In this document: piece after piece, positions 1-64,000 of the stretch
Layout of the letters: every line of letters starts with the position of its first letter
How positions within the stretch are numbered: the first letter of the stretch is position 1
Origin: Vermamoeba vermiformis
Lineage: Eukaryota
Assembly: GCA_045837725.1 (NCBI GenBank)
Contig: JBEWZL010000127.1
Location: forward strand, 1 to 64,000
Length of the DNA stretch: 64,000 nt
Direction: 5' to 3'
Translations under genes and position numbers: made by a program
The notes under the pieces: model-generated
Database searches by the model: none
Told to the model about the DNA's origin: nothing
Seen by the model: only the letters and a program-made list of their open reading frames with translations

Positions 1-1149
1 GCTGATGGCAAAGAAGAGACTGCACGAGTGCGCACTGAAGCGCTGATCATGGAAGAGCGCATGATCGAGGCCTTAGGACAACTCGTGCTGATTACTGAAC
101 TGCTATTAGTACGCATCGATGCGATAGGCATGAACGAGTGAGTATAGGCCCTCATTGCTATAGACGCGTGCTGACAGTACCGCAGACAAGTGCCACCAGA
201 TCTGCACGAGCCAGTCAGCTCTGTTATCTTCGCTGCCCCTCGCGTGGACGTCAAAGAGCTCAAGCTGGTACGTACCTGCAGTATATACATAGGGGTGCTA
301 ATTAATGTGCGCAGCTGAGTCGCAATCTGAGCAACAAGTACGGCAAGGAGTACAGCGAGAGTGCCGCGAGCAATCGAGAGCAGCAAGTGAATGCACAGCT
401 CGCGCGGCACCTGGCACTCGATCGACCCAAGCACTCGCAGATATACAAGGTGCGTGCTGATGTGTGCGTGTGTGAGTGGCACTGACCAGACACAGGTGAT
501 GCGTGCTGCGTGTGACACGTATCAGATCGAGTGGAATGACCAGCACTTCACGGAACTCATCGCGCAAGTCGAGGGACCCAGTGCCCTGGTTGAGAGCGAG
601 GACAAGCAGGCACGTGATCAGAGTGCACCACGTGATCAAGAGGACGAGCACAGTGCGGACGAGGACGCGTTGATGGCAGAGTTGAATGCCTATCAGAGCA
701 CGCGCAGTGACACGCGTCAAAGTGCGGTCGACACGAGTGACTTGCCTGACGTGCCCGAGCCTGACTTTGACGAGCCCGAGCACGTGCCTGTCAGCAAGAA
801 ACAGGTCAGTCCACCCACCAGTGGTCCCAGCAGCACGAGTTCGCGACAATCCACGCGCACCACTGCAAACACCGCAGTGACACCTGTCAAACCGAGTCCC
901 GAAGAAGACATTGATCTGTTCGCGTCAAATTTCCCGCAAATTCCGTCGACCAAGACCAGCCCTGGTGCGCGCTCAGTGAGTGGCGCGAACACAGCCAACA
1001 ACACGAATGTGATCGAGGAGGACGAGCACGATCTCGAGGCCAAGCTGCCACGTGTCAAGACGGATCCACGTGACAAGAAGCGCGACTCGGGGGCCGGACT
1101 GAACGACGACGATTTGATGGCCCGATTTCAAGCCCTGAAGAAGAAGTGA
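1..1149 (+). CDS. IST1: IST1-like ESCRT-III-associated regulator of Vps4 (5' truncated, multi-exon)
   Basis: Spliced translation gives ..ETARVRTEALIMEE..ELLLVRI..VPPDLHEPVSSVIFAAPRVDVKEL.. and a C-terminal MIM-like DDDLMARFQALKKK*. Confidence 0.85.
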
Positions 1150-1291
1150 TTGCTGTCCATTTGCGGTGATCGATCGGCAGTGCTGCGTGGCGCCACTTGC
1201 CTTATTTGTACATAACTGTATAAAGTTGATAAAATTCCGGTAGCGTATTTACACGCGTCATCGATCCAACACAACCACATCAAATATAAAT

Positions 1292-3058
1292 ATGGAGCAG
1301 AATGAACGCATGTCTCGGCTAGACGCAGGTATGCAATCGAGTGATAGCGGATGTGGCTAGCTAGCTTAACCCATCTAGGTTGACACGTCAATTTTCATTA
1401 GAAATTTGCGTGTAATGACGCAATACAATTTTTAAAATTTAGGCATGCTATTTTTCACCCTAAGCCACGCACAATTGTAATATTAATTATTTTTTTCAAT
1501 TTCGAAAAAGATTTTTTCACCAAGAATCTGCACTACGCGAGCACCTATTGGGAGGAGCACAGTGAAAACTTCAAAGAAATGGTGCAAAAATTAATGACAG
1601 AAGACACACTGGACAAAGTGGGAGGCAATGCGAGTGTAATGGTGCTGACGTTCAATCAGAAGACGGGCTGGATCGAGCAGCAGTACAACACCGACATCAA
1701 CACCGAGGCCTATTCCAAACTGCGCGCAGAGATCAACAAGGACAAGCTCTATTTGTGGCGCATCATGGAGGCCTATTTCGATGCCCTGCACCGTCAGCGC
1801 GCGACCTTTGTGCAGGTGAGTGGTGGTCGCAATGCCGCAGATCTGAAGAACAGTCCCGAACTGCTCAGCATCAAGCGCGTATTCAGTTCGGACCAGTACG
1901 ACGACTCCAAGCTCGCGCCTTTCGCTGCGCAGTTGTTGCCCGCGCAGTACAGCGTGGAGCAGTGTCGCGCCAATTTCTATCCGCCGCTGCTGCTGCTGTG
2001 GCTGCGCTACTTGGACATTTACGACCGCGCGGTGCAAGGCCTGCCCGTGCAAGTGCTGCTGCATCGCCTGCAACACCCGACTGTGCACAAACCTCCGCCC
2101 AAGGACGAGAAGGAACAGCTCATGCAAGAGCTCGGCAATCAGATCGCGCAGGGTGAGTGCTATTTTTAGCGCCGTGTGTGCCCGTGTATACTGACAGGGT
2201 GACAGCATTCGGCAAGAAAGAGTTCTGGGACAACAGATACGCTGGCCTGTCCCTCGCCTCGCCAGCCTACGAGTGGTACATTGCCTGGCCACACATTCAA
2301 CAGTTGCTCGTGCAGCACGTGCCGCTCTTCAGTGCCACGCACCAGGGCTCCACTCCACTGCGCGTCATGGATCTCGGATGTGGCAACAGCACTCTCGCGT
2401 AAGTACCTAATTAGGCTATGCATTGATCAATATCTCCTTCTCATCTCCGCCGTTCAGTGAACAGCTGTGGCAGGAGTACGGCACGACAGCACCGCTCAGC
2501 GAGGTATACGCCATAGACTTCTGCGACCGCGTCATTCAACTCATGCGCGCACGTCAATCAGCGCAGTCACGTGATCACGTGCACTATCTCATCGCGGAAG
2601 CACGTGATCTCACAAAGTTCTACGTGCCGGAACAATTCGTCGCGCCACCGAGTGGTGACAGCATGGAGGCGAAGATGGAGGCCCTCAAACTGAGCAAGAA
2701 TGTCGCGCGCACTGAGCACGTGATCGGAGATTTGAGTGGAACACTTCACTTGGCGATCGACAAAGGCACCCTGGACTGCATCATTTGCAGCCCTGAAGGC
2801 ATTGCAAGTATTGAGCGCTATTTTAAGGAGGTGTCGCGTCTGCTCGTCCCTGGCGGCTACTTTGTGCTCATCTCGTGCGCCATCAACAAGGAACGCACCT
2901 CATTGGTCGACGCACCCAAAAAGTACAACTGGCAAGTGCAGCACGTGATCGAGCAGACTGTCGTGCAGCAGCCTGATCCCATCGCCGCTGTGGACCCGAG
3001 TGCGAGTCAGAAGCCTGTGGAGAAGACTATCTTCACCATCATTGTAAAGAAGTTGTAA
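1292..3058 (+). CDS. Class I SAM methyltransferase (METTL13/EEF1AKMT4-like) with a long unrecognised N-terminal region
   Basis: Motifs FGKKEFWDNRY, YEWY, MDLGCGNSTLA, AIDKGTLDCI and RLLVPGGYFV. Introns at about 2153-2198 and 2399-2457. The 5' exon at 1292-1328 joins in frame via an intron to 1510, but the start is uncertain (1579 is an alternative). Confidence 0.75.
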
Positions 3059-3163
3059 TAAAGTATTTATTGGTCTTTGCACGTCGATTGGGAGTTCTGA
3101 TCTCAGCCAAAAACACTTGTCAGCAGTAGCTGTTAGAATCATCTTTTAACACGAACAAACACA

Positions 3164-3858
3164 ATGGTAAGTAGTTCATAACAATAGTATGAACGAAGCA
3201 CTGACAGACTGATAAAGGACGACGATCCTGAATTGGAAGCCATCCGTCAAAAGCGATTGGCAGAACTTCAAGCAAAGATGGTGCGTGTAATGAATACTAC
3301 GTAATAATCAATATCTAATGGACAATAGGGAGGTCAAGGACCGAATCCCCAACAAATGAAACAAGCTGAAGCTCAAAGGTAAAATAAAAAATAATTACTA
3401 ATAATTATTCAGCGCTATGCACGGCAGTACTCAATGTATATTATAATTGATATTGTATTAATATGAATTTTAAATTCAAGACAAGCCGGAGAAGAACGAC
3501 GACAGATGATCCTGTCGCAACTCTTGACTGGCGCTGCACGAGAGCGATGTATGTAGTGTCTGCTTGCTGGATCCAAATAACTCATTGCAATACTCATACC
3601 ATCGCTAGTGAGTCGCGTCGCACTTGTCAAGCCCGAGAAAGCACGCGGTGTCGAAGATCTGATCATCTCCGCAGCACAGCGCGGTCAAGTGAACACTGTG
3701 GATGAGCCACAACTGATCAGTCTGCTCGAACAGATCAAAGACAAGGAGCAGAAGGAGCAGACAAAGGTCACGGTACGTACCTCGCAGGCATCACTAGCAG
3801 CACTGACCATCGAGTGCAGATCCAGCGCAAGAAGATCTGGGACGATGACGACGATTAA
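3164..3858 (+). CDS. PDCD5: Programmed cell death protein 5 (multi-exon)
   Basis: Exons give DDDPELEAIRQKRLAELQ, RRQMILSQLLTGAARER, SRVALVKPEKARGVEDLII and IQRKKIWDDDDD*. Confidence 0.9.
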
Positions 3859-4045
3859 TACTACGAGCTGTAATTATAAGAGTACAGTGCTCGCAGTGAT
3901 GTGCATAGTGCGATAAACGGGTTATATTACCACCTGATAAACGATTATTCCGCAAATATGATCTATTTTTAGACTATGTACATGCGATTCCAAAAATGGT
4001 ATGGTACAACTATAAACAAAATTGGCAGCAATCACGTGATCGCGA

Positions 4046-7000
4046 CTACTGCGTGTAATTGACAGGTGTCGCAGTGCCACTGTTGTTCGCAGATTCAGCG
4101 GCAGATTTGGCTTTGAGTGTCATCTTGCGCAGACACTTGGGACAGTTGCCACTGACCAGCGCAAAGCAGTGTCGATGATAGACGGACTTGCACTTGACGC
4201 ACAGCGCGATCTTGTCCAGCTGAAAGGGGAACAGCACTTCTTTGCGGTTGTTGCAAATGTCGCAAATGTGTCCCTGACCACGACACAGCGGACATTGCCG
4301 CGTCACGTGCACGATGAATTGTTCCATCAACTTGTACATAAATGGCAACAACACGCCTGTGCGCACCTCCATCAAGTCTTTCAGTGAATACACGTGCAGC
4401 TGTTGCAACAAGTGCAAGCGAGACTGTGGCTCCGTTAGTTGATTGCCTTATTTGGTAATTGTTTGCATACCTGCAAAGATATGACGACAGGAGCGCAGTG
4501 TTTGCAGCGCAGCACGTACTCGGAGAGGGGGATCATTTGTCGCCGCAATTTCTGATGCATCAATGGTGAGTCACGCGCGTCAGAACAGCACAGTGCTCGG
4601 TACTTACGCGCAGCTGATTGAGTGCGGTGACCCAGTCGTAGAGCTGTGGATTGTTGACACCGACATTGATGATGGGGTCGTCAAAGTGCGAGTCAATGTG
4701 TCGCTTGGCTGCAGTGCACACCGAGTACTCCCTGAAGTCCCAGTGATGCACCACGCGTGCGGGGATGATGGCGCGCTTCTTGCTGTGACACTCGCTGCAG
4801 TAGTAGCCGCCCGTGTAGTGACAGTAGCGCACTGTCTTGAAGAAGCCGCTGGACAGCTGACGTCCGCAGCCAGCACAGCGCGATGCAGTGGTGAGCGGTG
4901 CTTTGACAGGCTGATCGAGTATGAAGGACTGGTCGTCAATGTTGATGAACATGGGCATCGAGTTGTAGTCGCGCTCGCTGAGCTGACGAGTGATCACGCG
5001 CTCATCGAACAGCTCTTTCTCGTCATCGGCTGCTGTCTTGTGCACCACATCGTGACTGTCGTCCTCTGCTATGAATAAAAAGCCTATTTTGGGCTGATAA
5101 TCATCTATCACACGCGATTGCAAGATGTAGCCCAGATTGGACTTGACATCACGTGCTGGCTCTTTCTCTGGACTGGCAAGTGGCACGGGATATGTCAACA
5201 TGCGCGTCAGTTCCGCGCTCGGATTGATGATCTGCGCTGTCAGCTCATCGTCCACTGACTCGGAAATTTCCGTCGTGTCGTCAGGAGATTGTTCGAGCTG
5301 CGAATTCGCTGCTAGCGGCGTGTCAGTCGATGGCAAAGTGCCACTCACACTGGTGTTCAGCTCATCACGTGACTCATCGTGCCAGTGACGATCTCCCAGG
5401 GCTTGTTCTACTTGTTGCAGCAGCTGATCGTGCTCGCGCATCATTGAGTCTATATTTAGCAACATGTCACCTGCTGTGCTGTCCGTGTCACCCACTGATG
5501 ACGCGGCATCGCTGTGCATGTCATCAGTCACGTGATCAATGACTTCAGGCACGTGATTGCTGTCAGTGATTTGGGACTCGTTGTTCACTGAATTTTCTTG
5601 TCGGTCATCGTGTGTCACGTGCTCGTTATTACCATTCGGTTCATCACGTGATGTTTGATCTCGGGTCGGAGATTGTGCAAGATCACGTGATCGTCGCGCA
5701 TGCCGCTCTTCAACGACATGTCCGTTCGGTGAATCAGTGTCGAGTGCCACCACGCGCTTGACTGGTCTGCGTCGCTTGCCAGCACGCTTGTCCTGTCCGA
5801 ACAAGTTCACTTCTACCAGGGCCTCGTCTCGCACGCGCTGATAATAGTCCTCGAGGTCGAGGCGCTGCTGTTCGAGACGCAGCTTGAAGGTCAGTGGCTT
5901 CACTGCGCGCAACAGCACCAGCAATATCTCCGCTGCTCGAGATTGCGTCACGAGCGCATTCAGTGAAAAGAACTGGCTCATCTGTTCGTGCGGTGTGTCA
6001 ATCAGGGCGCGGAACAATTCATCCAACAATTGCTGATTGGCTGCTTCAAACAGCGCAGCGCGAAAATAGCCTAATTTGGAGCGAATAGTGACAGGTCCGA
6101 TGGTGTCACCTGTCACTTCTGTCACGTGCTCGGGATCATCGGAGAAATTGACCGCTTCAATGAGAGCACGCACGCGCGCGATGAATTCGCGTCCACGTGA
6201 CCAGTGCAGTTCGAGCAGTGCCACCCAGTCCCACAACTGACTCGCGGCACCTGTCAGTCCTTGACGCGCGATCACTTCGAGCTGTTGGAGCAGGGACACA
6301 CCGCGCTGCGTGTAGATGGGCAGCGGATTGACGGCGTGTTCCTCGAGCAGGGCTGCAATTTCCTTATATAGTTCGTAGAGCAGTTCGCGATCACGACTGC
6401 TGATGCTGCTGTCACTCGTCAACAGCGCGGGCACGTGACTGAACTCCACGCTGGACTGCGCGGCATCCTCGACGGGAGATTGCGCGTAGATTTCTTTGGG
6501 AGAATCGAGTTGTTCCGAGCTCGGTGCGGACTCTCGACCAGGGCTCGGAACTTCTTCCTCGTCTGGCAAGATGACAGGTGGTCGTGTGGGACTGTTTGAC
6601 AGGTGTCAGTGCCCTCCGCAGAACTATATACATCGTGTCCCTATGAGACCAGTACGTACATCATGGGCTGCGCGAGCCAGTACTTCTCTTGATTCAGCTG
6701 CGGATCTTTGAGTTTGAGACTGAAGTTGACGGGGCTAATGCTCTCCAACAGCGATATGAACAGATTGCGCTCATCTTCATTGCGCAATAGTGCATAGTCT
6801 TGATAATGCGACTCGGTCAGTTCTGGATGCCACACCAAGGACTGGATGTACTCGGCCAAACAGTTGTTGTTCAGCGCGTACCGTACAAATATACGCGCAC
6901 GACCCTCTGCAGACTGACCGACAGTTCTGCACAGCACAAGTCACTATTAATAGGTGCACAGAGAGAGTGGTTCGTTACGTACTTGATTTCATCGATTAAC

Positions 7001-7481
7001 TGCGCGACATGAGGGCCAGGCAGACACTCTTCAAGATGCGACAAGTAGTCCCACACTGTCTTGCGCGAGAACAGTCCCTCTAATAGGCTCATATGTCAGT
7101 CGAGTTCTCGCGTTGTTGCATTAAATTCAAATAAATCGATAGTTAATTTACATCAATATTCACAATAAGAGTGAGCTGTTCCTACACGAGTATATTGATC
7201 GGCCATCACAATTGTGATATATTAATAATATAATAAAAATTTCAGCTGACCTTTCAAGCCGTGCGAGAGAATTTTCTCGATCGCGAAGCAGAGACGATTG
7301 ACATTAGCGTCAGCCGTAAAGGGTGCATTGATGCGTCGTGTCTTGTAGTAATTGACCCATTCAAATATGTCGTGCAAGGCCTGACGGAGCTCATCTAATA
7401 GCCCCTTGGCAATAACTAGCAGGAGTTAATTATGAATGTGTGCTAGCAGCAGTGGATCTACGCACCTCGTTGTTGAGACAT
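4046..7481 (-). CDS. RUN-domain plus Rubicon-homology (PLEKHM1/DEF8-like) Cys-rich protein
   Basis: RUN-like GRARIFVRYALNNNCLAEYI..YQDYALLR. C-terminal CAGC..RYCHYTGGYYCSECH..IPARVVHHWDF and CPLCRGQGHICDIC..FPF..CPKC. Confidence 0.85.
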
Positions 7482-7596
7482 AGCTCCCTCGCTGGTGAGG
7501 AATCAGAGAGCAATATAGAGCTCTCTCGTGGTCTCACTCGCGTGTTCAATAAATGCACTCAGATCTGTTCGCTGTTATTTTTTACACACCCCAGCC

Positions 7597-7962
7597 ATGG
7601 CAACACAAATGATCAGGCACGGCTTTGCAGAGGCCGTAGTTATCTCCAAGAAGATGACCAAGACCGTCATGGTCAATGTCGATCGTGTCGTCAAGCACAA
7701 GAAGTACGGCGTCACGCGCAACATGACTTCCACGCTGATGGTGCACGATGAGCTGAATGAAGCAGTGCCTGGCGATAAAGTGCTTATTAGACAGACGATG
7801 CCCATTAGCAAGAACAAGCATTTCATAATTCACGATATTATCAGCAAATACAAACCAGCAGAATTTTTGCGACTGAATCCAGAGTTGAAACCAAAGGGCT
7901 ATGAACAAGCAAAACAAAGCACCAATATTAATAAGAAAAAACAAACTAAGACCAAGAAGTAA
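7597..7962 (+). CDS. MRPS17: Mitochondrial ribosomal protein uS17m (bacterial-type S17)
   Basis: VVISKKMTKTVMVNVDRVVKHKKY..VHDE..GDKVLI..PISKNKHF. Confidence 0.9.
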   Translation: MATQMIRHGFAEAVVISKKMTKTVMVNVDRVVKHKKYGVTRNMTSTLMVHDELNEAVPGDKVLIRQTMPISKNKHFIIHDIISKYKPAEFLRLNPELKPKGYEQAKQSTNINKKKQTKTKK

Positions 7963-8086
7963 TAATGTCAATATTTATAATAAACTCAACACTCATGTAA
8001 TTATCCAAATAATTTAACAAATGTTTTTATTTAGATGCAGCTAGATAATCGACAAATATACATTATTGCAACATATAATACAGCCA

Positions 8087-9242
8087 CTATTTTTTAAAAG
8101 GATTATTGAATACATTTTGGAACTCAAACCCACACGAAGTCAAGATTTGGGCCGTGGCTTGCTTCGTGTCTGTCGTGGGCAGTGCGAAGTCAAACCAGTG
8201 CGTGAGAGGCACTGAGTGCGCAGAGGGTTCATATTTAACTTTAATAGGGCTCTCATGCAGCTCTTGCAGTCGTGCATTCAGCGTGGCCAAGTGCTGCTGA
8301 TCCAACTCGCGGAACTGAGCCCGGATGTGCTGCGCGAGAGTGAGTACGACAAGTGGATAGAAGCAGTAGTATGTACCTGCATAGGGCTCTCACTATCAGC
8401 ATTGCGTTCAGCCAAGCGTTCGAGTTGTCGGATCGGATCTGAGTGACACATGAGCAGTGTCGGGGACCAGTGCTGTACACGGTGAGTACGATGAGCTAAG
8501 TGTCTGGTATATACGTATATATATATACACCTACCTGCAGTAGTTCGAGGGCGAGAGATTGGGCCCAATCATGACCGTGCAGCACTGGACTCAGCGGGGA
8601 ACGGTGTACGAAGAGCACATCTGACTTGTACTGCTCGGGTGCGCGCTGTGGGCCTGCGTCAGTACACTAGTGCACATATTGTACATCTCGTACATACCTG
8701 ATATTGCACTTGGTGCGTATCTAAGGCACGCACAAAGTCACTGAGCCATGCAAGAGATGTGGCTGCGGTGAGTGGTGAGAACAGCGCAGAGTGTGGGGTG
8801 GTATATATAGATGATATAGAAGATGTAGAGGTAGCGTCTGATGAGGACATGCGCGCGCAGTGATCGAGATAAGTCTGAACATGAACTTTAAAGCCCATCT
8901 GACAGATCCACCGATCAGTAATGCAGATAGATACGGCAGTAATTTTAATATATAATATATGCTTACCTTATTCAATCGCCACAGCACTCCTTGCTTGCCA
9001 GTGCCCGGCAGTCCCTCTAAAAATATGAAGTGCAATTGCCCTCTCGCACGATTGAACTTCCGCTTGTTCACCACTGTCGCTGATTGGCTGAAGAAGTTGT
9101 GCAGTGACGGTGTGGCTGCAGTGCGCGCAGTAGTGTGCGTGCTCGTGCTCGCATCTGTCACTTCACTCTCGCGCAGTCGCGTGGTGTAGCGGCGCTGAAT
9201 GCTAAGCGGGCGTACTACAGTGCGCGCTAGTGCGGTGTACAT
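8087..9242 (-). CDS. P-loop nucleoside/nucleotide kinase-like protein, probably mitochondrial (multi-exon)
   Basis: Arg/Thr-rich presequence-like N-terminus, Walker A FLEGLPGTGK, and a spliced exon with VLFVHRSPLS resembling the DRS motif of dNK/TMPK-like kinases. Confidence 0.55.
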
Positions 9243-9451
9243 GAGTGCTGCGATACTGTCCTGCACTGCCACCTCTCGCCCCCTCCTCACCCGCACTCTC
9301 TACCAGGGCTGCCACGTCACTGCCGCATTTTTCCAGCGCAGCAGTGAGCTCACCAGTCAGTTGTTGCATTTGTTGCGTGTAGTAACAACATATCTACTGC
9401 TACTACTTGCTATCAACAGTCTCGTACTACTGCACTAACCATTATCGCGAT

Positions 9452-11484
<2,033 letters not shown>

Positions 11485-11677
11485 GCACTGGTCGATGAGC
11501 ACTCTAGATCCGCCACCTAATCGCTGATGTACATCACTCACTGTTTAAAATCAATTTTGTAATAAAAACTCGAATATAATAAAAACCTTTAAAAATGACC
11601 TGCAGCCCTTTTGTGCCGTGCATTTACTTGCTGCGAGTACAATGGAAGTGACACTAGTGCGTATATATTACATGAGT

Positions 11678-12537
11678 TCACGTGCGCAGCCAAGGATTAG
11701 CTCGCTCCACCGCGCTGTGATACGAAGTGAGCAGTTGTTGTCGCACGTACGACACATCTTCTGCATCGAGAGCACTGCGCGCAATCAGAAACAGGGGCAC
11801 TAGTAGCGCTAATAATAGCCGATCAATGGTCATGCTTGGTACTGTCCACAGCACGAGCACTGAGGCGAGCAGATGTGGGTGACGCATATGAGTGTAGAGG
11901 CGTCGAGTGGCATCAGTCTTGTCCTCGAGGGGCGTAGTCTTCGTATTGAGTATATAGTGATAATAGAGATGCTTCACGCCACTCATTTCAAAGTGGTCAA
12001 AGAAGAAGGTTTGTACGACGAGCAACATCCAGCCAAACAGATGTGTCCAGTGCAATATTGTTGCCACCGAACTGCGTGGTTTGGCCCATAGTGTCCATAA
12101 TGTCGTTGGTGTCCACAGCAGCATGACGATCTGGTCAGATATTCATTAGATACTAAGCCCGCCAAAACTAAACAATAAACACGCGCAGTACCTCGATGAG
12201 AATGAGTGCGCATATGACGCGAATAGGCTGCTTGAAGAGCGCGGTGGAGAGTTGTTCTGTTTGGGTGGTTGCTCGATCGAACAGCGCCACGGCTACACGT
12301 AATAGCAGCAGATCGAGTGCGAGTGGCGCAATAAACTGCGAGACCATCGTGCTTATACTAACAGTGCCTAGTGTAGCGGTGGTAATTTGACGCGCAAGTA
12401 ACTGCCATCCACTGCTGCAGGGGCACGGTGAGGCTGTTGAGTTGTGGCTCGCTTGTCAGCCACCGAGCACAGTGCGCAGCTGTTAATAGCAAGGCTGCAT
12501 ATAGAGGCAGTGCGTATAATACGAATAACAGCCGCAT
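11678..12537 (-). CDS. NRM: Nurim / MddA-family membrane protein
   Basis: PLALDLLLL, FDHFEMSGVKHLYY, LYTHMRHP, WTVPSMTIDRLLLA and LDAEDVSYVRQQL. The N-terminal part (MRLLFVLYAL..) joins only with a 1-nt shift in the G run at 12420-12423 or a weak intron. Confidence 0.75.
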
Positions 12538-12681
12538 TGATGGTGTTCAGCTGCACGAGCAATAAAATAAAGAATGAAGTCCACGAGCGCAGTCTTCGTG
12601 ACGTGTTCGAGTGAACAACACTGATCAGTTCAATTGACTGAGCTATAGTTATTATATTGCATATTAGTTGAAACCAGCACA

Positions 12682-13666
12682 ATGAGTTGGGGTGAGTATG
12701 GCAGATCTGTTTTCAGCAGTTAATTAATTCTCAACATTATATTATTCAAATATAATGTTATTTCTACCATAAATTATTATTCATTAATGCACCACAATAA
12801 ATTGTTATTTTTAAATTGTTGTTAATTTGTTGCGACGTGATCCGATCTAATTAACAAATTCGCAGAGGACGCTGATTTTGATGACTTCAAGCCCGCTAAG
12901 GATACACCTATCGTAGCCAATCAATGGGACGATGAAGACAAACCAGATCTGAATATTGAGAAAGAGTCTTGGGAAGATGAAGACAAGCCAGATCCAACAC
13001 CCAACCCCACACCCAAACCCAATCCTCCAGCCAAGAAGAAGAAGTCACAAATGCGCAAAGACCAATTAAAAGCAGCTGAAGACGACAAAGTGGTGCCGCT
13101 CTCGAACGAAGAGAAGCTGCGTCGTCGCGAGATGGAGGAGAAAGCAGATTTCGAACACACCAAGTCACTGCTGGGCTTGGAGGGCGAAGAGGAGAACGGC
13201 AAGAAGGGTCGCACTGACTTGGAGCTCTCTGACCTCTCCGTCGTGGTGCCTGTCAAAGCTGAGCCTGTGGCAGTCGATCTGTCCTCGCTGAGTCTGAAGA
13301 GCAGCGCTGGATCTGAAAAAGAATTCGATCAAATTGCGCAACAAGTCGCTGGCAAGTTGACGGGATTCAGCAACAACACGCACTATCCTTATTTGGTCAA
13401 AGCACTGCTCAAACAGCTCACGCACGCGATGGATGCAGAAGAAGTGCGCGAAGTGGGCAAGAGCGTCGATTTGATCTACAACGAGAAGGTCAAGCAGCGC
13501 AAGGGTGGCAAGGTTACTAAAAAAGGTAATGTCGATCGATTAGGTGCACCGGCAAGCGATACTAACACGTGTGACAGCAACGACTGCAAAGAAAGCAGTT
13601 AATTTGGGCCGCGAGTCCCTGGCGAATGACGAAGAAGTGTTTGACGAGGCCAGTGACTTTATGTAA
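12682..13666 (+). CDS. EIF3J: Translation initiation factor eIF3 subunit J
   Basis: MSWED.., QWDDED..KESWEDED, EEKLRRREMEEKADFEHTKSLLG, and a C-terminal DFM*. Confidence 0.9.
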
Positions 13667-13766
13667 CGCGTTAGAGCATATAAATCTGTTTCAATAATAC
13701 CTGTATCTGTGCGCTAATTACCGGCCATTTTATTCGGAGAATATGTACAAATAAGGCAATGCCTCG

Positions 13767-16700
13767 CTAATTGAGAGTGCCGCGACACTTGGCGCTGGAG
13801 CACGAGCACGGAATCTTGTACTCTTCGGGCTCAATCGGGAACTTGTAGTCGTAGGTGATCTCTTCGCCGACTGCAATGTCGCGCTTGGAGTAGATGACAA
13901 TCTTCTTCTGCTGCTCCACGCTGATGATCTGCGCATAACAGTTGGGCTGAGTGGAAGAGGTTAGTGAACTGCTATTGTCACACACATATATATGCCAGTA
14001 CGTACATCGCAGCAATGATTGATGAATCGCGCGAGATTGCCCTTCATGGTGGCATCAATGATCCAATTGTCGTCGATGCGGAACATGTAGCTCGAGCCAA
14101 TGCCAATCGCTTCGTAACGCTTCTCACGCTCATCAGCGACCTTCTGCCGAATGATCTCGCCAATGTACTCGATCACCATGTCGTCCGCTTGAATGGGCTC
14201 CAGTGCAAACAGACCCCAGTCGTGAATGCCGCTCTTGTCGAAGGTGAGCAGCTTCTTGCGCGTCTTGAGCAGATTGAACTTCATCAACTCGCTCGTGTCT
14301 TTGCTGCCACCCATCATGGCCTGCTGTCCCAGTGACGACAGCAAGTGGCGGTGATTGATGCGCGTGTCGCGGCCAGTCGAGACTGCGCGTTGACCGAGGA
14401 TCTCTTTGTCGTCGTCGAGCACGCGTGATCGTCGTTCAGGAATGTAGCGCACTTTCTCCGCACGACTCTGCTTGTAGTAGCCTTCAGTGCGCGCACTGCC
14501 CGTCACGTGGGGGCTGATCACTGGCACGGGTTCGGGCACGTGACTTGGTTCCGTGACAGGTGCCACCACTAGCTCGACCTCCGTGTCATGCACGTGCTCA
14601 ATCACGTGCTCCTCAGTGTGACGTGTCAACATCATCGCCGCGAGTCGATCACGTGCCACTTGCGCGTAGTACTCGTCCTCGTTCTCCAGCACCGGATCGA
14701 TCTCCGTCGCTTGAAGTTTCTTTAATTGGTGACGGTGTCGCTCCTCTGCTGGCACTGTTGTCGCACTCGTCGTCGGATATTTGCGCGGTCGTCCTCGGCC
14801 TCGCTTGGTGGTCTCCTCGTCACGTGATTTGACCACATCTGTCACGTGCTCGTGTGTCACGTGGTACTCGTCGTGCTGGCGTCGTTTGCGTTCTTTTTTG
14901 GTTCGTTTGCGCGGGCGATCTATTAATAGATCATCGTCCTCCAGCAAGTCCGAGGACTCCTCTGACATCACGTGACTTGAAATTTCATCGTCGTAGCTGT
15001 CGCGCTTGCGTTTCTTGCTCGGCGAACTGCTCGCTGACACGACTGGCTCGGGCTCGGCTTTGACAGGCTCGGAAATTTCCATTTTTGTCGGCGACTGTTT
15101 TGGCTTCTTGTTCAGCCTGGGCACGCCCGAGAGTGTGATGGGTCTATTTTTAGCAGCAATCTCGACCACGTTCTGCACCTGTTTCTCCTGCTTGATCACC
15201 TCCATCGCCTCGCGCTTGACGAGATCTTCTTCCGCATTCTAAAAATAGCACCGTTAGTGGAGTACGCAACAGGCAGTTCTATATTTAGACTCACGCGCTT
15301 GGAGAGGTGGCTCTTGATGAATGCCTCCACAAAGTGTCCCACGGTGTTCTCGATCACCATGCGGTGCACTTGTTGCCACGTGCTCGTTTTGAGATCTCGC
15401 AGCAGGAGATTCAGCACTTGACGCTCATCGAGTTCCGCGCTATTTTTAGATTCAATCTTTGCAGAGCTATCGTTGTGGCCATTGGCACTCGTGTCCTCAT
15501 CGCGCGGTCTATATTTAGACTTGTGCTCGGCGCTGTGCGGAGGTCGTCTTTCCTTTTCTGGAATTAACTTGTAGCAGCGCGACACTTTGTAGCCGTGGTT
15601 CATGAACGCCATGGCTTGATCACGTGCCTCGGAGGTCAGAAACGCAATGTACCACGCGTGCTGTTCTAAAAATAGAACCACTGGCTCGAACGGTTCGATT
15701 AATTTGAACACATCACGTGCTTGGTATTCGTCCAAATTAGGCAATATCAGCGCTGGTACGGGACTCGTCAAGGTCGGCAACAGTGTTTGCAGTTGTTCGC
15801 GCGACCGATAATGACGGGGTGGCAGAGGTCTGCGGGGAGGTGCGGAATAACTCGGATAATGGGGTGGTGGCACGTGATAGGGTACTGGGGGCGGACGTGG
15901 CACGTGACTGTGTGCTTTGACCACGTGATCGTCATCGATCTCCATGTCATCGTCGTCGTGTCCTCCGCTCATCTCGCTGGGTGCGGAGATACTCGGGGGT
16001 GGTGGCACGGGCACGTGATTGTACGGCATGTCCCAGCCATAATTGGGCACTACCATATTAGGCAATGGCGCTGGAGGTGGGTACGACTGCATGACATCGA
16101 GGGCCCATGGTGGCACTGTGAGATTGCCACGTGATTGCGCATTGACAGGTGTCACAGTGCCACCCTTGCGCGGATCGAGCACGTGATCGCTGGCATTGGT
16201 CCAGGTGCCATCGCCGAGACTGAGCAGCGAGGATGCCACCATGACGCCGTTCACTTGATAACTCCGCGCGCCAATCAGTTCGTTGCGCTGTTGGTACCAC
16301 CGCACGTGCCAGTTGCCACCTTGCAGCGGCGTGAACAGCTCGTCGTCTGCAATGAGCACTGCGCGGGGATGGATCTTTGCAGCCCAATCATCCAGGGCAG
16401 GGAACTCGCTGCGCGTCAGTGATTGGCTGACAGGTCGCGGTGGAGGTGTCGGAGTGACACTTTGACTTTTTTGGACTGCCACTGGTTCGGGCACGTGACT
16501 CGGCACTGCCTCGCGCGGTCTGATTGGCACTGGTTCATGAACGCGCTGCCTGTCACGTGATCGACTGCGACTGCGGCGCGGACTGCGATGAGAATTGCCA
16601 TATTTGGGCATGTACTCGGTGCGATACCGCTCACGTGATCGACTGCGGTCGTTTGAACGACGTCCAGACCTGTCACGTGATCGACTGCGCCGTGGTCTAT

Positions 16701-17137
16701 AATTAGCGCTGTAATTGGCTCCGTGGTGGCGCGGTCGATCGCGCTGTTCGTAGTACCGCTCGGGGGGTCTGTCGTAGTGTCTGTAGATACATTAATATTC
16801 TGCTTCATCATTGCATGTACTGCAGTGATAAAGTGATGTTCAACTGACCTGCGCGCGTAGTGATCGTGATCTGGTCGACGATTGTAAGAAGAAGAATAAT
16901 TTGGTCTTCGTTGAGTATCTTCGGGTTGATCTACAATACGAGGTAATTAATATAGTAAAGAATTAATTATTAATGAGGAAAGTGAATTAATTTTCATTTT
17001 CAAATTGGCGCGATCTGTCGAAAGTACTAGAATTCAGAGTTAATCATTCTAATACACATGTATCATAAATACATGACATAATTTAGTAATAGCTAATTAC
17101 CAACAATAGCTCCCTCTTCTTCGGCTGAATCTGCCAT
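13767..17137 (-). CDS. SET1: Set1/KMT2 histone H3K4 methyltransferase (multi-exon)
   Basis: WIN motif [38 protein letters not shown] and post-[16 protein letters not shown]. First exon [12 protein letters not shown] at 17137-17101. Confidence 0.95.
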
Positions 17138-18166
17138 GTCTAGATCCGATCCACCAACAATCAATAATTATACAGGACAATTTTGTGGTGTTGATCCTGG
17201 GGTTTGTGAATAAGAATAACAACTTTGCCGCTGCCATCGTCGCGGAAATTTCTGTGTTGGCCGAGAATTCTAAAATTTTTCGGATTAGATCGTGAACGAA
17301 AGCAGACTGATCAGGAAACAAGATGTCACCGAACAAACCTGGCCTAACGGGCAGAGTAATAGTGCATATGAAGACAAAATAAGGAGATGAACAGCCGGTT
17401 ATCGTCAATTGAACCTGCACGTCTAAGGGGACAGCCAGGCCAAGTGGCTGGCCAAGCCTTTGCTGCACTCATCATAGGGCAAGGTTGTGTTGCCCTTTCT
17501 CTAGTAGTTGCTGTGTTGGGCCTTGATAACCTTGATTTGGTGGGCCTACATCCCTCTTGAGCACCGAGACTACATTTCCAAGTTGCTGGTAAATGATTTT
17601 GGGTAAACTACAAGACCTACTGCACCACCACCAAGGTTAATAGTGTTCGGTGAGAAAAGAAAGAGAGGCAACAGCCAAGTAAAGCTCAACATCCCTGTGC
17701 AACCAATGTTCAGAAGCCCTGCTAGAGCCAGGAGAACTTGACTACAATCTCCTCCAGGTGAATTTCTATACCTGTGCAGAAGGGAGGTTGTCCTGCACAT
17801 GGTGAGCAAGGTGTCCGTCCATGGTCAGGGTGTCTGTCCATGGACAGGGTGTCCACCGTGTATGGGGCATCCACCGACCTTAGTAATTCACCAATTCAAA
17901 TGCACCTTGCTTCAGTGTGTAGAACATGAATATAATATGGGTGGTTTTTGCTTTCTGGTGGCTGAGGAGTGCTGTAGAACGGAGAGTAGGAGGGGATGAA
18001 GTTGCCATACATTGGTGATTTCAGCAAACCCCATTTAAGTACTAGCACAGAGATTAACCACCCGTACAAAGATTGATTATGAATTTTCTGGCCATTTTGT
18101 TGCTTACATATGAAGAACTCCAATTGAATTTAGTTGCAAAAAAAGTGTTACTTTTAAGGAACCAAC

Positions 18167-18391
18167 CCGGGGGACGGCGGGGCCGAATTGGCCAGGGTGG
18201 CCAGTTTGGTCAGCCACCCAGATTTTTTCTAAGTCCAATAAATAAAAATCCATGGGGGGACGGCCGGGCCGAATGGTGCAGTAATAGTATACTAATGCCT
18301 CATATGTACAGACGCACCAGTTGGTGCCTTGTACCATACCTACATACCTGGCCGGCCACACTGGCCAACTTGGCCTGGCCGACCTCCCATG
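18167..18391. repeat. Nested GGCC-rich direct and inverted repeat
   Basis: GGGGGACGGC(C/G)GGGCCGAAT at 18169 and 18255, with an inverted degenerate copy at about 18353-18391. Confidence 0.6.
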
Positions 18392-18624
18392 CATCAATAG
18401 TTCTGTATAGAACTTGGTGTATTTTCAATTCATTACAGATTTTGTAGTGCTGAAAGGGTGTGCATCTCAACTTTTTTGTATCGGGTTTGATTTGAGTGCA
18501 CGCATAGATTTGAAAGCTGCTTCATAGTTATTGAAAATGTAAACATTTGGAGCCAAGTGCAGAAGTAAGTTCTGTGATAAGTCTACTTTTTCCAGCTCCT
18601 TTAGAAGTTGTCCAAGACTATTGG

Positions 18625-18716
18625 ATACACTGGTTATAGCAGAAACATATCAATAATACAAAATCTATACACCGGTTATAGCAGAAACATATCAATAATT
18701 CAAAATCTATACACTG
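18625..18716. repeat. 42-bp tandem duplication
   Basis: ATACAC(T/C)GGTTATAGCAGAAACATATCAATAAT(A/T)CAAAATCT twice (units start 18625 and 18667), plus a partial unit at 18709. Confidence 0.9.
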
Positions 18717-19026
18717 TCAAGAAAACCTAAGGTCAGCGGACGCCCCGTCCACGGTGGACACCCTGCCCATGGTGGACATCCAGCTCACATATGCTAGCTC
18801 CAAGAGCTTGCTGGCCAAAGAAAAAACATAAATCTACTTAGAACTAGTCATTTTTATGTGCATCACCCAGGCTCTGGTGTTAGCAGCAAAAAGAAAAAAA
18901 TAAAGAATGGAACTTATCTCTGGTGCTGGGTTCTTTAAATATAGCCTCCATAACTTGCCCAATGCAGCATAATGCACAGCAGACCTTGCATCCAGATGCT
19001 AATGGACCCCTAGATCTGCCTCCATG

Positions 19027-19270
19027 GGATGGCCAATCCTGTGTGGATGACTAGACAGCCAGGGTGAGATGCCAGCCCGGCTAAGTTATCCAGCCTGGAC
19101 AGTAATAACTCGGCGAATCGTAATACTATGTTCTTAATTGCATGAATCTTTGTTACTCAAATTGAATGCATTAGGTCACCCAAAGCAAAAGAAGTTCGTT
19201 GCAAACCCTCCATATACTTTTCTGCTGGCTGGACATCTCAGCCATGTCATCCACACTGGATTGGCCATCC
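19027..19270. mobile_element. 244-bp MITE-like element with 25-bp terminal inverted repeats
   Basis: GGATGGCCAATCCTGTGTGGATGAC (19027-19051) matches the reverse complement of 19246-19270 with one mismatch. Subterminal inverted repeat at 19065-19077 / 19227-19240. Confidence 0.65.
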
Positions 19271-19378
19271 TCCAACACTACTGGCCATTCTGTTCATATT
19301 GAGCAGAACAACCCCAGAAGCTTCCATAATTACTTAATTTGAACAAAGCAGTTATTTACATCCATCTATTTACAGCAT

Positions 19379-21060
19379 TTACAACGTTTTGTGCTGGAAT
19401 TTGAGCGAAACAAACCAAGCAAAGAGCGTGAACAACGCGCTGGGAATGAATATGAAGTCAAACCAGCGGTGATAGAAGTTGAAGTGAATGTTGCTCAACA
19501 GCTCCGTGATGATGGTGCGGTACTGCAGCGGCAGTGACATGCGCATCAAGAGCACGGAGGACACAAAGTACATGCCCTGCACGTGACTCATCATCAGTGC
19601 AATCCACACCGCGCTGTCGTGCGAGGAGTACTCGTTGAAGATCTTCATCAGCTGCTTCAAGAAGCCGCGGATCGAGGTGGCAATCATAATGCCGATCATG
19701 CAGAACGAGATGGACTGCGACCAGAACTGCACGTCAATGTTGATGTGCAACAGACCGAGGGCAATGCGCAGTCCGAGCGTGACTGGATCGTGCTTGATGA
19801 TCCGATCGAACACAATGTTGATCGTTGCCTAAATGCGGTAAGTGCGCTGTCGCTGAACGTTGTAGTGGCCCTTACCATAAATAGCTTGTACAGACAGTAG
19901 CCCGAGAAGAAATAGCCCAAAAAGTTGTAAAACTTGCCTAATATGGTGCGACTGAATTTGATGCGATCTTGTTCCATCTTCAACTCGCTCATTTCTAAAA
20001 ATAGCTCGCGATTGAACTCTTCGAGCGATGAAATTTCGTGTTTGAGCGAGGTCTCAGTGATCACGTGCTCGTGCTGCGCGGTCGAGGGCTGCATCCACTG
20101 CTTGAGCGCGCCGAGGCCCCAGCCCTGCAGAGGAGTATTAGTATATATTGATTATACTTCTATTCGACATTCATATGGCGCCAGTACATCACATATGCCA
20201 GTCACTCCATGACTACTACGACTGGATCCAACACCTACCGCGCTGTTCACGATCTGGTCCTCGCGGTCAGTGACTTGACTCGCTCGTCCTGCGCGCAACA
20301 ACAACAACTTGCGCTTCTTGAGCAGTATCTTATCTGCACCTTGTTGTATTTGGCGCTCTAGTGTCGCAACATCTTGGTCTGAGATCTTGCGCAAGAAGTA
20401 CGAGATGTAGAGGAACGGAAAGTTGACGGCACCGTAGCCAGACAAGAAGGCCATGACAGTGACGCCTATGATGCCTATTCTGCTGATGAATACGTTGATG
20501 ATGCGCGTGTCCCAGCTGAGCGGCGTGCTGGGCTGCATCTCGCCCTCGAGTTGTACGGGCAAGGGCTCGCCAATGCGCCACATCAAGTACATGAAGCCGA
20601 GCTGCAACACTGCGCATAGTGTGCCCAATCGGCGCACATTGGTGATCTTCAAGTAGTTCTTGAGTACCATGTAGATCTCGTAGCAGGGTAAGATGCCGAC
20701 CAGCAACACCACGGCGCACAAGAAATCTATCTTCCACATCACCCATCGCGTGCTGCAATAGCAAGGTGTTAGTTGAAAGTACTATATGGAGTTGATGGCA
20801 GTAAATATTGAAAATAAATTAACAATTAATTCAAATAAATTCGTGCAGCCTTACTCGCGGTTCAATACATCGACAATTTCAAAGATGATGAGTTCAAACA
20901 TCGAGCAAGACACCATAAATGTCGCTGAGAATAAGAGCTGTGGTTTCTTCGAGGAGATGTCATAATCGCGCAAGAGCAGTCGCTGAAAGAAATAATTTCC
21001 AAATAAGAAGAACCCTGCGGAGGTGATGCCGAGCAAGAGCAGATCTGAGAGCAGTGTCAT
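19379..21060 (-). CDS. GPR89: Golgi pH regulator / GPCR-type G protein (GPR89/GTG family)
   Basis: FSATFMVSCSMFELIIFEI, SRIGIIGVTVMAFLSGYGAVNFP, GMYFVSSVLLMRMSLPLQYR and FYHRWFDFIF. Confidence 0.95.
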
Positions 21061-21203
21061 AATTAGTGCTGTGTTGGTCTTGTGTGCATGGTGACGTCAG
21101 ACTAACATTCTGGGAGAGTTTTTCTGGGCAGTGCAAAATAAGAGTTACCAAATTAGGAAATATCAGTTATTTACAAGCAGGGGATTACAACGACTATAGT
21201 ACA

Positions 21204-22444
21204 TTACAGCGCAGCTTCGCAGTGCGGACAGAGCAAAGCCAAGCTCAGATCTGCTCGCGCCTGTTTGTACTTGGTGAGGCACGGTTCATGAACGAGACAG
21301 TCACGTGACTGCGCGTGACACTCGCGGAGGTGATCTGCAGGGTCCGCAGCAGACTCGTAGCATATGACACTAAACAGAGGTGAGTTACAGGTGCGCACTA
21401 CAATCACGTGATCACTGACCAATGCGGGCCCTGCTCCGAGCTCGAGTGTGGCGCGTAGATCTTGGTGAGCTCGCTGGTCTGCAAATAACACAGGTCAGTA
21501 CGCACGCGACACAAAGGGGGCTGACAGCACGCACCAGCAAGGAGCGCTGATAGAGCACGGGATCGTTGGCCAGCACGCGCAGCACTTTGAGCAGCACGAA
21601 CAGCAAGTGCGTGCAGTGGATGCCACGCGATGCATTCGCGCAATTGCACGTCGGAATGTGTCCGATCTTCACCGTGTACACCGTGCCCTGGGCGAGCACG
21701 TGATAGGTGTGATCGAGTGCGCTCTCAGTCACGTGGTGCACGAGGCAGTGGCGCTGCTGTCGCGCGAGGTCAATGCGCTCCAAGAGTGCCTTGCTCGGAG
21801 CACTCCGATAGCGCGAGAGACGCTTCTCGACACCTGGCACGTGACTCGACTCACTCGAGACCTGCACTGGGACTGGCGCACTCGCAGTGACACTTGCACT
21901 CTGCGGTGTGACACGCGGTCGTTTGACACGTTGCGCGTCAGAAGTCACGTGCCGCGCCCAGTCCTCGTCGTCGTCCTCGTCCTCGGAAGAATCACGTGCG
22001 CGCTTCACACCACTCACGGACTCACTCGCGCGGGTGTGTTGCTTCAGCCACGTGACAAAGTGTGCCACTGTCAGAGGTCGCTCGTTGACACCTGTCTCGA
22101 TCACGTGACGCGTCCACTGCGCGAGATATTTGATGACGAGTGCGGTCTTGTTCTGATCACTCGTGTCGAGCTCAGCAGTGTCAGTGAGCTCAATGTGATG
22201 GTCTTCGAGCACTTGCATGAGCTGTTGCATCTCTCCCAAAAACAACTCGCGATCTGCAGCATGAACGGGGAATTAAAATTGAATTTGAGACTTTTCGACA
22301 AATACGAATATTATACTACGAGTCCTCTAATTGATAGTATAAAATAATGGCGATATTTTAAAATTATTTGCAGCACGTACCAGCAGGGGACATGGTGCGC
22401 AGTGCTGGATCTGACAACACCGTCGCGACTTGTGCAAAGTCCAT
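21204..22444 (-). CDS. SWIM zinc-finger plus C-terminal RING-variant protein (ZSWIM2/MEKK1-like module)
   Basis: YTVKIGHIPTCNCANASRGIHCTHLLFVLLKVLRV..LYQRSLL, and a last exon with ICYE..C..C..HEPC..CPHC. Confidence 0.75.
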
Positions 22445-22672
22445 GGTTAGTTGAATCGAGACTCGTATTGGTTGTGATCGATTAATCTGTGGTGCAATGT
22501 CGTCAACAGCGACACATTACTCGTTACTCCTTCTCTGCGCAGTTCTCTAGTTCTTGACCGAGCACGTGACAGCGTCAGATCTGCAAATTGGTTTTTTGTG
22601 TGAGCTCAAGGTTCATTCTCACTTTGAAATTCTAACACAACACCACCGCGCTATTAATTATACGCGTAAAAC

Positions 22673-24033
22673 ATGCTGCAGCGTGTTGTTGTAAGTGCGC
22701 TACGGCGACAAAACAGATGGGGCTCTCTAGCGCGAGAAAATCGACAAAATACAACCGCACTGCTTGCGAATATTCACATAAATAATAACAAAAATTGTCC
22801 CAATGCTGGCAGCATTAAATTATATGCCACAAGTAAGCAGATCGTAACCGTTCGGGCGTACCAGCGCTGAACTCATCAATTAATTCCAGGAAAGAAAAAA
22901 TCAACACCCGACATTAACGCAGCTGCGTCGTCAAGTTTAGACAAGTTGATCAAGCAGATCGAAGCACAGTACGGCGAAGGTACCTCATTCAGATCTCGCA
23001 TTGCGCACTGAACTGATTTGTTCCTCGCGCAGGCTCGCTGATCAAGATGGATTCAGCAGCAGGGTCCTATGACCCCACGCGCTCAGGTCCGCCAGTCAGC
23101 ACAGGGTCCTTGGCGGTGGATCACGCACTCGGCATCGGAGGACTGCCGCGCGGTCGCGTGGTGGAGATCTTTGGACCCGAATCGAGTGGCAAGACCTCGC
23201 TCGCACTCTCTACCCTCGCACAGGCCCAGAAAGCGGGTCTGAACTGCACCTTCATTGACGCCGAACACGCGCTCGATCCAAAGTGGGCGCAGACCTTGGG
23301 CGTGCAGCTCGACAAGCTACTCGTGTGTCAGCCAGACAGCGGTGAACAGGCACTGAACATTGCCGACAGTCTGATTCAGAGCGGTGAGATGCACGTGATC
23401 GTGATCGACAGTGTGGCAGCCCTGGTGCCGAAGAATGAATTGGAGGGTGAGATGGGCCAGACAGTGGTGGGCGGACAGGCGCGCATGATGAGTCAAGCAC
23501 TGCGCAAGCTCACTGCCGCACTCAACAAGTCCAGCACGCTGCTCATCTTCATCAATCAGATACGCATGAAGATTGGCGTCATGTTCGGCAATCCCGAGAC
23601 GACGAGTGGAGGGCAGGCACTCAAGTTCTACGCCTCGGTGCGACTGGATGTGCGACGTACGGGCACGGTGAAGAAGAGCAACGACGAGGCCATGGGCAGT
23701 CAGGTCAAGGTCAAGGTCGTCAAGAACAAGGTCGCTGCGCCCTTCAGAGTGGCTGAGCTCGAGATTGACTTCAAGAGCGGCATCAGCAAGAGCGGTGAAC
23801 TCGTGGATCTCGGCCTCAAAACTGGTGTATTGACGCGCCACGGTGCTTGGTATCACATCGCTAAGACGGATGAGAAGCTGGGCCAGGGACGCGACAAGGC
23901 AAAGAAACATCTCGAAGACCATCCAGAGCTCGCGGATCAGGTGTACGAAGAGATCAGAGCGGCACTGATGAGCGAGCCCTTGCCTATTGAAGAGGGCGAG
24001 GAGGTCTTGGAAGAGGAGAGTGAGACTCCTTAA
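22673..24033 (+). CDS. recA: Bacterial-type RecA, nucleus-encoded, probably mitochondrial
   Basis: [41 protein letters not shown] and [22 protein letters not shown]. Basic presequence and two 5' introns. Confidence 0.97.
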
Positions 24034-24236
24034 GTGTAGTGGCAGATGTGTTAAATAAAGGAGTCACTATACTCTTTACTCTACTCTATTACTCGCACAG
24101 TTCAATTTGTACGCGATAATTCACACTGAATGTGCATCCACTGATTCTGACTTATTTCTGATGTGCACTGCTCAGTCCATTGGTAGTACCACACTTTGCA
24201 ATATAAGCACCACATTGCACTCTAAGCACCATCAAC

Positions 24237-25993
24237 ATGAACGCCAAGCCTCAACTGCAGCGCATTCCTATTGCACATCCCACACGCCAGAGCGCAGAAC
24301 TGCTGACCTTGCCCGATGAACTGCTCGTGCTCGTAGTGCGCTACTGTGGCTTGCACGGCACTGCACTGCTCGTGACTACGTGCAAGGCTGCAACGCTGTT
24401 CGTGGACGAGCAGCTGAGAGCAGATCTGTTCCAGCGAGCATTAGCTGCGCGGTAATAATTCGCATAATTACTGGACACTATCCGTTATTAACGGCATGGC
24501 TCAGATCTGACGCGGAAAAAAAGAAACTGCTGTCTCGTCGCGTGGAAGAGCTGAAGCGAGTAAGACCGCACTAACAGCATCGTACTGTATAGTATATAAG
24601 TAGTGACCGCTATTAATGCACTCTTATTCACCCTGCAGCGCGCAGTGTGCTACAATGACCCCGCGCACCTTGATCAGTGCTACAACACGCCGCTCAATCA
24701 GACCAGTGCCACCGTTGAATTGCGTCCCGAAATAGGTTATTCCGCCATCAAATCTCGGCGCAATCTCCTGCAGCTGATCGAGGAGTACGACGCGGACAAG
24801 GTGTTGAGTGCCCTGGTAGAGCTCTGTGCGCCTGACGTCGTCGTGCACGCTCTGTTGCGCGAGTACAGCGAGGGATTGACACGTGTCAAATCGAGGTTCG
24901 TGTCATCGCGTGTCGGTCACGTGACACTGAACACACTGGCACGACACTCGCAGCTGATTGGCCAGTTGATCATTGGGCACGCCAATGTCGACGAGATCCT
25001 GGTACGTGTCACGTGCTCTGTGCGACACACTGATTGACATCTCGTTCACTGAACAGCCGCGCGTACAACCTGCGACATTGTTGACAGCGCTCGTGAACGA
25101 GAAGAAATTTCCCTTCAAACCACGTGATTGGCTCGAATTGTGTTGTCTGAAGGCGCAGGAGTCGCTGTTTGACACGTTGCTGTCACGCAATCCAGCCCTG
25201 GCACGTGACGCGCCATTTATAGCCCTGGTGCTGAATCAGCAGTGCGGCACTCGTCCGAGCAGTGCGGCGACAGCAATTCTGGAGAGTGCTGTCAAACACG
25301 GTGCAGATGTCAATCAGCGACTCCCAGAGAATATTCCGCTCCTCTTTCGCGTCAGTGGCACTGTGCACTCACCACTCGCTATTGCCCATTTTGGCTACAA
25401 AGGCAGCACGCGCATTGCCCTGGTGGAGTGGCTGCTCAAGCACGGCGCGAGATATTCCGCTGCAGAAGTGCAAAGCTTCAACGCCAACACCGCGCTGTCC
25501 GCTGAGACACGTGCCTTGCTGGCACTCAACCAGACCTACGTGCCACTGAACAAAAAAGGAGCGCTCAACCAGGGCAAGAAACAGCACAAATTTGGCAGTG
25601 CTGTCGCGACACTGCTGCTCGACACCAAGACCTTCAGTTATTCCGTCGGAGCTGAGAGCTACAAACACGAGCGCACCGAGTACAGTGGCACGTGGCAGTA
25701 CAACAAATCTGCCGCGCAGATCACTCTCAGTGCCACCGAACAGCGGAAATTCACGCCGCGCTCGAGCTTCAACCAGGGCAGCACGCACGTCAAGAGCTGC
25801 AGTTTGACATTCAAGTTTGGCCTCTACGCGTGAGTAGCAGTCACGTGCTCGGCCATGTGACACGCACTGACACTTTGACACGCACTGACACTTTGACAGG
25901 ACACACGACGAGCGAGTGATGCTGCTGTCTAGTGGCATCAACATGACGATGCTAAAATTAGAACAGCTGTACGAGCTGCTCTTGGCGGAATAA
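24237..25993 (+). CDS. F-box protein with ankyrin-like repeats (multi-exon)
   Basis: F-box LLTLPDELLVLVVRY; ankyrin-like VKHGADVNQ and LVEWLLKHGA. Confidence 0.6.
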
Positions 25994-26143
25994 ATAAGTA
26001 TGCAGCGCCATCGACCAGGGTTCATAGCCATAAATAGACACGAGTGACACGTGATTTATTGTCGCAGGGACCACCGCGCCTTTTTAATTTCACGAATCTG
26101 ATCGATCATATCCTGCAGAGCGGAGAATTAATCACTTGCCATT

Positions 26144-27971
26144 CTAGGCAACTGCTGCTATATTTAGACTCACCTCCAATATCTCTTTCTCGCTCATTCG
26201 AACCAGCACAATATTCCGCATGGTGGCACTCAGTGTATCGCGTAGCAGTGCGCGGTCCTCCTCGACCGTGGTGGCATATTGCCGCAACAGATCTTGCGCC
26301 AATTTCAGCACCGTGTTCAGCGCGGCCTTCTCGTTGAGCTCGTGCACGGGAGATTGCCGCGAGATACGCTCCCGGTACTGCGCGTCAGTGAGCTCCGCGC
26401 CAGTCATGTGCTGCACACGTGCTGCTGTCAACAGATCGTTCGGAGCTACTCCGCGTCGAATCATGAACTGCGTGCTGCGGAATAATAGCGGTCAGTCGCT
26501 GCTGCGCTATATTTAGACCTACTGTTTGATGCCCGCCAGGGCCAGCAACTTCTCTTTGCTGTCGCGGTGCTTGTCACGTGCTGGCAGCGGAAATTCTATC
26601 ACCACCACGTCATCGAGATTTCTGTCAATTTGTGAGTGGTCAGTTGCGGTGATTTTCAGTGAACACTCGATGGCGTACCTGGGAAAAGTAAATCCGTACT
26701 CGAGGAGATATTCCGCATTGGAGAGCCGCTTGTTGGTGGCATAGGGGATCAGAATCTGCGTGCCCTGGGGGATGAACACTTTTGCCAAATAAGTCAAGCG
26801 CTCCTCGTCGGTGGTGACAGTCACGTGCCACTCCTCAGCACGTGCTTGCGGACTGGCAGCATTGGCGAGATCAGCGAGTGGCACGAGTGCGCCGTCGTGC
26901 TGCGTGTTGAGTGCGAACATGCGCGACCAGATCACTGGCAAAGTGCCACCGCGTGTCAGTGGGGGACTGCTGAATAGTGCACGTACCTGATAGCGCCCAT
27001 TCAAAGCCTGATTTGGTAATGTTCACTTGCCACGTGGCAGGAGCGGTGGCATCGATCAGTCCCTCGGAGATTAGCTGCGAGATGTCAGTTCACTGCTGGC
27101 AGGTGCACGTGACTTACTTGCCAGTGCCGCTGAACACCATCACGACGTCGTTCAGTGAATTCTGTCCGTGAATGAGTCATTGCCATATTAGGACATCACC
27201 GTACCTTTGAGCTTGCTTTGCTGCAATTCTTGCAATTCTTCGTCGGAGAAATAGTAGCTGGTGGAGAAGGACTGCGGTAAAATACTGCAAAGAATAGTGA
27301 GCTATAAATAGTGACAGCTGCAGCGTCCAATCAGCGCACTCACTCCAAATAAGGACGCCAGTACGAGTGCGGATTGTTCCGCTCGTTCAGCAGCAGCAGC
27401 GCCATCTCGTCGGTGGCACCCAACGGCTGGTCCTCCAAGTACCACACCAGCTCTTGCACTGCGGTGCGGTGCTGTGCTGTCACGTGCTCGTCAGTCAGGT
27501 CCAGTGCGCGGTGCTCGATGTTGGCAGGAGTGAGGGCGAGTGACCAGGGCACGGAGAGCAGCACTTGGCCGGGCTAGTGGGGGTAGTGGTCAGTAACATA
27601 TTCTTAGCAGCGGTGAGGGGGGGTTGAGTGCTGCACTGGGCTGCATTCATTCGCGGAAATTACAGCCAATGTGACATCACATTCCATTAGCAATGATATG
27701 ATAATTAATGAGGACCATGGTGGCTGTGTATGAGATACTGCGAGACCCTTTGGATCCGGATCCAGCTGCTACTTCGCCTTACCTGAATGTCAGCTGTAGC
27801 GACAAGACCACGACCATAATTATCAAACTCCTTAATGTCTATTTTGTCGAAGATTGCGCCGCCTTGTCGCATCCAAGCTCTGAACGCGTCATATTCATCG
27901 CTCTTGGCTGTTCCTATCAGCACCGCCACAACGACTATGACTCGCAGTAGATTGTACACCATATATGGCAT
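26144..27971 (-). CDS. SETD3/Rubisco-LSMT-type SET protein methyltransferase with a hydrophobic N-terminal signal-like peptide
   Basis: GRGLVATADI, SYWRPYL, WSRMF, LVPLADLAN and SNAEYLLEYGF, plus an LSMT substrate-binding tail (YATTVEEDRALL..VRMSEKEIL). Confidence 0.8.
27605..27771 (+). ncRNA. Candidate structured RNA antisense within a 209-nt intron
   Basis: Nested helices TAGCAGC/GCTGCTA, GGGGTT/GACCCT, GAGTGC/GCATTC, TCGCGG/CTGCGA, ACAGCCA/TGGCTGT and TGGAT/ATCCA. The G-U pairs work only on the + strand. Confidence 0.45.
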
Positions 27972-28302
27972 AGTATAGTATGCGTGACGAGTGGTACGCT
28001 GCGTCAAATCGAATTTAAAACTGATATTCGAATTTGAACTCAACTCTTTACAGCCCCACTGACGCACATAGCGCGTATAGTCGTCATATATATGCCACAC
28101 CTTCCTATACTCGCAACTCGCACGGTGCACTGGGCTGAATCGAGTTCTCGCGGCAATCTCGTCAATTTTCTCACGGCCAGTAGTACTATCAGTTAGCCGC
28201 GCAGTCGAGTAGCACTCACCTCTGCGAGCATCATCAACTGAGACTAGTGGCAGCACAGCTAGAGCTAGAGGCGCGAATTACCTGCTCTGGAAGTGAATCT
28301 AA

Positions 28303-30518
28303 ATGACGACTGAGGAGCCGCGGGTAAAGCGAGGCGGCAGTGCGCGCAATGTGGTGACATTGAAGCAAAAGGACGAGGATAACAATACGCAACACAATAA
28401 CAATCACAACGAGCTGCACAATTCAGATGGTCCATCCAGCAGCTCGAAAAAGAAACAGAGACGCAGCGACTCACCCAAAAAAAATAGAGAGAAAGTCAAA
28501 CGACCAGGTGAATATATTTTGCTAGTAGAATGATTAATTAATGAATTTCCTCACCGCAATAATTTCAACTGCTTTGAATTACAAAATTTAATTTTAAATC
28601 TTGCAGAGAGCGGCGAAGTAGCATCAAAAGACATTAAAAAGAGCAACGATCGCATAGAAAACGGTACCAATAACATTAACAATAGCGATGATGCACAACC
28701 ATCGCCTCATCCTGATGGCTCGTCTGGTGGTGCGGATCGGGGTTCAGGCAGCGTCAACGATCAGCCAAGCACTAATGATACAGCTACAAATAATACCAAC
28801 ACCACACAGCCCACGACGATTTCGCCCTCCACCTCCGCAGGTCCATCCACCAGCCCCAAGCCGTTGCGCCTCTCTGACAAATTCAAAGCGTTATTTAAGG
28901 TGCGTCTACTGAGCAGTCCTATTGCACATAGTCATATATATACATGCACTAGTATACTGACCCAGCCCCTTACTGCAGCGCGACAAGAAGAAAGACAAGC
29001 CGCGCAATGTACGCACATCCAGTCAGCTGAACACGCTCCATCTGAACAACAACAACAACGGCACCACGCCGCAGCCCTCCAACACCAAGGAGCACGACAA
29101 GAAGGAGGAGCCACGATCTGCGCGCGAAAAGAAAGTGACGCGTGCCAACTGCTTTGCAGAGCTGTCCGAAGAGCTGCAAAAGAAAATCAAAAAGGCCAAG
29201 CTGCACGAGGACGAAGTGAACAAGCAGTTCTGGGTGCTGTTGAATGTGCTGCACTTCATCACCAAGGAGAGCTATCGCATGGACGGCATGGACTCGCCAC
29301 CCGTGCAGCGCCGCAGACCTTACGCGCCCGTCAAGGCGATTGAAGCTGCAAGTGAGTGACACGCGTGCATTGCATAATCTGAGTGCTATATACATACATT
29401 ATGCGTGCTAATAATATATATGTGATGATAATAATATATGCATACGAATAACACTACGAGTGATAATATTATATCCATTATTATAATAATATATCCACAT
29501 GAAGCAGTACCCGCGACTAACCCCCGCACAGAACAGCTCGCGCAGGCCCCCGACAAAGACACCAAAAAACTGTTCAAGAATCTCGAGTTCAGCGGCAAGG
29601 GCGGATTCGGTCGTGTGTTCGGCGGCAAAGACATTGCCACCAGACACCGCGTGGCCATCAAGAAACTGCCGCACGTGACTGAAAAAGACAAGCGGAACAA
29701 TTACAGCGAGATTGCATTCCTGATGACGTGCGAACACCCGAACATTGTGAAGTTCTTGAGCGCGTACGAGGTGAAAGAAGAGGTGTGGATTGTGATGGAA
29801 TTCCTCGAGGGTGGCACGCTGAACGAGGCCGTCAAGGTGCATCAGTTCAGTGAAAAGCACATTGCCTACGTGGCACGCGAGATGTTGAAGGGTCTCAAGT
29901 ACTTGCACGCACAGGGCTTCGTGCACCGCGATCTCAAATCTGCAAATGTGATGATGTCCATCGACGGCGACATCAAGCTGATTGACTTTGGGCTCTGCGC
30001 CGATGTCAGCGAAGGCGAGCGCGTGCAGATGTTGGGCTCACCGTTCTGGATGCCACCCGAGATGATTCATCGCAAACCTCACGGCTGTCCTGTAAGTACT
30101 GCGCACCTCGCTGCTGATACATTCTTGACACGTGTCATTTGTGACAGGCGGACATATGGAGCTTTGCAGTGTGTATACTAGAGATGTATTTGAAAGAGCC
30201 GCCCAACAGTTCCAGTCGTCTGCGCGCCATGTATTATATCGGCACTGAGGGCTGCAAGGTACGCGTTATGATTGTTATGTGCGGTGTAGTGCTGGCTCGG
30301 CCACTGACTTGTTTTCACAGCAACACATCCCGTCACGTGCCTCAGAGCAAGCACGTGATTTTTTGAGTCGATGTCTCGAAATGGATCCGAGCAAGCGCGC
30401 CACAGCGGACGAACTGCTAGAGCACCCCTTTGTGACACAACCACGTCTGCACGAGGGCATCAAAGACGTGCTGCGCGGTGTGTTCGTGTCCAACTCACTC
30501 GCCTTGTCGGGCATTTGA
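28303..30518 (+). CDS. STE20/PAK-like Ser/Thr protein kinase (multi-exon)
   Basis: GKGGFGRV, VAIKK, WIVMEFLEGGTL, HRDLKSAN, DFG and GSPFWMPPE. Confidence 0.93.
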
Positions 30519-30615
30519 TGGGGCTATTGTAACATAGTAAAAACTGAACTTGCTTTCAACAGGTTTATAGCGGTTAGTATTATTATTATTACACAAGTCA
30601 CGAGTGCGCGCACGG

Positions 30616-32267
30616 TTAATGTCGACTCGTGGCAGCACTGCGCAGACTCTTGCTGAGCTTGGAGTTGTGTTTCTCGAGCTCGTCAATCTTGTTCTGCAGC
30701 GCGGCTTGTTGGCCCTTCAATTGTTCCACCACGCGGTCCACTGAGCTCTTGGCACGGCGTTCATTCTCCACCTGGCGCTTGCTCTCTTCGAGCTGTGCCA
30801 GCAACTGTCGCTGTTCGTTCTCGAGATCTCTGCTCGCCTTGCGCTCGTCGTCGAGTCGCGCAGTCAAGTCGCGCGTGACAGCGGTCAACTTGTTCTTCAA
30901 CTGACGCACCTCCTCTTGCAGCGCACTCACTTGTTTGCTCGCGTACTCGACTTCACTCGCCTTGCTCTCCACTTGTTCTTGCAAGCGCTCCACACGACCA
31001 CTCAGCGCACTCTCTTGGCCCACTGAGTCCTCGCGCTGCTCCACACGGCGCTGCAACTCATCCACGCGCTGCTGCAACTTCTTCTCGACCTGCACGCGCT
31101 CAGACTCGACTTTGCCGAGCTCGATGCGCTGGAGTTCCAGCTCTTTTTCGAGCTCTTTCACCTTCAATTCAGCAGCTTCACGTGCGCGCAAGTGTTTGTC
31201 GCTCTCTTCTTCCGCGCGCAGCACTTGTTCGCGCAGCTTGTCGTTCTGTCGCTCGAGATTGCGCAGCGTGGACTTGAGTTCCGGACCTGTCAACTTGTCT
31301 TTGATGTAGTCCACTTGCGTGGTGCCACGTGCCTCGCTGTTGAGATAGACGCGCTTGTGATCGCGCCCGAGCTCCTTCAAGTCCTGGCGCGCAGACTCGT
31401 ACTCCCACTCCACGTGCTCCAATTGACGTGTCACTTCGCGGAGTTCACGTGTCAATCGCTCGACTTCTTGTTTGCTGCGCTGTTGGTCACTCTTGAGGGC
31501 CGTTCTGTGCTCTGACTCAATCTGCAAATGACACGTGTCAATCACCGATCCCTACACATGACACGTGACACTACTCACCGCACGCACGCGTTGTTCCACG
31601 CGGCTCTCGAGCTCATCAGCGTCACGTTTCTTCGCGCGCTCGTGTTGCGCAGTCAAATCGCGCACGTGCTTGGAGTGTTCAGCGCGCAGTTGTTCGAGTT
31701 GTGCGGCGTGTTTCTTGGTGTTGAACTCCACCGTGCCCTTCAACTCGAGCACTTGGTCGTACATTTCACTCAACTTCTTCTTTTGCGCGCTGTTCTCTTC
31801 GCGCTGATCGTGCAGCTCGTTCTTCAAGCTCTGCACTTGTTCTTTGAGGTCGCGCGCTGCTACACGATCAACTTCGTGTCGTTTCTTCACTTCTTCGACC
31901 TCACTCGCTGCACGGATCGAACTCGTTCTGGCTTGTTGTTCTGACAGCGTCAAATCTTTAATGCGCTTCTCCAATCGTTGCTTATCCTCGCGCTCTCGTG
32001 TCAGCTCCGTCTCGGTGTCTTGCACTGTCACCATAAAATCAACAAAATTTCGAATATGATTTTTGTGAGCGGATCGAACAAAATCTTTTGCTGGATATCA
32101 AGTTGCAATATGAGGCGAATTTAACAAAATATACATTAAATAAATGAATTTTGGCATAAAAACAACGGTCAGTGTTCAATAACAAAGCAGTTTGACTTAC
32201 ATCTGCTCTCAACGGCAGCCAACTTCTGCTTGAGCTCAGCAATCTTCTCTTTTTTAGCCTCGGACAT
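30616..32267 (-). CDS. Long coiled-coil protein of unknown function
   Basis: E/K/Q/R/L-rich heptad-like ORFs joined by GT-AG introns; first exon MSEAKKEKIAELKQKL. Confidence 0.7.
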
Positions 32268-32487
32268 GGTGCTTAAAGTATTCAGTGCTACAGCGTCTAC
32301 GAGATTTATACAACTGTGCGAATTTTAAATTTCTAACCGCCCCCGCGAGATATTTTCAGTCTCGCCAGGTGATATGTCCTTTAGAGCTACAAGGCCTGAC
32401 GTCTGTGGAAATTTTTAATTTGAAAAACTAAACTATTGTTACACGTTGTATTATATAATAGACTAGTCACACACTTGATACCTCACA

Positions 32488-34700
32488 ATGTCTTTTTCGA
32501 TTCGCAAGAGACAGATCGGTTAGTTTCTCAAACTTTCGCAAAGTTTTTATCTGTCTAACGCATGCTACAGAGGTCATTAAGCGCATGCTTAATTTGCACA
32601 AAGCACAAGACTCAAAGGCGTATTGGCAAGATGTGTGGAAATTGCTGATCTATGACGATTATTGCAGAGCAATTTTATCTCCTTTATTTAAAGTCGGAGA
32701 CCTTAGACAACTAGGCATTACATTACACATGTAAGGGACATGCAATCAAAAATAGCGGTGATTTTAACAGAGTTCCAGGATGATCAATTCAGATCGACAG
32801 CCCGTGCCTGACGTACCAGCGATTTATTTCGTGATGCCCACCAAAGAGAACGTCGATCTCATGTGTCGCGTATGTTAGTTGGCGATATGAGTATTATTAC
32901 AACGATATTGACACCTGCAACTAGGATTGCAATGCGCGGCTGTACGATCAGTATTATTTCAATTTCGCATCCTCGATCCCTCGTCCACTGCTCGAAGACT
33001 TGGCGCGCACGACACTCGAATGCGATGTAGTGCATCAGGTGAACAAGGTGTGCGATCAGTACGTCAACTTCGTGTCGCTGGAAGACAAGCTGTTCTCGCT
33101 GCAACAGCCGCAGTCGTACTTGATGTGGAATGACCCGAGCATCTCCGACACTGTCGCCGAGAACAACATTGCGCAACTCGTCGCGGCACTCACCTCGGTG
33201 GTGGCAACACTCGGCACCGTGCCAGTGATCAGAGCCGCACGCGGTGGAGCAGCAGCAGTGATCGCCCAAGCACTGGACAACAAGCTGCGCACAGGAGCGG
33301 TGTTGGGAGGCTGGGACGAGAGCAGTCACAGCAACAACTTTGAGCGGCCAGTGATGATCATCGTGGACAGACATCACGATCTCTTGCCCCTGCTGACGCA
33401 CGGCTGGTCCTATCAGTCCCTCGTGCACGATCTGCTCAATCTCGAGCTCAATCGCGTCACGTGTCCCGTCAAAGAGCGCAACACAGTGGTGCAGAAGAGC
33501 TACGATCTCGATCCATCAGATGCGCTGTGGCACGAACACGCAGCTACACCCTTCCCCAATGTTGCGGTGGAGATCAAGACACAAGTGGATGAAGTGCAGG
33601 CACGCATTAACAAGTCACGTGACAATCGCACCAATGTCGATGTGGAGGACGACAACAGAGTGGTGGAGCACACGCGAGATCTGGGCACATTGATCACAGC
33701 CCTGCCCGAACTGCAAGAGAAGAAGCGACTGTTGGACATGCACACGAACATCTCCCTCGCGCTGCTCGATGAGATCAATGCGCGCAGTCTGGACACATTT
33801 GTCTCGCTCGAAGACGCGCTGTTGACCAAGAGCAATGTTGTAAGTAGCCTCTGTCATTAGTACGCACTGATGTGATGCTGATGCGCGCAACAGAACAGAA
33901 AAGATGTGCTGCAAGCCCTGAGCGATGAGAAGGGCACCAAAGAGGACAAGTTGCGCTTGTTTTTGATCTATTACATCTGCAATCAACAGAAATTGCAGCC
34001 GCAAGAGTTGAAAGAGCTCGAACAGGCCCTCACCGCACAGGGCATTGATCTCAAAGTGTTCAAATATCTCAAGCAGTAAGTGCCCCAAGTAAGAGATGAT
34101 GCGCGCAGTACTCACCTCTGCCTCTAGAATCAAAGCATTCGATGACACCTGGACGGCATCAGTTGCGACATCGAGCACCAAGACCAACACGAACAGTCTG
34201 TTGAAGACCGTAAGTCACCTCGCACCCTCGACTTGACACTCTTGTTGACACGTGTCAATAGGACTTTTTGAAGAGTTTCACCGATCTAGTGAGTGCCAGT
34301 GTCAAGTACTTGATCCCTGCCACTAAGGACTATCACGTGACACGCGTGGTGGATGCAGTGATGGAGCTCAAGAGTTCACCGGACATTGACAACTATCTCT
34401 ATCTCGATCCCAAGTTCCAGCCCGATGCCGCACCGCGCAAGACCACGCCATTCCGCCAAGCAATTGTATTCGTACTTGGTGGTGGCAATTACCTCGAGTA
34501 CCTCAATCTCATGGACTACGCCAAGAGAGTACGTAGTAGATCTCCGGGATACTACTAAATACTAACATATTACATAGTCAAAGCAACAAAAGAATCTCGG
34601 GTTGGGCAAGAAAATCATATATGGCACCACAGAGCTGTTGACTGGCAAAGAGTTCCTGCATCAGCTGCAACAACTAGCCGACAAAACTCCTGGCCTGTAA
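32488..34700 (+). CDS. SLY1: Sec1/Munc18 family protein Sly1/SCFD1
   Basis: WKLLIYDD, LRQLGITLH, DVPAIYFVMPT, RPVMIIVDR..LTHGWSYQSLVHD, FVLGGGNYLEY and IYGTTEL. Confidence 0.95.
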
Positions 34701-34904
34701 ATCGGTACTCTTTCGGCGTTTAATAAACTCATCCATGTACAGCACTCACCGCTCAATAGTATTGTTGTATGTCAGTAATATCAACAGACAAAGTTGCTGC
34801 CCAAAAACGGGCACACAAAATCTTTGAGCAAAAACCTGCAGGAAAGATACTTGTCGGCAGGTGCCTTGCTAAATCAATACACTCACTCGCACGAACGAAC
34901 ACGC

Positions 34905-36516
34905 ATGGCTCACTCCACTAAATTTCCAGGTAATTAAGTTGCGGTGGAGGTACTTGTCGTGAACCCCTTCGTTAATAACTTGTCTTGTAGCTTCGGATCA
35001 ACTCGTTCAAGCGTTCAATAAAGCCAAAAATGACAAATCAATTCGTTATTTGAAGGTGGAGATCAAAGACGGTAAGTTTGCTGTAATTTTGGATGCAATA
35101 AAATCTTACGCAAATTGAATTGCGAATATTAATTGTGAGGCCCTTAGAAAAATTGGAATTGGTGGAAGAAGGAAAGAACAATGGTACTACCAGCATTGGT
35201 ACGGAACATAGGTTATTAAGATTACGTGACGGTTTATTTTAACTGATTTTATTTCAGATTTCAACAACTTGAAGAACGTTTTACAGCCTAAACAAGCCTG
35301 CTATATTATCTTCCGTCTTAAAGAGGCCTTTGATTCTGCTCCTTGGGCTTTGATTAGTTTTATTCCAGATGACATTCCAGTATGTGACAATCACGCTTCT
35401 CGGTTTATTTGACATTGTGCTAATGTTGAAAACGTATTTGTGTAGGTCAATGAGAAGATGATTTATTCTTCTACCATTTTCCGCGTCAAGGAAGTCCTTG
35501 GCATCTCTTTGTTTGGAGAAGATCGCAGATTTGGTGAAGTGGTGCGTACATTGCTTTGTTGAACATGCTGAGGACTAATTCAACTTGAAATTTACATAGA
35601 GCGAGATCAATTTCAATACGTTGAAGATGGCAGCAGTTGGATCAGGCTCATCCAACCCCTCTTCGGGTGCCACTAATAATAATACCAACAGTGACAAGCC
35701 GTGGTCCAAGCGAGAGTTGGCGCAACAACAACTCGATGAAAGTGAGCGACAAGCCCGCGCTGAATATGCGTCTGGCAAGACTGCAGCTGGTTTGCACGCC
35801 ATTGAAGTTCCTCTCACGAGCGAAGCCACATCCGCACTGAATCAATTGAAAGCAGGCAGTGTGAACTGGGTTCAACTGGTAGGTGATATACATGACCTAT
35901 TAGCTTCCAATAACTCCTCTGACGCGCGTATCAGTCCGTAGACGAGGCCGGCAAGGCGATGACCAGTGTGGCGAGCAAGCAAGTGAGTGGTGACTTGGGC
36001 GCACAGATCAGCACCAAAGAGCCGCAGTTCTACTTGCACACCACTCGCGATGCCGTTGTGTTGATCTATGCCTGCCCTGAGAAATCGCCCGTGCAGCTGC
36101 GCATGATCTACCCGACAAGCAAGTCCGCTCTGGCCCACAAGCTCAAGTCCATTGGCTTCACGAAGGTGATTAAGATTGACATTCGCGAGCCCAGCGAGTT
36201 GACGAGTGCTGCCATCGACGAGGCCTTCAGAAACAAGGCCAGCACCATCTTCAAGCCCACTGACAGCATGTTGAAGGGCAACAGCTCGCCCAGCAATCTC
36301 GGCACGGGCATCAAGAGCAACGAGTTTGATGCGCGCAAGCCAGTGTTCAATCGACCAGGGTTCAGCAGCGGCGATCACGGTCACGTGTCTAACTCGAATC
36401 CCAAGGCCAAGAATGTCACGCAGGGTGAAGCTCCTTCCGCAATGCGCGTGTTCGGCTCGAGCAACAAGCCCAAGCCTAAAGGTGTAGTTATTCCTCCTGA
36501 TGGTGCTTACTGTTAA
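34905..36516 (+). CDS. TWF: Twinfilin (two ADF-H domains)
   Basis: IRYLKVEI, ISFIPDDIPVNEKMIYSST, and a second ADF-H domain with LIYACPEKSPVQLRMIYPTSK..KIDIREPSEL. Confidence 0.85.
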
Positions 36517-36754
36517 TAAAGTCGTCTATTTATTGTATTGTAAACATGACTTACGTGTCGGATGCGACCTAATCAAATTGTGGCCACGAAAGCTCAATAT
36601 TGAAATGTAGTACTAGCAGCTTACAAAGAACGCCTGCTCAATCGTGGTCGCGCACTTTACACGGAAATTTTATCAAGTTTAAATTGCTGACGAAAAATTT
36701 TCAAACACGAACCAAGTTTTATATTGCATAATTTTTAAATACATAACAACAACA

Positions 36755-39700
36755 ATGGCTGCACTGACCACTGTTAGTGGATATGTGAGCCTTCTTGATG
36801 AAAATGAAGATAATCAAGTCAAGGCTTACGCGCTAGAACAGCTTAATGCTCTTGTTGATCAATTTTGGGCTGAAATTGCCGACATAGAAACAATTAAGAA
36901 AATGTAAGCAATAATATTTGTATTATTTGTGGATGTATTTATGCTTTATTTGTGGAAATTGACTTTGTTGTGATCGCATTCAAAATTCATAATTTTTTTT
37001 GAAAGCTTTCCGTGACTAACACGATGTCGTATTTCACAGTGAGGTATTATACGAAGATAAGAATTTTACCCACAGAAAACTGGCTGCTCTTGTTGCATCT
37101 AAGGTAAGAAGACTTTCATCGAGAAAAAATTTTTCAAAATTCAAAAGCCGTCGCTAATGCGTCTGTTCACTGGCAATCATACAGAAACTATTGAAAATTA
37201 CTCACACATGCTATTTTTGTTAGGTTTTTTATCACCTGAGCTCTTTTCCAGATGCTCGTGATTTTGCCTTGCGAGCCGAAGAATTGTTTGATATCTCTCA
37301 AAAGAACGAATATGTAGAGACTATGATTGGTATGTACTTAATATTGCTTACCAATACCGTAGACATTTAATGACTCGATCTTGTCCAGCCAAGTGCATTG
37401 ACGAGTACATTCAATTGCGTGTCGCTAACTACGAGCGACGCAACAAAGACGAGGTCCAGCCCATTGACCCGCGCTTGGAGTCTATTGTCGAGCGCATGTT
37501 CCAGCGCTGTTTTGAAGACAAGGAATACAAGCAGGCTATTGGTATCTCCTTGGAAGCTCGTCGTCTGGATACAATTGAACGCGCAGTCAAGGAGAGTGGC
37601 AGCTCAAAAGAACTGCTCTCCTACACGATGAAGATGGCCATGGAGTTGTTGACCAGTCGTGATTTCCGTCAAGTGGTCTTGCGCACTCTCGTCAAGCTCT
37701 ACAATGACTTGAGCATTCCCGATTACATTAGCATCTGCCGCTGTCTCGTCTTCTTGGACGATGCTGCTGCTGTTGCTGCCATTCTGAGCAAGCTGATCAA
37801 GAGCGACAACTCTGATGACGTCTTGCTCTGCTGTCAAATCGCCTTTGAACTCTGCGACAATGCCACTCAGTCCTTCTTGGCTATTGTCAAGACCGCTTTG
37901 CCTGTGCCTGCCAATGCTGAGGCTAGTGGCGACAAGATGGAAGTCGAAGTCGATGCCAAGGAGAAGAGTTTGCAAACACTGCACAAGATTTTGACTCAGG
38001 AACCAACCATTGAACTGCAACTCGAGTTCTTGTACCGCAATAACCACACAGATTTGAACATCTTGAAGAACATCAAGAATGCATTCGAGCCTCGCAATTC
38101 GATCTTGCACACTGCAACCATCTTCGCCAATGCTCTGATGCACTCAGGAACTACGCGTGACACTTTCTTGAGCAGCAACATTGATTGGTTGGCTCGCGCT
38201 GTCAACTGGTCCAAGTTCTCTGCTGCTGCTGGTCTCGGTGTCATTCACAAGGGTCACTTCAAAGAGGCTATGAATGTTCTCTCGCAGTACTTGCCCCGTC
38301 CTGGCTCTGAGTCACAATACACTGAAGGTGGCTCATTGTTTGCTCTTGGTCTTATCAACACCAACCTCGGTCACAAGTGCACTCCTTACTTGTTGCAACA
38401 ACTCAGAACCAACTCTGCCAACGAAACTATTGTCCACGGTGCTTGCTTAGGTCTCGGTCTCTCTGCCATGGCTACTCAAGATCAAGGTACGTTCACATCT
38501 AATTAGAGTAGTAGACGAATGTTATCGAAGCCATTCAAACGAGTCATTGAACCTCTTGAGTGGTCAAAATGCATTCAATATTCAATTATCCTTTTCTTTT
38601 ATTTCCTTATTAATGGTATTGCCGTGCAGAAATCTTCGAAGAGTTGATGAACGTGCTCTATCAAGACAGTGCTGTTGCTGGTGAAGCTGCTGGTATTGCA
38701 ATGGGTCTCGTCATGTTGGGCTCTGCCTCTGCCAACTGCGCCGAAATGATTAACTTTGCTCACGATACACAACACGAAAAGATTATTCGTGGTCTTGCCA
38801 TTGGTCTCGCGCTGATTATGTATGGCCGCGAAGAAGAAGCTGACACTTTGATCGATCAATTGATGAGCGACAAAGATCCCATTCTCCGCTATGGTGGTGT
38901 CTTCACTATTGGTCTCGCTTACTGCGGTACTGCCAACAACGTTGCCATTCGTCGCTGCTTGCACGTGGCAGTCTCAGACGTTTCTGATGATGTGCGTCGA
39001 GGAGCAGTCTTGGCACTTGGTTTCGTCATGTATCGACAGCCGCATCAACTCCCCGTCCTCGTTCAATTGTTGTCTGAGTCCTACAACCCTCACGTACGCT
39101 ATGGTGCTACATTGGCTGTGGGTATTGCTTGCGCTGGTACTGCCATGAAAGAAGCCATTGATTTGTTGGAACCTATGGCCCGCTCAGATCCAGTAGACTT
39201 TGTGCGTCAAGGAGCACTGATTGCACTCGGCATGGTGAACATTCAAGCCACTGAAGCTTATCAACCTAAAGTGACAGAGATCCGTCAATTGTTCCAAGAG
39301 CGCTACAAGGACAAGCACGAAGCAGTCATGTCACGCTTTGGTGCTATTATTGCCCAAGGTATTATTGACGCTGGTGGCCGCAATGTCACCATCTCACTCA
39401 GCAGTCGCTCTGGTCACCGCAACATGTACGGCATTGTGGGTCTGGCCTTGTTCTTACAGTACTGGTACTGGTACCCTTACATCTATTTCTTGTCGCTGTC
39501 CTTCACGCCCACCGCGATGATTGGGCTCAACAAGGACCTCAAGATGCCCAAGTTCAAGTTCAAGTCCAATGTGCCGCCCAGCCTCTTTGCTTACCCCATG
39601 GACGTCAAGCCTCCTGAGGTTGAAGCTCCCACCAAGGTGCCCGTCGCTCAACTGTCCACCACTCGCAAACAGAAGGCTCGTCAACAGAAGAAGAAGAAAG

Positions 39701-40080
39701 AAGAGGGTCAAGCGATGGATGTCGACAAGGAACACGAGGACGACAAGAAGCCTGAAGCAATGGAGACTGAGACACAACAAGATCTCTCTGCCTCCACGAG
39801 TGTTCCTGCAGATAAGAAGAAGGAAGAGCCGAACTTTGAAATATTAGAGAACCCTGCTCGTGTATTGCGTGCTCAACTGCGCCACATCAGCTTCGATGTA
39901 GATCCGCGATACGTCCCCGCCACTACTGTTGATATCTCAGGCATTGTCTTGTTGCGCGACACCAAGCCAGGCGAGCAAGAAGATCTGATTAGCGACAGTG
40001 TTACCGCCAGCACTACCGCCACTGCTGCTGCCGAAGAGAACGAACCAAATCCACCTGAAGCCTTCGAGTTCGATGGTTAA
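36755..40080 (+). CDS. RPN2: 26S proteasome regulatory subunit Rpn2/PSMD1
   Basis: VDQFWAEI, NWSKFSAAAGLGVIHKGH, PC repeats, SESYNPHVRYG, GIIDAGGRNVTI and PPEAFEF. Confidence 0.97.
38517..38583 (+). ncRNA. Single-hairpin H/ACA-type pseudouridylation guide RNA (AUA box) in an RPN2 intron; predicted LSU rRNA target equivalent to yeast 25S Psi2865
   Basis: Lower stem GAATGT/GCATTC and upper stem CCATTCAA/TTGAGTGG. Pocket strands TATCGAAG and TCAAAA are complementary to conserved LSU UUUUGA-U-N-CUUCGAUG. The ATA box lies 14 nt from the upper stem. Confidence 0.8.
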
Positions 40081-40251
40081 GCCTGTCGAACATCCTTTTG
40101 TAAAAATTGCAAAGTAAAACTCACCATTACATCACAGTACTTGTTTGTCGTTGATCAGCTTGAAGCGACGTCAGTGACGGGAATGCAAATGTGTTAAGTG
40201 AGTTTAGGCCTCCATTTTATTGCTAGTTCGATCAGAACACCACCCCTCACC

Positions 40252-42876
40252 ATGTTAGCACGAACATGGAGCCTAGTCTCCAAGGCAGTGCGTACCACGA
40301 CATTGCAAGGTGTTCCAGGCCGATCCATATCACGATCAGCTCTGCATCGGCTCACAAAAACACAGCAGACTTACAAAACTAATATTTATTATAAAAACAC
40401 AAATACCATATCCCCACTGCGATATGCTCAATATGCTACAAAGCCAGAATCCCCTAGCACTGATGTCAAGAAAACATTCGTTTCATCTCATTTTAAAATA
40501 GATCCAAACGTTATTTATTCATTTTTGAAGAGGAAAAATATAATGTTCAAAGAAGTACCGAGCGACGATAAAAAACTGCGGCTTCGTGACTGTCAGTGGT
40601 GTCACGATACAAAGAACAAATATTCCAACCAATATAAATTGTACATAAACAAAGACAATGGAAGTTATTTATGCTTTCGATGTGGCAGTCGAGGTTCATG
40701 GTAAGAAAATTAACAAATGATTTTTTTGGTCAATTCTACAACCAATTTGACGATCGGATCCGGTGTTTATAGCCGCTTATTGTTATTACTGTAGGTTTGA
40801 TTTTCAACAAAAATATGGAGATTTGACACAAGTCACTGATTGGAAGGGCGAAACAGCGGTGCCCAAAGAACAAGCTGTCGAGGAGTGGGTGCGCCATCCA
40901 GAGCCAGTGCCCACTGATTTTGTCGATGCTGACGGCACACTGCGCGCTGAACCAGTGCAAATACCACCTGAAGAGACGAGCAATCCTAGTCCGAGCAAGA
41001 GAAACAGCCTCACAAAGACGCGTCGTGAGGTGAAGCAGATCAAGACCAAGTACAACGAGACCGAGCTGAAAGAGATCAAGTTGCCTGAGCCCGCCAAGCA
41101 GCAGTCATTCGTGAACAACTTGAGCACCTATCCCGAGCTCATGGACTACCTCGTGCGCGAACGGTAAGTCACACCAAGCGCGTGATCACGTGATTGACAG
41201 GTGTCAAACAGCGGTCTGAAAGCAGAAGTCGTGCACAAATATCTCGTGGGTGGCACTGTGTCGCGCTTCTTCGACGAGAATGACAAGCAGTGGAAGGACT
41301 TCTTGTGCATCACCTTCCCCTGGTTCGGACCACTCTCCCTCGCCACTGCTGGCACCGAGACACTGGTGCGCTACAAGTACCGCGCTCTGGGTGGCAAGTG
41401 GCTGCAGCGATTGGAGCCCATTGGCGGTGGATGGGGCGTGTTCGGCTGGAATTTGATTGCCCCTGAAGTGACTGCCAGCATTGATGGCACACTGCCTGAG
41501 CCCAAGGCAGCAGCGGACGTGTCAAACGGAGTGACAGGTGTCACTGAGAGTGCTGCGAGTCAGAGCGGCAAGACCTCAGTGATCATCACGGAGGGCGAGT
41601 TCGATGCCATGGCTGTCTATCAAGCCACTGGTCTGCCGGCTATTTCACTGCCCTGTGGTGCCAAGTATGTCACGTGATAATTATTGCCTTATTCGGACTA
41701 ACAGTGTTTGCAGCTGTTTGCCTGTGGAAGTTATCACGATGCTCGAGCGATTCGACAAGATCTATTTGTGGCTCGATGACGATGTGGTGGGACAACAAGC
41801 CGCGCAGAAATACGCGCTCAAATTGGGACGCGAGCGCTGCTACATTGTCAGCACCAAGCTTGGAGCCACAACTGGTCCGAAAGATGCGAATGATGCGCTG
41901 CGTCAAGGACATGATTTGGGCACTATTATCAAGGCTGCACGTCGCTTGCCTCACAAACAGATTTTGAATTTCAACGAGATCCGCTCTGAAGTGTTCCGCG
42001 AACTGGCCAATCCCGATCAAGGTAAGTGCGTCGAGTAGCACGCGCACGAACTGACCAATCACAGTGGCTGGACGTCAAATGCGCTCATTCCCGACACTGA
42101 ACAAGCTGCTCAAAGGACATCGCAAGGGCGAGCTGACCATTCTGACGGGTCCGACAGGCATTGGCAAGACGACCATCATCTCGCAGATCAGCATGGACTT
42201 GTGCAGTCAAGGGGTCAACACGCTGTGGGGCAGTTTTGAGTTGAACAACGTGCGACTCGCGAAGAAGATGTTGAATCAATTCGCGCAGAAGAATTTGGAA
42301 AAACATTTGGCTGAATTTGACTTGTGGGCCGACAAGTTCTCGCAAGTGCCGCTCTACTTCATGCGCTTTCATGGTGGCACTGAAGTTGAAGCTGTGCTCG
42401 ACGCCATGGACTACGCAGTGTACGTGTACGATGTTGAACACATTGTGCTGGACAACTTGCAGTTTATGATGCAAGTCGGACACTTCAAGGGCTACGAGAG
42501 ATTTGATCAGCTCGACTCGGCCATCTCATTGTTCCGCAAGTTTGCGACAGAGAAGAACGTGCACATCACGCTGATCATTCACCCGCGCAAAGAGGACGAT
42601 GGTCAGGCCTTGTCCATCAACTCGGTGTTCGGCACTGCCAAGGCCACACAAGAGTCCGACAATGTGATTATTGTGCAGAAAGGCAAGTACTACCGCTACT
42701 TGGAAGTGACCAAGAACAGATTCAGCGGTGACTTGGGCATTGTGCCGTACAAGTACGACAAGGAGAGCAACAAGTACTTTGAACTGCACGGCAAAGATTT
42801 GCAGAAAGTGACTGCAAACAGCGGCAGTCAGAGCGGCCCTGCCACAGTGCACAAAGCACCAGCACCACCCTCGTGA
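40252..42876 (+). CDS. TWNK: Mitochondrial Twinkle primase-helicase
   Basis: Zn finger CQWC..CFRCG, TOPRIM ITEGEFDA, WLDDD and KDAND, and SF4 helicase motifs GELTILTGPTGIGKTT, LDNLQF and IHPRK. Confidence 0.95.
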
Positions 42877-42926
42877 AGTTAATTGTAATTTATTTGTCAC
42901 ATAATAAATGCGTCTGTACAATGTAA

Positions 42927-44598
<1,672 letters not shown>

Positions 44599-44750
44599 GA
44601 ATCGAAGGTTGAAATGGTGTTCTAGAACCACCGTTTGATTTCTTGGCCTCGATCAATCACGTGACTTGACGTGAAATTTCATTTTTCATGAACGACGCTG
44701 TACATTCCTGCGCTACGCTCTCGTTGCCTATCTGATTGGTGCTCTGACCG

Positions 44751-45903
44751 TTACACCGAAGAATCACGTGGCAGCCAACCGCGACAGTTGTGAGCCCCAC
44801 ATTGACACTTGACACCTGTCATTTGCCCCTCTGCAACGCCGTAGTTGAAGCACAGCTCTTCACCGGCACTGATATCGCGGAGTGCGAAGAAAGCAGCACG
44901 TGGTACAATTGTTCCGACTCTGACGGGCACCAGCGCGCAGTTCGGTGCACAACTGTGGTTCATGAACCGCGCGACATTGCCGCACAGTGTCGCATCGATG
45001 TTGGTGCGCAGAAAACTGTTCTGTGAAGGACTGACGGGTGTGAGTGCGCTGCTTGAATGACGCGTGTCAAACACTCACCTCCACTCGCGCAGCACGAGCA
45101 CATAGTTGACACGTGTCACGTCGTAATTCATGAACCGTTGCCGCGCCATTGCTGTGCTGATCACCTCGCCGCAGTACTCCGCGATGAATGCACCGGCCCT
45201 GATCGATGCGCACGTGATCAGCGACCAACCTGCAGTGTGTAAGCAGATGTATCGAGATATATTTCCATATTTAGAGTATATACGAGGGTCTTATGCGCCA
45301 CTCACCCTTGTGCGCGGTCTTGACGAGGGCCAGTGCACGCTGCAGGCCACGTGACACTTGTCTGTTAACGCACTCAGGACTGCAGCGACACTTGGCGTGA
45401 CATTCGAGCACTGGCTGCGACTGATCGATCAACAGCCCTGCACTGGTGTACGCTGCACTGGTCAGTATTGCCTAATTAGGCTATTTTCACTTACCAATTC
45501 GACACGGACAGGATGAAGCTTGACAACTGCCGTGACAGTCACAACACTGCATGTGTGTACTGGCTTCTGATATACGAGCTTGGTATTCACTCGCTACACG
45601 CACTTCAGTACAATACTGCGGATGGAGATTAATGCGGCGTTGAAACAATTTTTAAAATTAATCGAACAGCTCCCACCGGATGACACTATCGCTGTCACAC
45701 GCATCCAAGAGTTGGCATAATATTTAAAATTATTATCAGTGGCTACTTGCCTCAACCAGCGGAGGATAAGGCTCGTTGTCAATGTCATTCAAGCACGGCA
45801 CGGGCACTGATTCGCAGCCACACGACCAGTCAAATGGTACGGCAGTGTGGTCCATGTCCTTGCTTGACTGTTGTAAAGGCTGTCTCTTACCATTTTGGGC
45901 CAT
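44751..45903 (-). CDS. Pre-SET/SET/post-SET histone methyltransferase (SETMAR-SET/SUV39-like)
   Basis: DWSCGCESVPV, Cys-rich pre-SET, FIAEYCGEV, GNVARFMNHSCAPN, EELCFNYG and CQCGAHNCRGWLP. Start approximate. Confidence 0.85.
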
Positions 45904-46056
45904 GATTTCGCTCAGATCCCGCAGAAACTCACTGGAAAATTCGATGAGATCCAAAATGGCAAGAACGCCAGGCATAAATAGCATGGACCATGCTGCGCTC
46001 GCGTGCTAGTAGTCAACTGCAACACAACTCAAAACACTACACAACTGACGACTATC

Positions 46057-47600
46057 ATGGCTGAAGTTGAAAAGATGAATGTCGAAGAGAACATCCCTTC
46101 AGACGACGAGATGGACGTGTCGAAGGACTCCAAGGCCCCTGAAGACATTAGCAAGGACGGCGGTGTATTAAAAGAAATTATTAAAGAGGGTACTGGCTGG
46201 GAGAAACCCGAGAACGGTTCAGATGTGAAAGGTAAAATTGAAATTAAATCGCAAATAATATCTTTAATATTTATAGTGCTAATAATTATTAATAATACAG
46301 TGCACTATGTGGGCAGACTACAAGACGGAAGTGTATTCGACAGTAGCAGAGATCGGGGTCAAGAATTTGAGTTTGTTTTGGGCCGCGGTCAAGTCATTAA
46401 GGGCTGGGACTTAGGTACGGTTATTTAGTATTATAATAATAATTATAGTAATAACGGGCAATGTTGTATTTTTGAACCAATTACTTTCCATACACGCTGG
46501 ATCAGTGATGACGTCATCGCCAGCATTACTAACCGCTGCACGCAGGTGTTGCTTCCATGAAGAAGGGCGAGTTGTCTCGCTTCACGCTCAAGCCCGAGTA
46601 TGCTTATGGCAAGGCTGGCAGTCCTCCCAAGATTCCCGCAGATGCAACGCTCATCTTCGAAGTGGAACTGCTGTCGTTCTCCAACGAGAAGGACATCACG
46701 AAGAAGCGAGACGGTGGCATCTTGAAGAAGACACTGCACGAGGGTCAGGGCTGGCAACAACCCAACTACGAGGCCAAGTGCGTCATCAACTACATTGCAC
46801 GCTTGGCAGATGGCACTGAAGTTGAGAACGTCAAGGACAAACACATTGTGATTGGTGACGAGCACGTGGTCGCTGGTCTCGAACAGGCAGTGGAGTCCAT
46901 GAAGGCGCAAGAGAGAGCACTCTTCAAGGTACATCCGCGCTATGCCTACGGTGCGGAGGGCAATGCCGCGCTGAAGATTGGTCCCGACGCAACACTGACC
47001 TACGAAGTCGAGCTCGTGTCCTTTGAGAAGGAGAAAGAGTCGTGGGAACTCGACAAGTTTGACGACAAGTACGAGGCTGCACTGGCGCGCAAGGCCGCGG
47101 GCAATCAGCTGTACAAAGACAAACACTTGCAACGCGCGGTGAAGAAGTACAACAAGGCCTTGGAGTTCTTCCAATACGACAGCAAGCTCGAAGCTGCGCA
47201 AAAAGAGCGCGTGAACAAAGAACTCAAAGTGCCGTGCTACCTGAACTTGGCAGCGTGTCACTTGACGCTGCACGAGTACAAGAAAGTGCTCGAGAATGCC
47301 AACAAGGCGCTGGAGATTGACAGTCACAATGTCAAGGGTCTCTATCGCCGCGGTGTGGCGAACACAGAGCTCGATCAGTGGGACCAAGCACGACACGACC
47401 TCGACAAGGCCCTGTCCCTCGATCCGAACAGCAAAGACATCAAGACCGCCATTGCTCGTCTCAATCAGAAGGTCAAGGCTCAAGACGCCAAGGACCGCAA
47501 AGTGTTCGGCAACTTGTTTCAGAAATTGAGTGCACTCGAGGACAAAGAGAAACCTGCTGCGAGTGACAAGTCAGATGCCAAGACTGACGTGAAAGAATAA
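46057..47600 (+). CDS. TPR-containing FKBP-type prolyl isomerase (FKBP4/5/ROF-like)
   Basis: [30 protein letters not shown], a second FKBP domain, and a TPR region (YLNLAAC..KGLYRRG). Confidence 0.93.
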
Positions 47601-47703
47601 GCAGCCTCGTTGTAAATGATAGTAAAAGTGTTGTATAGTTAACTCCACCTCGCTGTTGGTTTAAATACTTCTCATATTTACTATGTACAATGTGTCACTC
47701 AGT

Positions 47704-49416
47704 CTAGCTGTGGTCTTCCAACAAAAACTCTTGAATCTCTTGTCTGAATTCACGCAACTGTTAGCTCTGTAATTAACATGAATATCACTAACACTTACTT
47801 CAATCGACCATTCAGTGTCTGAGCACTGTGCTGCGCATAATGTTGCACGAGGTCCTTCTGATTGGTCTCTTTGGCCAGCACTTGACAGCTGTAGCACAGT
47901 ACTGGGCCCTCGCTCTTAGTCTTGCGCTCCTCACGCGACAAGAGATGTGCGCACAGTCCACAGTACTGATAGTGCACGGGTGCTGTTTCTGCGTCCTTGA
48001 GCTCACCCTCGTCAATGTACAACTTGTCCGCTGAGCCGAGCAGTGTGTGCACGGTGTGATTGAAGTCACGCTGCAATCCCGTGATGAAATCTAGCAGTAG
48101 TGGTGAGATCAAATAGAGCTCATAATAGAACACGTACTGTACGTCAACACATTGATGCTTGATTTGGGACCCACGCCCTTCAACCCACTCTTCGCGAGCA
48201 CGAGTGTGTAGGGCAGTGAGGGGAAGTAGCGCAATTGCTTCTTGTGCGAATAGAAGTAGATCTCGCGGTCTAAGAACTCTTTCAAGGGCTGTGCAAAGGT
48301 CACTTCGGGCTACAAATGCTGGTTAATAACGGTAGAGCTATGAAGAGGCATTACGTACCCCGTCATCTTGTTTGATCGACTCCACGTAGCCCAGTTCACT
48401 CGGCAACACAAAGCCACGGCCCTTAGAGCTCGAAGCAATCAATTGCACCGCGAGATTGGTCGCTGTGTTGGCCAACAACAGTGTCGAACGACTAGAGTAC
48501 AACGAGTTAATCATTTACATGAAATTGACACGTGTCAAACACTCACCCCCGTTGACGTTGTGAACGAATGAACAACAGTCGTCGCAAGTGCGGCAACAGA
48601 TCTTCTTTGGCGGTCTGTGTCGTTGCCCCTGCAAACAATTGCTGCAGTTTGTGCACGCGCGTCTGTGGCTCTGCATCGTCAAACACGTCTTCGAGTCGCA
48701 GCACAGTGAGGGGCAAGTGATGGCGCTGCACCACGAGCTCGTCGATCAGCTGCTGCTTGGCCGCGTGCTGTCAAATGTCACGTGTCAATGAGCTGCCTGA
48801 TCACGTGTCAGACGCACGTACCTCTTCAGGTGTGAGGGGCAGCAGGGCACTCTCATCAATGTGCACCACACCTACATCCAGCAGATTGCGTTGTCCTCCT
48901 GGTCTGCGATTGATCCACTCGCCCACCAGATCCAACAGCACACACGACGCTAGTCCGCCAGAGAAGGCAATGTCTATTTGAAACAACTCTCGGCGATCTT
49001 TGCGGGCCTTGAGTGCGTGTGATCTGAATCTCTTGGAGAAAAAGTCTTCGAAGCACGTCCTGCACCAAGATCCGATCAGCGAAAATTTACAGAAATCAAA
49101 ATTAAATCTTAATAATTTGTAAAATAATATTTAGATTAATTATTGAGCAAAGGTTTTATAAGGAAGCGTTCTAATATTATTTCGAATTATTTTGTTCAAT
49201 TTCTGTTAACGATCTCTTACCAGCAAGTAGACTCGCGCATACGATATATTAACTCTGCCTTATTAGTCTTGCATCTTAAACATATCTTCGACGCTTTTCT
49301 CGGCTATTGAGATCCGGTTAACGAATTGGATCCGCTTTTAATCGTTGTCATACCTCCTTTACCACTGGCGTCTCTTCAGTGCCACAATCACCACCAGTAT
49401 TAGTATTGCACTCCAT
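47704..49416 (-). CDS. CTU2: Cytoplasmic tRNA 2-thiolation protein 2
   Basis: N-terminal CxxC..CxxC, IAFSGGLASCVLLDL, QPLKEFLDREI, CGLC..LCYSC, and last exon KQEIQEFLLEDHS*. Confidence 0.85.
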
Positions 49417-49543
49417 TGTATTGATTTCGGTAATATGAGTTGTGGTTGTGGATAAATAAATTCAAATTATTTAAATAGCAGCGGTGTCACCAAGGCTTTA
49501 TTTACAAGACTTACAGTTTATGTACAAAAAGAATATCATATAG

Positions 49544-50141
49544 CTATTGCGCAGGTTTGCTAGGTTCAACTTGCGATTGTGGCTCTGGATCAGATTTGGT
49601 TTTTGAAGGCAAGTTCGGTTTCAAGCCTTCGCGCTCGTTCAATACCTTCATTCGACGCCAAATGTAATTCTCTTTGGCTAGCATCTTCTTATAGTCACTA
49701 TCTTTAACGTGGTCATAGCCCAGCAAGTGACACACGCCGTGTACTAGCAGACGTGGGATGTGAGTGTGGATGTCACGCTTGTACTTGGTACAATAATCTC
49801 TGATGTAGCCCATGCCAAGATATATATCGCCCAACTCGTACCATATGCCGTCAATAGGCTTTATCTTTCTGCCTGGCTTCAACTCCTGCGATCCAATTAA
49901 TTTAAAAATAATTAAGAAAAATTCCTAAAATTACCTGCGCGCAAACTGATATAATATCTGTCCTGCCCTTCTTTCTTAACAACTGTTCATTCAGTTTTGC
50001 AATTTTTCTGTCGCCCACCAAGTTGACATTCACTTCCCATTTCTCTAGCTTAACAATCTTCATTATATTTTGCGTCTGTTTCTTAATATAGACTCGATCC
50101 ACTGGGACCTTCTTTTGCAAGTTGCGTACAAACACTTGCAT
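49544..50141 (-). CDS. YBEY: YbeY endoribonuclease (probably mitochondrial)
   Basis: LNEQ..TDIIS, LGDIYLG and HGVCHLLGYDH (H3xH5xH); one intron. Confidence 0.92.
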
Positions 50142-50246
50142 GGTGTAGTAGTGTTCTATTCACTCACTTAACTGCGCAGATCCAAATGGCACGAAAAATT
50201 AATTTATGAACAGCTAATCAACAAATATATGATACAAGGTGCTAAT

Positions 50247-51658
50247 CTAGCGATTGAGTTGTGCAGCAGCGTTCTCGCCCTCGTCCTGGTCGTGCATGTG
50301 TTGCTGCAACACGCCGTGAATGTCATCGGGATTCCAGCTCGGGAACAGCGAGTAGAAGAACGGCACGAAGAAGCCGTGCAACTCACCCCAGAGACCAGGG
50401 GGCTGACGATAGGGCACGGGCTGATTGGGATTGGCTGGGGCGTTATTTACATTGTTGGGAGCATTGTTGTTGTTGTTTGGACCTTCGTTATTGTTGGGGA
50501 CATTAGGTGCGGCATTGTTATTGGGCACATTGTTGTTATTGGGGGCAATATTGTTATTATTATTATTAGGTGCATTGTTGTTGTTGGGTGCGTTGTTGTT
50601 ATTCACATTGTTGTTGGGAGGTTGTGGCACACCGGGCACAATGTTCACTGCGCGCATTGGCAAGAGACCAGTCTGATATCTGTCGCATGGAGATTAGACA
50701 AGGATCGTTCATGAACGCAATCACGTGACGTACAAGTAAATCACCACTGCACCAACGGCTAAAAGCAGCGTGCGTTGTGTGGTGCCACCCTGCGAGAGGA
50801 CATAGACCATCAAGAGCAGCTTGAACACGAGCGACAAGTTGATGTTGATCACGCGCACTTGACGTCGTTGTTGCTGCTGCTGTGCCATCATTATCTGTTG
50901 GAATGGGTTCATTTGCCTAATATGGTAATGTTAGTGCCAGTCATGAGTGACACGTGTCAATGTATGACTTGCCCTTGCAGTACAACACGCTGTTGATAAG
51001 CAGGACCATATTGACCCGGATAGGGGCCTGGAGGAGGATATTGATTGTAGTAGGGATTGGGGCCTGGCTGAGGTGCATAGCCTGGCATCATATAGGGACC
51101 TCCGACTTGTCCGAGGTGCATCTGCATCCGCTGTTGATAGAGATAAGGGTTGGGTGCTTGATTGAACGGTTGATTATAGACCTATACCGTGTTAGATAAA
51201 TGTTATGATTCATCGGCTATAACAGTATTATTCAAGGACTTACAGGCTGTTGCGGCGGTGTTACGGGTGCTGCATTGTTTGTACCGGATGTAAATTCTGT
51301 CTTGAGCACCAAATGGAAGGTTTGAGGTATAGAAAGATCATGCTATATTAATAGTGTATCAATATTAATTCAGTAAATAAAAACCGAATTTGACTGCCAC
51401 GTCGATTATTCAAAATAATTAAAAAAATAGAATAATAGGCAAATAAATACGTACGAGTCTTAAAATATCCTTCAATACGTCCGTATCTTGCAGTAGTCTT
51501 CCTGCAAATATAAATCGTTGTCGTTCTACCGGCGGACGCGAGGGATGGTCCTGGGCAATCCGCTCCTTCAATTCTTTGACTGTTGCAGAAAGGTTGAGCT
51601 GTAAACGAAAGTCCTCGTTATAGCTAGGGCTCTTAATTAACAACTGCACATCGCTCAT
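50247..51658 (-). CDS. Ubiquitin-like-domain membrane protein (HERPUD-like)
   Basis: N-terminal UBL LLIKSP..TVKELKERI..QRFIFAGRLLQD, a P/Y/Q-rich linker, a TM segment, an N-rich tract and FFYSLFP. Confidence 0.75.
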
Positions 51659-51995
51659 TGTGTTTGATCTGTTTTGTCTACGTGTCAGAGTGAATGAACT
51701 TGCCGATCTCATTCAATTTCTACAATGACTGCCGGTACGTTCTGAAAGTATAAGGCTACGAACTATGCAACGAGGCCATTGCAATTGTTGCAGAATTGCG
51801 CTTAAGTTCGCTGATCCTGAGAAGGCAGCCGATGCAAGAGGATACGTTTTTGTCAACGATTTATTCGCCTTCTTTGTACAAAATTATTTAAATAAGACAT
51901 CGCTGAGCATATTTAGTGGTTTTAACGCCTTGAATAGCAAGTTTTGATATTTTCTTGAACGAGTTGGCTTGTATTCTGATCTTGTTCAAACGAGC

Positions 51996-52452
51996 TTATT
52001 TAGCGCCAGCCTTCCATCTGTTTGGTGTATAATGAGTATATGGAATTTATCTATAATAGTTTGAGACTTACTGTTGGAAAGAAGCGGCGAGAACGGGCAA
52101 AGCAGCGAAGACAGCAAGAGGAAGGTAGATTTTGGTTTTCATTCTAAGAGTAGATTGGCGAATCTTGAAGGGCAAGTTCTACGTGTATTATAATAATTAA
52201 TTATATATTTTTGGTGAATATTACGCGTTATCTTCAATTAATAATAAATTATTTGCTAATCCATTGCTTGATCTAACAATCTGCCAGTTATGTTCCTAAT
52301 ACAATAATGTTACAAACACATACGTCACCGAATTTGGGAGTGCCGTGGTGACCATGATCACCGTGGCCGTGGTCGCCATGACCTCCACCTCGTTGAGGCA
52401 ATCTGCGGGCAACCATGCGGTTAGCAAAGAGTTGAGCAACACGACCACTCAT
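51996..52452 (-). CDS. COX7C: Cytochrome c oxidase subunit 7C (three exons)
   Basis: Presequence and His-rich stretch, then NLPFKI..IYLPLAVFAALPVLAASFQQWKAGAK*; the NLPF motif plus a single TM is typical of Cox7c. Confidence 0.7.
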
Positions 52453-52624
52453 TGTGACTAGTGTTTTGTTATTATAAAGGATGAATATGAATGGTTTGGC
52501 ACCGAACAATTGTTTTTGTCCAGCCCTGATATTTTTTTAACTCCGCGAATCTGACAACAGTCTTATTCGTCGCAGCTATGTACATATTTATTGGTGCTAC
52601 TATGATACAATGGAGCAATAACGC

Positions 52625-54774
52625 TCAGAACCAAGTCTCCGTCATGAATCGGTCGTGCAGCTCCATGGTGCGGATGTACTTGTCAGCCTCGTCCTCGCTG
52701 AGTCCCCCCTCGCGCACTATAATCTCTTTGAATGCACTGCGCACCTCTTTGGGCATGTTCTTCGCATTGCCAGACAAGTAGAACACTGCTCCCTCACCGT
52801 GTATCAACTCCCACACCTTGCGCGAGTGTTCTTTCAGCAGGTGTTGCACGTACACTTTACGCGGCTGATCTCTGCGAGGGGCGTTAGTGTTGATACGAAT
52901 AGGTGTGAATAGGTGCATGACTAGGAGTACCTTGAAAACGCGACGAGGAGCTGATCCAAAGTGTGTTCAGCGAGCAGTGCGTGCCACTCATCGCGGAACA
53001 AGTAGTCTTGGTGCTCGTGTCTGCAGCCAAACACAAACATGTCGCGCGAGGGGCTGTGCGTGCCCAGTGAAGCCTGTCGAGCCCAGTGGCGCTCTTCAAA
53101 GAACGCACGGAATATTGCACAGCCAGTGCCGGGACCCACAGCGATGATAGGCGTAGTGAGCTGTGGCGGCAGTCGCATGGTGCCTTGTTTGACCCAAATT
53201 GGCACACGGACCTCAGCTGATGAGTGTTAGAAGGTATTATACAACTGACACTAAGAGTACTAATGCTGTACCTGTCTGAGGCTGCAACTTGCTGAGCCAA
53301 GTGGAGCACACACCGCGCTTGAGTCGATTGATGGGTGACTTGTACTTGACCACCACCATCGCAATGTGAATCTGACTGGGATGTGCGTGCAGTGACGAGG
53401 CAATGGAGAATGGACGGGGTTGCAGGCGCGGAAATATCTCCAACACGCGCTCGAGGGGCGGTCGTGCCGAAGGGAAGTCGCGCAACACATCAAAGCACGA
53501 GCGACGAGCGCGGTGACAGTAGTCGAGCAGATCGTCTTGGCCCTCTGGCGTGCCGAACAGTCGCAGTCTCTCGCGCTCCATGGGGTCAGTCGCAAAGAAG
53601 GCGAGTTGTTCGAAGAAGTGTCGTCGAGGTACGCCCCAGACATCACAATAAGCGCGGAACAATTGTCGGACTGTGAGGGGCAGTGCGAGGTCTGGCTTGG
53701 GCGTGTCAGCCTCTGTGCCCTCGAGCTGTGTGATGACGAGCTCTGGATCGTAGCCCAGCCAAGCAATGATCTCGTCAGTCTCAGGCGGGTTCTCTGGTCT
53801 GATGTACACCACGTCGCCAGGACTGTACGTGATGCCCGAGTCGTCGAGATCAAACACAATGTGGCGCACATCTTGCTCCCAGCCCGCACTCGTGAGTCGT
53901 TCGTTGCTCACCAGGCGCGCTAGATACGGTGTCTTGCTGTCATACTGCGCAGGTCGCTCATTGACAGGTGTCACATTCGTCAACACAGTCTTGTCGCTGC
54001 TCGTTGTCATCTTGTACTTGGGAGGTTGTCTGCAAATGTCACGTGTCAGTCAGAGCTACAATTGACAGGTGTCACACAGTGTGTCGTACAAAATGTCATC
54101 AGGCAGCACGTGCACATCAGCAGGCAGTGGATAGAGTGTCATCAATACGCGCCACAGTTCCACGGACCAGGGCGTGAGTTCAGAATACAGACCATATTTG
54201 CCCTGGTCGTCGCCATCACCGCGGCGTACAATCATTTGCGCGCCCAGTGCTTCCAATCGACGCGCCAACTTCTTGCCCACAAAATTGTATTTGGTGTAGC
54301 TGCTGTCTCCTAGTCCAAACACTGCCGCGCGTACTGTGCGCAACGAATCTGCGGGGAGATTTTTGCGTAATAAGAAGCGCCAAAATGACTAGCGAAGGGT
54401 CAGTATCGAATTAGTTATTCGCAGTACTAGATCTACCTTCATGTTGTCAGGCACTTCACCTTGACCAGTAGTAGAGCATACAAATATAACAAGTTGTTCG
54501 AGGGGCAAATTAGTCTGATAGAATACTAATCAGAATGTTGTTATTGTTATTCAGAATTGCACGTGGCGCGAATATTAATTATAATCAGAAATATTCATAA
54601 CCGACCAATAATGCCTATATAACCATAGCTTACCACTGGATAATCTTCCATTGATATTACTCGTGTTTTAAAATGACGCCGTTTGCCTTCGCGCGCGATC
54701 TGCTCTGCCACTTCTTGTGCAGTGCCTGTTTGCGTGCCGTATAAAATCAATAGGGGTGGTCTATTATCTGCCAT
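52625..54774 (-). CDS. NDOR1: NADPH-dependent diflavin oxidoreductase 1 (Tah18)
   Basis: ILYGTQTGTAQEVAE, FGLGDSSYTKYNF, QDVRHI, PRPFSIAS, GPGTGCAIFR and ETWF*. Confidence 0.93.
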
Positions 54775-54917
54775 TATGTGTCTGTTGGAATTGAGGCCTA
54801 TTGAACATGTGTTGCGTCACGTAGGTCAAAACAAGTCAAGTGACGGTTTTGTTCGCCGATCGGTTGTCCTCGAACACGAACACAACTGAAACGATTATAT
54901 AATTTATTGTCAACAAC

Positions 54918-56157
54918 ATGGGTAAACGTAGAGCGAAGTTAAAGGCTTGCGATCCGTTCAATCCCAATCGCAAAAAGAAGGTTGAAGATCCTCGCAAGAA
55001 TAGGCCTATTGAAAGTGACAAAGAGGACAGACTCAGCTTATCTCAAAAACGATTACTTCAATCACAGCGACAATTACTGAAAGTAGAGCAGAGTAAGCGA
55101 TCGGATCCAGAAAATAAACCAGAAATTAATTGAGTAATTCAGGAATAAAAGAAAAGAAGAAAAATCGCCGACAAGAAAAGCTGTTGAGTGCTGATAATGG
55201 TAAATATATAACTTACTGCGTTATTTGTTTTTAATAACTGTGGATTTGCAGGAAGATCAAACGCGCAACAGAACAAAAATAAACAAAACAAGACTAATAA
55301 CGCAAATAATAACAACGGCAACAAATCCAACAATAATAACGCAAAGCAACAAAAAAAGAACGATCGATTTGAATTTGCCGAAGTTGGATCGGATCAAGCT
55401 GACACGATCACTGACAACACTAACAACAACAACAGCACTAATACCAACAAAAAGGGTGAAGCAGAACTCGATCCTGCAGAGGTAAGCGATTATGTTAAAC
55501 AGTTATCTATATGTATGACACTGGATCTGATCCCAATCCACGACACAGTTAGAAATGAAGCCGTGGGAGAACTTCTATCAGTTCAGAGCACGCCTTAACA
55601 GCATGACGCGCGAGGTGTTGAAAGAGAAGGACCGTGGCATATCTGAGACCTTGAAACAAAAGACAAAGAAACAAGCGTAAGTAGAGAACGGATGTGGCCG
55701 CATTATTCGAGCACTAATGACCGCATTTCAATATAGACACTCTGAAATGAAGAAGCAAAAAGAAGTAGAAAAGAAAGAAAAGAAGTTGGAGAGTCGTGTT
55801 GACGAGTTTGATCGATTCAAAGACCACATCAAGTTCGGCGAGGTAGTGGATCAGCCTCCTGAGTTCAGCAAGTCCTCTCATGCTGCTAAATTCGTAGTGG
55901 TACGTTCGTTTATAAACTCTAACATCAAATCCTCACCTGTGTACTGACCTTGGATCCAGCTGGCAGACAAGAAGAAAAAACAACGCGAAGTGCTCGGCAA
56001 AGGCGAACCAATTGAAAAGCGACGGCAATTAGAAATGATGCGCGACAGAGTAGTTCAAGCTTATGAAGCTGCGAAGAAACGACGTCGCGAAGAACAAGCT
56101 GCGAATAGTGTTCAGATGGGCTACAACAAGAACAAGAAACAACGTGTTGAATTCTAA
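54918..56157 (+). CDS. CCDC137-like basic nucleolar protein (multi-exon)
   Basis: KLKACDPF, EMKPWENFYQF, DHIKFGEVVDQPP and RDRVVQAY. Confidence 0.65.
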
Positions 56158-56311
56158 TTCCTGTAAATAAACTGCGTATTGATCAATTTACGTTCGTAGC
56201 ACCAGATATTATATGGTTATTAATCATAGCCCAAGCAATGCCAATTCACGGAGAAATCGCTCGACCTTGAAAACTTTTCTTGTCAAATTTAATTTATCGA
56301 AACAATACAAG

Positions 56312-57414
56312 ATGAACACATACGATGCGATGGATATAGACCGAATAGCGCCACGAGCATTCAATCAGCGCTATTTGCCACCAGAAGTGATGATCCGCGT
56401 AGTGGCTTTCTTACATCCTGAAGAGTACATGCAGCTGACGGCCGTGTGTCGCGATTGGAACACGTGTTTCAAGACAAATATGGATTGGCATGCGATTACA
56501 ATACATCGCTTCGGTGATCTTGGCATTTCATCGCTAGAGAACTTGCGATCTGTTGCAATACTGCCCACAAAAATATGGTATCAAGAATATATTCGTAAAT
56601 ATGCTGCCCTAAAAGATCGATGTTCATTCTGCTTGAAACCAGCTGTGTATACAGGTAAATAATTAATTATTATTCTTACCAATATTACCATAACATAATT
56701 ACTAATTATTCGTTAATTATAGTCGGTGATTTTGTAAAGAGACGAGGAATTAAATTCTGCGAAACATGTTATCACAAACAACAAATGACAGAAGAGGATG
56801 TAGCAGAGCTGTTGAAAGAATCGATGCACACACCGCAAGGCTACAATCGTATCAAACAACTGAATCTTTATATTGAACCTGCGTGGTACTCGGAGAATAA
56901 GACGCCGTATTATCTACGCTGTGACGTGAAGAACTGGATCAACTTGCTCGGTGGTGAAATACCCAAGAAAGAGAAGACGTGGCGCGAACAATTGAAGCGT
57001 ATGCTGATTATGGAGGGCCTTTCGGTACAAAAAGCCGAGAACTATTCGCACCATTCATTCCCCAATGAAGGCACCAGTCTGAGTGCGCTAGTGGAGCAGA
57101 TCTTGGAGATTGAAGACATTGATGCGCGAGGCCACAGAGGACGCAACATGACACCGCAAGAACTCGATTCGCAGCGACAATTGCAGGCCTCGCGTGAGAG
57201 TGAGGTCGATGCACTGCTGCGCGCACGACAAGTGCAGCTAGACAGCTCAGGACCACTCGCTTATCGTGCCCTCGTGCAGCAGTACGCGAGCAGTGGCCGA
57301 GGGTCAGCAGAACAAGTGGTGGACTCGATTGAACGCTCCGTGCATCGACATCAGCACTTGTTGTCGGCACTCGATCAGCGCGCCAAGAACATCCCACCCA
57401 ATCCACTGCAGTAA
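56312..57414 (+). CDS. F-box protein
   Basis: YLPPEVMIRVVAFL..LTAVCRDW and CxxC motifs across one intron. Confidence 0.65.
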
Positions 57415-57518
57415 ATGCCTAGTGCTTCCATTCACCTTAGAGTCTCGTTTGTCCTGTCCAGTATCGTTCCTTTTTGCTCTTCGTGTTCGTGCAAGTCAAG
57501 TGTCACGTGTCAAACATG

Positions 57519-58502
57519 TCATTCACTGACGCGGCTGATCAGCACCACAGTGTCACCTTTGATCAGCAATGTCTTCACGCGGCGTGTTTGCACCGTCACT
57601 TCACTCTGTGGCGCTGACTCGCCCTCACCCGTGTCACGTGGCTTTGAATAGCGTGTGAACTCCTCAGTGACATTTCTCAACAGCTGTCAAATAGTGGTCA
57701 GTGACCTAGCAAATGACGCGTGTCATACGTCGTACCAGATTGAAGTACTTGTCGTATGCAATCAGCTGGCCTGTGCAGTGACCTCTGATGTCCTTCACAC
57801 GTCTGATGATCACACGTACTCGTGCACGTTGTGCACAACACTCGTGCAGCAGTGCTACGGGCCCTTGTTGCAGCTCATCTAATGCTCGGTGTTAGTAGTG
57901 CAATTGATGCCGCGCAGTGCTGGACTCACCGATCATGGTCTGCAACACAGTCTTGCGCTTCTGTGGCTCAGCTGTTGGTGCACCAGTGGTCGCTGTGTTG
58001 TTTGCATTGGCACTCGTTGCGATAGGTGCGTTGTTATTGTTACTAGTGTTAGTATTAGTGCTGTCAGTTGTTGTGCTGGTTGCACTGTCAGCAGGGGCAG
58101 TCGTGTCAGAGTATTTGTTGCAGCTGTACTAGGCACTGCAGGAGCTTCTGTACAATAAGACATTTATAAATAAATTCGACAACCCTCTATATTACCTTTT
58201 TGGACCTGTTGTTGCTTCTGTTTCTCGAGCAGTTTAGCGTTGATAGGCAGGTAATTCGGATCTGAAGGGTCAAGCAATATTCTGCATTTTTCTAAATAGT
58301 CAAACGGCTTGATATTGATTGGCGGTTGTAACGAAATATTGGACAACGCCTGAAAATAATTTTAAAAATTAGTGCAACTGAAACAGCCTGCAGATCTGAT
58401 CTCACTGAGGTTTGTAATCCCCAAGCTCGGTTATTTTACCTTAATAGGGTCAAACTCTTCCGAAAAAAAGTCAAGACTTGCGTCTATTGGCTTGTTCGTC
58501 AT
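57519..58502 (-). CDS. LSM11: Lsm11 (U7 snRNP-type Sm-like protein)
   Basis: N-terminal LDFFSEEFDPIKAL..PFDYL, then KTVLQTMI..GPVALLHECC..VRVIIRRVKDIRGHCTGQLIAYDKYFNLL, and Sm2 RRVKTLLIKGDTVVLI. Not in the ORF track because it is split over 5 exons. Confidence 0.8.
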
Positions 58503-58661
58503 AGCAGCCGTGGTAGTGTTGCTAAAGGATTAAAAATGACGCACTTTGAATAAACAACTTGTTATTAGGACACTACGATCAAAGTTGATTATGAATTAAT
58601 TACATGTAAGTTTATTGAGGCTGCTATGCTAGCTAACTCGTTAACAAATGCTGCATCCCAG

Positions 58662-59238
58662 TCATTTCTTCTCGGCGGGCTGGAACTTCAAGCTGACAGA
58701 GTTGACGCAATGGCGCTCATCAGTAGGGGTCTTAAATCCTTCGCCCTTAAACACGTGGCCCAAGTGACCACCGCACGCCTTGCACATGATCTCAATGCGT
58801 TGCATGCCATGCGAGTTGTCTTCGTGTGTAATCAAGGCACCTTAAAAACGTTAGTCATTTGTCATAGTGAGGTATTTCGTACCATCAATCGCTTGGAAAA
58901 AGGCAGGCCAGCCACATCCAGAGTCCTGGACAAGGTTAACATCGATCGAAGCTTCGACGCCAAACTACTTACAAACTTGGTCTCGCTCTTGTACAAAGGA
59001 GCAGTACATGCAGCACAGCAGTAAACGCCGTCAGCTTTGTGCTTGTTGTATTCGCCTGCACGCAAAACGATTAAAATTCTAAATTGAACGGATGGGAAAA
59101 TCTTTGAATTAATTATTTAAAAAAGGTAATAAATTTACCAGTGCCCGGTGCCTCAGTGCCCTTTTCTCGCAACACTCTGAATTGCTCCTTGGTCAAAACC
59201 ATGCGCCATTCGTTGTCAGTCTTGTTCACAGTTGTCAT
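58662..59238 (-). CDS. MSRB: Methionine-R-sulfoxide reductase (Cys form)
   Basis: [36 protein letters not shown] and RHCVNS. Confidence 0.93.
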
Positions 59239-59566
59239 GTTGATTATTGGAACGAAAAATATTAATAATATTAATGTAAAGGTATTCGTGGTGGTGTGTA
59301 GATGTAGTAGTTGTGCAATTGAAAATAAAAATTGTTCGACTGCACGCAACCTAAAAAACCCGAGCTCCGTTCCACCAGGGCTCTTCTGTTTGGGATCTGT
59401 GCGCGCAGTAACGCGACTGAGAAATTCGATGTCCGGGGGCTACGTAATTACTATATTATGTCATATTAAGTAGTGGGTTGCGTTCACTAGAATTCTTGGC
59501 ATGAAAAAGCTGGTTTCAGAAATTAATAATTTTGCCGTTGTCTGTATTGCATGAATACAACAGACT

Positions 59567-61459
59567 ATGCATCAGTTTAAATATTTAAGCGGTTTTCTGC
59601 ACTCGGTAAGGCTTAATAATTGTAATTCATCGAGATCTGAAATTGAACGCTATCGTTCTGTAGCGATCGCAGTCCGTACGTCTGGTGCTGGTAAACTCGC
59701 GAAAAAATCTACAAAAATCAGAGATATGTACTAGAGCATTCTCAACTAGCAAACAGCGTCGAGGTAAGATTAATTATTTGACAGTTCTAAATAAATAATT
59801 CATTAAAAAATCAGCAAACCATCTTGCAAATAAATTACTGGGTTTTTTTTGCATTATATTCGTTCCTAGATAGATTTATATAATAATATTATTATTTGAG
59901 TCCACCATTATTGAATTAACTCGGATGTACTTCCGCAGACAGCAAACACCACGCAGAGCACAAACACAAGAATGGACTGCACGTACTCACCCCGAAGATC
60001 AGCGTAGTCGGCATTGGTGGTAAGTACAACTGCACCACACAACCACTCAACTCACCGCATTGCCCAGGCTGTGGCGGCAATTCCATCAACAACATGGTGA
60101 AGAAGAGTTTGACGGGCGTGGAGTTCATTTCGTGCAACACTGATACGCAGAGCTTGTCGTCGAGCGAGGCGAGTGTTAACATTCAGCTCGGCCGATCAAT
60201 CAACAACGGTCTCGGTGCCGGAGCTAGACCCGAGATAGGTACGAGTGACAGTCTATTGCACGCACTGCACGGTCTCACAGTGCACATCTGTTGTTAGGAC
60301 GACAAGCAGCTGAAGAGTCGCTTGAAGAGGTCATGAGCGCAGTTGGAGACAGTCACATGGTGTTCATCACTGCGGGTGAGTGTTGTGTTTCTATTCGTGA
60401 ACATACCATTCACTGAACGCGTATCACAGGTATGGGTGGTGGTACGGGCACTGGCGCTGCACCTGTCATTGCTGAGGCCTGCAAACGGTAATGAGCTAGT
60501 GCACTGCGATTGATTAATACTAACCCAGTACAGTCGCGGCATATTGACCGTTGCTATTGCTGTCACGCCGTTTGAAATGGAAGGACAAAAGCGCATGGAC
60601 ACTGCTTTGAAAGGTAAGTCAATCGCACAGAGCTGAGCCGCGCTGACTAGTGATTGCAGGCATTGAAGTGCTGCAGAACACAGTGGACACAATGGTGATC
60701 ATTCCCAATCAAAAGCTGATTAAAACACTCGACAAGACCATTCCCTATCAGAAATCACTCGAAATTGTCAACGATGTCTTGTACCGTGGAGTGCAGGTGC
60801 GATGCATATGACAAGTGGTGTTGACCAATGACTGACGTGTGTTGTAGTGCATATCAGATCTAATTGCGCGACCAGGGCTGATCAATTTGGACTTTGCGGA
60901 CATTAAAGCCGTGATGGAGGTACGAGGACTGGTTGTGCAGGACGCAAAGCTCTCAAACTAACTCCGATTCATCTTACAGGACGCAGGCCGAGGCATGATC
61001 GGCACAGGTAACATATCATTGCACCACTGATCGCTAGACATGGCTCACACATGACACACAGGTGAGGCTGAAGGTCCCACACGAGCACGCACCGCGACGC
61101 TGATGGCCCTACGACCGATTTTGCTCGACAATTTGAAGCTGACTACTGCTCAACGCGCGCTCGTCCACGTCACTGCTGGAGCTGATTGTGGTCTCAATGA
61201 AGTACGTCCTGTTGTACCCGTTGCTGCTGATTCACTACTTACCCACACCTTGTAGATCAAACAGGTTGGCGAGATTATTTACAAAGAAATCGATCCGAAC
61301 GCCAATATAATATTTGGTGCTACACTAGCAGAGGGCATGGACAACAAGATGAAAGTCTCGCTGATTTTGACGGGTGTGGAAGAGAGAGATCAAAATGAAG
61401 ATAATGATTCAACCGGTGTCCTCGAGCGACTAAGGACATTTATTCGCGAGCATTGGTAA
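59567..61459 (+). CDS. ftsZ: Mitochondrial FtsZ, intron-rich
   Basis: Presequence, ISVVGIGGCGGNSINNM, NTDTQSL, GLGAGARPEIG, AGMGGGTGTG, PFEMEG, PGLINLDFAD and a short tail ..FIREHW*. Confidence 0.95.
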
Positions 61460-61751
61460 TGTATAACAATAAATTAATTATTTATTCAGCCCAACTTCAA
61501 GATCTAAATCTTCCGACATCTTACCCTTGGCGCTGATGAGCAGCACTCTTAGCTGGTAGATGCACGACACGGTATGTTTACATGATAGGACAGTGTATAT
61601 GGTTGAATTGTGTCATTCTAAGCTAGTACTAATGAGCCCGCCCAAATCTCGACAAAATCTTTTAAAAATTACTAGCCGTTGTGCCGAAATCACGGTTCTG
61701 TTTACCGTTGTACTTTTCAGCATCATTTTTATTTCAATACCACATAACACA

Positions 61752-64000
61752 ATGTCTCAAGTTATAATTCCACCATTGGCATTGGAGCCTTCAGAAAAAG
61801 AGAATTTGGATTCACCAACCCATGTGAGCATTAATTTTCGTAGCACTATCAATTTATTATAATAAGACTCTTTGACGGTAATTCTGATAATTGTAAATTA
61901 TAGAAAAAGGCTCATTCGAGAATTGGGGCATTGCAAGAGCTCAATAAAAATAGCCCGGTTGTGTTCGCATCTCCGCAACCCGTAAAGAAAAGAACTTACG
62001 ACCAAATGGAATCAGCAAGCACAGCTGAAAAGAAATCTAGACGAGAGGTATGCTTGGATCATGGTTATTTTTGAAAGATCTGAAATTTATCGTTAATCCG
62101 TTCTTCAGAGCTTGCACGAAAAAGCCACCGTGTTCTTCGATAAATTGAAGCGCAGATTGTCTTTGAAGAGTCTTAGACCAAAAGAGGCAAAGAAGAGCGT
62201 AAGTAACTCTTTCGAGTTAATTAGTAGTCGTACTAAGTACATCCGCAGACCAAAGTGTTCGGAGAGCCGTTGCTTTCTGTTCTTGTTAACCAACGTCGTT
62301 CTGGTATCTTCGAAGATATTCCTTACCTCGTAAACAGATGCTTGCACCATTTACTTCCGAAATATGGTACGTTTTTTTACTTTTTGATCCGACCAGATGC
62401 TCATCTCCAAACAGTTGGCGAAGAGGGCTTGTTTCGCGTCTCTGGCAATCACGAGGATTTGAATAACCTCAAAACAGATATCGATGAAGGTATGTTCATT
62501 ATTACCTTTTGCAATAGCACTTCTAACGATGCTCGACAGCTCGTCAAGTGGACTGGGATCAGATCAGCAGCCCTCACTTGGTTGCATGTTTGTTAAAGCA
62601 GTATGTCAGAGAGCTTCCTACACCCCTCATTCCTAATGGCAAGGAAATGATGGAGGTAATCGGTACGTTGCGTGCTATTTTCCAACCGAACGTAAACTGA
62701 CCCTAATACAGGCACCGAAGACGCAGACATCAAGAGACAGCGCTTGTTCGATGCAGTGTCCAAGATCCCTCCTCCCGAGTTGGCTGTTCTGCGTCGTTTG
62801 GTCGAGGGCTTTGCTAAGATCCACGACGCAAGAGACCGCAACAGAATGGATGCGCACAACCTTGCTCTTGTCTGGTCACCCACTCTGTTCAGATTTGATG
62901 AGCAATTGACTCCCGAACAACTGCTCAAGAGTGCACACAACAATGTGCAAGCTGAAGTGATTGAAGCATTGATCCTCGATCATTCCTTCTACTTTGTCCC
63001 TCGCCCTGAAGAGAAGGCATTCGCGGACCTGCAAGCCAATCTCACACTCGAATCAGCTCTGTTCGATCAGTTAGATGACAGCGAGACAGAGACCGAGTTC
63101 AAGAAGCGCCGTAGAATGAGTGTCATGACTCTTGGCATGTCTTCTCCGCGATTCAGCGATGCAGGACTTCCTAGGTATGCATTGGTTGCTTTTCTGATAA
63201 CTTAACTAACGATTTGACAGCGAACCTTCACGAATGTCGATTGATGGTTTTGCATCTCCACGTATGACTGACGAAGCTTCCATGAGCGAAACTTCAGCCC
63301 GAGGACGAAAGCGAAGAAAGCTTGAACGTCAAACCTCCGAGAAGAGAATTCGTGGTACTGTTAAAATGATCTACTACACTGAAAAGAAGAGATCTCTTTA
63401 TGATTACTTCCAGTACGTACACTAGGCCTCGTCTTAAAACTAGCAACTAACAATCTGTACAGACGAGCTTCTTGTTTAGAGAATGCACAAGTTTATGCTG
63501 AGGGTGCCCTCTCACTTGAACAGGCTATGCAAACGCTACAAGGCTGCTCTATTTTGTACCGAAGCATAAAGAAGAATGGCAAGTATGAGGTAAGCGTCAG
63601 TGGCGAGACTAAGTCGGAGTCGAAAAACGCTTCCAACAAGCCAGCGTAGCTCAGTTGGTTAGAGCGTTGGATTCATAACCCAGAGGTCGTGAGTTCGAGC
63701 CTCACCGCCGGCAGTAATTTTTTTTGCTTTTTGTCCAAGCGACCTTTCTTTTCGGCAAGCTTTCAGTATCTTATTCTAGGCAATGCAGACTAATATATTC
63801 TTATTAACCGAACAATTTATTGCAGAGCGCCAAAATTAATCACAAACAAGAGGCGGAACTGAAGCATCACCTCATATGCAAGAAAACTGGTCAAATTTAT
63901 GGACCTATCGTTGTTGTAGCAAGAGAAGACGGTATTATGGGCGTAATTGGCCATGACAAGGACTTGATCCGCAAGATCCTTTTCGATTGAACTTCTGGTT
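61752..64000 (+). CDS. RhoGAP-domain protein (3' truncated, multi-exon)
   Basis: VFGEPL, IPYLV, EEGLFRVSG, LLKQYVRELP and NRMDAHNLALVWSPTLF. Confidence 0.88.
63640..63713 (+). tRNA. tRNA-Met (CAT), elongator-like, inside RhoGAP intron 63590-63825
   Basis: Cloverleaf GCCAGCG-TAGCTCAGTTGGTTAGAGC-..TT-CAT-AA..-GTGAG-TTCGAGC-CTCAC-CGCCGGC-A, followed by an oligo-T Pol III terminator. Confidence 0.88.

Follow-up and report, generated by a model that had tools for sequence, protein, structure and literature searches.

What kind of signal is a 12-bp palindrome that recurs inside genes? The question is raised by a 64-kb stretch of the Vermamoeba vermiformis genome (contig JBEWZL010000127.1, positions 1 to 64,000; hereafter the window). 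The palindrome, TGACASSTGTCA (TGACA-SS-TGTCA; hereafter the word), has exactly 15 matches in the window, at the same 15 positions as in a preliminary description of this DNA, against a mean of 0.03 in 100 dinucleotide-preserving shuffles, none of which (0/100) reached 15 copies; the chance expectation had rightly been put at well under 1. The density is about one copy per 4 kb, with a copy in roughly half of the genes, and for a eukaryote it is very unusual to find an exact word this dense within genes. The AT-rich, gene-free stretches of the window hold no copy.

The 2-bp spacer is nearly exclusive. When TGACA-N-TGTCA was counted in the window for spacers N of 0-12 bp, the 15 copies at N=2 stood against 0-2 at any other spacer (0, 0, 0, 0, 0, 1, 2, 0, 1, 1, 1 and 1 at N=0, 1 and 3-12), and the everted arrangement TGTCA-NN-TGACA was absent from the 64 kb. 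Sites with zero, one and two mismatches number 15, 21 and 60, against 0.1, 4.2 and 44.7 expected (means of 30 first-order Markov simulations), a steep fall-off that agrees with the many near-matches reported earlier; the S-S centre is retained in 14 of the 21 one-mismatch sites. Half sites on the + strand (100 TGACAS and 93 STGTCA) predict 0.145 adjacent pairs where 15 are seen. Among the 116 CACGTG sites, TGA stands on the left in 9 and TCA on the right in 13, with both in 7 against 1.0 expected, and among the 47 CAGGTG/CACCTG sites the corresponding numbers are 14 and 11, with both in 8 against 3.3 expected; for the remaining CACGTG flank classes, left/right pairing matches independence. The two halves of the word are cooperative. 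By the half-site and flank-pairing counts the dyad is a distinct motif, as had been claimed, and not a by-product of CACGTG or of single TGACA, the abundance of which does not explain its frequency.

On the + strand the central dinucleotide is CG in 7 copies, GG in 6, CC in 2 and GC in none; independent half sites TGACAC (73%) and TGACAG fit the observed 7 CG, 8 GG/CC and 0 GC, with GC predicted 1.07 times. Inverted repeats of the 5-2-5 type number 108 overall against 88.5 expected, a surplus roughly equal to the 15 copies of the word; since there is no general excess of such repeats, it is the sequence that is selected and not foldability. Every copy has CACGTG or CAGGTG/CACCTG at its centre, as do the E-boxes of bHLH factors. 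However, the bulk of the CACGTG family has flanks of the form RTCACGTGAY that pair independently, only the TGA...TCA class is cooperative, and the specified bases of the dyad reach 16 bp. The flanks of the 15 copies are unique apart from a symmetric A/T preference, at-TGACA-SS-TGTCA-at (A at +1 in 18/30, T at +2 in 17/30), so the word is not a repeat element.

Table 1. The 15 exact copies of the word in the window.
Copy	Form	Gene or ORF	Placement	Reading or position
878..889	TGACACCTGTCA	ORF 391-1146, + strand	coding, Ser/Thr/Pro-rich segment	V-T-P-V-K
6597..6608	TGACAGGTGTCA, CC on sense strand	RUN/Rubicon-homology gene, minus strand	predicted intron 6592-6659	ends 5 nt before 3' AG (..TGTCAaacag)
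16143..16154	TGACAGGTGTCA, CC on sense strand	SET1-like ORF 15199-16791, minus strand	coding, Pro-rich linker	V-T-P-V-N; CACGTG 9 nt away
24877..24888	TGACACGTGTCA	ORF 24600-25034, + strand, no Pfam match	coding	L-T-R-V-K
30126..30137	TGACACGTGTCA	protein kinase gene, + strand	intron 30092-30147	ends 10 nt before 3' AG
31529..31540	TGACACGTGTCA	coiled-coil gene, minus strand	intron 31522-31578	ends 7 nt before 3' AG
34246..34257	TGACACGTGTCA	Sec1-family gene, + strand	intron 34210-34261	ends 4 nt before 3' AG
41195..41206	TGACAGGTGTCA	Twinkle-like primase/helicase gene, + strand	intron 41164-41211	ends 5 nt before 3' AG (aacag); CACGTG 2 nt upstream
41532..41543	TGACAGGTGTCA		coding in window, linker preceding TOPRIM motif	V-T-G-V-T
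44810..44821	TGACACCTGTCA, GG on sense strand	SET-domain gene, minus strand	coding, between SET and post-SET parts	M-T-G-V-K, then CQCGAHNCRGWL (peptide read by eye)
45107..45118	TGACACGTGTCA	gene of copy 44810, minus strand	coding, variable insert of SET domain	V-T-R-V-N
48526..48537	TGACACGTGTCA	CTU2-like gene, minus strand	intron 48492-48546	+10 to +21 from 5' splice site (gtgagtgttTGACACGTGTCA)
50948..50959	TGACACGTGTCA		mid-intron; intron-like on both strands, + 50925-50980 or minus 50917-50983 with CTAAC branch site	minus-strand reading by eye, with ORF limits
53962..53973	TGACAGGTGTCA, CC on sense strand	diflavin reductase-like gene, minus strand	coding, flavodoxin/FAD-binding linker	V-T-P-V-N
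54063..54074	TGACAGGTGTCA, CC on sense strand	gene of copy 53962	intron 54030-54089	+16 from 5' splice site

Seven copies are coding and eight lie in short introns (Table 1). The coding copies share a single frame, nTG-ACA-SSN-GTC-Ann, which reads Thr-x-Val (7/7), and all are found in linker or low-complexity segments, that is, in weakly constrained DNA. The frame containing copy 878 has no Pfam match, so the exon status of that copy is given by its 252-aa open frame only; for copy 44810, the SET match is in ORF 44754-45074. As for the introns, the seven placements previously listed (30126, 31529, 34246, 41195, 48526, 50948 and 54063) all hold, and copy 6597 is an eighth. An RNA joint (48492/48550, in RNA contigs X5 and X8) supports one of the eight, copy 48526, the other seven being placed by their splice signals, by reading frames that join and by Pfam pieces to either side. 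Frames are open for 93 and 676 codons about intron 6592-6659 (with RUN-domain pieces on either side), for 173 and 301 codons about 31522-31578 and for 99 and 263 codons about 54030-54089, and the joined frame across 41164-41211 is likewise open. With intron 30092-30147 removed, ..PFWMPPEMIHRKPHGCP runs on into ADIWSFAVCILEM.. and the frame stays open, the Pkinase match stopping at the donor site, and the Sec1 match continues in ORF 34262-34555, after intron 34210-34261.

It had also been suggested that the word was co-opted as a branch-point context. A branch site of the form yTnAy is expected 10-20 nt ahead of the 3' AG. Five of the eight intronic copies have the word's TGAC at that position, its A lying 13-19 nt from the 3' AG, and in copy 6597 the sole branch-point-like site is cacTGACa. 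The remaining three copies in introns do not fit, nor do the seven in exons; intron 54030-54089 has a separate CTGAC branch site, as well as a CACGTG, downstream of the word. By position the suggestion may thus apply to five introns, and its direction may be reversed: TGACA branch sites may have been there first, with the word growing onto them. In sense orientation the eight GG/CC copies are CC in 5 and GG in 3, and this absence of a sense-strand bias points to a DNA-level signal, in line with the DNA-binding role first envisaged.

Comparison with a relative (L005, ~80% identical, 12.6 kb covered) bears on how the word arises. No exact copy is present in the 12.6 kb. At the site orthologous to copy 31529 the relative has TGACACTTGTCA, with 11/12 positions conserved; at that of copy 34246 the intron is present and the word absent (5/12 positions match), the flanking exon DNA being conserved and the intron diverged. 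Neither intron differs in length between the two genomes; since orthologous introns are equally long whether or not they hold the word, substitution gave rise to it, rather than insertion or excision. Over the same 8 kb, CACGTG occurs 12 times in the window and 6 times in the relative, and exact 12-mers 2 times and 0 times; CACGTG sites are kept in 4/12 cases, against 31.5% for all hexamers. Conservation in related genomes, proposed earlier as a check, was thus seen at one of the two orthologous sites and not at the other, and was not above background. Word sites turn over between species.

Among published sites, those that the word resembles most closely in sequence are TALE-homeodomain double sites (MEIS, PKNOX and TGIF type), a resemblance pointed out in the preliminary description that extends here to the A/T flanks. 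The MEIS3 motif as tabulated in PMC5449588 is TGACAGGTGTCA, letter for letter the GG/CC-centred form of the word, and the TGIF1 crystal described in PMC6158717 has two homeodomain monomers on the palindrome ATTGACAGCTGTCAAT, whose ATTGACA..TGTCAAT frame is the one given by the word's flank preference. Inverted TGACA halves (15/15 copies, everted 0), a 2-bp centre and A/T flanks are thus common to both. In contrast, the canonical TGIF centre given there, GC, is absent here and CG is commonest (7/15), and the copies lie within introns and coding DNA, not control regions, and turn over between close species.

We propose, with confidence about evenly balanced by doubt, that the word is a ~16-bp two-fold symmetric DNA recognition site, read by two copies of one DNA-binding domain and multiplied by substitution in gene bodies. 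The consensus a-t-TGACA-(CG>GG/CC)-TGTCA-a-t would be bound by two copies of one sequence-specific domain, and ATTGACACGTGTCAAT is the predicted specific target of such a dimeric binder, in preference to spacer or half-site mutants. The word would have multiplied by point substitution in the transcribed, weakly constrained DNA of this protist lineage, spreading in short introns and in the disordered or linker parts of coding sequence, in genes with little RNA coverage. In introns it would tend to form on an existing TGAC(A) branch site and to fill the few bases left before the 3' splice site, so that a single sequence serves both purposes, and in exons it would survive solely in the Thr-x-Val frame. 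It is probably the density of the word, rather than each single site, that is maintained. We infer the protein that reads the word, and its TALE-like nature, from the form of the site; Pfam models found no TALE/homeobox protein or other candidate binder among the 111 ORFs scanned in the window. Against this proposal, the gene-body density and the turnover between species are unlike those of ordinary, promoter-bound transcription-factor sites, the word sites are not conserved beyond background, the canonical TGIF centre is missing, and the evidence as a whole is drawn from a single 64-kb window.

Could the word instead act in pre-mRNA, either in splicing, as a signal or an extended branch site, or through an RNA-binding protein that recognises a mini-hairpin of 4-5 bp with an A-SS-U loop? 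Every one of the 15 copies lies in transcribed DNA, and introns, which make up ~9-16% of the sequence, hold 8 of them; in five introns no other branch-site candidate is as good as the word's TGAC, and a small hairpin of -2.9 to -3.9 kcal/mol is predicted. However, the GG (3) and CC (5) sense-strand forms are different RNAs and both are used, 7 copies are exonic, the 3 intronic copies off the branch site have a separate one downstream, and a branch site accounts for just 4-5 of the 12-16 specified bases. The hairpins, moreover, are no better than those of shuffled sequence (z about -1 to -1.5), and neither compensatory stem variants nor a general 5-2-5 excess is seen, so that we find an RNA-level element improbable. 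Fainter still is the chance that the copies are remnants of mobile elements, be they abutted terminal inverted repeats, excision footprints or a preferred target of a transposon or introner. Inverted 5-bp arms about a 2-bp centre do resemble recombinase or transposase end pairs; gtgagtgtt directly precedes the word in two introns (at 48546 and 45078), the latter being the next intron downstream of copy 45107 (45031-45078), which begins with gtgagtgtt and the one-mismatch copy TGACACGCGTCA; and in RNA contigs X5 and X8 unrelated sequence runs up to exactly the first base of copy 41532. Against this, the word copies show no target-site duplications, the coding copies keep frame with no sign of indels, and the unique flanks and the orthologous introns of equal length with and without the word do not fit a dispersed repeat or MITE. 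The flanks do share more 8-mers than random site sets do (108 against 61.5 +/- 12.2), but these are other short words and not homology.

The main rival, which we nevertheless rate as rather doubtful, is that the palindrome was spread by molecular drive, a methyltransferase together with mismatch repair, or biased gene conversion, turning near-cognates into the word on the model of HIP1; any protein involved would then serve in DNA repair or marking rather than in regulation. HIP1, too, occurs inside genes. So do the uptake sequences (USS/DUS) of Haemophilus and Neisseria, abundant exact words found in both orientations, concentrated in weakly constrained coding segments and in particular reading frames and thought to spread by drive; as bacterial words they rely on natural transformation, and their units lack dyad symmetry; we know of no uptake process in Vermamoeba vermiformis. 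To our knowledge no such drive exists in eukaryotic nuclei, and a literature search found none. As described in PMC4390886, HIP1 (GCGATCGC) and the alternate cyanobacterial palindromes resemble the word in being short, exact, far above expectation and subject to lineage-specific gain and replacement, and methylation-dependent repair is proposed there as the maker of HIP sites. The word is HIP-like in its excess (15 against 0.03-0.15 expected, coding and intronic alike, in one 64-kb window). HIP1, however, is a bacterial 8-mer tied to cognate orphan methyltransferases, whereas the word is a 12-16-mer in a nuclear genome with spliceosomal introns. Drive would suit the extreme density in genes, including coding DNA where the word writes Thr-x-Val and CACGTG likewise His-Val, the turnover at background rate with lineage-specific enrichment, and the like over-abundance of several unrelated words (near the dyad, CACGTG, AGTGCCAC and TGCGCGCA). 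It would also suit the level of CACATG/CATGTG, the deamination neighbours of CACGTG, at 0.27 of expectation against 4.5 for CACGTG; this depletion is not specific, however, because CATG is depleted generally (0.53). Furthermore, 8 of the 15 copies, those centred on GG/CC, have no central CpG to methylate, and the enrichment, seen in a comparison of two genomes, may reflect losses in the relative or gains here. Since drive also needs a sequence reader, it does not exclude the dimeric recognition site that we prefer. Of the window ORFs scanned, only 2411-3055 resembles a methyltransferase, and its matches are to generic SAM-methyltransferase models.

By analogy, one might go further and imagine a eukaryotic nuclear counterpart of HIP1, USS or Chi, a marking, repair or conversion system that writes a small vocabulary of exact words into gene bodies, which we think unlikely. 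Its vocabulary would comprise the 16-bp dyad, CACGTG, AGTGCCAC and TGCGCGCA; such a system would have the strength to force Thr-x-Val and His-Val into proteins and to capture branch sites, and highly expressed, strongly conserved genes would be spared. Should the rest of the genome show the same pattern, a eukaryotic nucleus would offer a clear example of a short exact word kept within genes at hundreds of times its chance frequency, one that takes precedence over protein sequence where segments are tolerant and has bases in common with splicing signals. Two testable questions follow: whether sequence-specific drive or selection for density can shape coding DNA in eukaryotes in the way that HIP1 and uptake sequences shape it in bacteria, and what role a TALE-type (or other dimeric) DNA reader would have with sites in gene bodies and not promoters. 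Annotation is affected as well, since in this lineage predictions of splice sites and motifs are biased by the words. CACGTG, the commonest hexamer of the window, spells His-Val 7 times within one 531-aa ORF.

The 12-bp word TGACA-SS-TGTCA, in which TGACA and TGTCA enclose a centre of CG, GG or CC, occurs as 15 exact copies in the window against 0.03 expected, and none of 100 shuffles reached 15; this, like every word count given here, comes from one 64-kb window. A motif search returned exactly the 15 positions listed in the preliminary description (see table), and the preference for a 2-bp spacer that it had proposed was borne out, with 15 copies at spacer 2 vs 0–2 at any of the others tested (0, 1 and 3–12). 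No everted pair at spacer 2 was found in the window. Half-site numbers predict 0.145 adjacent pairs where 15 are observed, so that neither of the two outcomes named beforehand as counting against the word, no spacer preference or a frequency explained by CACGTG and single TGACA abundance, was what we found. CACGTG is the commonest hexamer of the window, with 116 sites, mostly RTCACGTGAY with independently paired flanks. TGA and TCA flanks occur together on 7 of the 116 CACGTG sites (1.0 expected) and on 8 of 47 CAGGTG/CACCTG sites (3.3 expected), and the remaining CACGTG flank classes pair at the rate expected of independent flanks; since only TGA/TCA flanks exceed independence, the 12-mer is a separate cooperative unit in a CACGTG-rich genome. 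A variant, TGTCACGTGTCA (4 copies), was set aside because two abundant CACGTG flank classes would overlap about that often by chance (5.7 expected, 6 observed).

The centre dinucleotide is CG in seven copies, GG in six and CC in two on the forward strand, and none of the other 13 dinucleotides was found in that place anywhere in the window. By our own arithmetic these counts match half sites that combine independently, TGACAC (73%) or TGACAG, a model that would give about one GC-centred copy, so the lack of a GC centre does not show that it is excluded. Sites with one mismatch total 21 (4.2 expected), 14 of them keeping the S-S centre, and those with two mismatches 60 (44.7 expected). Clustering, with three pairs of copies 100–340 bp apart and about 1.1 expected (again our own arithmetic), was not significant.

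Outside the word, the sequence around each copy is unique. When flanks from both sides are folded together, A stands at +1 in 18 of 30 and T at +2 in 17 of 30, a preference that extends the specified site to at-TGACA-SS-TGTCA-at. More 8-mers recur among the flanks than among randomly chosen sites (108 vs 61.5 ± 12.2), these being other short words such as CACGTGAC. Inverted repeats of the 5-2-5 form show no general excess window-wide (108 vs 88.5 expected, a surplus of about these 15 copies), and the RNA mini-hairpins did not outperform shuffled sequence (z −1.0 to −1.5). The word is thus a word, neither a repeat element nor a structure.

Copies of the word and other features located in the window
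Position	Feature	Context	Sense-strand centre (GG/CC copies)	Place in intron
878	word, coding	Ser/Thr/Pro-rich or Pro-rich tract	CC	
6597	word, intronic		CC	acceptor side
9907-11481	nuclear gene	cpn60		
16143	word, coding	Ser/Thr/Pro-rich or Pro-rich tract	CC	
23017-24030	nuclear gene	bacterial-type RecA		
24877	word, coding			
30126	word, intronic			acceptor side
31529	word, intronic			acceptor side
34246	word, intronic			acceptor side
41195	word, intronic		GG	acceptor side
41198-42873	nuclear gene	Twinkle-like primase/helicase		
41532	word, coding	Twinkle-like protein, linker ahead of TOPRIM motif	GG	
44810	word, coding	between SET and post-SET parts	GG	
45031-45078	intron with one-mismatch copy			donor side
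45107	word, coding	SET domain, variable insert		
48526	word, intronic			donor side
50948	word, intronic			
53962	word, coding	linker joining flavodoxin and FAD domains	CC	
54063	word, intronic		CC	donor side
59920-60294	nuclear gene	FtsZ-family		
63640-63713	tRNA-Met (CAT)	sole Rfam/ARAGORN match		

The window is gene-dense nuclear DNA, with Pfam matches to mitochondrial-type cpn60, RecA, FtsZ-like, Twinkle-like, RPN2, Sec1, SET1, RUN/Rubicon, FKBP, protein kinase and other genes. The nearest named proteins are about 60% identical both for RPN2 (early-diverging fungi and Arcella) and for cpn60 (green algae, Dictyostelium, Blastocystis). The nuclear genes for bacterial-type RecA, a Twinkle-like primase/helicase, an FtsZ-family protein and cpn60 suggest a mitochondrion that retains FtsZ-based division and RecA, which speaks against a fungus as source even though the best RPN2 matches are fungal. 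Rfam and tRNA scans of the window returned nothing besides the one tRNA-Met, and a codon-usage map of coding potential was too weak for annotation. RNA-contig joints in three public runs show the introns to be short, 45–145 nt, and of the form GTRNGT ... CTGAC/CTAAC ... YAG; most intron calls in the window are predictions. A first automatic prediction yielded 313 candidates, many of them false positives, and the filtered set of 72 introns (5.7 kb), which still includes calls on the wrong strand or inside ORFs and lacks introns supported by RNA, serves only for a rough intron share.

Eight of the 15 copies are intronic, among them the same seven that had been placed in short introns from the sequence, mostly predicted ones. 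Where RNA supports them, introns occupy 834 nt of about 5.2 kb, and in the rough prediction 5.7 kb of 64 kb; with a share of roughly 9–16%, eight of 15 is a clear excess (binomial P ~5e-4 at 15%, our own arithmetic). Among the RNA joints listed, 48526 alone of the intronic copies has support, and the seven others were assigned on splice signals, open joined frames and domain pieces on both sides. At 30126, removal of the intron restores the continuity of a kinase motif (..HGCP/ADIWSF..), and at 34246 a diverged intron lies amid exon DNA conserved in a related species.

In the five introns with an acceptor-side copy, the word ends 4–10 nt upstream of the 3' AG, its TGAC is the best or only branch-site candidate, and the candidate branch A lies 13–19 nt from the AG; ordinary introns of the window carry CTGAC or CTAAC 10–16 nt from the AG and, in a few cases, as far as 21 nt away. 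The word is packed as closely against the acceptor as a normal distance from branch site to acceptor allows. At the three donor-side places the word lies 10–16 nt past the donor, with a separate branch site downstream. The proposed link to a branch-point context is real by position, for five of 15 copies, and explains only 4–5 of the specified bases, and we read the word as having grown onto an existing TGACA branch site, which is not the reason for its existence.

The reading frame of all seven coding copies is nTG-ACA-SSN-GTC-Ann, which encodes Thr-(Pro/Gly/Arg)-Val; of the two alternatives, one places a stop at TGA and the other would read Asp-x-Cys. Each sits in a linker or low-complexity segment, and codon usage is ordinary for the window (ACA 27% of Thr codons, GTC 29% of Val codons). 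At 41532, RNA contigs from runs X5 and X8, of different studies, join at least 195 nt absent from the window exactly to the first base of the copy; in the window, that base is preceded by AG. This foreign sequence may stem from a paralogue or an alternative exon, or mark a structural variant with the word as breakpoint.

On the sense strand, five of the eight GG/CC copies read CC and three GG, which argues that the signal is read on DNA rather than RNA. The AT-rich, gene-free stretches of the window hold no copy. Over the 20 kb compared with RNA contigs, all nine copies fall in low-depth bins (X5 depth ≤10.2; 18 of 30 bins), and the well-covered RPN2, FKBP and 51.5–52.8 kb genes have none, a weak pointer to low expression because contig depth measures expression poorly. 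Raw reads of a further RNA run, X24, gave no alignment to the stretch.

A related species was represented in one scan by two metagenome contigs, L005:1-8078 and L001:1-4574 (8.1 and 4.6 kb), which are syntenic with window 30785–40125 at 78–84% nucleotide identity, have conserved intron positions and cover only two copies of the word. The exact 12-mer is absent from these 12.6 kb, and the part of the window that aligns with L005 has two. L005 shares both introns that carry them, with length unchanged across the word and the flank on its acceptor side; the ortholog of 31529 reads TGACACTTGTCA, with 11 of 12 positions matching, and that of 34246 matches at only five of 12. CACGTG is identical in L005 at four of 12 sites, the background for all hexamers (31.5%), and over the same 8 kb the window has 12 CACGTG and L005 six. 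The words thus arise by substitution in older sequence, turn over fast and are richer in the window's lineage, although this two-lineage comparison is unpolarised and fits gains in the window or losses in L005 alike. Three more distantly related contigs (L002-L004; 48–55% protein identity) hold no copy in their 3–5 kb each, too little DNA to judge.

Strict spacing, two-fold symmetry reaching into the flanks, independent half sites, a steep mismatch penalty and indifference to strand together point to a sequence-specific DNA reader, two copies of which would sit symmetrically on the word; that the word is a DNA recognition word for such a paired reader is, judged from sequence patterns, an evenly balanced proposition. 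The density of the word, its position inside genes and its lack of site conservation do not fit an ordinary regulator, and the same three features keep alive a HIP1-like drive, in which the sites themselves would be generated; PMC4390886 proposes methylation-dependent repair as the creator of HIP1 sites. It is not obvious that this model extends to the eight copies lacking a CpG centre, and we consider such a drive somewhat unlikely.

For a paired reader, the closest published specificity is that of the TALE homeodomains: a MEIS3 motif is listed as TGACAGGTGTCA (PMC5449588), and a crystal structure shows a pair of TGIF1 homeodomains on ATTGACAGCTGTCAAT (PMC6158717). A TALE homeodomain is accordingly named as leading candidate, as in the preliminary description, although that this family is the reader is, taken by itself, somewhat unlikely. 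Literature searches on CACGTG, iterated palindromes and TGACAGGT with KNOX found no such word described in a eukaryotic nuclear genome, and the three 12-mers as exact strings matched only primers besides the MEIS3 table and the TGIF1 paper.

Several other words likewise greatly exceed their expected counts: AGTGCCAC(C) and TGCGCGCA (19 each), CAGATCTG (11), CTAAAAATAG (7) and GTTCATGAAC (6). GATCCGATC (9) and ACCAGGGC (17) are over-abundant as well; flanks are not conserved around these two, nor around AGTGCCAC(C), TGCGCGCA, CAGATCTG and GTTCATGAAC. CACGTG is spread unevenly, with 15 and 8 sites in two bins over SET1 (14001–18000) and 0–1 in the bins that span the larger part of cpn60 and the helicase portion of the Twinkle-like gene. 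Within the SET1-like ORF, CACGTG is translated as His-Val seven times and as x-Arg-x six times, in Pro/Ser/Arg-rich segments. Beyond dinucleotide content, CCGG (0.38), CATG (0.53), CTAG (0.59) and AACG (0.60) fall short of expectation, and CpG is not depleted (1.02). Neighbour depletion as a repair signature was dismissed as unspecific, CATG and AACG being depleted generally.

Among introns, CACGTG often directly follows the donor hexamer (27117, 41665, 50733), and the three with donors at 15294 (−), 26173 (−) and 26522 (−) open with GTGAGT or GTAGGT and then directly CTAAATATAG; further introns contain CTATTTTTAG, and the intron with its donor at 2153 (+) is grouped with these. Both are CTA(A/T)4TAG words, which we take to resemble MADS/MEF2-type sites. 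The 17 introns extracted from RNA joints contain no CACGTG, carry the 12-mer only at 48526 and are by eye mostly AT-rich; word-bearing introns have about 36–52% GC. The AT-rich, RNA-confirmed introns, word-free bar 48526, lie mostly in well-covered genes (RPN2, FKBP, 35–36 kb, 52 kb), and the word-bearing ones in genes of low RNA-contig depth. The window seems to hold two intron types, those of 34900–40100, 46200–47600 and 51500–52400 vs the rest.

Follow-up and report, generated by a model that had tools for sequence, protein, structure and literature searches.

Transcription factor-type motifs crowd the gene bodies around a putative MITE-built centromere in Vermamoeba vermiformis

Results

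MEF2-type sites in the window and in the SET1 gene

The window analysed is a 64-kb stretch of Vermamoeba vermiformis DNA (contig JBEWZL010000127.1, positions 1 to 64,000), and its features are shown in Table 1. All 18 CTA(A/T)4TAG sites that a sequence-only reading had claimed were matched exactly at every coordinate, and none was found past ~28 kb, the last one ending at 27311, as that reading had also stated. The excess over about one expected site was borne out, with dinucleotide shuffles (n = 100) giving a mean of 0.47 and a maximum of 3. The spacer length is specific (CTA-W4-TAG 18, W3 1, W5 0), and CTA ranks first among the 64 palindromic 3-mer arms in the window. Genome-wide, 4,865 copies of CTA(A/T)4TAG were counted, a mean of ~3 per 28 kb, and 1,515 of its reversed control, so the window with its 18 sites in 28 kb is far higher.

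Table 1. Features of the 64-kb window.
Feature	Position	Strand	Remarks
GC-rich (0.50-0.52), motif-rich domain flanking core	1..30000	.	left edge is the contig end
MEF2 site	2160..2169	.	predicted intron
MEF2 site	3963..3972	.	intergenic, between convergent genes
MEF2 site	5450..5459	.	CDS of RUN + Rubicon-homology gene
MEF2 site	6944..6953	.	predicted intron, RUN + Rubicon-homology gene
MEF2 site	11809..11818	.	predicted CDS
SET1 gene (N-SET + SET)	13767..16930	-	5' end approximate
MEF2 site	14920..14929	.	SET1 CDS, CTA TTA ATA G, L-L-I-D
MEF2 site	15144..15153	.	SET1 CDS, A-K-N-R
SET1 intron, 56 nt	15239..15294	-	two MEF2 sites: 15239-15248, 15279-15288
MEF2 site	15440..15449	.	SET1 CDS, S-K-N-S
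MEF2 site	15509..15518	.	SET1 CDS, S-K-Y-R
MEF2 site	15666..15675	.	SET1 CDS, L-F-L-E
Four SRF-type CArG boxes (15732, 16037, 16053, 16598)	15732..16607	.	SET1 CDS
MEF2 site	16697..16706	.	SET1 CDS, A-N-Y-R
Core, non-genic, inverted-repeat/MITE mosaic	17100..19350	.	2.2 kb, CpG o/e 0.39, adjoins SET1
MEF2 site	19995..20004	.	predicted CDS, directly right of core
MEF2 site	25952..25961	.	predicted short terminal exon; CDS call least certain
Three MEF2 sites (26158, 26507, 27302)	26158..27311	-	predicted introns, one gene; right edge of MEF2 zone

Core, spacer and K/M flanks all support the motif as the MEF2 (type II MADS) consensus, as had been proposed. Both K and M flanks are present in 87 of 116 sites, an A-rich centre is preferred (CTAAAAATAG in 54 of the 116), the flanks agree with the MEF2 consensus KCTAWAAATAGM as tabulated in PMC1513395, and the high-affinity flank preference is seen in the sites near cores. 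According to a self-trained gene model, whose CDS and intron classes are predictions, 10 of the 18 window sites fall in CDS, seven in introns and one in intergenic DNA; the statement that many lie in coding exons therefore stands for these 10, but introns are the densest class. The atypical codons were confirmed: the Leu codon CTA is rare in core-proximal genes (166 of 6,544 Leu codons), and 33 of those 166 lie inside MEF2/CArG sites.

The SET1 gene holds eight MEF2, four CArG and 23 E-box sites, with no MEF2, CArG or E-box site in its SET domain. The eight MEF2 sites attributed to SET1 were confirmed, six being coding and two intronic. The intron that contains the latter is skipped by an RNA-type contig (joint 15238>15295), and the TAG of site 15239-15248 is its 3' splice site. 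At 15440-15449 the relative P0133 reads A-K-N-S, which is still site-compatible, and site 15666-15675 carries none of the changes listed for a diverged relative's contig, where neighbouring third positions change. His-Val runs were observed in SET1 and three relatives, and in none of 116 distant SET1 matches; relative P0135 is HV-rich at different positions, pointing to turnover of sites between relatives. There are relatives whose SET1 is 86% and 68% identical.

The repeat core and its motif-rich flanks

The core contains no E-box and no MEF2 site. Core-related sequence was detected on at least 63 contigs, with one locus each on 62 of the 63, as counted from the matches listed and on contigs that are not equivalent to whole chromosomes; the second locus, on C235, is a lone MITE. 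Comparison of cores with one another gave matches in 132 of 132 pairs, with a single match outside cores in 624 kb, and the core MITEs carry 26-nt terminal inverted repeats. A CpG-poor core with GC-rich, motif-rich flanks was found at 18 of the 19 repeat loci inspected, the cores having a CpG o/e of 0.49 and a TpG/CpA of 1.33. No tRNA gene was found among 12 cores, and no strand-skew switch of the replication-origin kind was seen at the core. Small regional centromeres with inverted repeats or transposon remnants occupy one non-genic locus of a few kb per chromosome, and the core is likewise one non-genic few-kb locus, single on each contig, repeat-rich and built from repeats common to the cores; judged by these features, it is probably a centromere. 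RTCACGTG, the CDEI-type (Cbf1) site of budding yeast, is a further shared feature, but in that yeast a single Cbf1 site lies inside a centromere that forms a GC trough, whereas here a GC peak carries hundreds of sites outside the core.

Regional clustering of the MEF2 sites is real, as they are confined near the core, but the core itself and the chromosome-scale pattern had been missed by the sequence-only reading. GC climbs from 0.40 to 0.51 within ~30 kb of cores, where gene bodies are rich in MEF2, CArG, E-box, TALE, CCAAT and other motifs; ten or more unrelated factor motifs increase jointly, and the suggested co-occurrence with E-box and TALE sites is supported in gene bodies near cores. 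In the window, CACGTG occurs 78 times in 1-28000 vs 38 times in 28001-64000. Over the first 1.5-30 kb beyond the core, the MEF2 density per 100 kb is 65, 31, 49 and 30, and over 30-120 kb it is 3, 0 and 6; that of CACGTG goes from 326 down to 49 with distance, the core itself having 8. MEF2 density drops with distance more sharply than GC, and the profile is a plateau with an edge near 30 kb and no decay from the core, with no gene-level motif trend inside 30 kb (rho -0.02). Among the E-box+MEF2 compound sites listed on core-bearing contigs, 73 of 83 lie within 36 kb of a core, and on contigs of known length 52 of 59 do so vs 13.6 expected. Motif clusters have a core at most 35 kb away in seven of nine cases; for the clusters on C36 and C75 none was found in the stretches read, 55-95 kb on C36 and 100-120 kb on C75.

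Substantial variation was observed among domains (1 to 15 MEF2 per 20 kb) and among genes (0 to 21 sites per kb), and nine of 102 genes beside cores are site-free, such as a 3.6-kb CDS lying 7 kb from a core. Fourfold sites outside motifs have a GC of 0.70 near cores vs 0.49, and the listed motifs span only 4% of CDS. Motif density does not covary with GC3 among genes (rho -0.13, ns), and genes with highly-expressed-type codon use carry fewer sites (rho -0.24, p 0.017). A subtelomere or contig-end effect was rejected, as the telomere of C127 lies at the opposite end of that contig and subtelomeric samples with CpG-poor stretches carry no carpet of sites (1 MEF2 and 20 CACGTG in 49 kb). The MITE alone was also rejected as the cause, because the isolated copy at C235:376 kb is flanked by AT-rich DNA that holds a single E-box in 9 kb, though it does hold 4 MEF2 sites.

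Position and orientation within genes

Site density is lowest in intergenic DNA and around the start codon and climbs away from the ATG, from 0.7-1.4 per kb upstream to 2-3 in the first 300 bp and 4-8 beyond 400 bp; introns have 2.9 sites per kb within 300 bp of the ATG vs 16.7 beyond 800 bp. Arm genes show the same 5'-to-3' gradient at low amplitude. No promoter- or enhancer-type enrichment near or upstream of starts was found, nor any orientation of sites relative to gene or core, and a directional signal (Chi/KOPS-like) was discarded, as the sites show no preference for facing the core or the opposite way. Of the 47 intronic MEF2 sites, 16 end at a 3' splice AG, so a splice-signal origin accounts for at most these, and 31 lie away from splice sites; the two orientations are equally frequent (12 and 13). 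Unrelated flanking contexts speak against a repeat or transposon footprint. The motif-poor zone at 30-60 kb has no greater share of intergenic DNA (25 of 118 kb, compared with 53 of 263 kb).

Codons, proteins and factor genes

Near cores, coding MEF2 sites number 56 vs 1.2 in synonymous shuffles, a 47-fold enrichment in GC-rich CDS, with a weaker excess in arm genes (MEF2 4 vs 0.4, CACGTG 48 vs 20); the GTGCAC control is mildly raised (155 vs 110), and reversed and spacer controls are flat. Synonymous opportunities are realised near cores vs in arms at 29% vs 6% for MEF2 and 64% vs 23% for CACGTG. Core-proximal proteins are enriched in HV (2.44x), HVT (8.7x) and SRD (4.3x), with arm proteins at ~1, an inflation of encoded peptides as in uptake-sequence-type motifs. 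Synonymous conservation was found in a diverged relative, where third positions changed at 0 of 8 in motifs vs 12 of 23 outside (p 0.01; p 0.04 with a stricter boundary), in one 95-nt segment only. In same-species contigs (X12), one of 16 listed differences hits motif bases vs 2.3 expected, numbers too few for power, and two metagenome scans confirmed no locus DNA from relatives.

The anticipated MADS-box genes are encoded in the genome, two MEF2-type and two SRF-type. L001 and L002 match PF00319, and we take them to be MEF2-type from a comparison of their translations with the MEF2 sequence. Cognate factor families for the motifs are present, together with BAH-bearing and chromodomain-bearing cytosine methyltransferases. 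In vivo binding of factors at the gene-body sites appears probable from sequence.

Discussion

The sites share the core, spacer, A-rich centre and K/M flanks of MEF2 binding sites, and two MEF2-type genes are present; they differ, as predicted sites, in that they follow chromosome position across the bodies of genes with nothing in common and do not lie in regulon promoters. PATCs of C. elegans are described as a domain-enriched gene-body feature, densest in introns, with a proposed anti-silencing role (PMC4947018). The domain-enriched, intron-dense distribution in gene bodies is shared, protection here being a proposal, whereas PATCs consist of An/Tn clusters with a 10-bp period outside coding sequence and the present sites are discrete factor motifs, also exonic, around a single core. 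Cyanobacterial HIP1 is an iterated short motif similar to bacterial DNA uptake sequences. The latter are short coding motifs that inflate encoded peptides and favour poorly conserved segments (PMC2817400), but both are single, genome-wide bacterial motifs, unlike the at least ten domain-confined eukaryotic factor motifs found here. Human pericentromeric TFBS islands gather many factor motifs around centromeres, with an architectural role proposed (PMC9264310); these sit in megabase (peri)centromeric heterochromatin, in contrast to unique coding genes beside a motif-poor repeat core. Exonic sites here shape codons as "duons" do, but they exceed the synonymous null 47-fold and lie at a distance from 5' ends. 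Duons, exonic factor sites that shape codon choice, were reported near 5' ends and are contested.

On balance, it seems that a ~60-kb carpet of factor sites over exons either defines or protects a 2-3 kb MITE centromere on every chromosome or is the product of conversion drive. Our preferred but tentative reading is that selected, position-free factor occupancy shields genes from a methylated centromeric core. Each chromosome would have a single small core, built of MITEs and methylated, that is most likely its centromere, and genes within ~30 kb of it would be selected for occupancy of their bodies by DNA-binding factors, any strong site for an abundant factor (MEF2, SRF, bHLH, TALE, NF-Y and others) sufficing and site order, spacing and orientation being irrelevant. 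Occupancy would keep gene bodies open and hinder centromeric chromatin (5mC/heterochromatin or CENP-A) from spreading, in a way akin to the licensing of genes by PATCs within repressive domains. Sites would accumulate where they disturb least: in introns, at synonymous positions and in protein segments free of constraint, well away from the promoter. The domain-restricted enrichment, the joint rise of unrelated motifs, the lack of orientation, the realised synonymous opportunities with unchanged third positions in motifs, the CpG depletion and TpG/CpA ratio of cores together with the encoded methyltransferases, and the lower site numbers in genes whose codon use is of the highly expressed type favour this reading. 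The plateau and edge with no trend inside 30 kb, the unenriched promoters, which are the cheapest place for protection, the site-free long genes beside cores, and the GC rise outside motifs, which shielding leaves over, argue against it; the carpet-free CpG-poor subtelomeric stretches indicate that the carpet is not a response to methylated DNA in general.

An origin of the sites as a side effect of composition, codon use, splicing signals or some repeat family is refuted for coding sites by the synonymous tests and is highly improbable overall. The domain is GC-rich, the GTGCAC control is raised and some intronic sites finish at a 3' splice AG, but an AT-rich motif exceeds synonymous shuffles in GC-rich CDS, the other controls are flat, flanking contexts are unrelated, most intronic sites are off splice sites and the two orientations are equally common. 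Ordinary intragenic enhancers replacing missing intergenic space, as the sequence-only reading had it, would agree with genuine high-affinity motifs, cognate factors, a compact genome and the weak enrichment in arm genes. The avoidance of promoters and 5' ends and the lack of orientation argue against such compensation; sites are sparsest between genes and over the 300 bp next to the ATG, are confined to ~30 kb on each side of the core, follow chromosome position rather than gene function and include all motifs in unrelated housekeeping genes, making this proposal very unlikely.

Dense binding might instead serve the centromere and not the genes, with the ~60-kb domain used for cohesin loading, tension, early replication or centromere clustering and gene bodies distant from promoters being merely harmless places to bind. 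MADS and HMG-type factors bend DNA, and the yeast pericentromere is similar in size to the domain with its sharp MEF2 edge near 30 kb. A comparable role was proposed for the human islands (PMC9264310), and the plateau, the absence of the carpet at subtelomeres and the independence from gene function and orientation fit this structural role; the spread among genes and domains, the arm genes' own gradient and the absent strand-skew switch do not, and we rate it as rather unlikely. Molecular drive, in which a protein-covered allele in a zone of frequent gene conversion is broken less, becomes the donor and so fixes sites without benefit, as with uptake sequences in bacteria, while GC-biased conversion lifts GC in the same zone and purifying selection clears promoters and conserved domains, is likewise judged unlikely. 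It would suit the rise of GC and motifs in the same domains, the turnover in P0135, the indiscriminate lexicon and the protein distortion (HV, HVT, SRD), as for uptake sequences (PMC2817400). Motif density and GC3 are nevertheless uncorrelated among genes, and MEF2 declines more steeply than GC. Moreover, meiotic breaks tend to be promoted close to bound factors and suppressed by centromeres, and both tendencies tell against drive.

If true, either version of the carpet, whether it defines or protects the centromere or is a product of drive, would amount to a kind of chromosome-position code that has not been reported from eukaryotes, and our literature search found no published description of such a carpet. 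The general view is that strong factor sites are avoided in gene bodies; here they reach up to 47x the synonymous expectation, at a level that depends on how far a gene lies from a single locus on each chromosome, and proteins are visibly altered at the cost of amino-acid changes. The cores are centromere candidates in an amoebozoan; few centromere positions are known in that group, those of Acanthamoeba being stated as still needed (PMC9528979), and motif clusters may serve as a sequence-only centromere predictor. The system also makes two questions accessible to tests with strong signal, namely whether exonic sites are selected and whether occupancy alone can insulate genes or shape the pericentromere. 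The evolution of codons and amino acids in genes of this kind should be read with caution, as it follows DNA-level pressure.

Abundance and identity of the MEF2-type sites

All of the 18 CTA(A/T)4TAG sites listed by the sequence-only reading were recovered in the window at their positions, compared with a shuffle mean of 0.47. The W4 spacer is specific in the window (one W3 and no W5 match), and CTA ranks first among the 64 palindromic arms there. Across the genome (43.3 Mb in 309 contigs, the window being the first 64 kb of a contig 315 kb in length), a total of 4,865 CTAW4TAG sites were counted against 1,515 for the reversed control, with 9,040 against 1,887 for CCW6GG and 3,977 against 10 for TGACASSTGTCA. 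MEF2 sites and E-boxes also co-occur genome-wide, as had been suspected, with TCACGTG lying ≤25 nt from a MEF2 site in 176 cases versus 6 in the control. The MEF2 assignment held: both the K and M flanks are present in 87 of 116 sites, 54 of which are CTAAAAATAG, and the flanks and centre fit MEF2 matrices tabulated in PMC1513395.

Four MADS genes are encoded in the genome; judged by their translations, two read as MEF2-type and the other two as SRF-type. The genome also has five bHLH and ten TALE homeobox matches, and we infer that MEF2 and other factors would bind these motifs. Further enriched words include CCAATCAG, GATTGACA, TGCCACCA, ACTGCGCG, GTTCANTGAA, CACTTTGA, CGGAACAA and ACCAGGGC, for some of which NF-Y, PBX/TALE and TCF are presumably the factors. 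In short introns of about 50 nt, such as the window intron 41163-41211, an E-box and TGATTGACAGGTGTCA, which we take to be a PBX/TALE-like site, nearly fill the intron.

Repeat cores and the motif gradient

No MEF2 site lies beyond about 27 kb of the window. A 2.2-kb non-genic stretch with inverted repeats (17100-19350) adjoins the 5′ end of SET1. Relatives of this core were found on 38 contigs in the first search and on at least 63 contigs with two more queries and local BLAST, with one core-related locus per contig on all except C235; in a rough model that scattered 64 loci at random over 70-150 contigs of equal size, this pattern arose in 0 of 20,000 trials. Among the 19 loci read directly, 18 have a CpG-poor core of 1-10 kb with GC- and motif-rich flanks, while the exception, at 376 kb of C235, is a lone MITE within AT-rich DNA; some of the short matches behind the figure of 63 contigs may accordingly be strays. 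The first twelve loci harbor 101 MEF2 sites in 240 kb (1-15 per locus) versus 5 control sites. Repeats are common to the cores in 132 of 132 pairs, with one match elsewhere in 624 kb. The 640-nt MITE, with copies 80-95% identical in about 39 contigs, is apparently targeted to cores, and the DUF7869 ORF may be the transposase mobilizing the core MITEs. The cores are apparently methylated; their CpG o/e is 0.49 versus ~1.0 in the flanks and their TpG/CpA is 1.33. Core loci often sit at contig breaks, and the TTAGGG-ended contigs C8, C44 and C127 contain one core each. Judging from these sequence features, each core is quite probably a small regional centromere, a single non-genic, repeat-built and apparently methylated locus per contig. 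A subtelomeric tandem repeat of ~39 nt leads into TTAGGG at 314.9-315.2 kb of the window contig (C127; end of extracted locus L041).

Features located in the window and elsewhere in the genome (G000; C, contig; L, extracted locus)
Feature	Location	Strand	Description
Cytosine methyltransferase with chromodomains	L127, G000:C11:560347-563613		chromomethylase-like; predicted protein
MITE, 640 nt	L122:4817-5456 (G000:C73:85.8 kb)		26-nt terminal inverted repeats; shared among cores
403-aa CpG-poor ORF	L052:8049-9260 (G000:C239)		DUF7869; inside 10-kb core
Bacterial-type RecA gene with introns	window 22824-24033	+	PF00154
Helicase gene	window 40250-42876		presumably Twinkle-like

MEF2 sites per 100 kb number 8 in the core, 65, 31, 49 and 30 from 1.5 to 30 kb, and 3, 0 and 6 out to 120 kb, small samples farther out giving 16 and 4; CACGTG runs 56, 326, 265, 293, 159, 70, 52 and 49 from the core outward; beyond 10 kb, both series draw on fewer contigs, and C3 was picked for its cluster. 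Subtelomeric samples (49 kb, four contigs) contain one MEF2 site and 20 CACGTG. Among the first 100 of the 176 E-box and MEF2 compound sites, 83 are on core-bearing contigs, 73 of them ≤36 kb from the core, and the remaining 17 are on 11 contigs without a known core. Prediction was tested on nine motif clusters from contigs where no core was known at the time; cores turned up for seven (C56, C66, C132, C115, C73, C102 and C77, the last 34 kb off), with none near the clusters on C36 (55-95 kb examined) and C75 (100-120 kb examined). An identical E-box and MEF2 compound 22-mer lies right at the beginning of contigs C86 (C86:115) and C139 (C139:118) and is probably a shared terminal repeat.

GC content declines from 0.51 to 0.405 away from the core, more slowly than the motifs. 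Around cores it reaches 0.70 versus 0.49 at four-fold sites and 0.43 versus 0.345 in introns, but only 0.40 versus 0.38 in intergenic DNA, and the listed motifs do not account for this peak. Yeast centromeres are GC troughs; here, the opposite is observed, with a GC peak around each core.

Placement within genes

Site classes are predictions from a gene finder self-trained on 624 kb of the genome, which merges some adjacent genes; on these models, the window sites divide into ten in CDS, seven in introns and one intergenic, in agreement with the coding-exon placement first noticed. The SET1 intron 15239-15294 was recovered by the gene finder, being also among its 21 seed introns, and is skipped by an RNA-type contig. 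The excess withstood synonymous shuffling (60 shuffles of 121 genes ≤30 kb from a core, 183 kb of CDS): 56 MEF2 sites were observed versus a mean of 1.2, 59 CArG versus 6.2, 549 TCACGTG versus 169 and 46 TALE dimers versus 0.7, while the controls gave 3 versus 2.1 (GATW4ATC), 4 versus 4.7 (GGW6CC) and 155 versus 110 (GTGCAC). Shuffling codon order lowers TCACGTG from 549 to 46, and therefore the protein sequence itself is skewed. Core-proximal proteins have an excess of HV (2.44x), HVT (8.7x), HVI (9.5x) and SRD (4.3x), and the same peptides are at ~1 in arm genes. SET1 contains 14 HV versus 3.3 expected, with 1.0-2.4 HV per 100 aa in three relatives and a median of 0 in 116 distant SET1 hits. 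Where the SET1 protein would allow a motif through synonymous codons, one is present at 6 of 7 places for MEF2 and at 23 of 30 places for CACGTG; the SET domain has no such place.

Near cores, densities per 100 kb in introns, CDS and intergenic DNA are 146, 31 and 28 for MEF2, 299, 346 and 34 for CACGTG, and 124, 26 and 4 for TALE dimers. Motifs per kb range from 0.7 to 1.4 upstream of the ATG, 2 to 3 in the first 300 bp and 4 to 8 beyond 400 bp, and in short introns they rise with ATG distance from 2.9 to 16.7 (0.7 to 2.2 in the arms). Ten asymmetric words have no orientation bias relative to the core; a few are sense-biased in CDS, which codon constraints can explain. The scarcity in intergenic and ATG-proximal DNA and the balanced orientation thus leave unsupported the idea that gene-body sites compensate for tiny intergenic regions.

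Synonymous conservation of the motifs, named earlier as a check, was seen in one diverged segment and is weak overall; among same-species contigs, 1 of 16 listed differences falls on motif bases versus 2.3 expected, numbers too small to discriminate. In a diverged metatranscriptome contig covering 15635-15792, third positions changed at 12 of 23 sites outside motifs and at 0 of 8 within the three motifs of this one segment; p lies between 0.01 and 0.04, according to where the callable edge is set. By eye, all six coding SET1 MEF2 sites are compatible with the protein of an 86% relative, two of them with an S-to-A change that keeps an NCT codon, and the site at 14920 is lost in a 68% relative. 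In an RPN2 tree (one gene, 28 of 120 hits), a 97%-identical relative joins an Arcella-containing clade with support of 0.999, and the host is accordingly probably an amoebozoan. The SET1 region was found in sequencing runs under at least eight organism labels, which suggests that this amoeba is often carried along in sequenced material.

Possible explanations of the motif carpet

Whatever force is at work would favor occupancy as such, act near the core and be tolerated only away from promoters. Factor occupancy might protect core-flanking genes from the apparently methylated core, an explanation that we hold tentatively, at somewhat less than even chances. It has a precedent in PATCs (PMC4947018), and the genome encodes BAH-bearing and chromodomain-bearing cytosine methyltransferases, alongside genes that read as DNMT1-like (L125), DNMT2-like (L128) and DNMT3-like (L130) in their predicted proteins. 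However, site density forms a plateau, subtelomeres and promoters are bare of sites, 9 of 102 genes are site-free, and protection leaves the GC rise unexplained. A structural role of the carpet for the pericentromere, for which PMC9264310 offers a comparison, is less likely, and we consider it slightly less likely still that a conversion drive accumulates the sites in the manner of uptake sequences (PMC2817400).

The MEF2 motif itself is already known, and it is the chromosome-position motif carpet overprinted on exons that appears new. In the literature covered, with few subscription papers and no supplements, no study was found that describes a protist whose centromere-flanking genes are enriched in factor motifs; a genome paper on Vermamoeba vermiformis could mention GC domains, and Acanthamoeba centromere positions are still needed according to PMC9528979.

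Other genes in the window

The RecA gene is probably mitochondrial, and it and the helicase gene are neighbors in the window.

Follow-up and report, generated by a model that had tools for sequence, protein, structure and literature searches.

Genes of the window and position of the CACGTG sites

The window, which is the whole 64-kb stretch of DNA that has been analysed, includes a minus-strand SET1 gene, genes for HSP60, RPN2, FKBP and RecA, a repeat island at 17.2-19.3 kb and several less well characterised genes. The features considered here are the following, a site being one occurrence of the hexamer CACGTG.

14504..16679 (no strand): main finding, 23 CACGTG in 2176 bp, in excess over shuffles; frames 14/8/1
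14006..15238 (minus): SET1 exon, N-SET and start of SET domain (Pfam SET and N-SET); 9 sites
15239..15294 (minus): SET1 intron, 56 nt, without CACGTG; joint in X5 and X6
15295..16780 (minus): SET1 exon with the middle part of the protein, lineage-specific and rich in Pro, His, Arg and Ser; uninterrupted in X5 contig 3; 14 sites
2568..2947 (no strand): 5-site cluster in a methyltransferase-like ORF (2411-3055, plus), from site list and Pfam
5150..5689 (no strand): 7-site cluster in the linker from the RUN to the Rubicon-homology domain (ORF 4563-6605, minus), from site list and Pfam
21302..22107 (no strand): 9-site cluster in a minus-strand gene (ORF 21415-22272), with 1 site in intron 21370-21419, from transcript joints
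24880..27486 (no strand): 16 sites across poorly characterised ORFs and introns, from site list
30129..31668 (no strand): 10 sites in a kinase intron, a coiled-coil gene and its intron 31522-31578 (2 sites)
44658..45353 (no strand): 6 sites in an ORF-free stretch from a FAD-monooxygenase-like gene (minus) to the FKBP gene (plus)

The read comparison yielded 532 differences and 31 joints, and the exon structure was taken from the 15 joints listed among them. The SET1 exon 14006..15238 is delimited by two joints seen in transcript contigs X5 and X6, 13946/14006 and 15238/15295. In one transcript contig of run X5, segments 14420-15238 and 15295-16780 follow each other directly, the 56-nt intron 15239-15294 (5' end GTGAGT-CTAAATATAG, 3' end CTATTTTTAG) being all that is missing between them, and all 23 sites of the SET1 stretch lie in these two segments, as expected from the first-pass annotation, which had placed them inside coding exons. 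Introns in the transcript contigs are of the GT..AG type and 43-174 nt long. The RNA runs carrying the same organism label as the best DNA match were only 90-95% alike. The SET1 middle exon (15295..16780) matched no Pfam family and had only 4 relatives among 1.84 billion protein representatives. The RPN2 of the window was closest to fungal and amoebozoan RPN2, with about 59-60% identity, and a protein-atlas comparison of RecA gave bacterial RecA clusters only.

The earlier hand count of 23 CACGTG in 14504-16679 has been reproduced and corresponds to 1 site per 95 bp, the background being 1.63±1.27 with a maximum of 8 in 2000 dinucleotide-preserving shuffles of the stretch. The whole window contained 116 sites, one per 552 nt, versus 25.64±4.62 (largest 45 of 100 shuffles). 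The excess was 4.5-fold in the window, 14-fold locally and about 40-fold for single ten-letter versions of the word; these and all other CACGTG statistics come from a single window of 64 kb and from ORFs chosen heuristically. Against low-order Markov backgrounds (orders 1-3) CACGTG kept rank 1 among the over-represented hexamers of the window, and it was again top (z 11.7) when hexamers of the ORFs alone were ranked versus synonymous shuffles. Sites were strongly clustered (variance 2.29 vs mean 0.91 in 500-bp bins), and the further clusters announced at 5100-5700, 21300-22110 and 2560-2950 were recovered with 7, 9 and 5 sites, respectively. The distribution elsewhere also agreed with the first description, with no CACGTG in the HSP60 exon or in the repeat island, where the expectation is only 0.2, and 1 apiece in RPN2, FKBP and RecA.

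A general preference for palindromes was considered and rejected, the median observed/expected ratio being 0.96 for palindromic and 0.91 for non-palindromic hexamers. Palindromic hexamers showed only a greater dispersion (Levene p 1e-5 at order 1, 0.02 at order 3), partly because of AT-rich spacers. Other dyad-symmetric words, CTAWWWWTAG, TGACA-SS-TGTCA, GTTCATGAAC and TGCGCGCA, were found in exons in more than one frame, and CACGTG may be the strongest of several such words.

The density of CACGTG is raised throughout the window, in exons in three frames, in introns and in ORF-free DNA. The specificity for gene bodies suggested in the first-pass annotation has consequently been abandoned, since non-ORF DNA contained 32 sites versus 8.5 expected (3.7-fold, with an excess in both window halves) and the 0.7-kb ORF-free stretch 44658-45353 holds 6 sites. 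This stretch, a putative divergent promoter, additionally holds TGACACCTGTCA, TGACACGTGTCA and GTTCATGAAC and is the only cluster with a promoter-like location, 84 of the 116 sites being in ORFs. The 14 introns that were placed contained 5 CACGTG in 1052 nt. Nucleosome-length spacing, which had been put forward as a check, was not found: no 10-bp, nucleosome-scale or other periodicity up to 600 bp was detected in the window.

Reading frames, encoded peptides and flanking bases

The 48 ORFs contained 84 CACGTG, compared with 32.8±4.0 (maximum 48 of 1000) in shuffles preserving protein and codon usage and with 15.6±4.0 when codons were shuffled. Split by frame in the order His-Val, xCA-CGT-Gxx and xxC-ACG-TGx, the counts were 43/33/8 versus 25.8/4.7/2.3 in synonymous shuffles. 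The corresponding SET1 counts were 14/8/1 versus 8.2/0.7/0.3, the total of 23 exceeding both the synonymous shuffles (9.1±1.9, maximum 15 of 2000) and the codon shuffles (2.3±1.4). The excess over synonymous shuffles is thus present in all three frames, and the word is not confined to a single one. The word does fall in different reading frames, as first stated, with the correction that the third class, Thr-Cys/Trp, is rare (8/84). A dicodon-preserving shuffle is uninformative for the in-frame class because every CAC-GTG codon pair is kept by construction.

The motif also shapes the encoded proteins, as had been proposed. His-Val occurred 48 times versus 23.2 expected in all ORFs and 14 times versus 3.2 in SET1, and no enrichment of the reverse dipeptide Val-His was observed in either set. 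The preferred codons are CAC for His (264/315) and GTG for Val (450/768), from which about 49% of His-Val in the ORFs would be written CACGTG; the observed figure was 43/48. In the other frames, 33/82 [SPTA]-R-[VADEG] and 8/16 x-T-[CW] tripeptides were encoded by the word. One-off DNA versions were scarce among the compatible peptides (frame 0, 4 vs 19.7).

In conserved ORFs, 11 CACGTG were found versus 4.2 expected given the proteins, and in the other ORFs 73 versus 28.8, both about 2.5-fold. Conserved genes offer few CACGTG-compatible peptides, and 6 of the 7 His-Val sites in conserved ORFs are spelled CACGTG. In conserved proteins the word is accepted solely at synonymous positions. Weakly constrained coding DNA, such as the SET1 middle part, the RUN/Rubicon linker and coiled coils, has been rewritten to His-Val and Ser/Ala-Arg-Asp/Glu/Gly.

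Flank claims of the first-pass annotation were verified: TCACGTGA was present at 21/116 window sites and 5/23 sites of the SET1 stretch, where 20/23 sites carry CACGTGAY or its mirror image. Over all 116 sites, position -1 was T in 54 and G in 34, position +1 was A in 53 and C in 34, position -2 was a purine in 97 and position +2 a pyrimidine in 107. Among the 84 ORF sites, T/G preceded the core in 70 (mirror 65) and a purine was at -2 in 74 (mirror 72), and the preferences seen in frame 0, in frame 1 and outside ORFs were alike. The full word is a ten-letter dyad-symmetric R-K-CACGTG-M-Y, that is, a word of double-stranded DNA. The half-sites are chosen independently, 78/116 sites being without perfect dyad extension. 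A hairpin or mobile element was also considered as the unit and rejected, since only 11/116 sites extend by 3-4 bp, the flanks are heterogeneous and the repeat families are short and few. The persistence of the excess in synonymous shuffles, its occurrence in three frames and in non-ORF DNA, and the dyad-symmetric flanks bear out the original view of a DNA-level signal rather than a protein repeat.

The words neighbouring CACGTG have also been counted. CATGTG/CACATG was found 18 times versus 66.8 (order 1) and 37.5 (order 2); among the 16 CATGNN words none has a ratio below its 0.27, which CATGCT shares, and the ratio for CATG overall is 0.54. Total ACGT was at expectation (514 vs 522), so that CACGTG makes up 45% of all ACGT. 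The remaining neighbours were not depleted (CGCGTG 78 vs 48.7, CTCGTG 65 vs 40.2, CAAGTG 73 vs 53). CpG showed no overall depletion (observed/expected 1.02) and therefore gives no sign of general cytosine methylation.

SET1 relatives and comparison with known systems

The SET1 proteins of relatives share 64-81% identity and have the same His-Val excess, with some lineage-specific sites. His-Val occurred 6 times in P0122 versus 1.12 expected, a count that includes a C-terminal IGHV resembling a translated intron, and 6 times in P0123 versus 0.89 (permutation p<=0.0006 and 0.0004); Val-His occurred 2 times and 1 time, respectively. In the protein comparison, a motif-compatible peptide was kept by the relatives at 19/24 comparable window motif positions, and extra His-Val was found at non-homologous positions, for instance ERHVL in P0123 where the window has ERQVL (written CAAGTG). 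The word-encoded residues were no better conserved in the relatives than the other residues compared (18/23 vs 243/342 and 18/22 vs 215/267, not significant). The trait is probably clade-wide, since the SET1 proteins of relatives carry a His-Val excess as well. We infer that the same word pressure acts in the related species, and the SET1 comparison suggests an old trait with turnover of sites. No longer SET1 relatives were found by protein search, and no DNA of the relatives was recovered in two metagenome scans, with the SET1 middle part and with HSP60. The former gave 16 pattern matches, none of them confirmed; the latter gave 80 loci, all with <=54% identity, which were taken as bacterial GroEL and set aside.

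The first-pass annotation had likened the word to HIP1 (GCGATCGC), a highly iterated palindrome of cyanobacteria for which selection and a repair ratchet are debated (PMC5861425, PMC4390886), and CACGTG does show the statistical behaviour described for HIP1 in PMC5861425. Both are short palindromes well above compositional expectation in three coding frames and in non-coding DNA, codon preference and peptide motifs account for neither, and both are rarer in highly expressed or conserved genes. The density of HIP1, up to one per 350 nt, is comparable to that of CACGTG in the window and in SET1, and its fold-excess, 15- to 300-fold in PMC5861425, is higher than that found here. HIP1 has cyanobacterial hosts, orphan methyltransferases for its core and a kilobase-scale chromosomal periodicity, and between related genomes its sites outlast control palindromes and the same codons elsewhere. 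CACGTG, unlike HIP1, belongs to the nuclear genome of a eukaryote that has spliceosomal introns. It has six letters where HIP1 has eight, its flanks are symmetric but degenerate, and it coincides with a classical eukaryotic transcription-factor site. It is a HIP1 analogue and not a member, since the host is eukaryotic, with GT..AG introns and an RPN2 nearest to fungal and amoebozoan ones. No precedent for an iterated palindrome in eukaryotic nuclear exons was found among the papers listed by full-text searches outside subscription journals.

The sites of bHLH-zip factors (Cbf1 CDEI, Pho4, USF, MITF/TFE CLEAR) resemble the word in the CACGTG core, the preceding T/G, the purine at -2 and the mirrors of these, and in half-sites that vary independently, as with a homodimer. 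R-T-CACGTG-A-Y agrees with the Cbf1 CDEI site, the USF site and the TFE/CLEAR site. Known bHLH-zip sites are sparse and located in promoters, enhancers and centromeres, whereas the sites described here are mostly in ORFs, reach one per 95 bp and alter proteins. To our knowledge, no bHLH factor has a function for one site per 95 bp within an exon, and none of the window ORFs scanned with Pfam proved to be a bHLH gene. The preprint bioRxiv 10.1101/2022.03.17.484790 presents Cbf1 and Pho4 as pioneer factors that invade nucleosomes.

Three other systems were compared with the word. In E. coli, the very-short-patch (VSP) repair of the Dcm/Vsr system acts at CCWGG, a word that becomes commoner while its deamination product becomes rarer. 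The enrichment of CACGTG and the depletion of its C-to-T neighbour CATGTG may be comparable, although CATG as a whole is also low; that system is bacterial, and the remaining neighbours of CACGTG show no depletion. The DNA uptake sequences (USS/DUS) of Pasteurellaceae and Neisseriaceae are likewise over-represented in genes, in several frames and with a peptide cost, according to PMC1939737. Unlike CACGTG, they are non-palindromic and serve DNA uptake by competent bacteria. We know of no such uptake process in a eukaryote. In-frame palindromic mobile elements (Rickettsia RPE, double-hairpin elements, MITEs) consist of a conserved unit, tens of bases long, in which hairpin arms flank the core, and from this CACGTG differs by the missing dyad extension, the heterogeneous flanks and the short, few repeat families noted above.

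Docking sites, ratchet and other readings of the word

Docking sites for an abundant dimeric bHLH-zip-like protein are our tentative first choice, held at somewhat under even confidence, and a repair or conversion ratchet is a close second. The word would be bound by an abundant DNA-binding protein in the form of a homodimer, with R-(T/G)-CAC as the half read by each monomer, and the best-fitting reader would be a bHLH-zip factor resembling Cbf1, USF or TFE. Dense docking sites would be weakly selected for across the genome, old sites being maintained and new ones made where the protein sequence permits. The factor would then act as a general chromatin or chromosome organiser and not as a gene-specific switch, and the whole would behave as a eukaryotic counterpart of cyanobacterial HIP1. 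Counted in favour are the dyad flanks and the independent half-sites, which point to a double-stranded, dimer-like recognition, and the combination of 6 sites and other palindromic words in the ORF-free stretch between divergent genes, which suggests binding-site-like behaviour. The excess over synonymous and codon shuffles, the presence of the word in every compartment and the probable age and clade-wide spread of the trait are also in its favour. Against it count the missing spacing periodicity, the word-encoded residues that are no better conserved in relatives than others, and an exonic density for which no bHLH function is known to us.

Alternatively, a sequence-specific repair or gene-conversion bias could turn near-cognates into CACGTG at a higher rate than the word itself is lost, without benefit for the cell, and purifying selection on proteins would restrict where the word settles. 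Such a neutral ratchet, which we regard as possible and rather unlikely, could take two forms: a repair of T:G mismatches at CA(C/T)GTG that is linked to methylation, like VSP repair at CCWGG or the ratchet proposed for HIP1, or a conversion bias favouring alleles whose bound site escapes breaks. It is suggested by the enrichment of every compartment, by the shortage of one-off DNA versions among compatible peptides, by the depletion of the C-to-T neighbour CATGTG/CACATG and by an unchanged ACGT total of which CACGTG takes so large a share. The last two observations are predicted by a conversion process and not by binding-site selection. Because the synonymous preference is equal in conserved and other genes (about 2.5-fold), a neutral genome-wide ratchet fits it equally well. 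Against it, CpG is undepleted, CGCGTG, CTCGTG and CAAGTG are not depleted, and at least one gain inferred in a relative requires a transversion (CAAGTG to CACGTG). It also counts against the ratchet that we know of no sequence-specific mismatch repair in the eukaryotic nucleus. On the other side, a ratchet model for HIP1 is cited in PMC5861425.

Gene-specific cis-regulation appears improbable. Homotypic E-box arrays acting from within gene bodies and promoters would control only some genes, SET1 and the RUN/Rubicon gene among them, with no genome-wide pressure, which would suit the strong clustering, the 0-1 sites of housekeeping genes and the cluster in the ORF-free stretch between divergent genes. 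However, conserved genes show the same preference given their proteins (11 vs 4.2), with His-Val written CACGTG at nearly all of their sites, and non-ORF DNA is enriched in both window halves.

More doubtful still, and in our opinion very improbable, is an RNA-level signal, with CACGUG as a pre-mRNA splicing or stability element or as part of the branch-point region. Transcribed genes do carry dense sites in exons and introns, and in several introns the word lies 4-12 nt 5' of the 3' splice site, adjoining a YTRAC branch-point-like box. Nevertheless, the flanks mirror each other in the sense orientation, which fits duplex DNA and a dimer and not single-stranded RNA, hairpin extension is absent, and the ORF-free, probably untranscribed stretch is also enriched.

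An artefact of codon usage, codon pairs or peptide repeats is barely credible, and so is the copying of a small mobile or duplicated element: CAC and GTG are favoured codons, and 5/23 SET1 sites belong to two small repeat families within the gene, SHVPEPV and RSRSRDR, but the excess outlasts synonymous and codon shuffles in all three frames, the flanks are heterogeneous beyond ±2, most sites are without dyad extension, and duplication accounts for at most 3-4 extra SET1 copies.

Bacteria provide cases of iterated palindromes that prevail over coding constraints (HIP1, uptake sequences), and for decades their upkeep has been ascribed either to selection or to a repair ratchet, with no decision between the two. 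If the eukaryotic case is true, the word would be the best-studied transcription-factor site, a DNA-level force would be able to shift the amino-acid content of nuclear genes, and a system with meiosis, chromatin and introns would separate selection from ratchet by distinct predictions. For a genome of this kind, neither E-box counts nor codon-pair statistics nor protein 'motifs' rich in His-Val should be taken as gene-specific signals. The wider reading, to which we give almost an even chance, is that a protist clade has a counterpart of HIP1, in which a dimeric reader of R-K-CACGTG-M-Y writes its site genome-wide, through docking selection or through a repair or conversion drive. The genome would then hold tens of thousands of copies of the word, and the proteome would have been changed by it, with His-Val at twice the expected level and at four-fold in SET1.

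Abundance and gene setting of CACGTG

The window contains 116 copies of the palindrome CACGTG, versus 25.64±4.62 (largest 45) in 100 dinucleotide-preserving shuffles, and the word is the top over-represented hexamer at Markov orders 1 to 3 (232 on both strands versus 51.7, 57.3 and 96.0 expected, respectively). All counts refer to this one 64-kb window, within which no periodicity of site spacing up to 600 bp was found. In 14504-16679, the 23 copies reported by the first-pass annotation were exactly reproduced, versus 1.63±1.27 (maximum 8) in 2000 dinucleotide shuffles of the stretch. Its other clusters were also recovered (7 copies in 5100-5700, 9 in 21300-22110 and 5 in 2560-2950), together with the single copies in RPN2, FKBP and RecA, and the word's absence from the HSP60 exon and from the 17.2-19.3 kb island (only 0.2 copies expected in the island). 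The following features are considered here:

14006-15238 and 15295-16780, minus strand: exons of SET1 (Pfam SET and N-SET domains), containing 23/23 sites of the 14504-16679 cluster
21415-22344, minus strand (transcribed strand, from splice joints): CACGTG-rich gene
23017-24030, plus strand: bacterial-type RecA (Pfam RecA, E 1e-115), one unbroken ORF
42055-42873, plus strand: DnaB/Twinkle-like helicase
17200-19300: ORF-poor island, nearly without transcript contig or read coverage
17810-17854: tandem repeat in the island, period 19
18625-18714: tandem repeat in the island, period 42
18738-18778: tandem repeat in the island, period 18

Transcript contigs from two public RNA runs, X5 and X6, are about 99% alike to the window with short GT..AG introns (43-174 nt) removed; the window is eukaryotic. 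A single X5 contig comprises 14420-15238 and 15295-16780, skipping nothing but a 56-nt intron; X6 differs from the window in SET1 by in-frame indels of 3, 3 and 6 nt (14577, 16573 and 16886). Other genes named by Pfam encode a methyltransferase-like ORF, a RUN/Rubicon-homology protein, HSP60, eIF3j, a GPR89-like receptor, a kinase, a coiled-coil protein, Sec1, cofilin, RPN2, FKBP-TPR, CTU2, YbeY, a FAD-binding reductase, an F-box protein and RhoGAP. The genes surrounding RecA and the helicase are spliced and eukaryotic; both proteins are probably targeted to an organelle and, given their distribution, speak against an animal or typical fungus.

The best RPN2 match is a metatranscriptome sequence (97%), followed by unnamed sequences (62-72%) and by Mucoromycota, Glomeromycota, chytrids and the amoeba Arcella (about 59-60%), which suggests a protist that branches deeply and has no close relatives with annotation. 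For 12000-31999, public runs labelled as at least two other organisms also contained transcript contigs with about 99% identity to the window, and RNA reads carrying the same label as the best DNA match were only 90-95% alike. That label may include more than one species, and the organism in question may be a common associate or a contaminant.

Reading frames, proteins and compartments

Of the 116 sites, 84 lie in 48 stop-to-stop ORFs (31.3 kb in total) that were selected as a working set with a codon table trained on 11 Pfam- or transcript-supported ORFs. Because this set is heuristic, the key frame test was rerun on the RNA-supported SET1 exons alone.

CACGTG by reading frame, observed versus synonymous-codon shuffles within ORFs (protein and codon usage kept) unless indicated
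CAC-GTG, His-Val: 48 ORFs, 43 vs 25.8; SET1 exons, 14 vs 8.2
xCA-CGT-Gxx, Ser/Pro/Thr/Ala-Arg-Val/Ala/Asp/Glu/Gly: 48 ORFs, 33 vs 4.7; SET1 exons, 8 vs 0.7
xxC-ACG-TGx, x-Thr-Cys/Trp: 48 ORFs, 8 vs 2.3; SET1 exons, 1 vs 0.3
Total: 48 ORFs, 84 vs 32.8±4.0 (maximum 48 in 1000); SET1 exons, 23 vs 9.1±1.9 (maximum 15 in 2000)
Total, whole-codon shuffles: 48 ORFs, 84 vs 15.6±4.0; SET1 exons, 23 vs 2.3±1.4

The occurrence in different frames, from which a DNA-level signal had been proposed, was confirmed in both sets, and the excess, spread over several frames, goes beyond synonymous shuffles, codon shuffles and Markov orders 1-3. A dicodon-preserving shuffle is uninformative for the His-Val class, since no CAC-GTG pair is broken up by it. 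Ranked by synonymous shuffles, CACGTG also leads the hexamers of the ORFs (z 11.7; runner-up CGCGCA, 7.5). In the 48 ORFs His-Val is spelled CACGTG in 43/48 cases (about 49% predicted by codon usage), and compatible tripeptides are spelled with the word in 33/82 (Arg) and 8/16 (Thr) cases. His-Val itself is in excess, 48 versus 23.2 expected by composition (rank 3 in enrichment among dipeptides), and in SET1 14 versus 3.2, with 3 of the reverse Val-His; the SET1 and ORF proteins are shaped by the word in this way. At 21415-22344 both strands are open for about 0.85 kb (minus 286 aa, plus 292 aa); an in-frame CACGTG gives His-Val on either strand, which contributes to keeping the antisense frame open.

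CACGTG by compartment, class-specific first-order expectations
Non-ORF DNA: observed 32; expected 8.5; fold 3.7 (3.8 and 3.7 in the window's two halves)
ORFs with strong Pfam domains: observed 11; expected 6.1; fold 1.8
Other ORFs: observed 72; expected 12.5; fold 5.8

Five copies were found in 1052 nt of intron (14 placeable introns, taken from the joints listed for transcript contigs and, in one case, from reads of the 90-95% strain), and six in 44658-45353, 0.7 kb without ORF between divergent genes. The seeming sparing of conserved genes vanishes when the protein sequence is taken as given, with 11 versus 4.2 in conserved and 73 versus 28.8 in other ORFs under synonymous shuffles, about 2.5-fold in both. 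As this excess is equal and the numbers of compatible peptides are unequal (26 versus 120), the pressure for CACGTG is general, and protein constraint decides whether it reaches non-synonymous positions. What these results show is a DNA word of dyad symmetry that is denser than expected in every compartment of the window, to an extent that protein constraint limits.

Flanks, relatives and other symmetric words

The 116 sites follow the consensus R-K-CACGTG-M-Y (-2 purine 97/116, +2 pyrimidine 107/116; -1 T 54, G 34; +1 A 53, C 34), with heterogeneous flanks past ±2. In sense orientation, upstream preferences mirror the complemented downstream ones in frame 0, frame 1 and non-ORF DNA, as predicted for a symmetric dimer on duplex DNA and not for a single-stranded RNA site or a peptide. 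Half-sites vary independently, 78/116 sites having no perfect dyad extension; the 11 sites with 3-4 bp of extension (1.8 expected) were assigned to a distinct word, TGACACGTGTCA (7 copies), whose sister is TGACACCTGTCA/TGACAGGTGTCA (8 copies). Among the 23 SET1 sites, 5 belong to two small repeat families within the gene, which encode SHVPEPV and RSRSRDR.

The middle part of SET1 matches four proteins of relatives (P0122, P0123, P0124 and P0126; 64-84% identity), compared at the protein level. By our own count from the per-site list, a compatible peptide is kept at 19/24 motif positions (P0122 8/10, P0123 7/9, P0124 4/5), and word-encoded residues were not significantly better conserved than the other residues (18/23 vs 243/342, 18/22 vs 215/267 and 11/13 vs 121/183). 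His-Val is enriched in P0122 (6 vs 1.12, p≤0.0006; Val-His 2), where one of the six, a C-terminal IGHV, looks like translated intron, and in P0123 (6 vs 0.89, p≤0.0004; Val-His 1), versus 0-3 in control RPN2 homologues (1.0-1.5 expected). It is followed by Leu, Ile or Thr, each with codons starting M-Y, which is consistent with the ten-letter DNA consensus. Relatives also have His-Val where the window has none (FSHVASD, DDDHVPPSSHVVK, SSHVAAY), and one has ERHVL where the window has ERQVL, spelled CAAGTG, one letter off the word. These comparisons suggest a clade-wide, old trait with site turnover.

Other dyad-symmetric words were also observed. CTAWWWWTAG, the MEF2-type MADS-box consensus, has 18 sites (0.47 expected, largest shuffle 3) at 2160-27311, all in the left 28 kb. 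Eight of them lie in 14920-16706 in SET1, six exonic in two frames (encoding e.g. AAKNRP, DDLLIDR, VLFLE and KSKYRP); the word stands at both ends of intron 15239-15294 (start GTGAGT-CTAAATATAG, end CTATTTTTAG) and, at 26158 and 26507, after minus-strand 5' splice sites that resemble GTGAGT or GTAGGT. The 12-letter TGACA-SS-TGTCA has 15 copies, with centre CG (7) or CC/GG (8), and all 15 instances of TGACANNTGTCA have one of these centres (order-2 expectation about 0.02 per version):

878, 6597, 16143, 24877, 30126, 31529, 34246, 41195
41532, 44810, 45107, 48526, 50948, 53962, 54063

Two copies are intronic by RNA evidence and stand 7-10 nt before the 3' splice site, three look alike by sequence, and other copies are exonic or adjoin ORF starts; the TGAC of the word could also serve as a YTRAC branch point. 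GTTCATGAAC has 6 sites (about 0.04 expected; 15598, 16533, 21284, 44180, 44958 and 50707), the two SET1-exon copies being read in different frames, and TGCGCGCA has 19 (about 3.7 expected), 13/19 in ORFs and read in three frames. Such words may form a small vocabulary, with CACGTG as its strongest member.

Possible origins of the word

The tentatively preferred cause is weak selection across the genome for numerous sites at which an abundant homodimeric protein could dock. A close second, possible though doubtful, is a neutral ratchet in which repair or gene conversion builds CACGTG. The uniform 2.5-fold synonymous preference agrees with it, as does depletion of the transition neighbour CATGTG/CACATG (18 versus 66.8 at order 1 or 37.5 at order 2; 0.27, the lowest of 16 CATGNN words, tied with CATGCT; CATG overall 0.54). 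However, CpG is at a normal level (1.02), other neighbours are not depleted (CGCGTG, CTCGTG, CAAGTG and CAGGTG, 1.4-1.6), and we know of no eukaryotic precedent for such a ratchet. AACGTG is at 0.30, AACGT being low in every context. Since ACGT overall is at expectation (514 vs 522), CACGTG makes up 45% of all ACGT, and all other NACGTN contexts are below expectation (0.23-0.92) except TACGTA (1.56). The pattern hints at near-cognate words being converted into CACGTG but does not decide the matter.

By sequence CACGTG is a textbook E-box/G-box; as a population, its sites violate the location that defines regulatory E-boxes. Gene-specific regulation is improbable. An RNA signal is more improbable still, as mirror-image flanks are not expected of a single-stranded RNA site, and a codon, peptide or mobile-element artefact hardly credible, as the excess persists with protein and codon usage kept and the flanks past ±2 are heterogeneous.

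In PMC5861425, HIP1, the highly iterated palindrome of cyanobacteria, is described as enriched in all frames and non-coding DNA independently of codon preference and rarer in highly expressed genes, with selection or a ratchet under debate. CACGTG matches this behaviour, and its origin is open to the same two readings. The parallel drawn by the first-pass annotation may therefore be kept as an analogy, but CACGTG does not belong to the HIP1 family, given its eukaryotic host, different word and smaller excess. The result listings of a full-text literature search contained no iterated palindrome of this kind in eukaryotic nuclear exons.

Under the preferred docking-site selection, a bHLH-zip factor would be the best fit, because the R-K-CACGTG-M-Y consensus equals the Cbf1/USF/TFE binding sites, and its role would be that of a general organiser of chromatin or chromosomes.

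What the first reader, a model, noticed from the sequence alone, without database searches (positions are those of the whole stretch)
38517..38583. Single-hairpin H/ACA-type guide RNA with an AUA box in an RPN2 intron
Seen: one hairpin of about 65 nt in intron 38487-38629, with guides TATCGAAG (38523-30) and TCAAAA (38564-69) and ATA 14 nt from the upper stem. There are only about 30 nt upstream and a pyrimidine tract downstream, so there is no room for a second hairpin. Established: the guides match the conserved peptidyl-transferase-region sequence UUUUGA-U-N-CUUCGAUG, pseudouridylated at yeast 25S U2865 (snR46). Single-hairpin guides are typical of archaea and euglenozoans, while most eukaryotes use two hairpins. 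Inference: this lineage may use minimal intronic single-hairpin guides.
Basis: partly seen in the sequence, partly recalled or inferred. Interest (0 to 1): 0.7.

Follow-up and report, generated by a model that had tools for sequence, protein, structure and literature searches.

The report
Lone pseudouridine-guide hairpin in amoeba intron
A 143-base intron of the proteasome gene RPN2 in a Vermamoeba-like amoeba holds a single hairpin with the features of an RNA that guides pseudouridine formation at a conserved site in the ribosome's catalytic centre, a one-hairpin design so far accepted mainly for archaea and trypanosome-like protists, but no stable RNA has been shown.

Summary
Positions 38517-38580 fold on their own into lower stem, open pocket, upper stem-loop and AUA 14 nt below the pocket (-17.4 kcal/mol, z -2.79, 1 of 200 shuffles as good). 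The pocket strands pair 8+6 bp (one G-U) around U-C in UUUUGA-UC-CUUCGAUG, which is the Rfam consensus of eukaryotic LSU rRNA. This is the yeast 25S Psi2865/snR46 site (table; mapping recalled). Spliced contigs of 4 of 4 runs confirm the intron.

In my window-wide scan this is the only hit with strong stems and a balanced, near-perfect match. Such a hit occurred in 0 of 40 shuffled-rRNA sets and 0 of 60 shuffled windows. The intron has no room for a second hairpin, and the exon-intron stretch upstream does not fold.

The host is Vermamoeba vermiformis or a close relative.

Missing: any sign of a stable small RNA, any orthologue for covariation, any Rfam match, and any second example in the window.

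Best reading, about 0.6: an intron-encoded single-hairpin H/ACA-type guide. It resembles trypanosomatid H/ACA-like RNAs, but has AUA and sits in an intron. The lineage-wide inference is untested.

The parts
38487..38629 (+). Host intron (143 nt, GT..AG, phase 1) of the RPN2 gene
   Evidence: Sequence. Frames of the flanking ORFs. tblastn of P0135. Joint skipping 143 nt in contigs of 4 of 4 runs.
38516..38583 (+). Predicted mature guide RNA, about 65-68 nt. The ends are inferred from the rules for H/ACA RNAs (5' end 1-3 nt before the stem, 3' end 3 nt after the box), not observed.
   Evidence: Fold. Trypanosomatid consensus rules read in PMC2613932. No read evidence for the ends.
38517..38522 (+). 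Lower stem, 5' strand GAAUGU
   Evidence: MFE and centroid fold
38523..38530 (+). 5' pocket strand UAUCGAAG. It pairs with LSU CUUCGAUG (8 bp, the outermost a U-G), 3' of the target U-C.
   Evidence: Sequence. Match to the LSU of L102 at target U3399. Rfam LSU consensus.
38531..38563 (+). Upper stem-loop (9 bp, internal loop, 3 bp, 9-nt apical loop)
   Evidence: Fold
38564..38569 (+). 3' pocket strand UCAAAA. It pairs with LSU UUUUGA (6 bp), 5' of the target U.
38571..38576 (+). Lower stem, 3' strand GCAUUC
   Evidence: Fold
38578..38580 (+). AUA box (ACA-box variant), 14 nt after the upper stem and 1 nt after the lower stem
   Evidence: Sequence. AUA listed as an alternative box in PMC7991803 and PMC3273799.
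38505..38510 (+). AGAGUA, which fits the H-box consensus ANANNA, 6 nt before the lower stem. It may be chance (about 1 in 64 per position) or a relic of a hinge. No hairpin precedes it.
   Evidence: Sequence. No upstream hairpin.
38584..38629 (+). Pyrimidine-rich 3' part of the intron with a likely branch region (UUAAU near 38609-38615) and the 3' splice site. It leaves no room for a second hairpin.
   Evidence: Sequence. The branch site is inferred by eye, not tested.
37389..38486 (+). RPN2 exon upstream of the intron
   Evidence: tblastn 98% to P0135. Pfam RPN2_N.
38630..40080 (+). Last RPN2 exon, including the stop codon
   Evidence: ORF. Pfam RPN2_C. 471 of 484 residues identical to P0135.

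Best explanation
The hairpin at about 38516-38583 is a functional, intron-encoded box H/ACA-type pseudouridylation guide RNA made of one hairpin only.

Proposed mechanism:
- It is transcribed as part of the RPN2 pre-mRNA (shown: the intron is spliced).
- A Cbf5/Nop10/Gar1/Nhp2 set assembles on the hairpin and its AUA box (inferred).
- After splicing and debranching, exonucleases trim the intron to the edges of the particle, leaving an RNA of about 65-68 nt (inferred).
- The two pocket strands pair with LSU rRNA UUUUGA and CUUCGAUG. The U-C between them is left unpaired at the top of the pocket, 14 nt from AUA, and that U is isomerised to pseudouridine (inferred from the rules for H/ACA guides).

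The target is the site equivalent to yeast 25S Psi2865 (snR46) and human 28S U4412 (ACA16), in the single-stranded linker next to the peptidyl-transferase core.

The organism is Vermamoeba vermiformis or a close relative (Amoebozoa, Tubulinea).
For: 1. Structure. The isolated 71 nt fold uniquely into lower stem, pocket and upper stem, with MFE equal to centroid: -17.4 kcal/mol, z -2.79, 1 of 200 shuffles as good.

2. Guide. It forms 8+6 contiguous pairs with one G-U around an unpaired U-C. The next-best rRNA site for this pocket has 8 pairs.

3. Target. It is present in the eukaryotic LSU used as stand-in (L102) and is the Rfam consensus of eukaryotic LSU, model positions about 2867-2883, in an unpaired stretch.

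4. Chance controls. A hit of this quality occurred in 0 of 40 shuffled-rRNA sets and 0 of 60 shuffled windows. The looser class (balanced arms, <=1 G-U) had a mean of 0.025 and occurred in 2 of 60.

5. Known site. The table in PMC5699541 lists 25S 2865 Psi snR46. The table in PMC3542256 equates snR46, human ACA16 (28S U4412), Plasmodium Pfa ACA 41 and an Entamoeba prediction, ACA-Eh-LSU3008. That the U in UUUUGA-U-C is yeast U2865 is my own recalled mapping (yeast number = E. coli number + 369). It is consistent with m5C2870 lying 5 nt downstream in the same table.

6. Geometry. Every measure lies inside the consensus of about 100 trypanosomatid single-hairpin H/ACA-like RNAs (passages of PMC2613932):
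- size 57-91 nt (here about 65-68)
- stem I 5-8 bp (here 6)
- 1-3 nt between stem I and the box (here 1)
- 13-16 nt from Psi to the box (here 14)
- 5' pocket side 5-11 nt (here 8)
- guide duplexes 3-9 per side (here 8 and 6)
- perfect stem of 3-7 bp or more next to the pocket (here 9).

7. Context. It lies on the sense strand of a confirmed spliced intron.

8. AUA is an accepted variant of the ACA box.
Against: - No RNA evidence. All runs offered were assembled contigs, so nothing can be said about a small RNA.
- No orthologue was found, so conservation and covariation are untested.
- No Rfam family matches the region even at E <= 10.
- In yeast, vertebrate and insect systems both boxes and both hairpins matter. 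Passages read say that the H and ACA boxes are needed for accumulation (PMC7991803) and that truncation to one hairpin reduces activity (PMC12745780).
- The box is AUA, not ACA.
- The host intron (143 nt) is not longer than RPN2 introns 1 and 2 (135 and 120 nt), so size gives no hint of cargo.
- The whole intron is not unusually stable (z -1.06, 28 of 200 shuffles as good). Its MFE adds an A/U-rich outer helix (38500-10 with 38579-88) that would cover part of AUA. The centroid lacks that helix.
- With only 3 bp required at the pocket top, guide matches of this score are at decoy level. The case therefore rests on the combination of structure and guide.
- The rRNA used is a stand-in from an unknown eukaryote, not this organism's own.
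Confidence: 0.6

Rival explanations
1. Relic. The hairpin is the surviving half of an ancestral two-hairpin snR46/ACA16-type snoRNA whose 5' hairpin was lost. It is no longer stably accumulated or active, and the site is served by another guide elsewhere in the genome.
For: - An H-box-like AGAGUA lies 6 nt upstream of the stem with no hairpin before it.
- Eukaryotic particles outside Euglenozoa are reported to depend on two hairpins.
- No RNA evidence.
Against: - Both stems, both guide strands (14 of 14 pairs), the 14-nt spacing and the box are all intact. A decaying relic in a neutral intron would be expected to lose them.
- ANANNA is expected by chance about once in 64 positions.
Confidence: 0.15
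2. Chance. This is an ordinary intronic hairpin whose internal loop happens to be complementary to rRNA.
For: - Guide matches alone are common. With relaxed structure rules the reversed-rRNA decoy scores as high as 16.
- 15 of 60 shuffled windows have some hit scoring >=13.5.
- The scan that produced this finding looked at very many windows.
- A second 'balanced' hit in this window (4060-4011, minus strand) overlaps a stop codon and looks like chance.
Against: - A hit with all criteria occurred in 0 of 40 and 0 of 60 controls.
- On top of that, the target is one of the few dozen conserved pseudouridine sites.
- The hairpin lies on the sense strand of a confirmed intron.
- The hairpin itself is more stable than 199 of 200 shuffles.
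Confidence: 0.15
3. Splicing aid. The structure serves splicing of the RPN2 intron, bringing the splice sites together or hiding cryptic sites, and is not a guide RNA.
For: The MFE of the whole intron pairs the 5' splice site GUACG with CGUGC next to the 3' splice site, and stacks an outer helix on the hairpin.
Against: - The whole-intron fold is not better than shuffles (z -1.06).
- The centroid keeps the terminal GUACG/CGUGC pairs and the inner hairpin but drops the outer helix.
- This reading does not explain the 14-bp bipartite match to a known pseudouridine site or the box at 14 nt.
Confidence: 0.05
4. Part of a longer canonical RNA. The hairpin is the 3' hairpin of a two-hairpin H/ACA RNA whose 5' hairpin is formed by the exon end plus the intron start, or by sequence elsewhere.
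For: AGAGUA at hinge distance.
Against: - Region 38425-38512 folds worse than its shuffles (z +1.55, 193 of 200 as good).
- Such an RNA would contain the 5' splice site and coding sequence.
- Only 46 nt, which include the branch region and the pyrimidine tract, remain downstream.
Confidence: 0.03

Closest known systems
[quoted passage not shown]
   Same: One hairpin with no H box. Size, stem lengths, pocket sizes, 13-16-nt spacing and 1-3 nt between stem and box all fit the published consensus (passages of PMC2613932). The inferred job is the same: Cbf5-dependent rRNA pseudouridylation.
   Different: The terminal box is AUA here, whereas it is AGA in all known trypanosomatid members. Here the RNA is encoded in a spliceosomal intron of a protein gene, while trypanosome snoRNAs sit in polycistronic clusters, and PMC3542256 says none is reported as intronic in T. 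brucei. The host is an amoebozoan, not a euglenozoan. No sequence homology was tested or is expected.
Yeast snR46, human SNORA16/ACA16, Plasmodium Pfa ACA 41 and Entamoeba ACA-Eh-LSU3008 (guides for 25S Psi2865 / 28S U4412)
   Same: Same target uridine in the same conserved LSU sequence (tables in PMC5699541 and PMC3542256). Same pocket logic.
   Different: Yeast and human H/ACA snoRNAs conform to the hairpin-hinge-hairpin-tail architecture (review passage, PMC7991803; for Pfa ACA 41 and ACA-Eh-LSU3008 the architecture was not read). The present RNA has one hairpin. No Rfam family, including the snoRNA families, matches even at E <= 10. The Entamoeba sequences are in supplements that I could not see.
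Archaeal single-hairpin H/ACA sRNAs
   Same: One hairpin, one pocket, a terminal ACA-type box, and one set of core proteins per hairpin (PMC7991803).
   Different: From recall, archaeal guides carry a K-turn or K-loop in the upper stem for L7Ae. I see no such motif here, though I made no formal search. The context is eukaryotic, intronic and spliceosomal.
Single-hairpin forms reported for Entamoeba histolytica H/ACA snoRNAs, and Giardia candidate 16
   Same: These are non-euglenozoan eukaryotes, one of them an amoebozoan, where hairpin-sized H/ACA RNAs were seen on northern blots or cloned (PMC3542256; PMC1950533).
   Different: The Entamoeba authors propose processing from a double-hairpin precursor. 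Here the intron cannot encode a double-hairpin precursor.

Membership tests
Box H/ACA pseudouridylation guide RNAs (general class) | Hairpin with an internal pseudouridylation pocket between a lower and an upper stem | tested here: met
   MFE equals centroid for 38515-38585, z -2.79
Box H/ACA pseudouridylation guide RNAs (general class) | Bipartite complementarity of the two pocket strands to a target, leaving U-N unpaired | tested here: met
   8+6 bp around U-C of the LSU motif. Next-best target has 8 bp. Controls.
Box H/ACA pseudouridylation guide RNAs (general class) | Target uridine 14-16 nt upstream of the box | tested here: met
   14 nt (38564-38577) between the upper stem and AUA
Box H/ACA pseudouridylation guide RNAs (general class) | ACA box (or accepted variant) exactly 3 nt from the mature 3' end | tested here: inconclusive
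   The box is AUA, an accepted variant. The 3' end of any RNA is unknown, because only contigs were available.
Box H/ACA pseudouridylation guide RNAs (general class) | Stable accumulation and binding by Cbf5/dyskerin, Nop10, Gar1 and Nhp2 | not testable with these tools
   No raw small-RNA reads and no genome were held
Canonical eukaryotic H/ACA snoRNA (hairpin-hinge-hairpin-tail) | Two hairpins, the first followed by the H box ANANNA and the second by ACA | tested here: not met
   Only 30 nt lie upstream in the intron. The exon end plus intron start does not fold. Downstream there are 46 nt of pyrimidine tract and branch region. An ANANNA-like AGAGUA exists, but no hairpin precedes it.
Rfam snoRNA families, including those for this target (snR46, SNORA16) | Significant covariance-model match | tested here: not met
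   0 matches to any of 4227 families at E <= 10 on 38400-38720. Nothing at this locus in the whole-window searches.
Trypanosomatid-type single-hairpin H/ACA-like RNA | Single hairpin of 57-91 nt; stem I 5-8 bp; 1-3 nt to the box; 13-16-nt spacing; perfect stem next to the pocket | tested here: met
   Values of about 65-68 nt, 6 bp, 1 nt, 14 nt and 9 bp, set against the consensus read in PMC2613932
Trypanosomatid-type single-hairpin H/ACA-like RNA | Terminal AGA box; genes in polycistronic snoRNA clusters | tested here: not met
   AUA box, a single copy in the window, and a location inside an RPN2 intron

The most novel reading that the evidence does not exclude
A tubulinean amoeba (Vermamoeba) makes working one-hairpin H/ACA particles from spliceosomal introns. 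If so, minimal single-hairpin pseudouridine guides are not confined to archaea and Euglenozoa. They would be either an ancestral eukaryotic state kept in several lineages or a form that evolves repeatedly, and the two-protomer architecture thought to be needed for eukaryotic H/ACA stability and activity would be dispensable in a relative of animals and fungi.
Probability: 0.35. Interest if true: 0.65.

Novelty: new variant of a known kind. Interest (0 to 1): 0.5.

Why it matters
Textbook eukaryotic H/ACA RNPs are dimers built on two hairpins, and recent structural work stresses cross-talk between the two halves (PMC12745780, passages). The accepted exceptions are euglenozoans.

A verified single-hairpin guide in Amoebozoa would be a new data point on how the two-hairpin design arose. 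It would be cut from an intron too short to hold anything else, and it serves a universally conserved site next to the peptidyl-transferase centre. It would also offer a natural minimal eukaryotic H/ACA RNP for biochemistry.

There is a practical lesson for annotation. Standard two-hairpin snoRNA finders and Rfam miss such genes, so pseudouridine guides may be under-annotated in amoebae. In the held library, the 6 of 8 papers listed for 'Vermamoeba' plus 'snoRNA' were not about its snoRNAs, judging by titles and abstract starts.

Tried and rejected
- RNA evidence. The runs listed were all Logan contigs. The four laid (X2, X3, X15, X16) show the spliced joint and no contig over the intron. A part without cover in contigs says nothing for or against a small RNA.

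- Orthologous introns.
  - The metagenome scan with an RPN2 alignment returned 80 loci, with best-segment identity 41-57%.
  - None of the 80 loci holds ATCGAAG..TCAAAA..ANA.
  - RPN2 in viral contigs: 12 pattern matches, none a relative.
  - Prokaryote assemblies contaminated with eukaryotic rDNA: 0 of 5 with the DNA query.
  - 400 genomes of one phylum with the protein query: 0 of 400, with one further genome not scored.

- Own genome: none held.

- Own rRNA: not available. The LSU motif was absent from viral contigs. I used contaminant eukaryotic rDNA, L102, as a stand-in.

- More guides in the window.
  - The strict scan gave two other hits scoring >=13.5. One is 47759-47703 (minus strand), with 4 G-U pairs. 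The other is 4060-4011 (minus strand), with 9+5 bp to 5.8S but a 4-bp lower stem, and it overlaps the stop codon and 3' end of ORF 4046-4447. I rejected both as chance.
  - The relaxed target-first scan gave 83 rows on the plus strand (the minus-strand count fell in the cut part of the output), against 63 and 61 distinct hits with reversed rRNA. That is no enrichment, and only the finding's hairpin folds correctly.
  - A simple C/D-box scan gave 0 candidates.
  - Rfam at E <= 1 over the window gave only tRNA-Met and a sub-threshold lncRNA hit.

- Second hairpin: folds of 38420-38583 and 38425-38512 show none.

- Intron length as a clue: rejected, because introns 1 and 2 are 135 and 120 nt.

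- Protein atlas for taxonomy: uninformative.

- Earlier findings of the scan: none for this genome or sequence, and one unrelated archaeal note.

- Papers: supplementary files were not consulted. The Entamoeba snoRNA sequences that could be compared with this hairpin are in such files.
Full report
**What is in the sequence.**
The finding lies in a 143-nt intron (38487 GT to 38629 AG, phase 1) that splits two long open frames. The frames carry the N-terminal and C-terminal domains of proteasome subunit RPN2: Pfam RPN2_N 3.8e-54 and RPN2_C 1.3e-47.

The intron is real. Contigs of all four public runs that I laid (X2, X3, X15, X16) join 38486 directly to 38630, skipping 143 nt with GT..AG ends.

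The gene has three further introns of 135, 120 and about 58 nt (tblastn of P0135 and reading of the sequence). The host intron is therefore not conspicuously long.

**The hairpin.**
Folded alone, 38515-38585 gives one dominant structure, with MFE equal to centroid: -17.4 kcal/mol, z -2.79, 1 of 200 dinucleotide shuffles as stable. Its parts are:
- a 6-bp lower stem (38517-22 with 38571-76)
- an open internal loop of 8 nt (UAUCGAAG, 38523-30) and 7 nt (UCAAAAU, 38564-70)
- an upper stem of 9 bp capped by a small internal loop, 3 bp and a 9-nt loop (38531-63)
- one unpaired A
- AUA at 38578-80.

AUA starts 14 nt after the last base of the upper stem.

**The guide match.**
The 3' pocket strand pairs with UUUUGA and the 5' strand with CUUCGAUG (the outermost pair is U-G). 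This leaves U-C unpaired between them, the arrangement expected of an H/ACA pocket.

No genome or rRNA of this organism is held. I therefore fetched eukaryotic rDNA that contaminates prokaryote assemblies and used L102, which Rfam delimits as complete SSU, 5.8S and LSU. The motif is at LSU position 3393 of that stand-in, with target U3399.

The same letters are the consensus of Rfam's eukaryotic LSU model, in an unpaired linker at about model positions 2867-2883. Absence of the target from this organism's rRNA is therefore very unlikely.

For this pocket the next-best site anywhere in SSU, 5.8S or LSU has 8 pairs against 14.

**Which site is targeted.**
The table in PMC5699541 lists 25S 2865 Psi snR46, with m5C2870 five positions later. 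The table in PMC3542256 equates snR46 with human ACA16 (28S U4412), Plasmodium Pfa ACA 41 and a predicted Entamoeba guide.

That the unpaired U is yeast U2865 is my own mapping from recalled numbering (yeast = E. coli + 369). It agrees with the position of C2870 in CUUC.

**Is it more than chance?**
I wrote a scanner for lower stem, pocket, upper stem and an ACA/AUA/AGA box at 14-16 nt, plus a bipartite match to the stand-in rRNA.
- It found 627 and 541 structural candidates on the two strands (349 and 293 distinct upper stems).
- The finding's hairpin was the best hit on the plus strand.
- Three loci scored >=13.5, against a mean of 0.3 in 40 shuffled-rRNA sets.
- Two loci had balanced arms and at most one G-U, against a mean of 0.025.
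- One locus, this one, also had strong stems, against 0 of 40.
- With 60 block-shuffled windows and the real rRNA, the same three classes occurred in 15, 2 and 0 windows of 60.

Against this, when I required only 3 bp at the pocket top, matches of equal or higher score were as common with reversed rRNA as with the real one. The guide match alone proves nothing. It is the conjunction with a stable, correctly shaped hairpin that is rare.

Two further facts were not used in the scan and lower the chance reading further. The target is one of a few dozen conserved pseudouridine sites, and the hairpin is on the sense strand of a confirmed intron.

The other 'balanced' hit (4060-4011, minus strand) has a 4-bp lower stem and overlaps the stop codon of ORF 4046-4447. 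I take it as chance.

**One hairpin or two?**
Upstream of the stem the intron has 30 nt. After position 38583 it has 46 nt, which are pyrimidine-rich and must hold the branch site.

The only way to add a 5' hairpin would be to use the end of the exon. That stretch (38425-38512) folds worse than its shuffles: z +1.55, 193 of 200 as good.

AGAGUA at 38505-10 fits the H-box consensus ANANNA 6 nt before the stem, but no hairpin precedes it. This may be chance or a trace of a lost hinge.

The whole intron is not unusually stable (z -1.06). Its MFE adds an A/U-rich outer helix that would cover part of AUA, but the centroid does not keep it.

**Whose genome?**
The RPN2 exon is 97% identical (471 of 484 residues) to a protein that shares a 90% cluster with my best database hit and carries the EukProt label Vermamoeba vermiformis.

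The next relatives are at 71% or less. Named ones at about 58-65% are other amoebae (Stenamoeba, Thecamoeba and others) and early-diverging fungi.

The window is thus from V. vermiformis or a close relative (Amoebozoa, Tubulinea).

**What is known.**
- Passages of PMC2613932 describe trypanosomatid H/ACA-like RNAs. They are single hairpins of 57-91 nt with no H box, a terminal AGA 3 nt from the end, stem I of 5-8 bp, 1-3 nt to the box, 13-16 nt from Psi to the box, and guide duplexes of 3-9 nt per side. The same passages name Euglena and archaea as other homes of single hairpins. The present hairpin meets every metric but has AUA.
- A review (PMC7991803) says most studied eukaryotes use hairpin-hinge-hairpin, with few exceptions such as trypanosomes. 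It also says AUA, AAA or AGA can replace ACA.
- In Tetrahymena no single-stem form was found, and nine H/ACA snoRNAs end in AUA, UAA, UCA or AAA (PMC3273799).
- In Entamoeba, northern blots suggested that some H/ACA snoRNAs exist as single hairpins, thought to be cut from double-hairpin precursors. Only one snoRNA gene, a C/D-box one, was intronic (PMC3542256).
- Giardia has one cloned single-hairpin candidate (PMC1950533).
- In Dictyostelium only one H/ACA snoRNA had been cloned (PMC8817022).
- A search for 'Vermamoeba' plus 'snoRNA' found 8 papers. The 6 listed are not about its snoRNAs, judging by titles and abstract starts.
- Against easy acceptance, truncating a eukaryotic H/ACA RNA to one hairpin lowers activity (PMC12745780).

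I read only search listings and the quoted passages of these papers, and no supplements.

**What could not be done.**
- No raw reads were on offer, so there is no evidence for or against a small RNA.
- No orthologous intron could be fetched, so there is no covariation test.
- Rfam finds nothing at the locus even at E <= 10, and nothing but a tRNA-Met elsewhere.
- No second guide, of either snoRNA class, turned up in the 64 kb. This is not surprising for one window, but it leaves the lineage-wide idea untested.

**Verdict.**
The best explanation (about 0.6) is a genuine intron-encoded, single-hairpin H/ACA-type guide for the snR46/ACA16 site.

It works like the euglenozoan H/ACA-like RNAs. It cannot be filed as a canonical eukaryotic two-hairpin H/ACA snoRNA, because that feature was tested and not met. 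It also cannot be filed as a member of the trypanosomatid AGA-box family.

The rivals are a decaying relic of a two-hairpin gene (0.15), chance (0.15), a splicing-related structure (0.05) and part of a longer RNA (0.03).

It is a new variant of a known kind if real. A northern blot and one pseudouridine map would settle it.

Noticed in passing
window 4011-4060, minus strand: A short hairpin with an ATA box whose pocket would pair 9+5 bp (no G-U) with 5.8S rRNA position 50 of the stand-in. It has only a 4-bp lower stem and overlaps the stop codon and 3' end of ORF 4046-4447, so it is probably chance.
   Followed up: partly
window 38505-38510: AGAGUA, a fit to the H-box consensus ANANNA, sits 6 nt before the guide hairpin with no hairpin upstream of it. 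It is either chance or a trace of a lost hinge.
   Followed up: partly
window 38473-38482 and 38553-38563: The exon sequence just before the 5' splice site (ACUCAAGA) is complementary to the 3' strand of the hairpin's upper stem. The centroid fold of 38420-38583 prefers this exon-intron pairing. It could compete with hairpin formation in the pre-mRNA.
   Followed up: no
window 38500-38510 with 38579-38588: An A/U-rich 10-bp outer helix, present in the MFE of the whole intron, would extend the hairpin and cover part of the AUA box. It is absent from the centroid.
   Followed up: partly
window about 40200-42100, plus strand: The gene downstream of RPN2 has a CxxC zinc-finger-like motif and a Toprim-like stretch. 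Pfam Toprim_2 and Toprim_3 give E 4e-4, below their curated cut-offs. It looks like a primase-helicase of the Twinkle kind, a resemblance I recall rather than tested.
   Followed up: partly
window 63640-63713, plus strand: A tRNA-Met (CAU) gene. It is the only Rfam hit in the window above a gathering score.
   Followed up: yes
runs X2-X14: The same RPN2 mRNA, at least 99% identical in X2 and X3, appears in runs labelled with at least seven different organism codes (A-G), and in root, sludge and biofilm RNA libraries. One search shows X2 and X3 to hold spliced RNA. This fits an amoeba that is widespread and often co-cultured with other organisms. X15 also holds a spliced variant about 92% identical, which could be a related strain or species.
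   Followed up: partly
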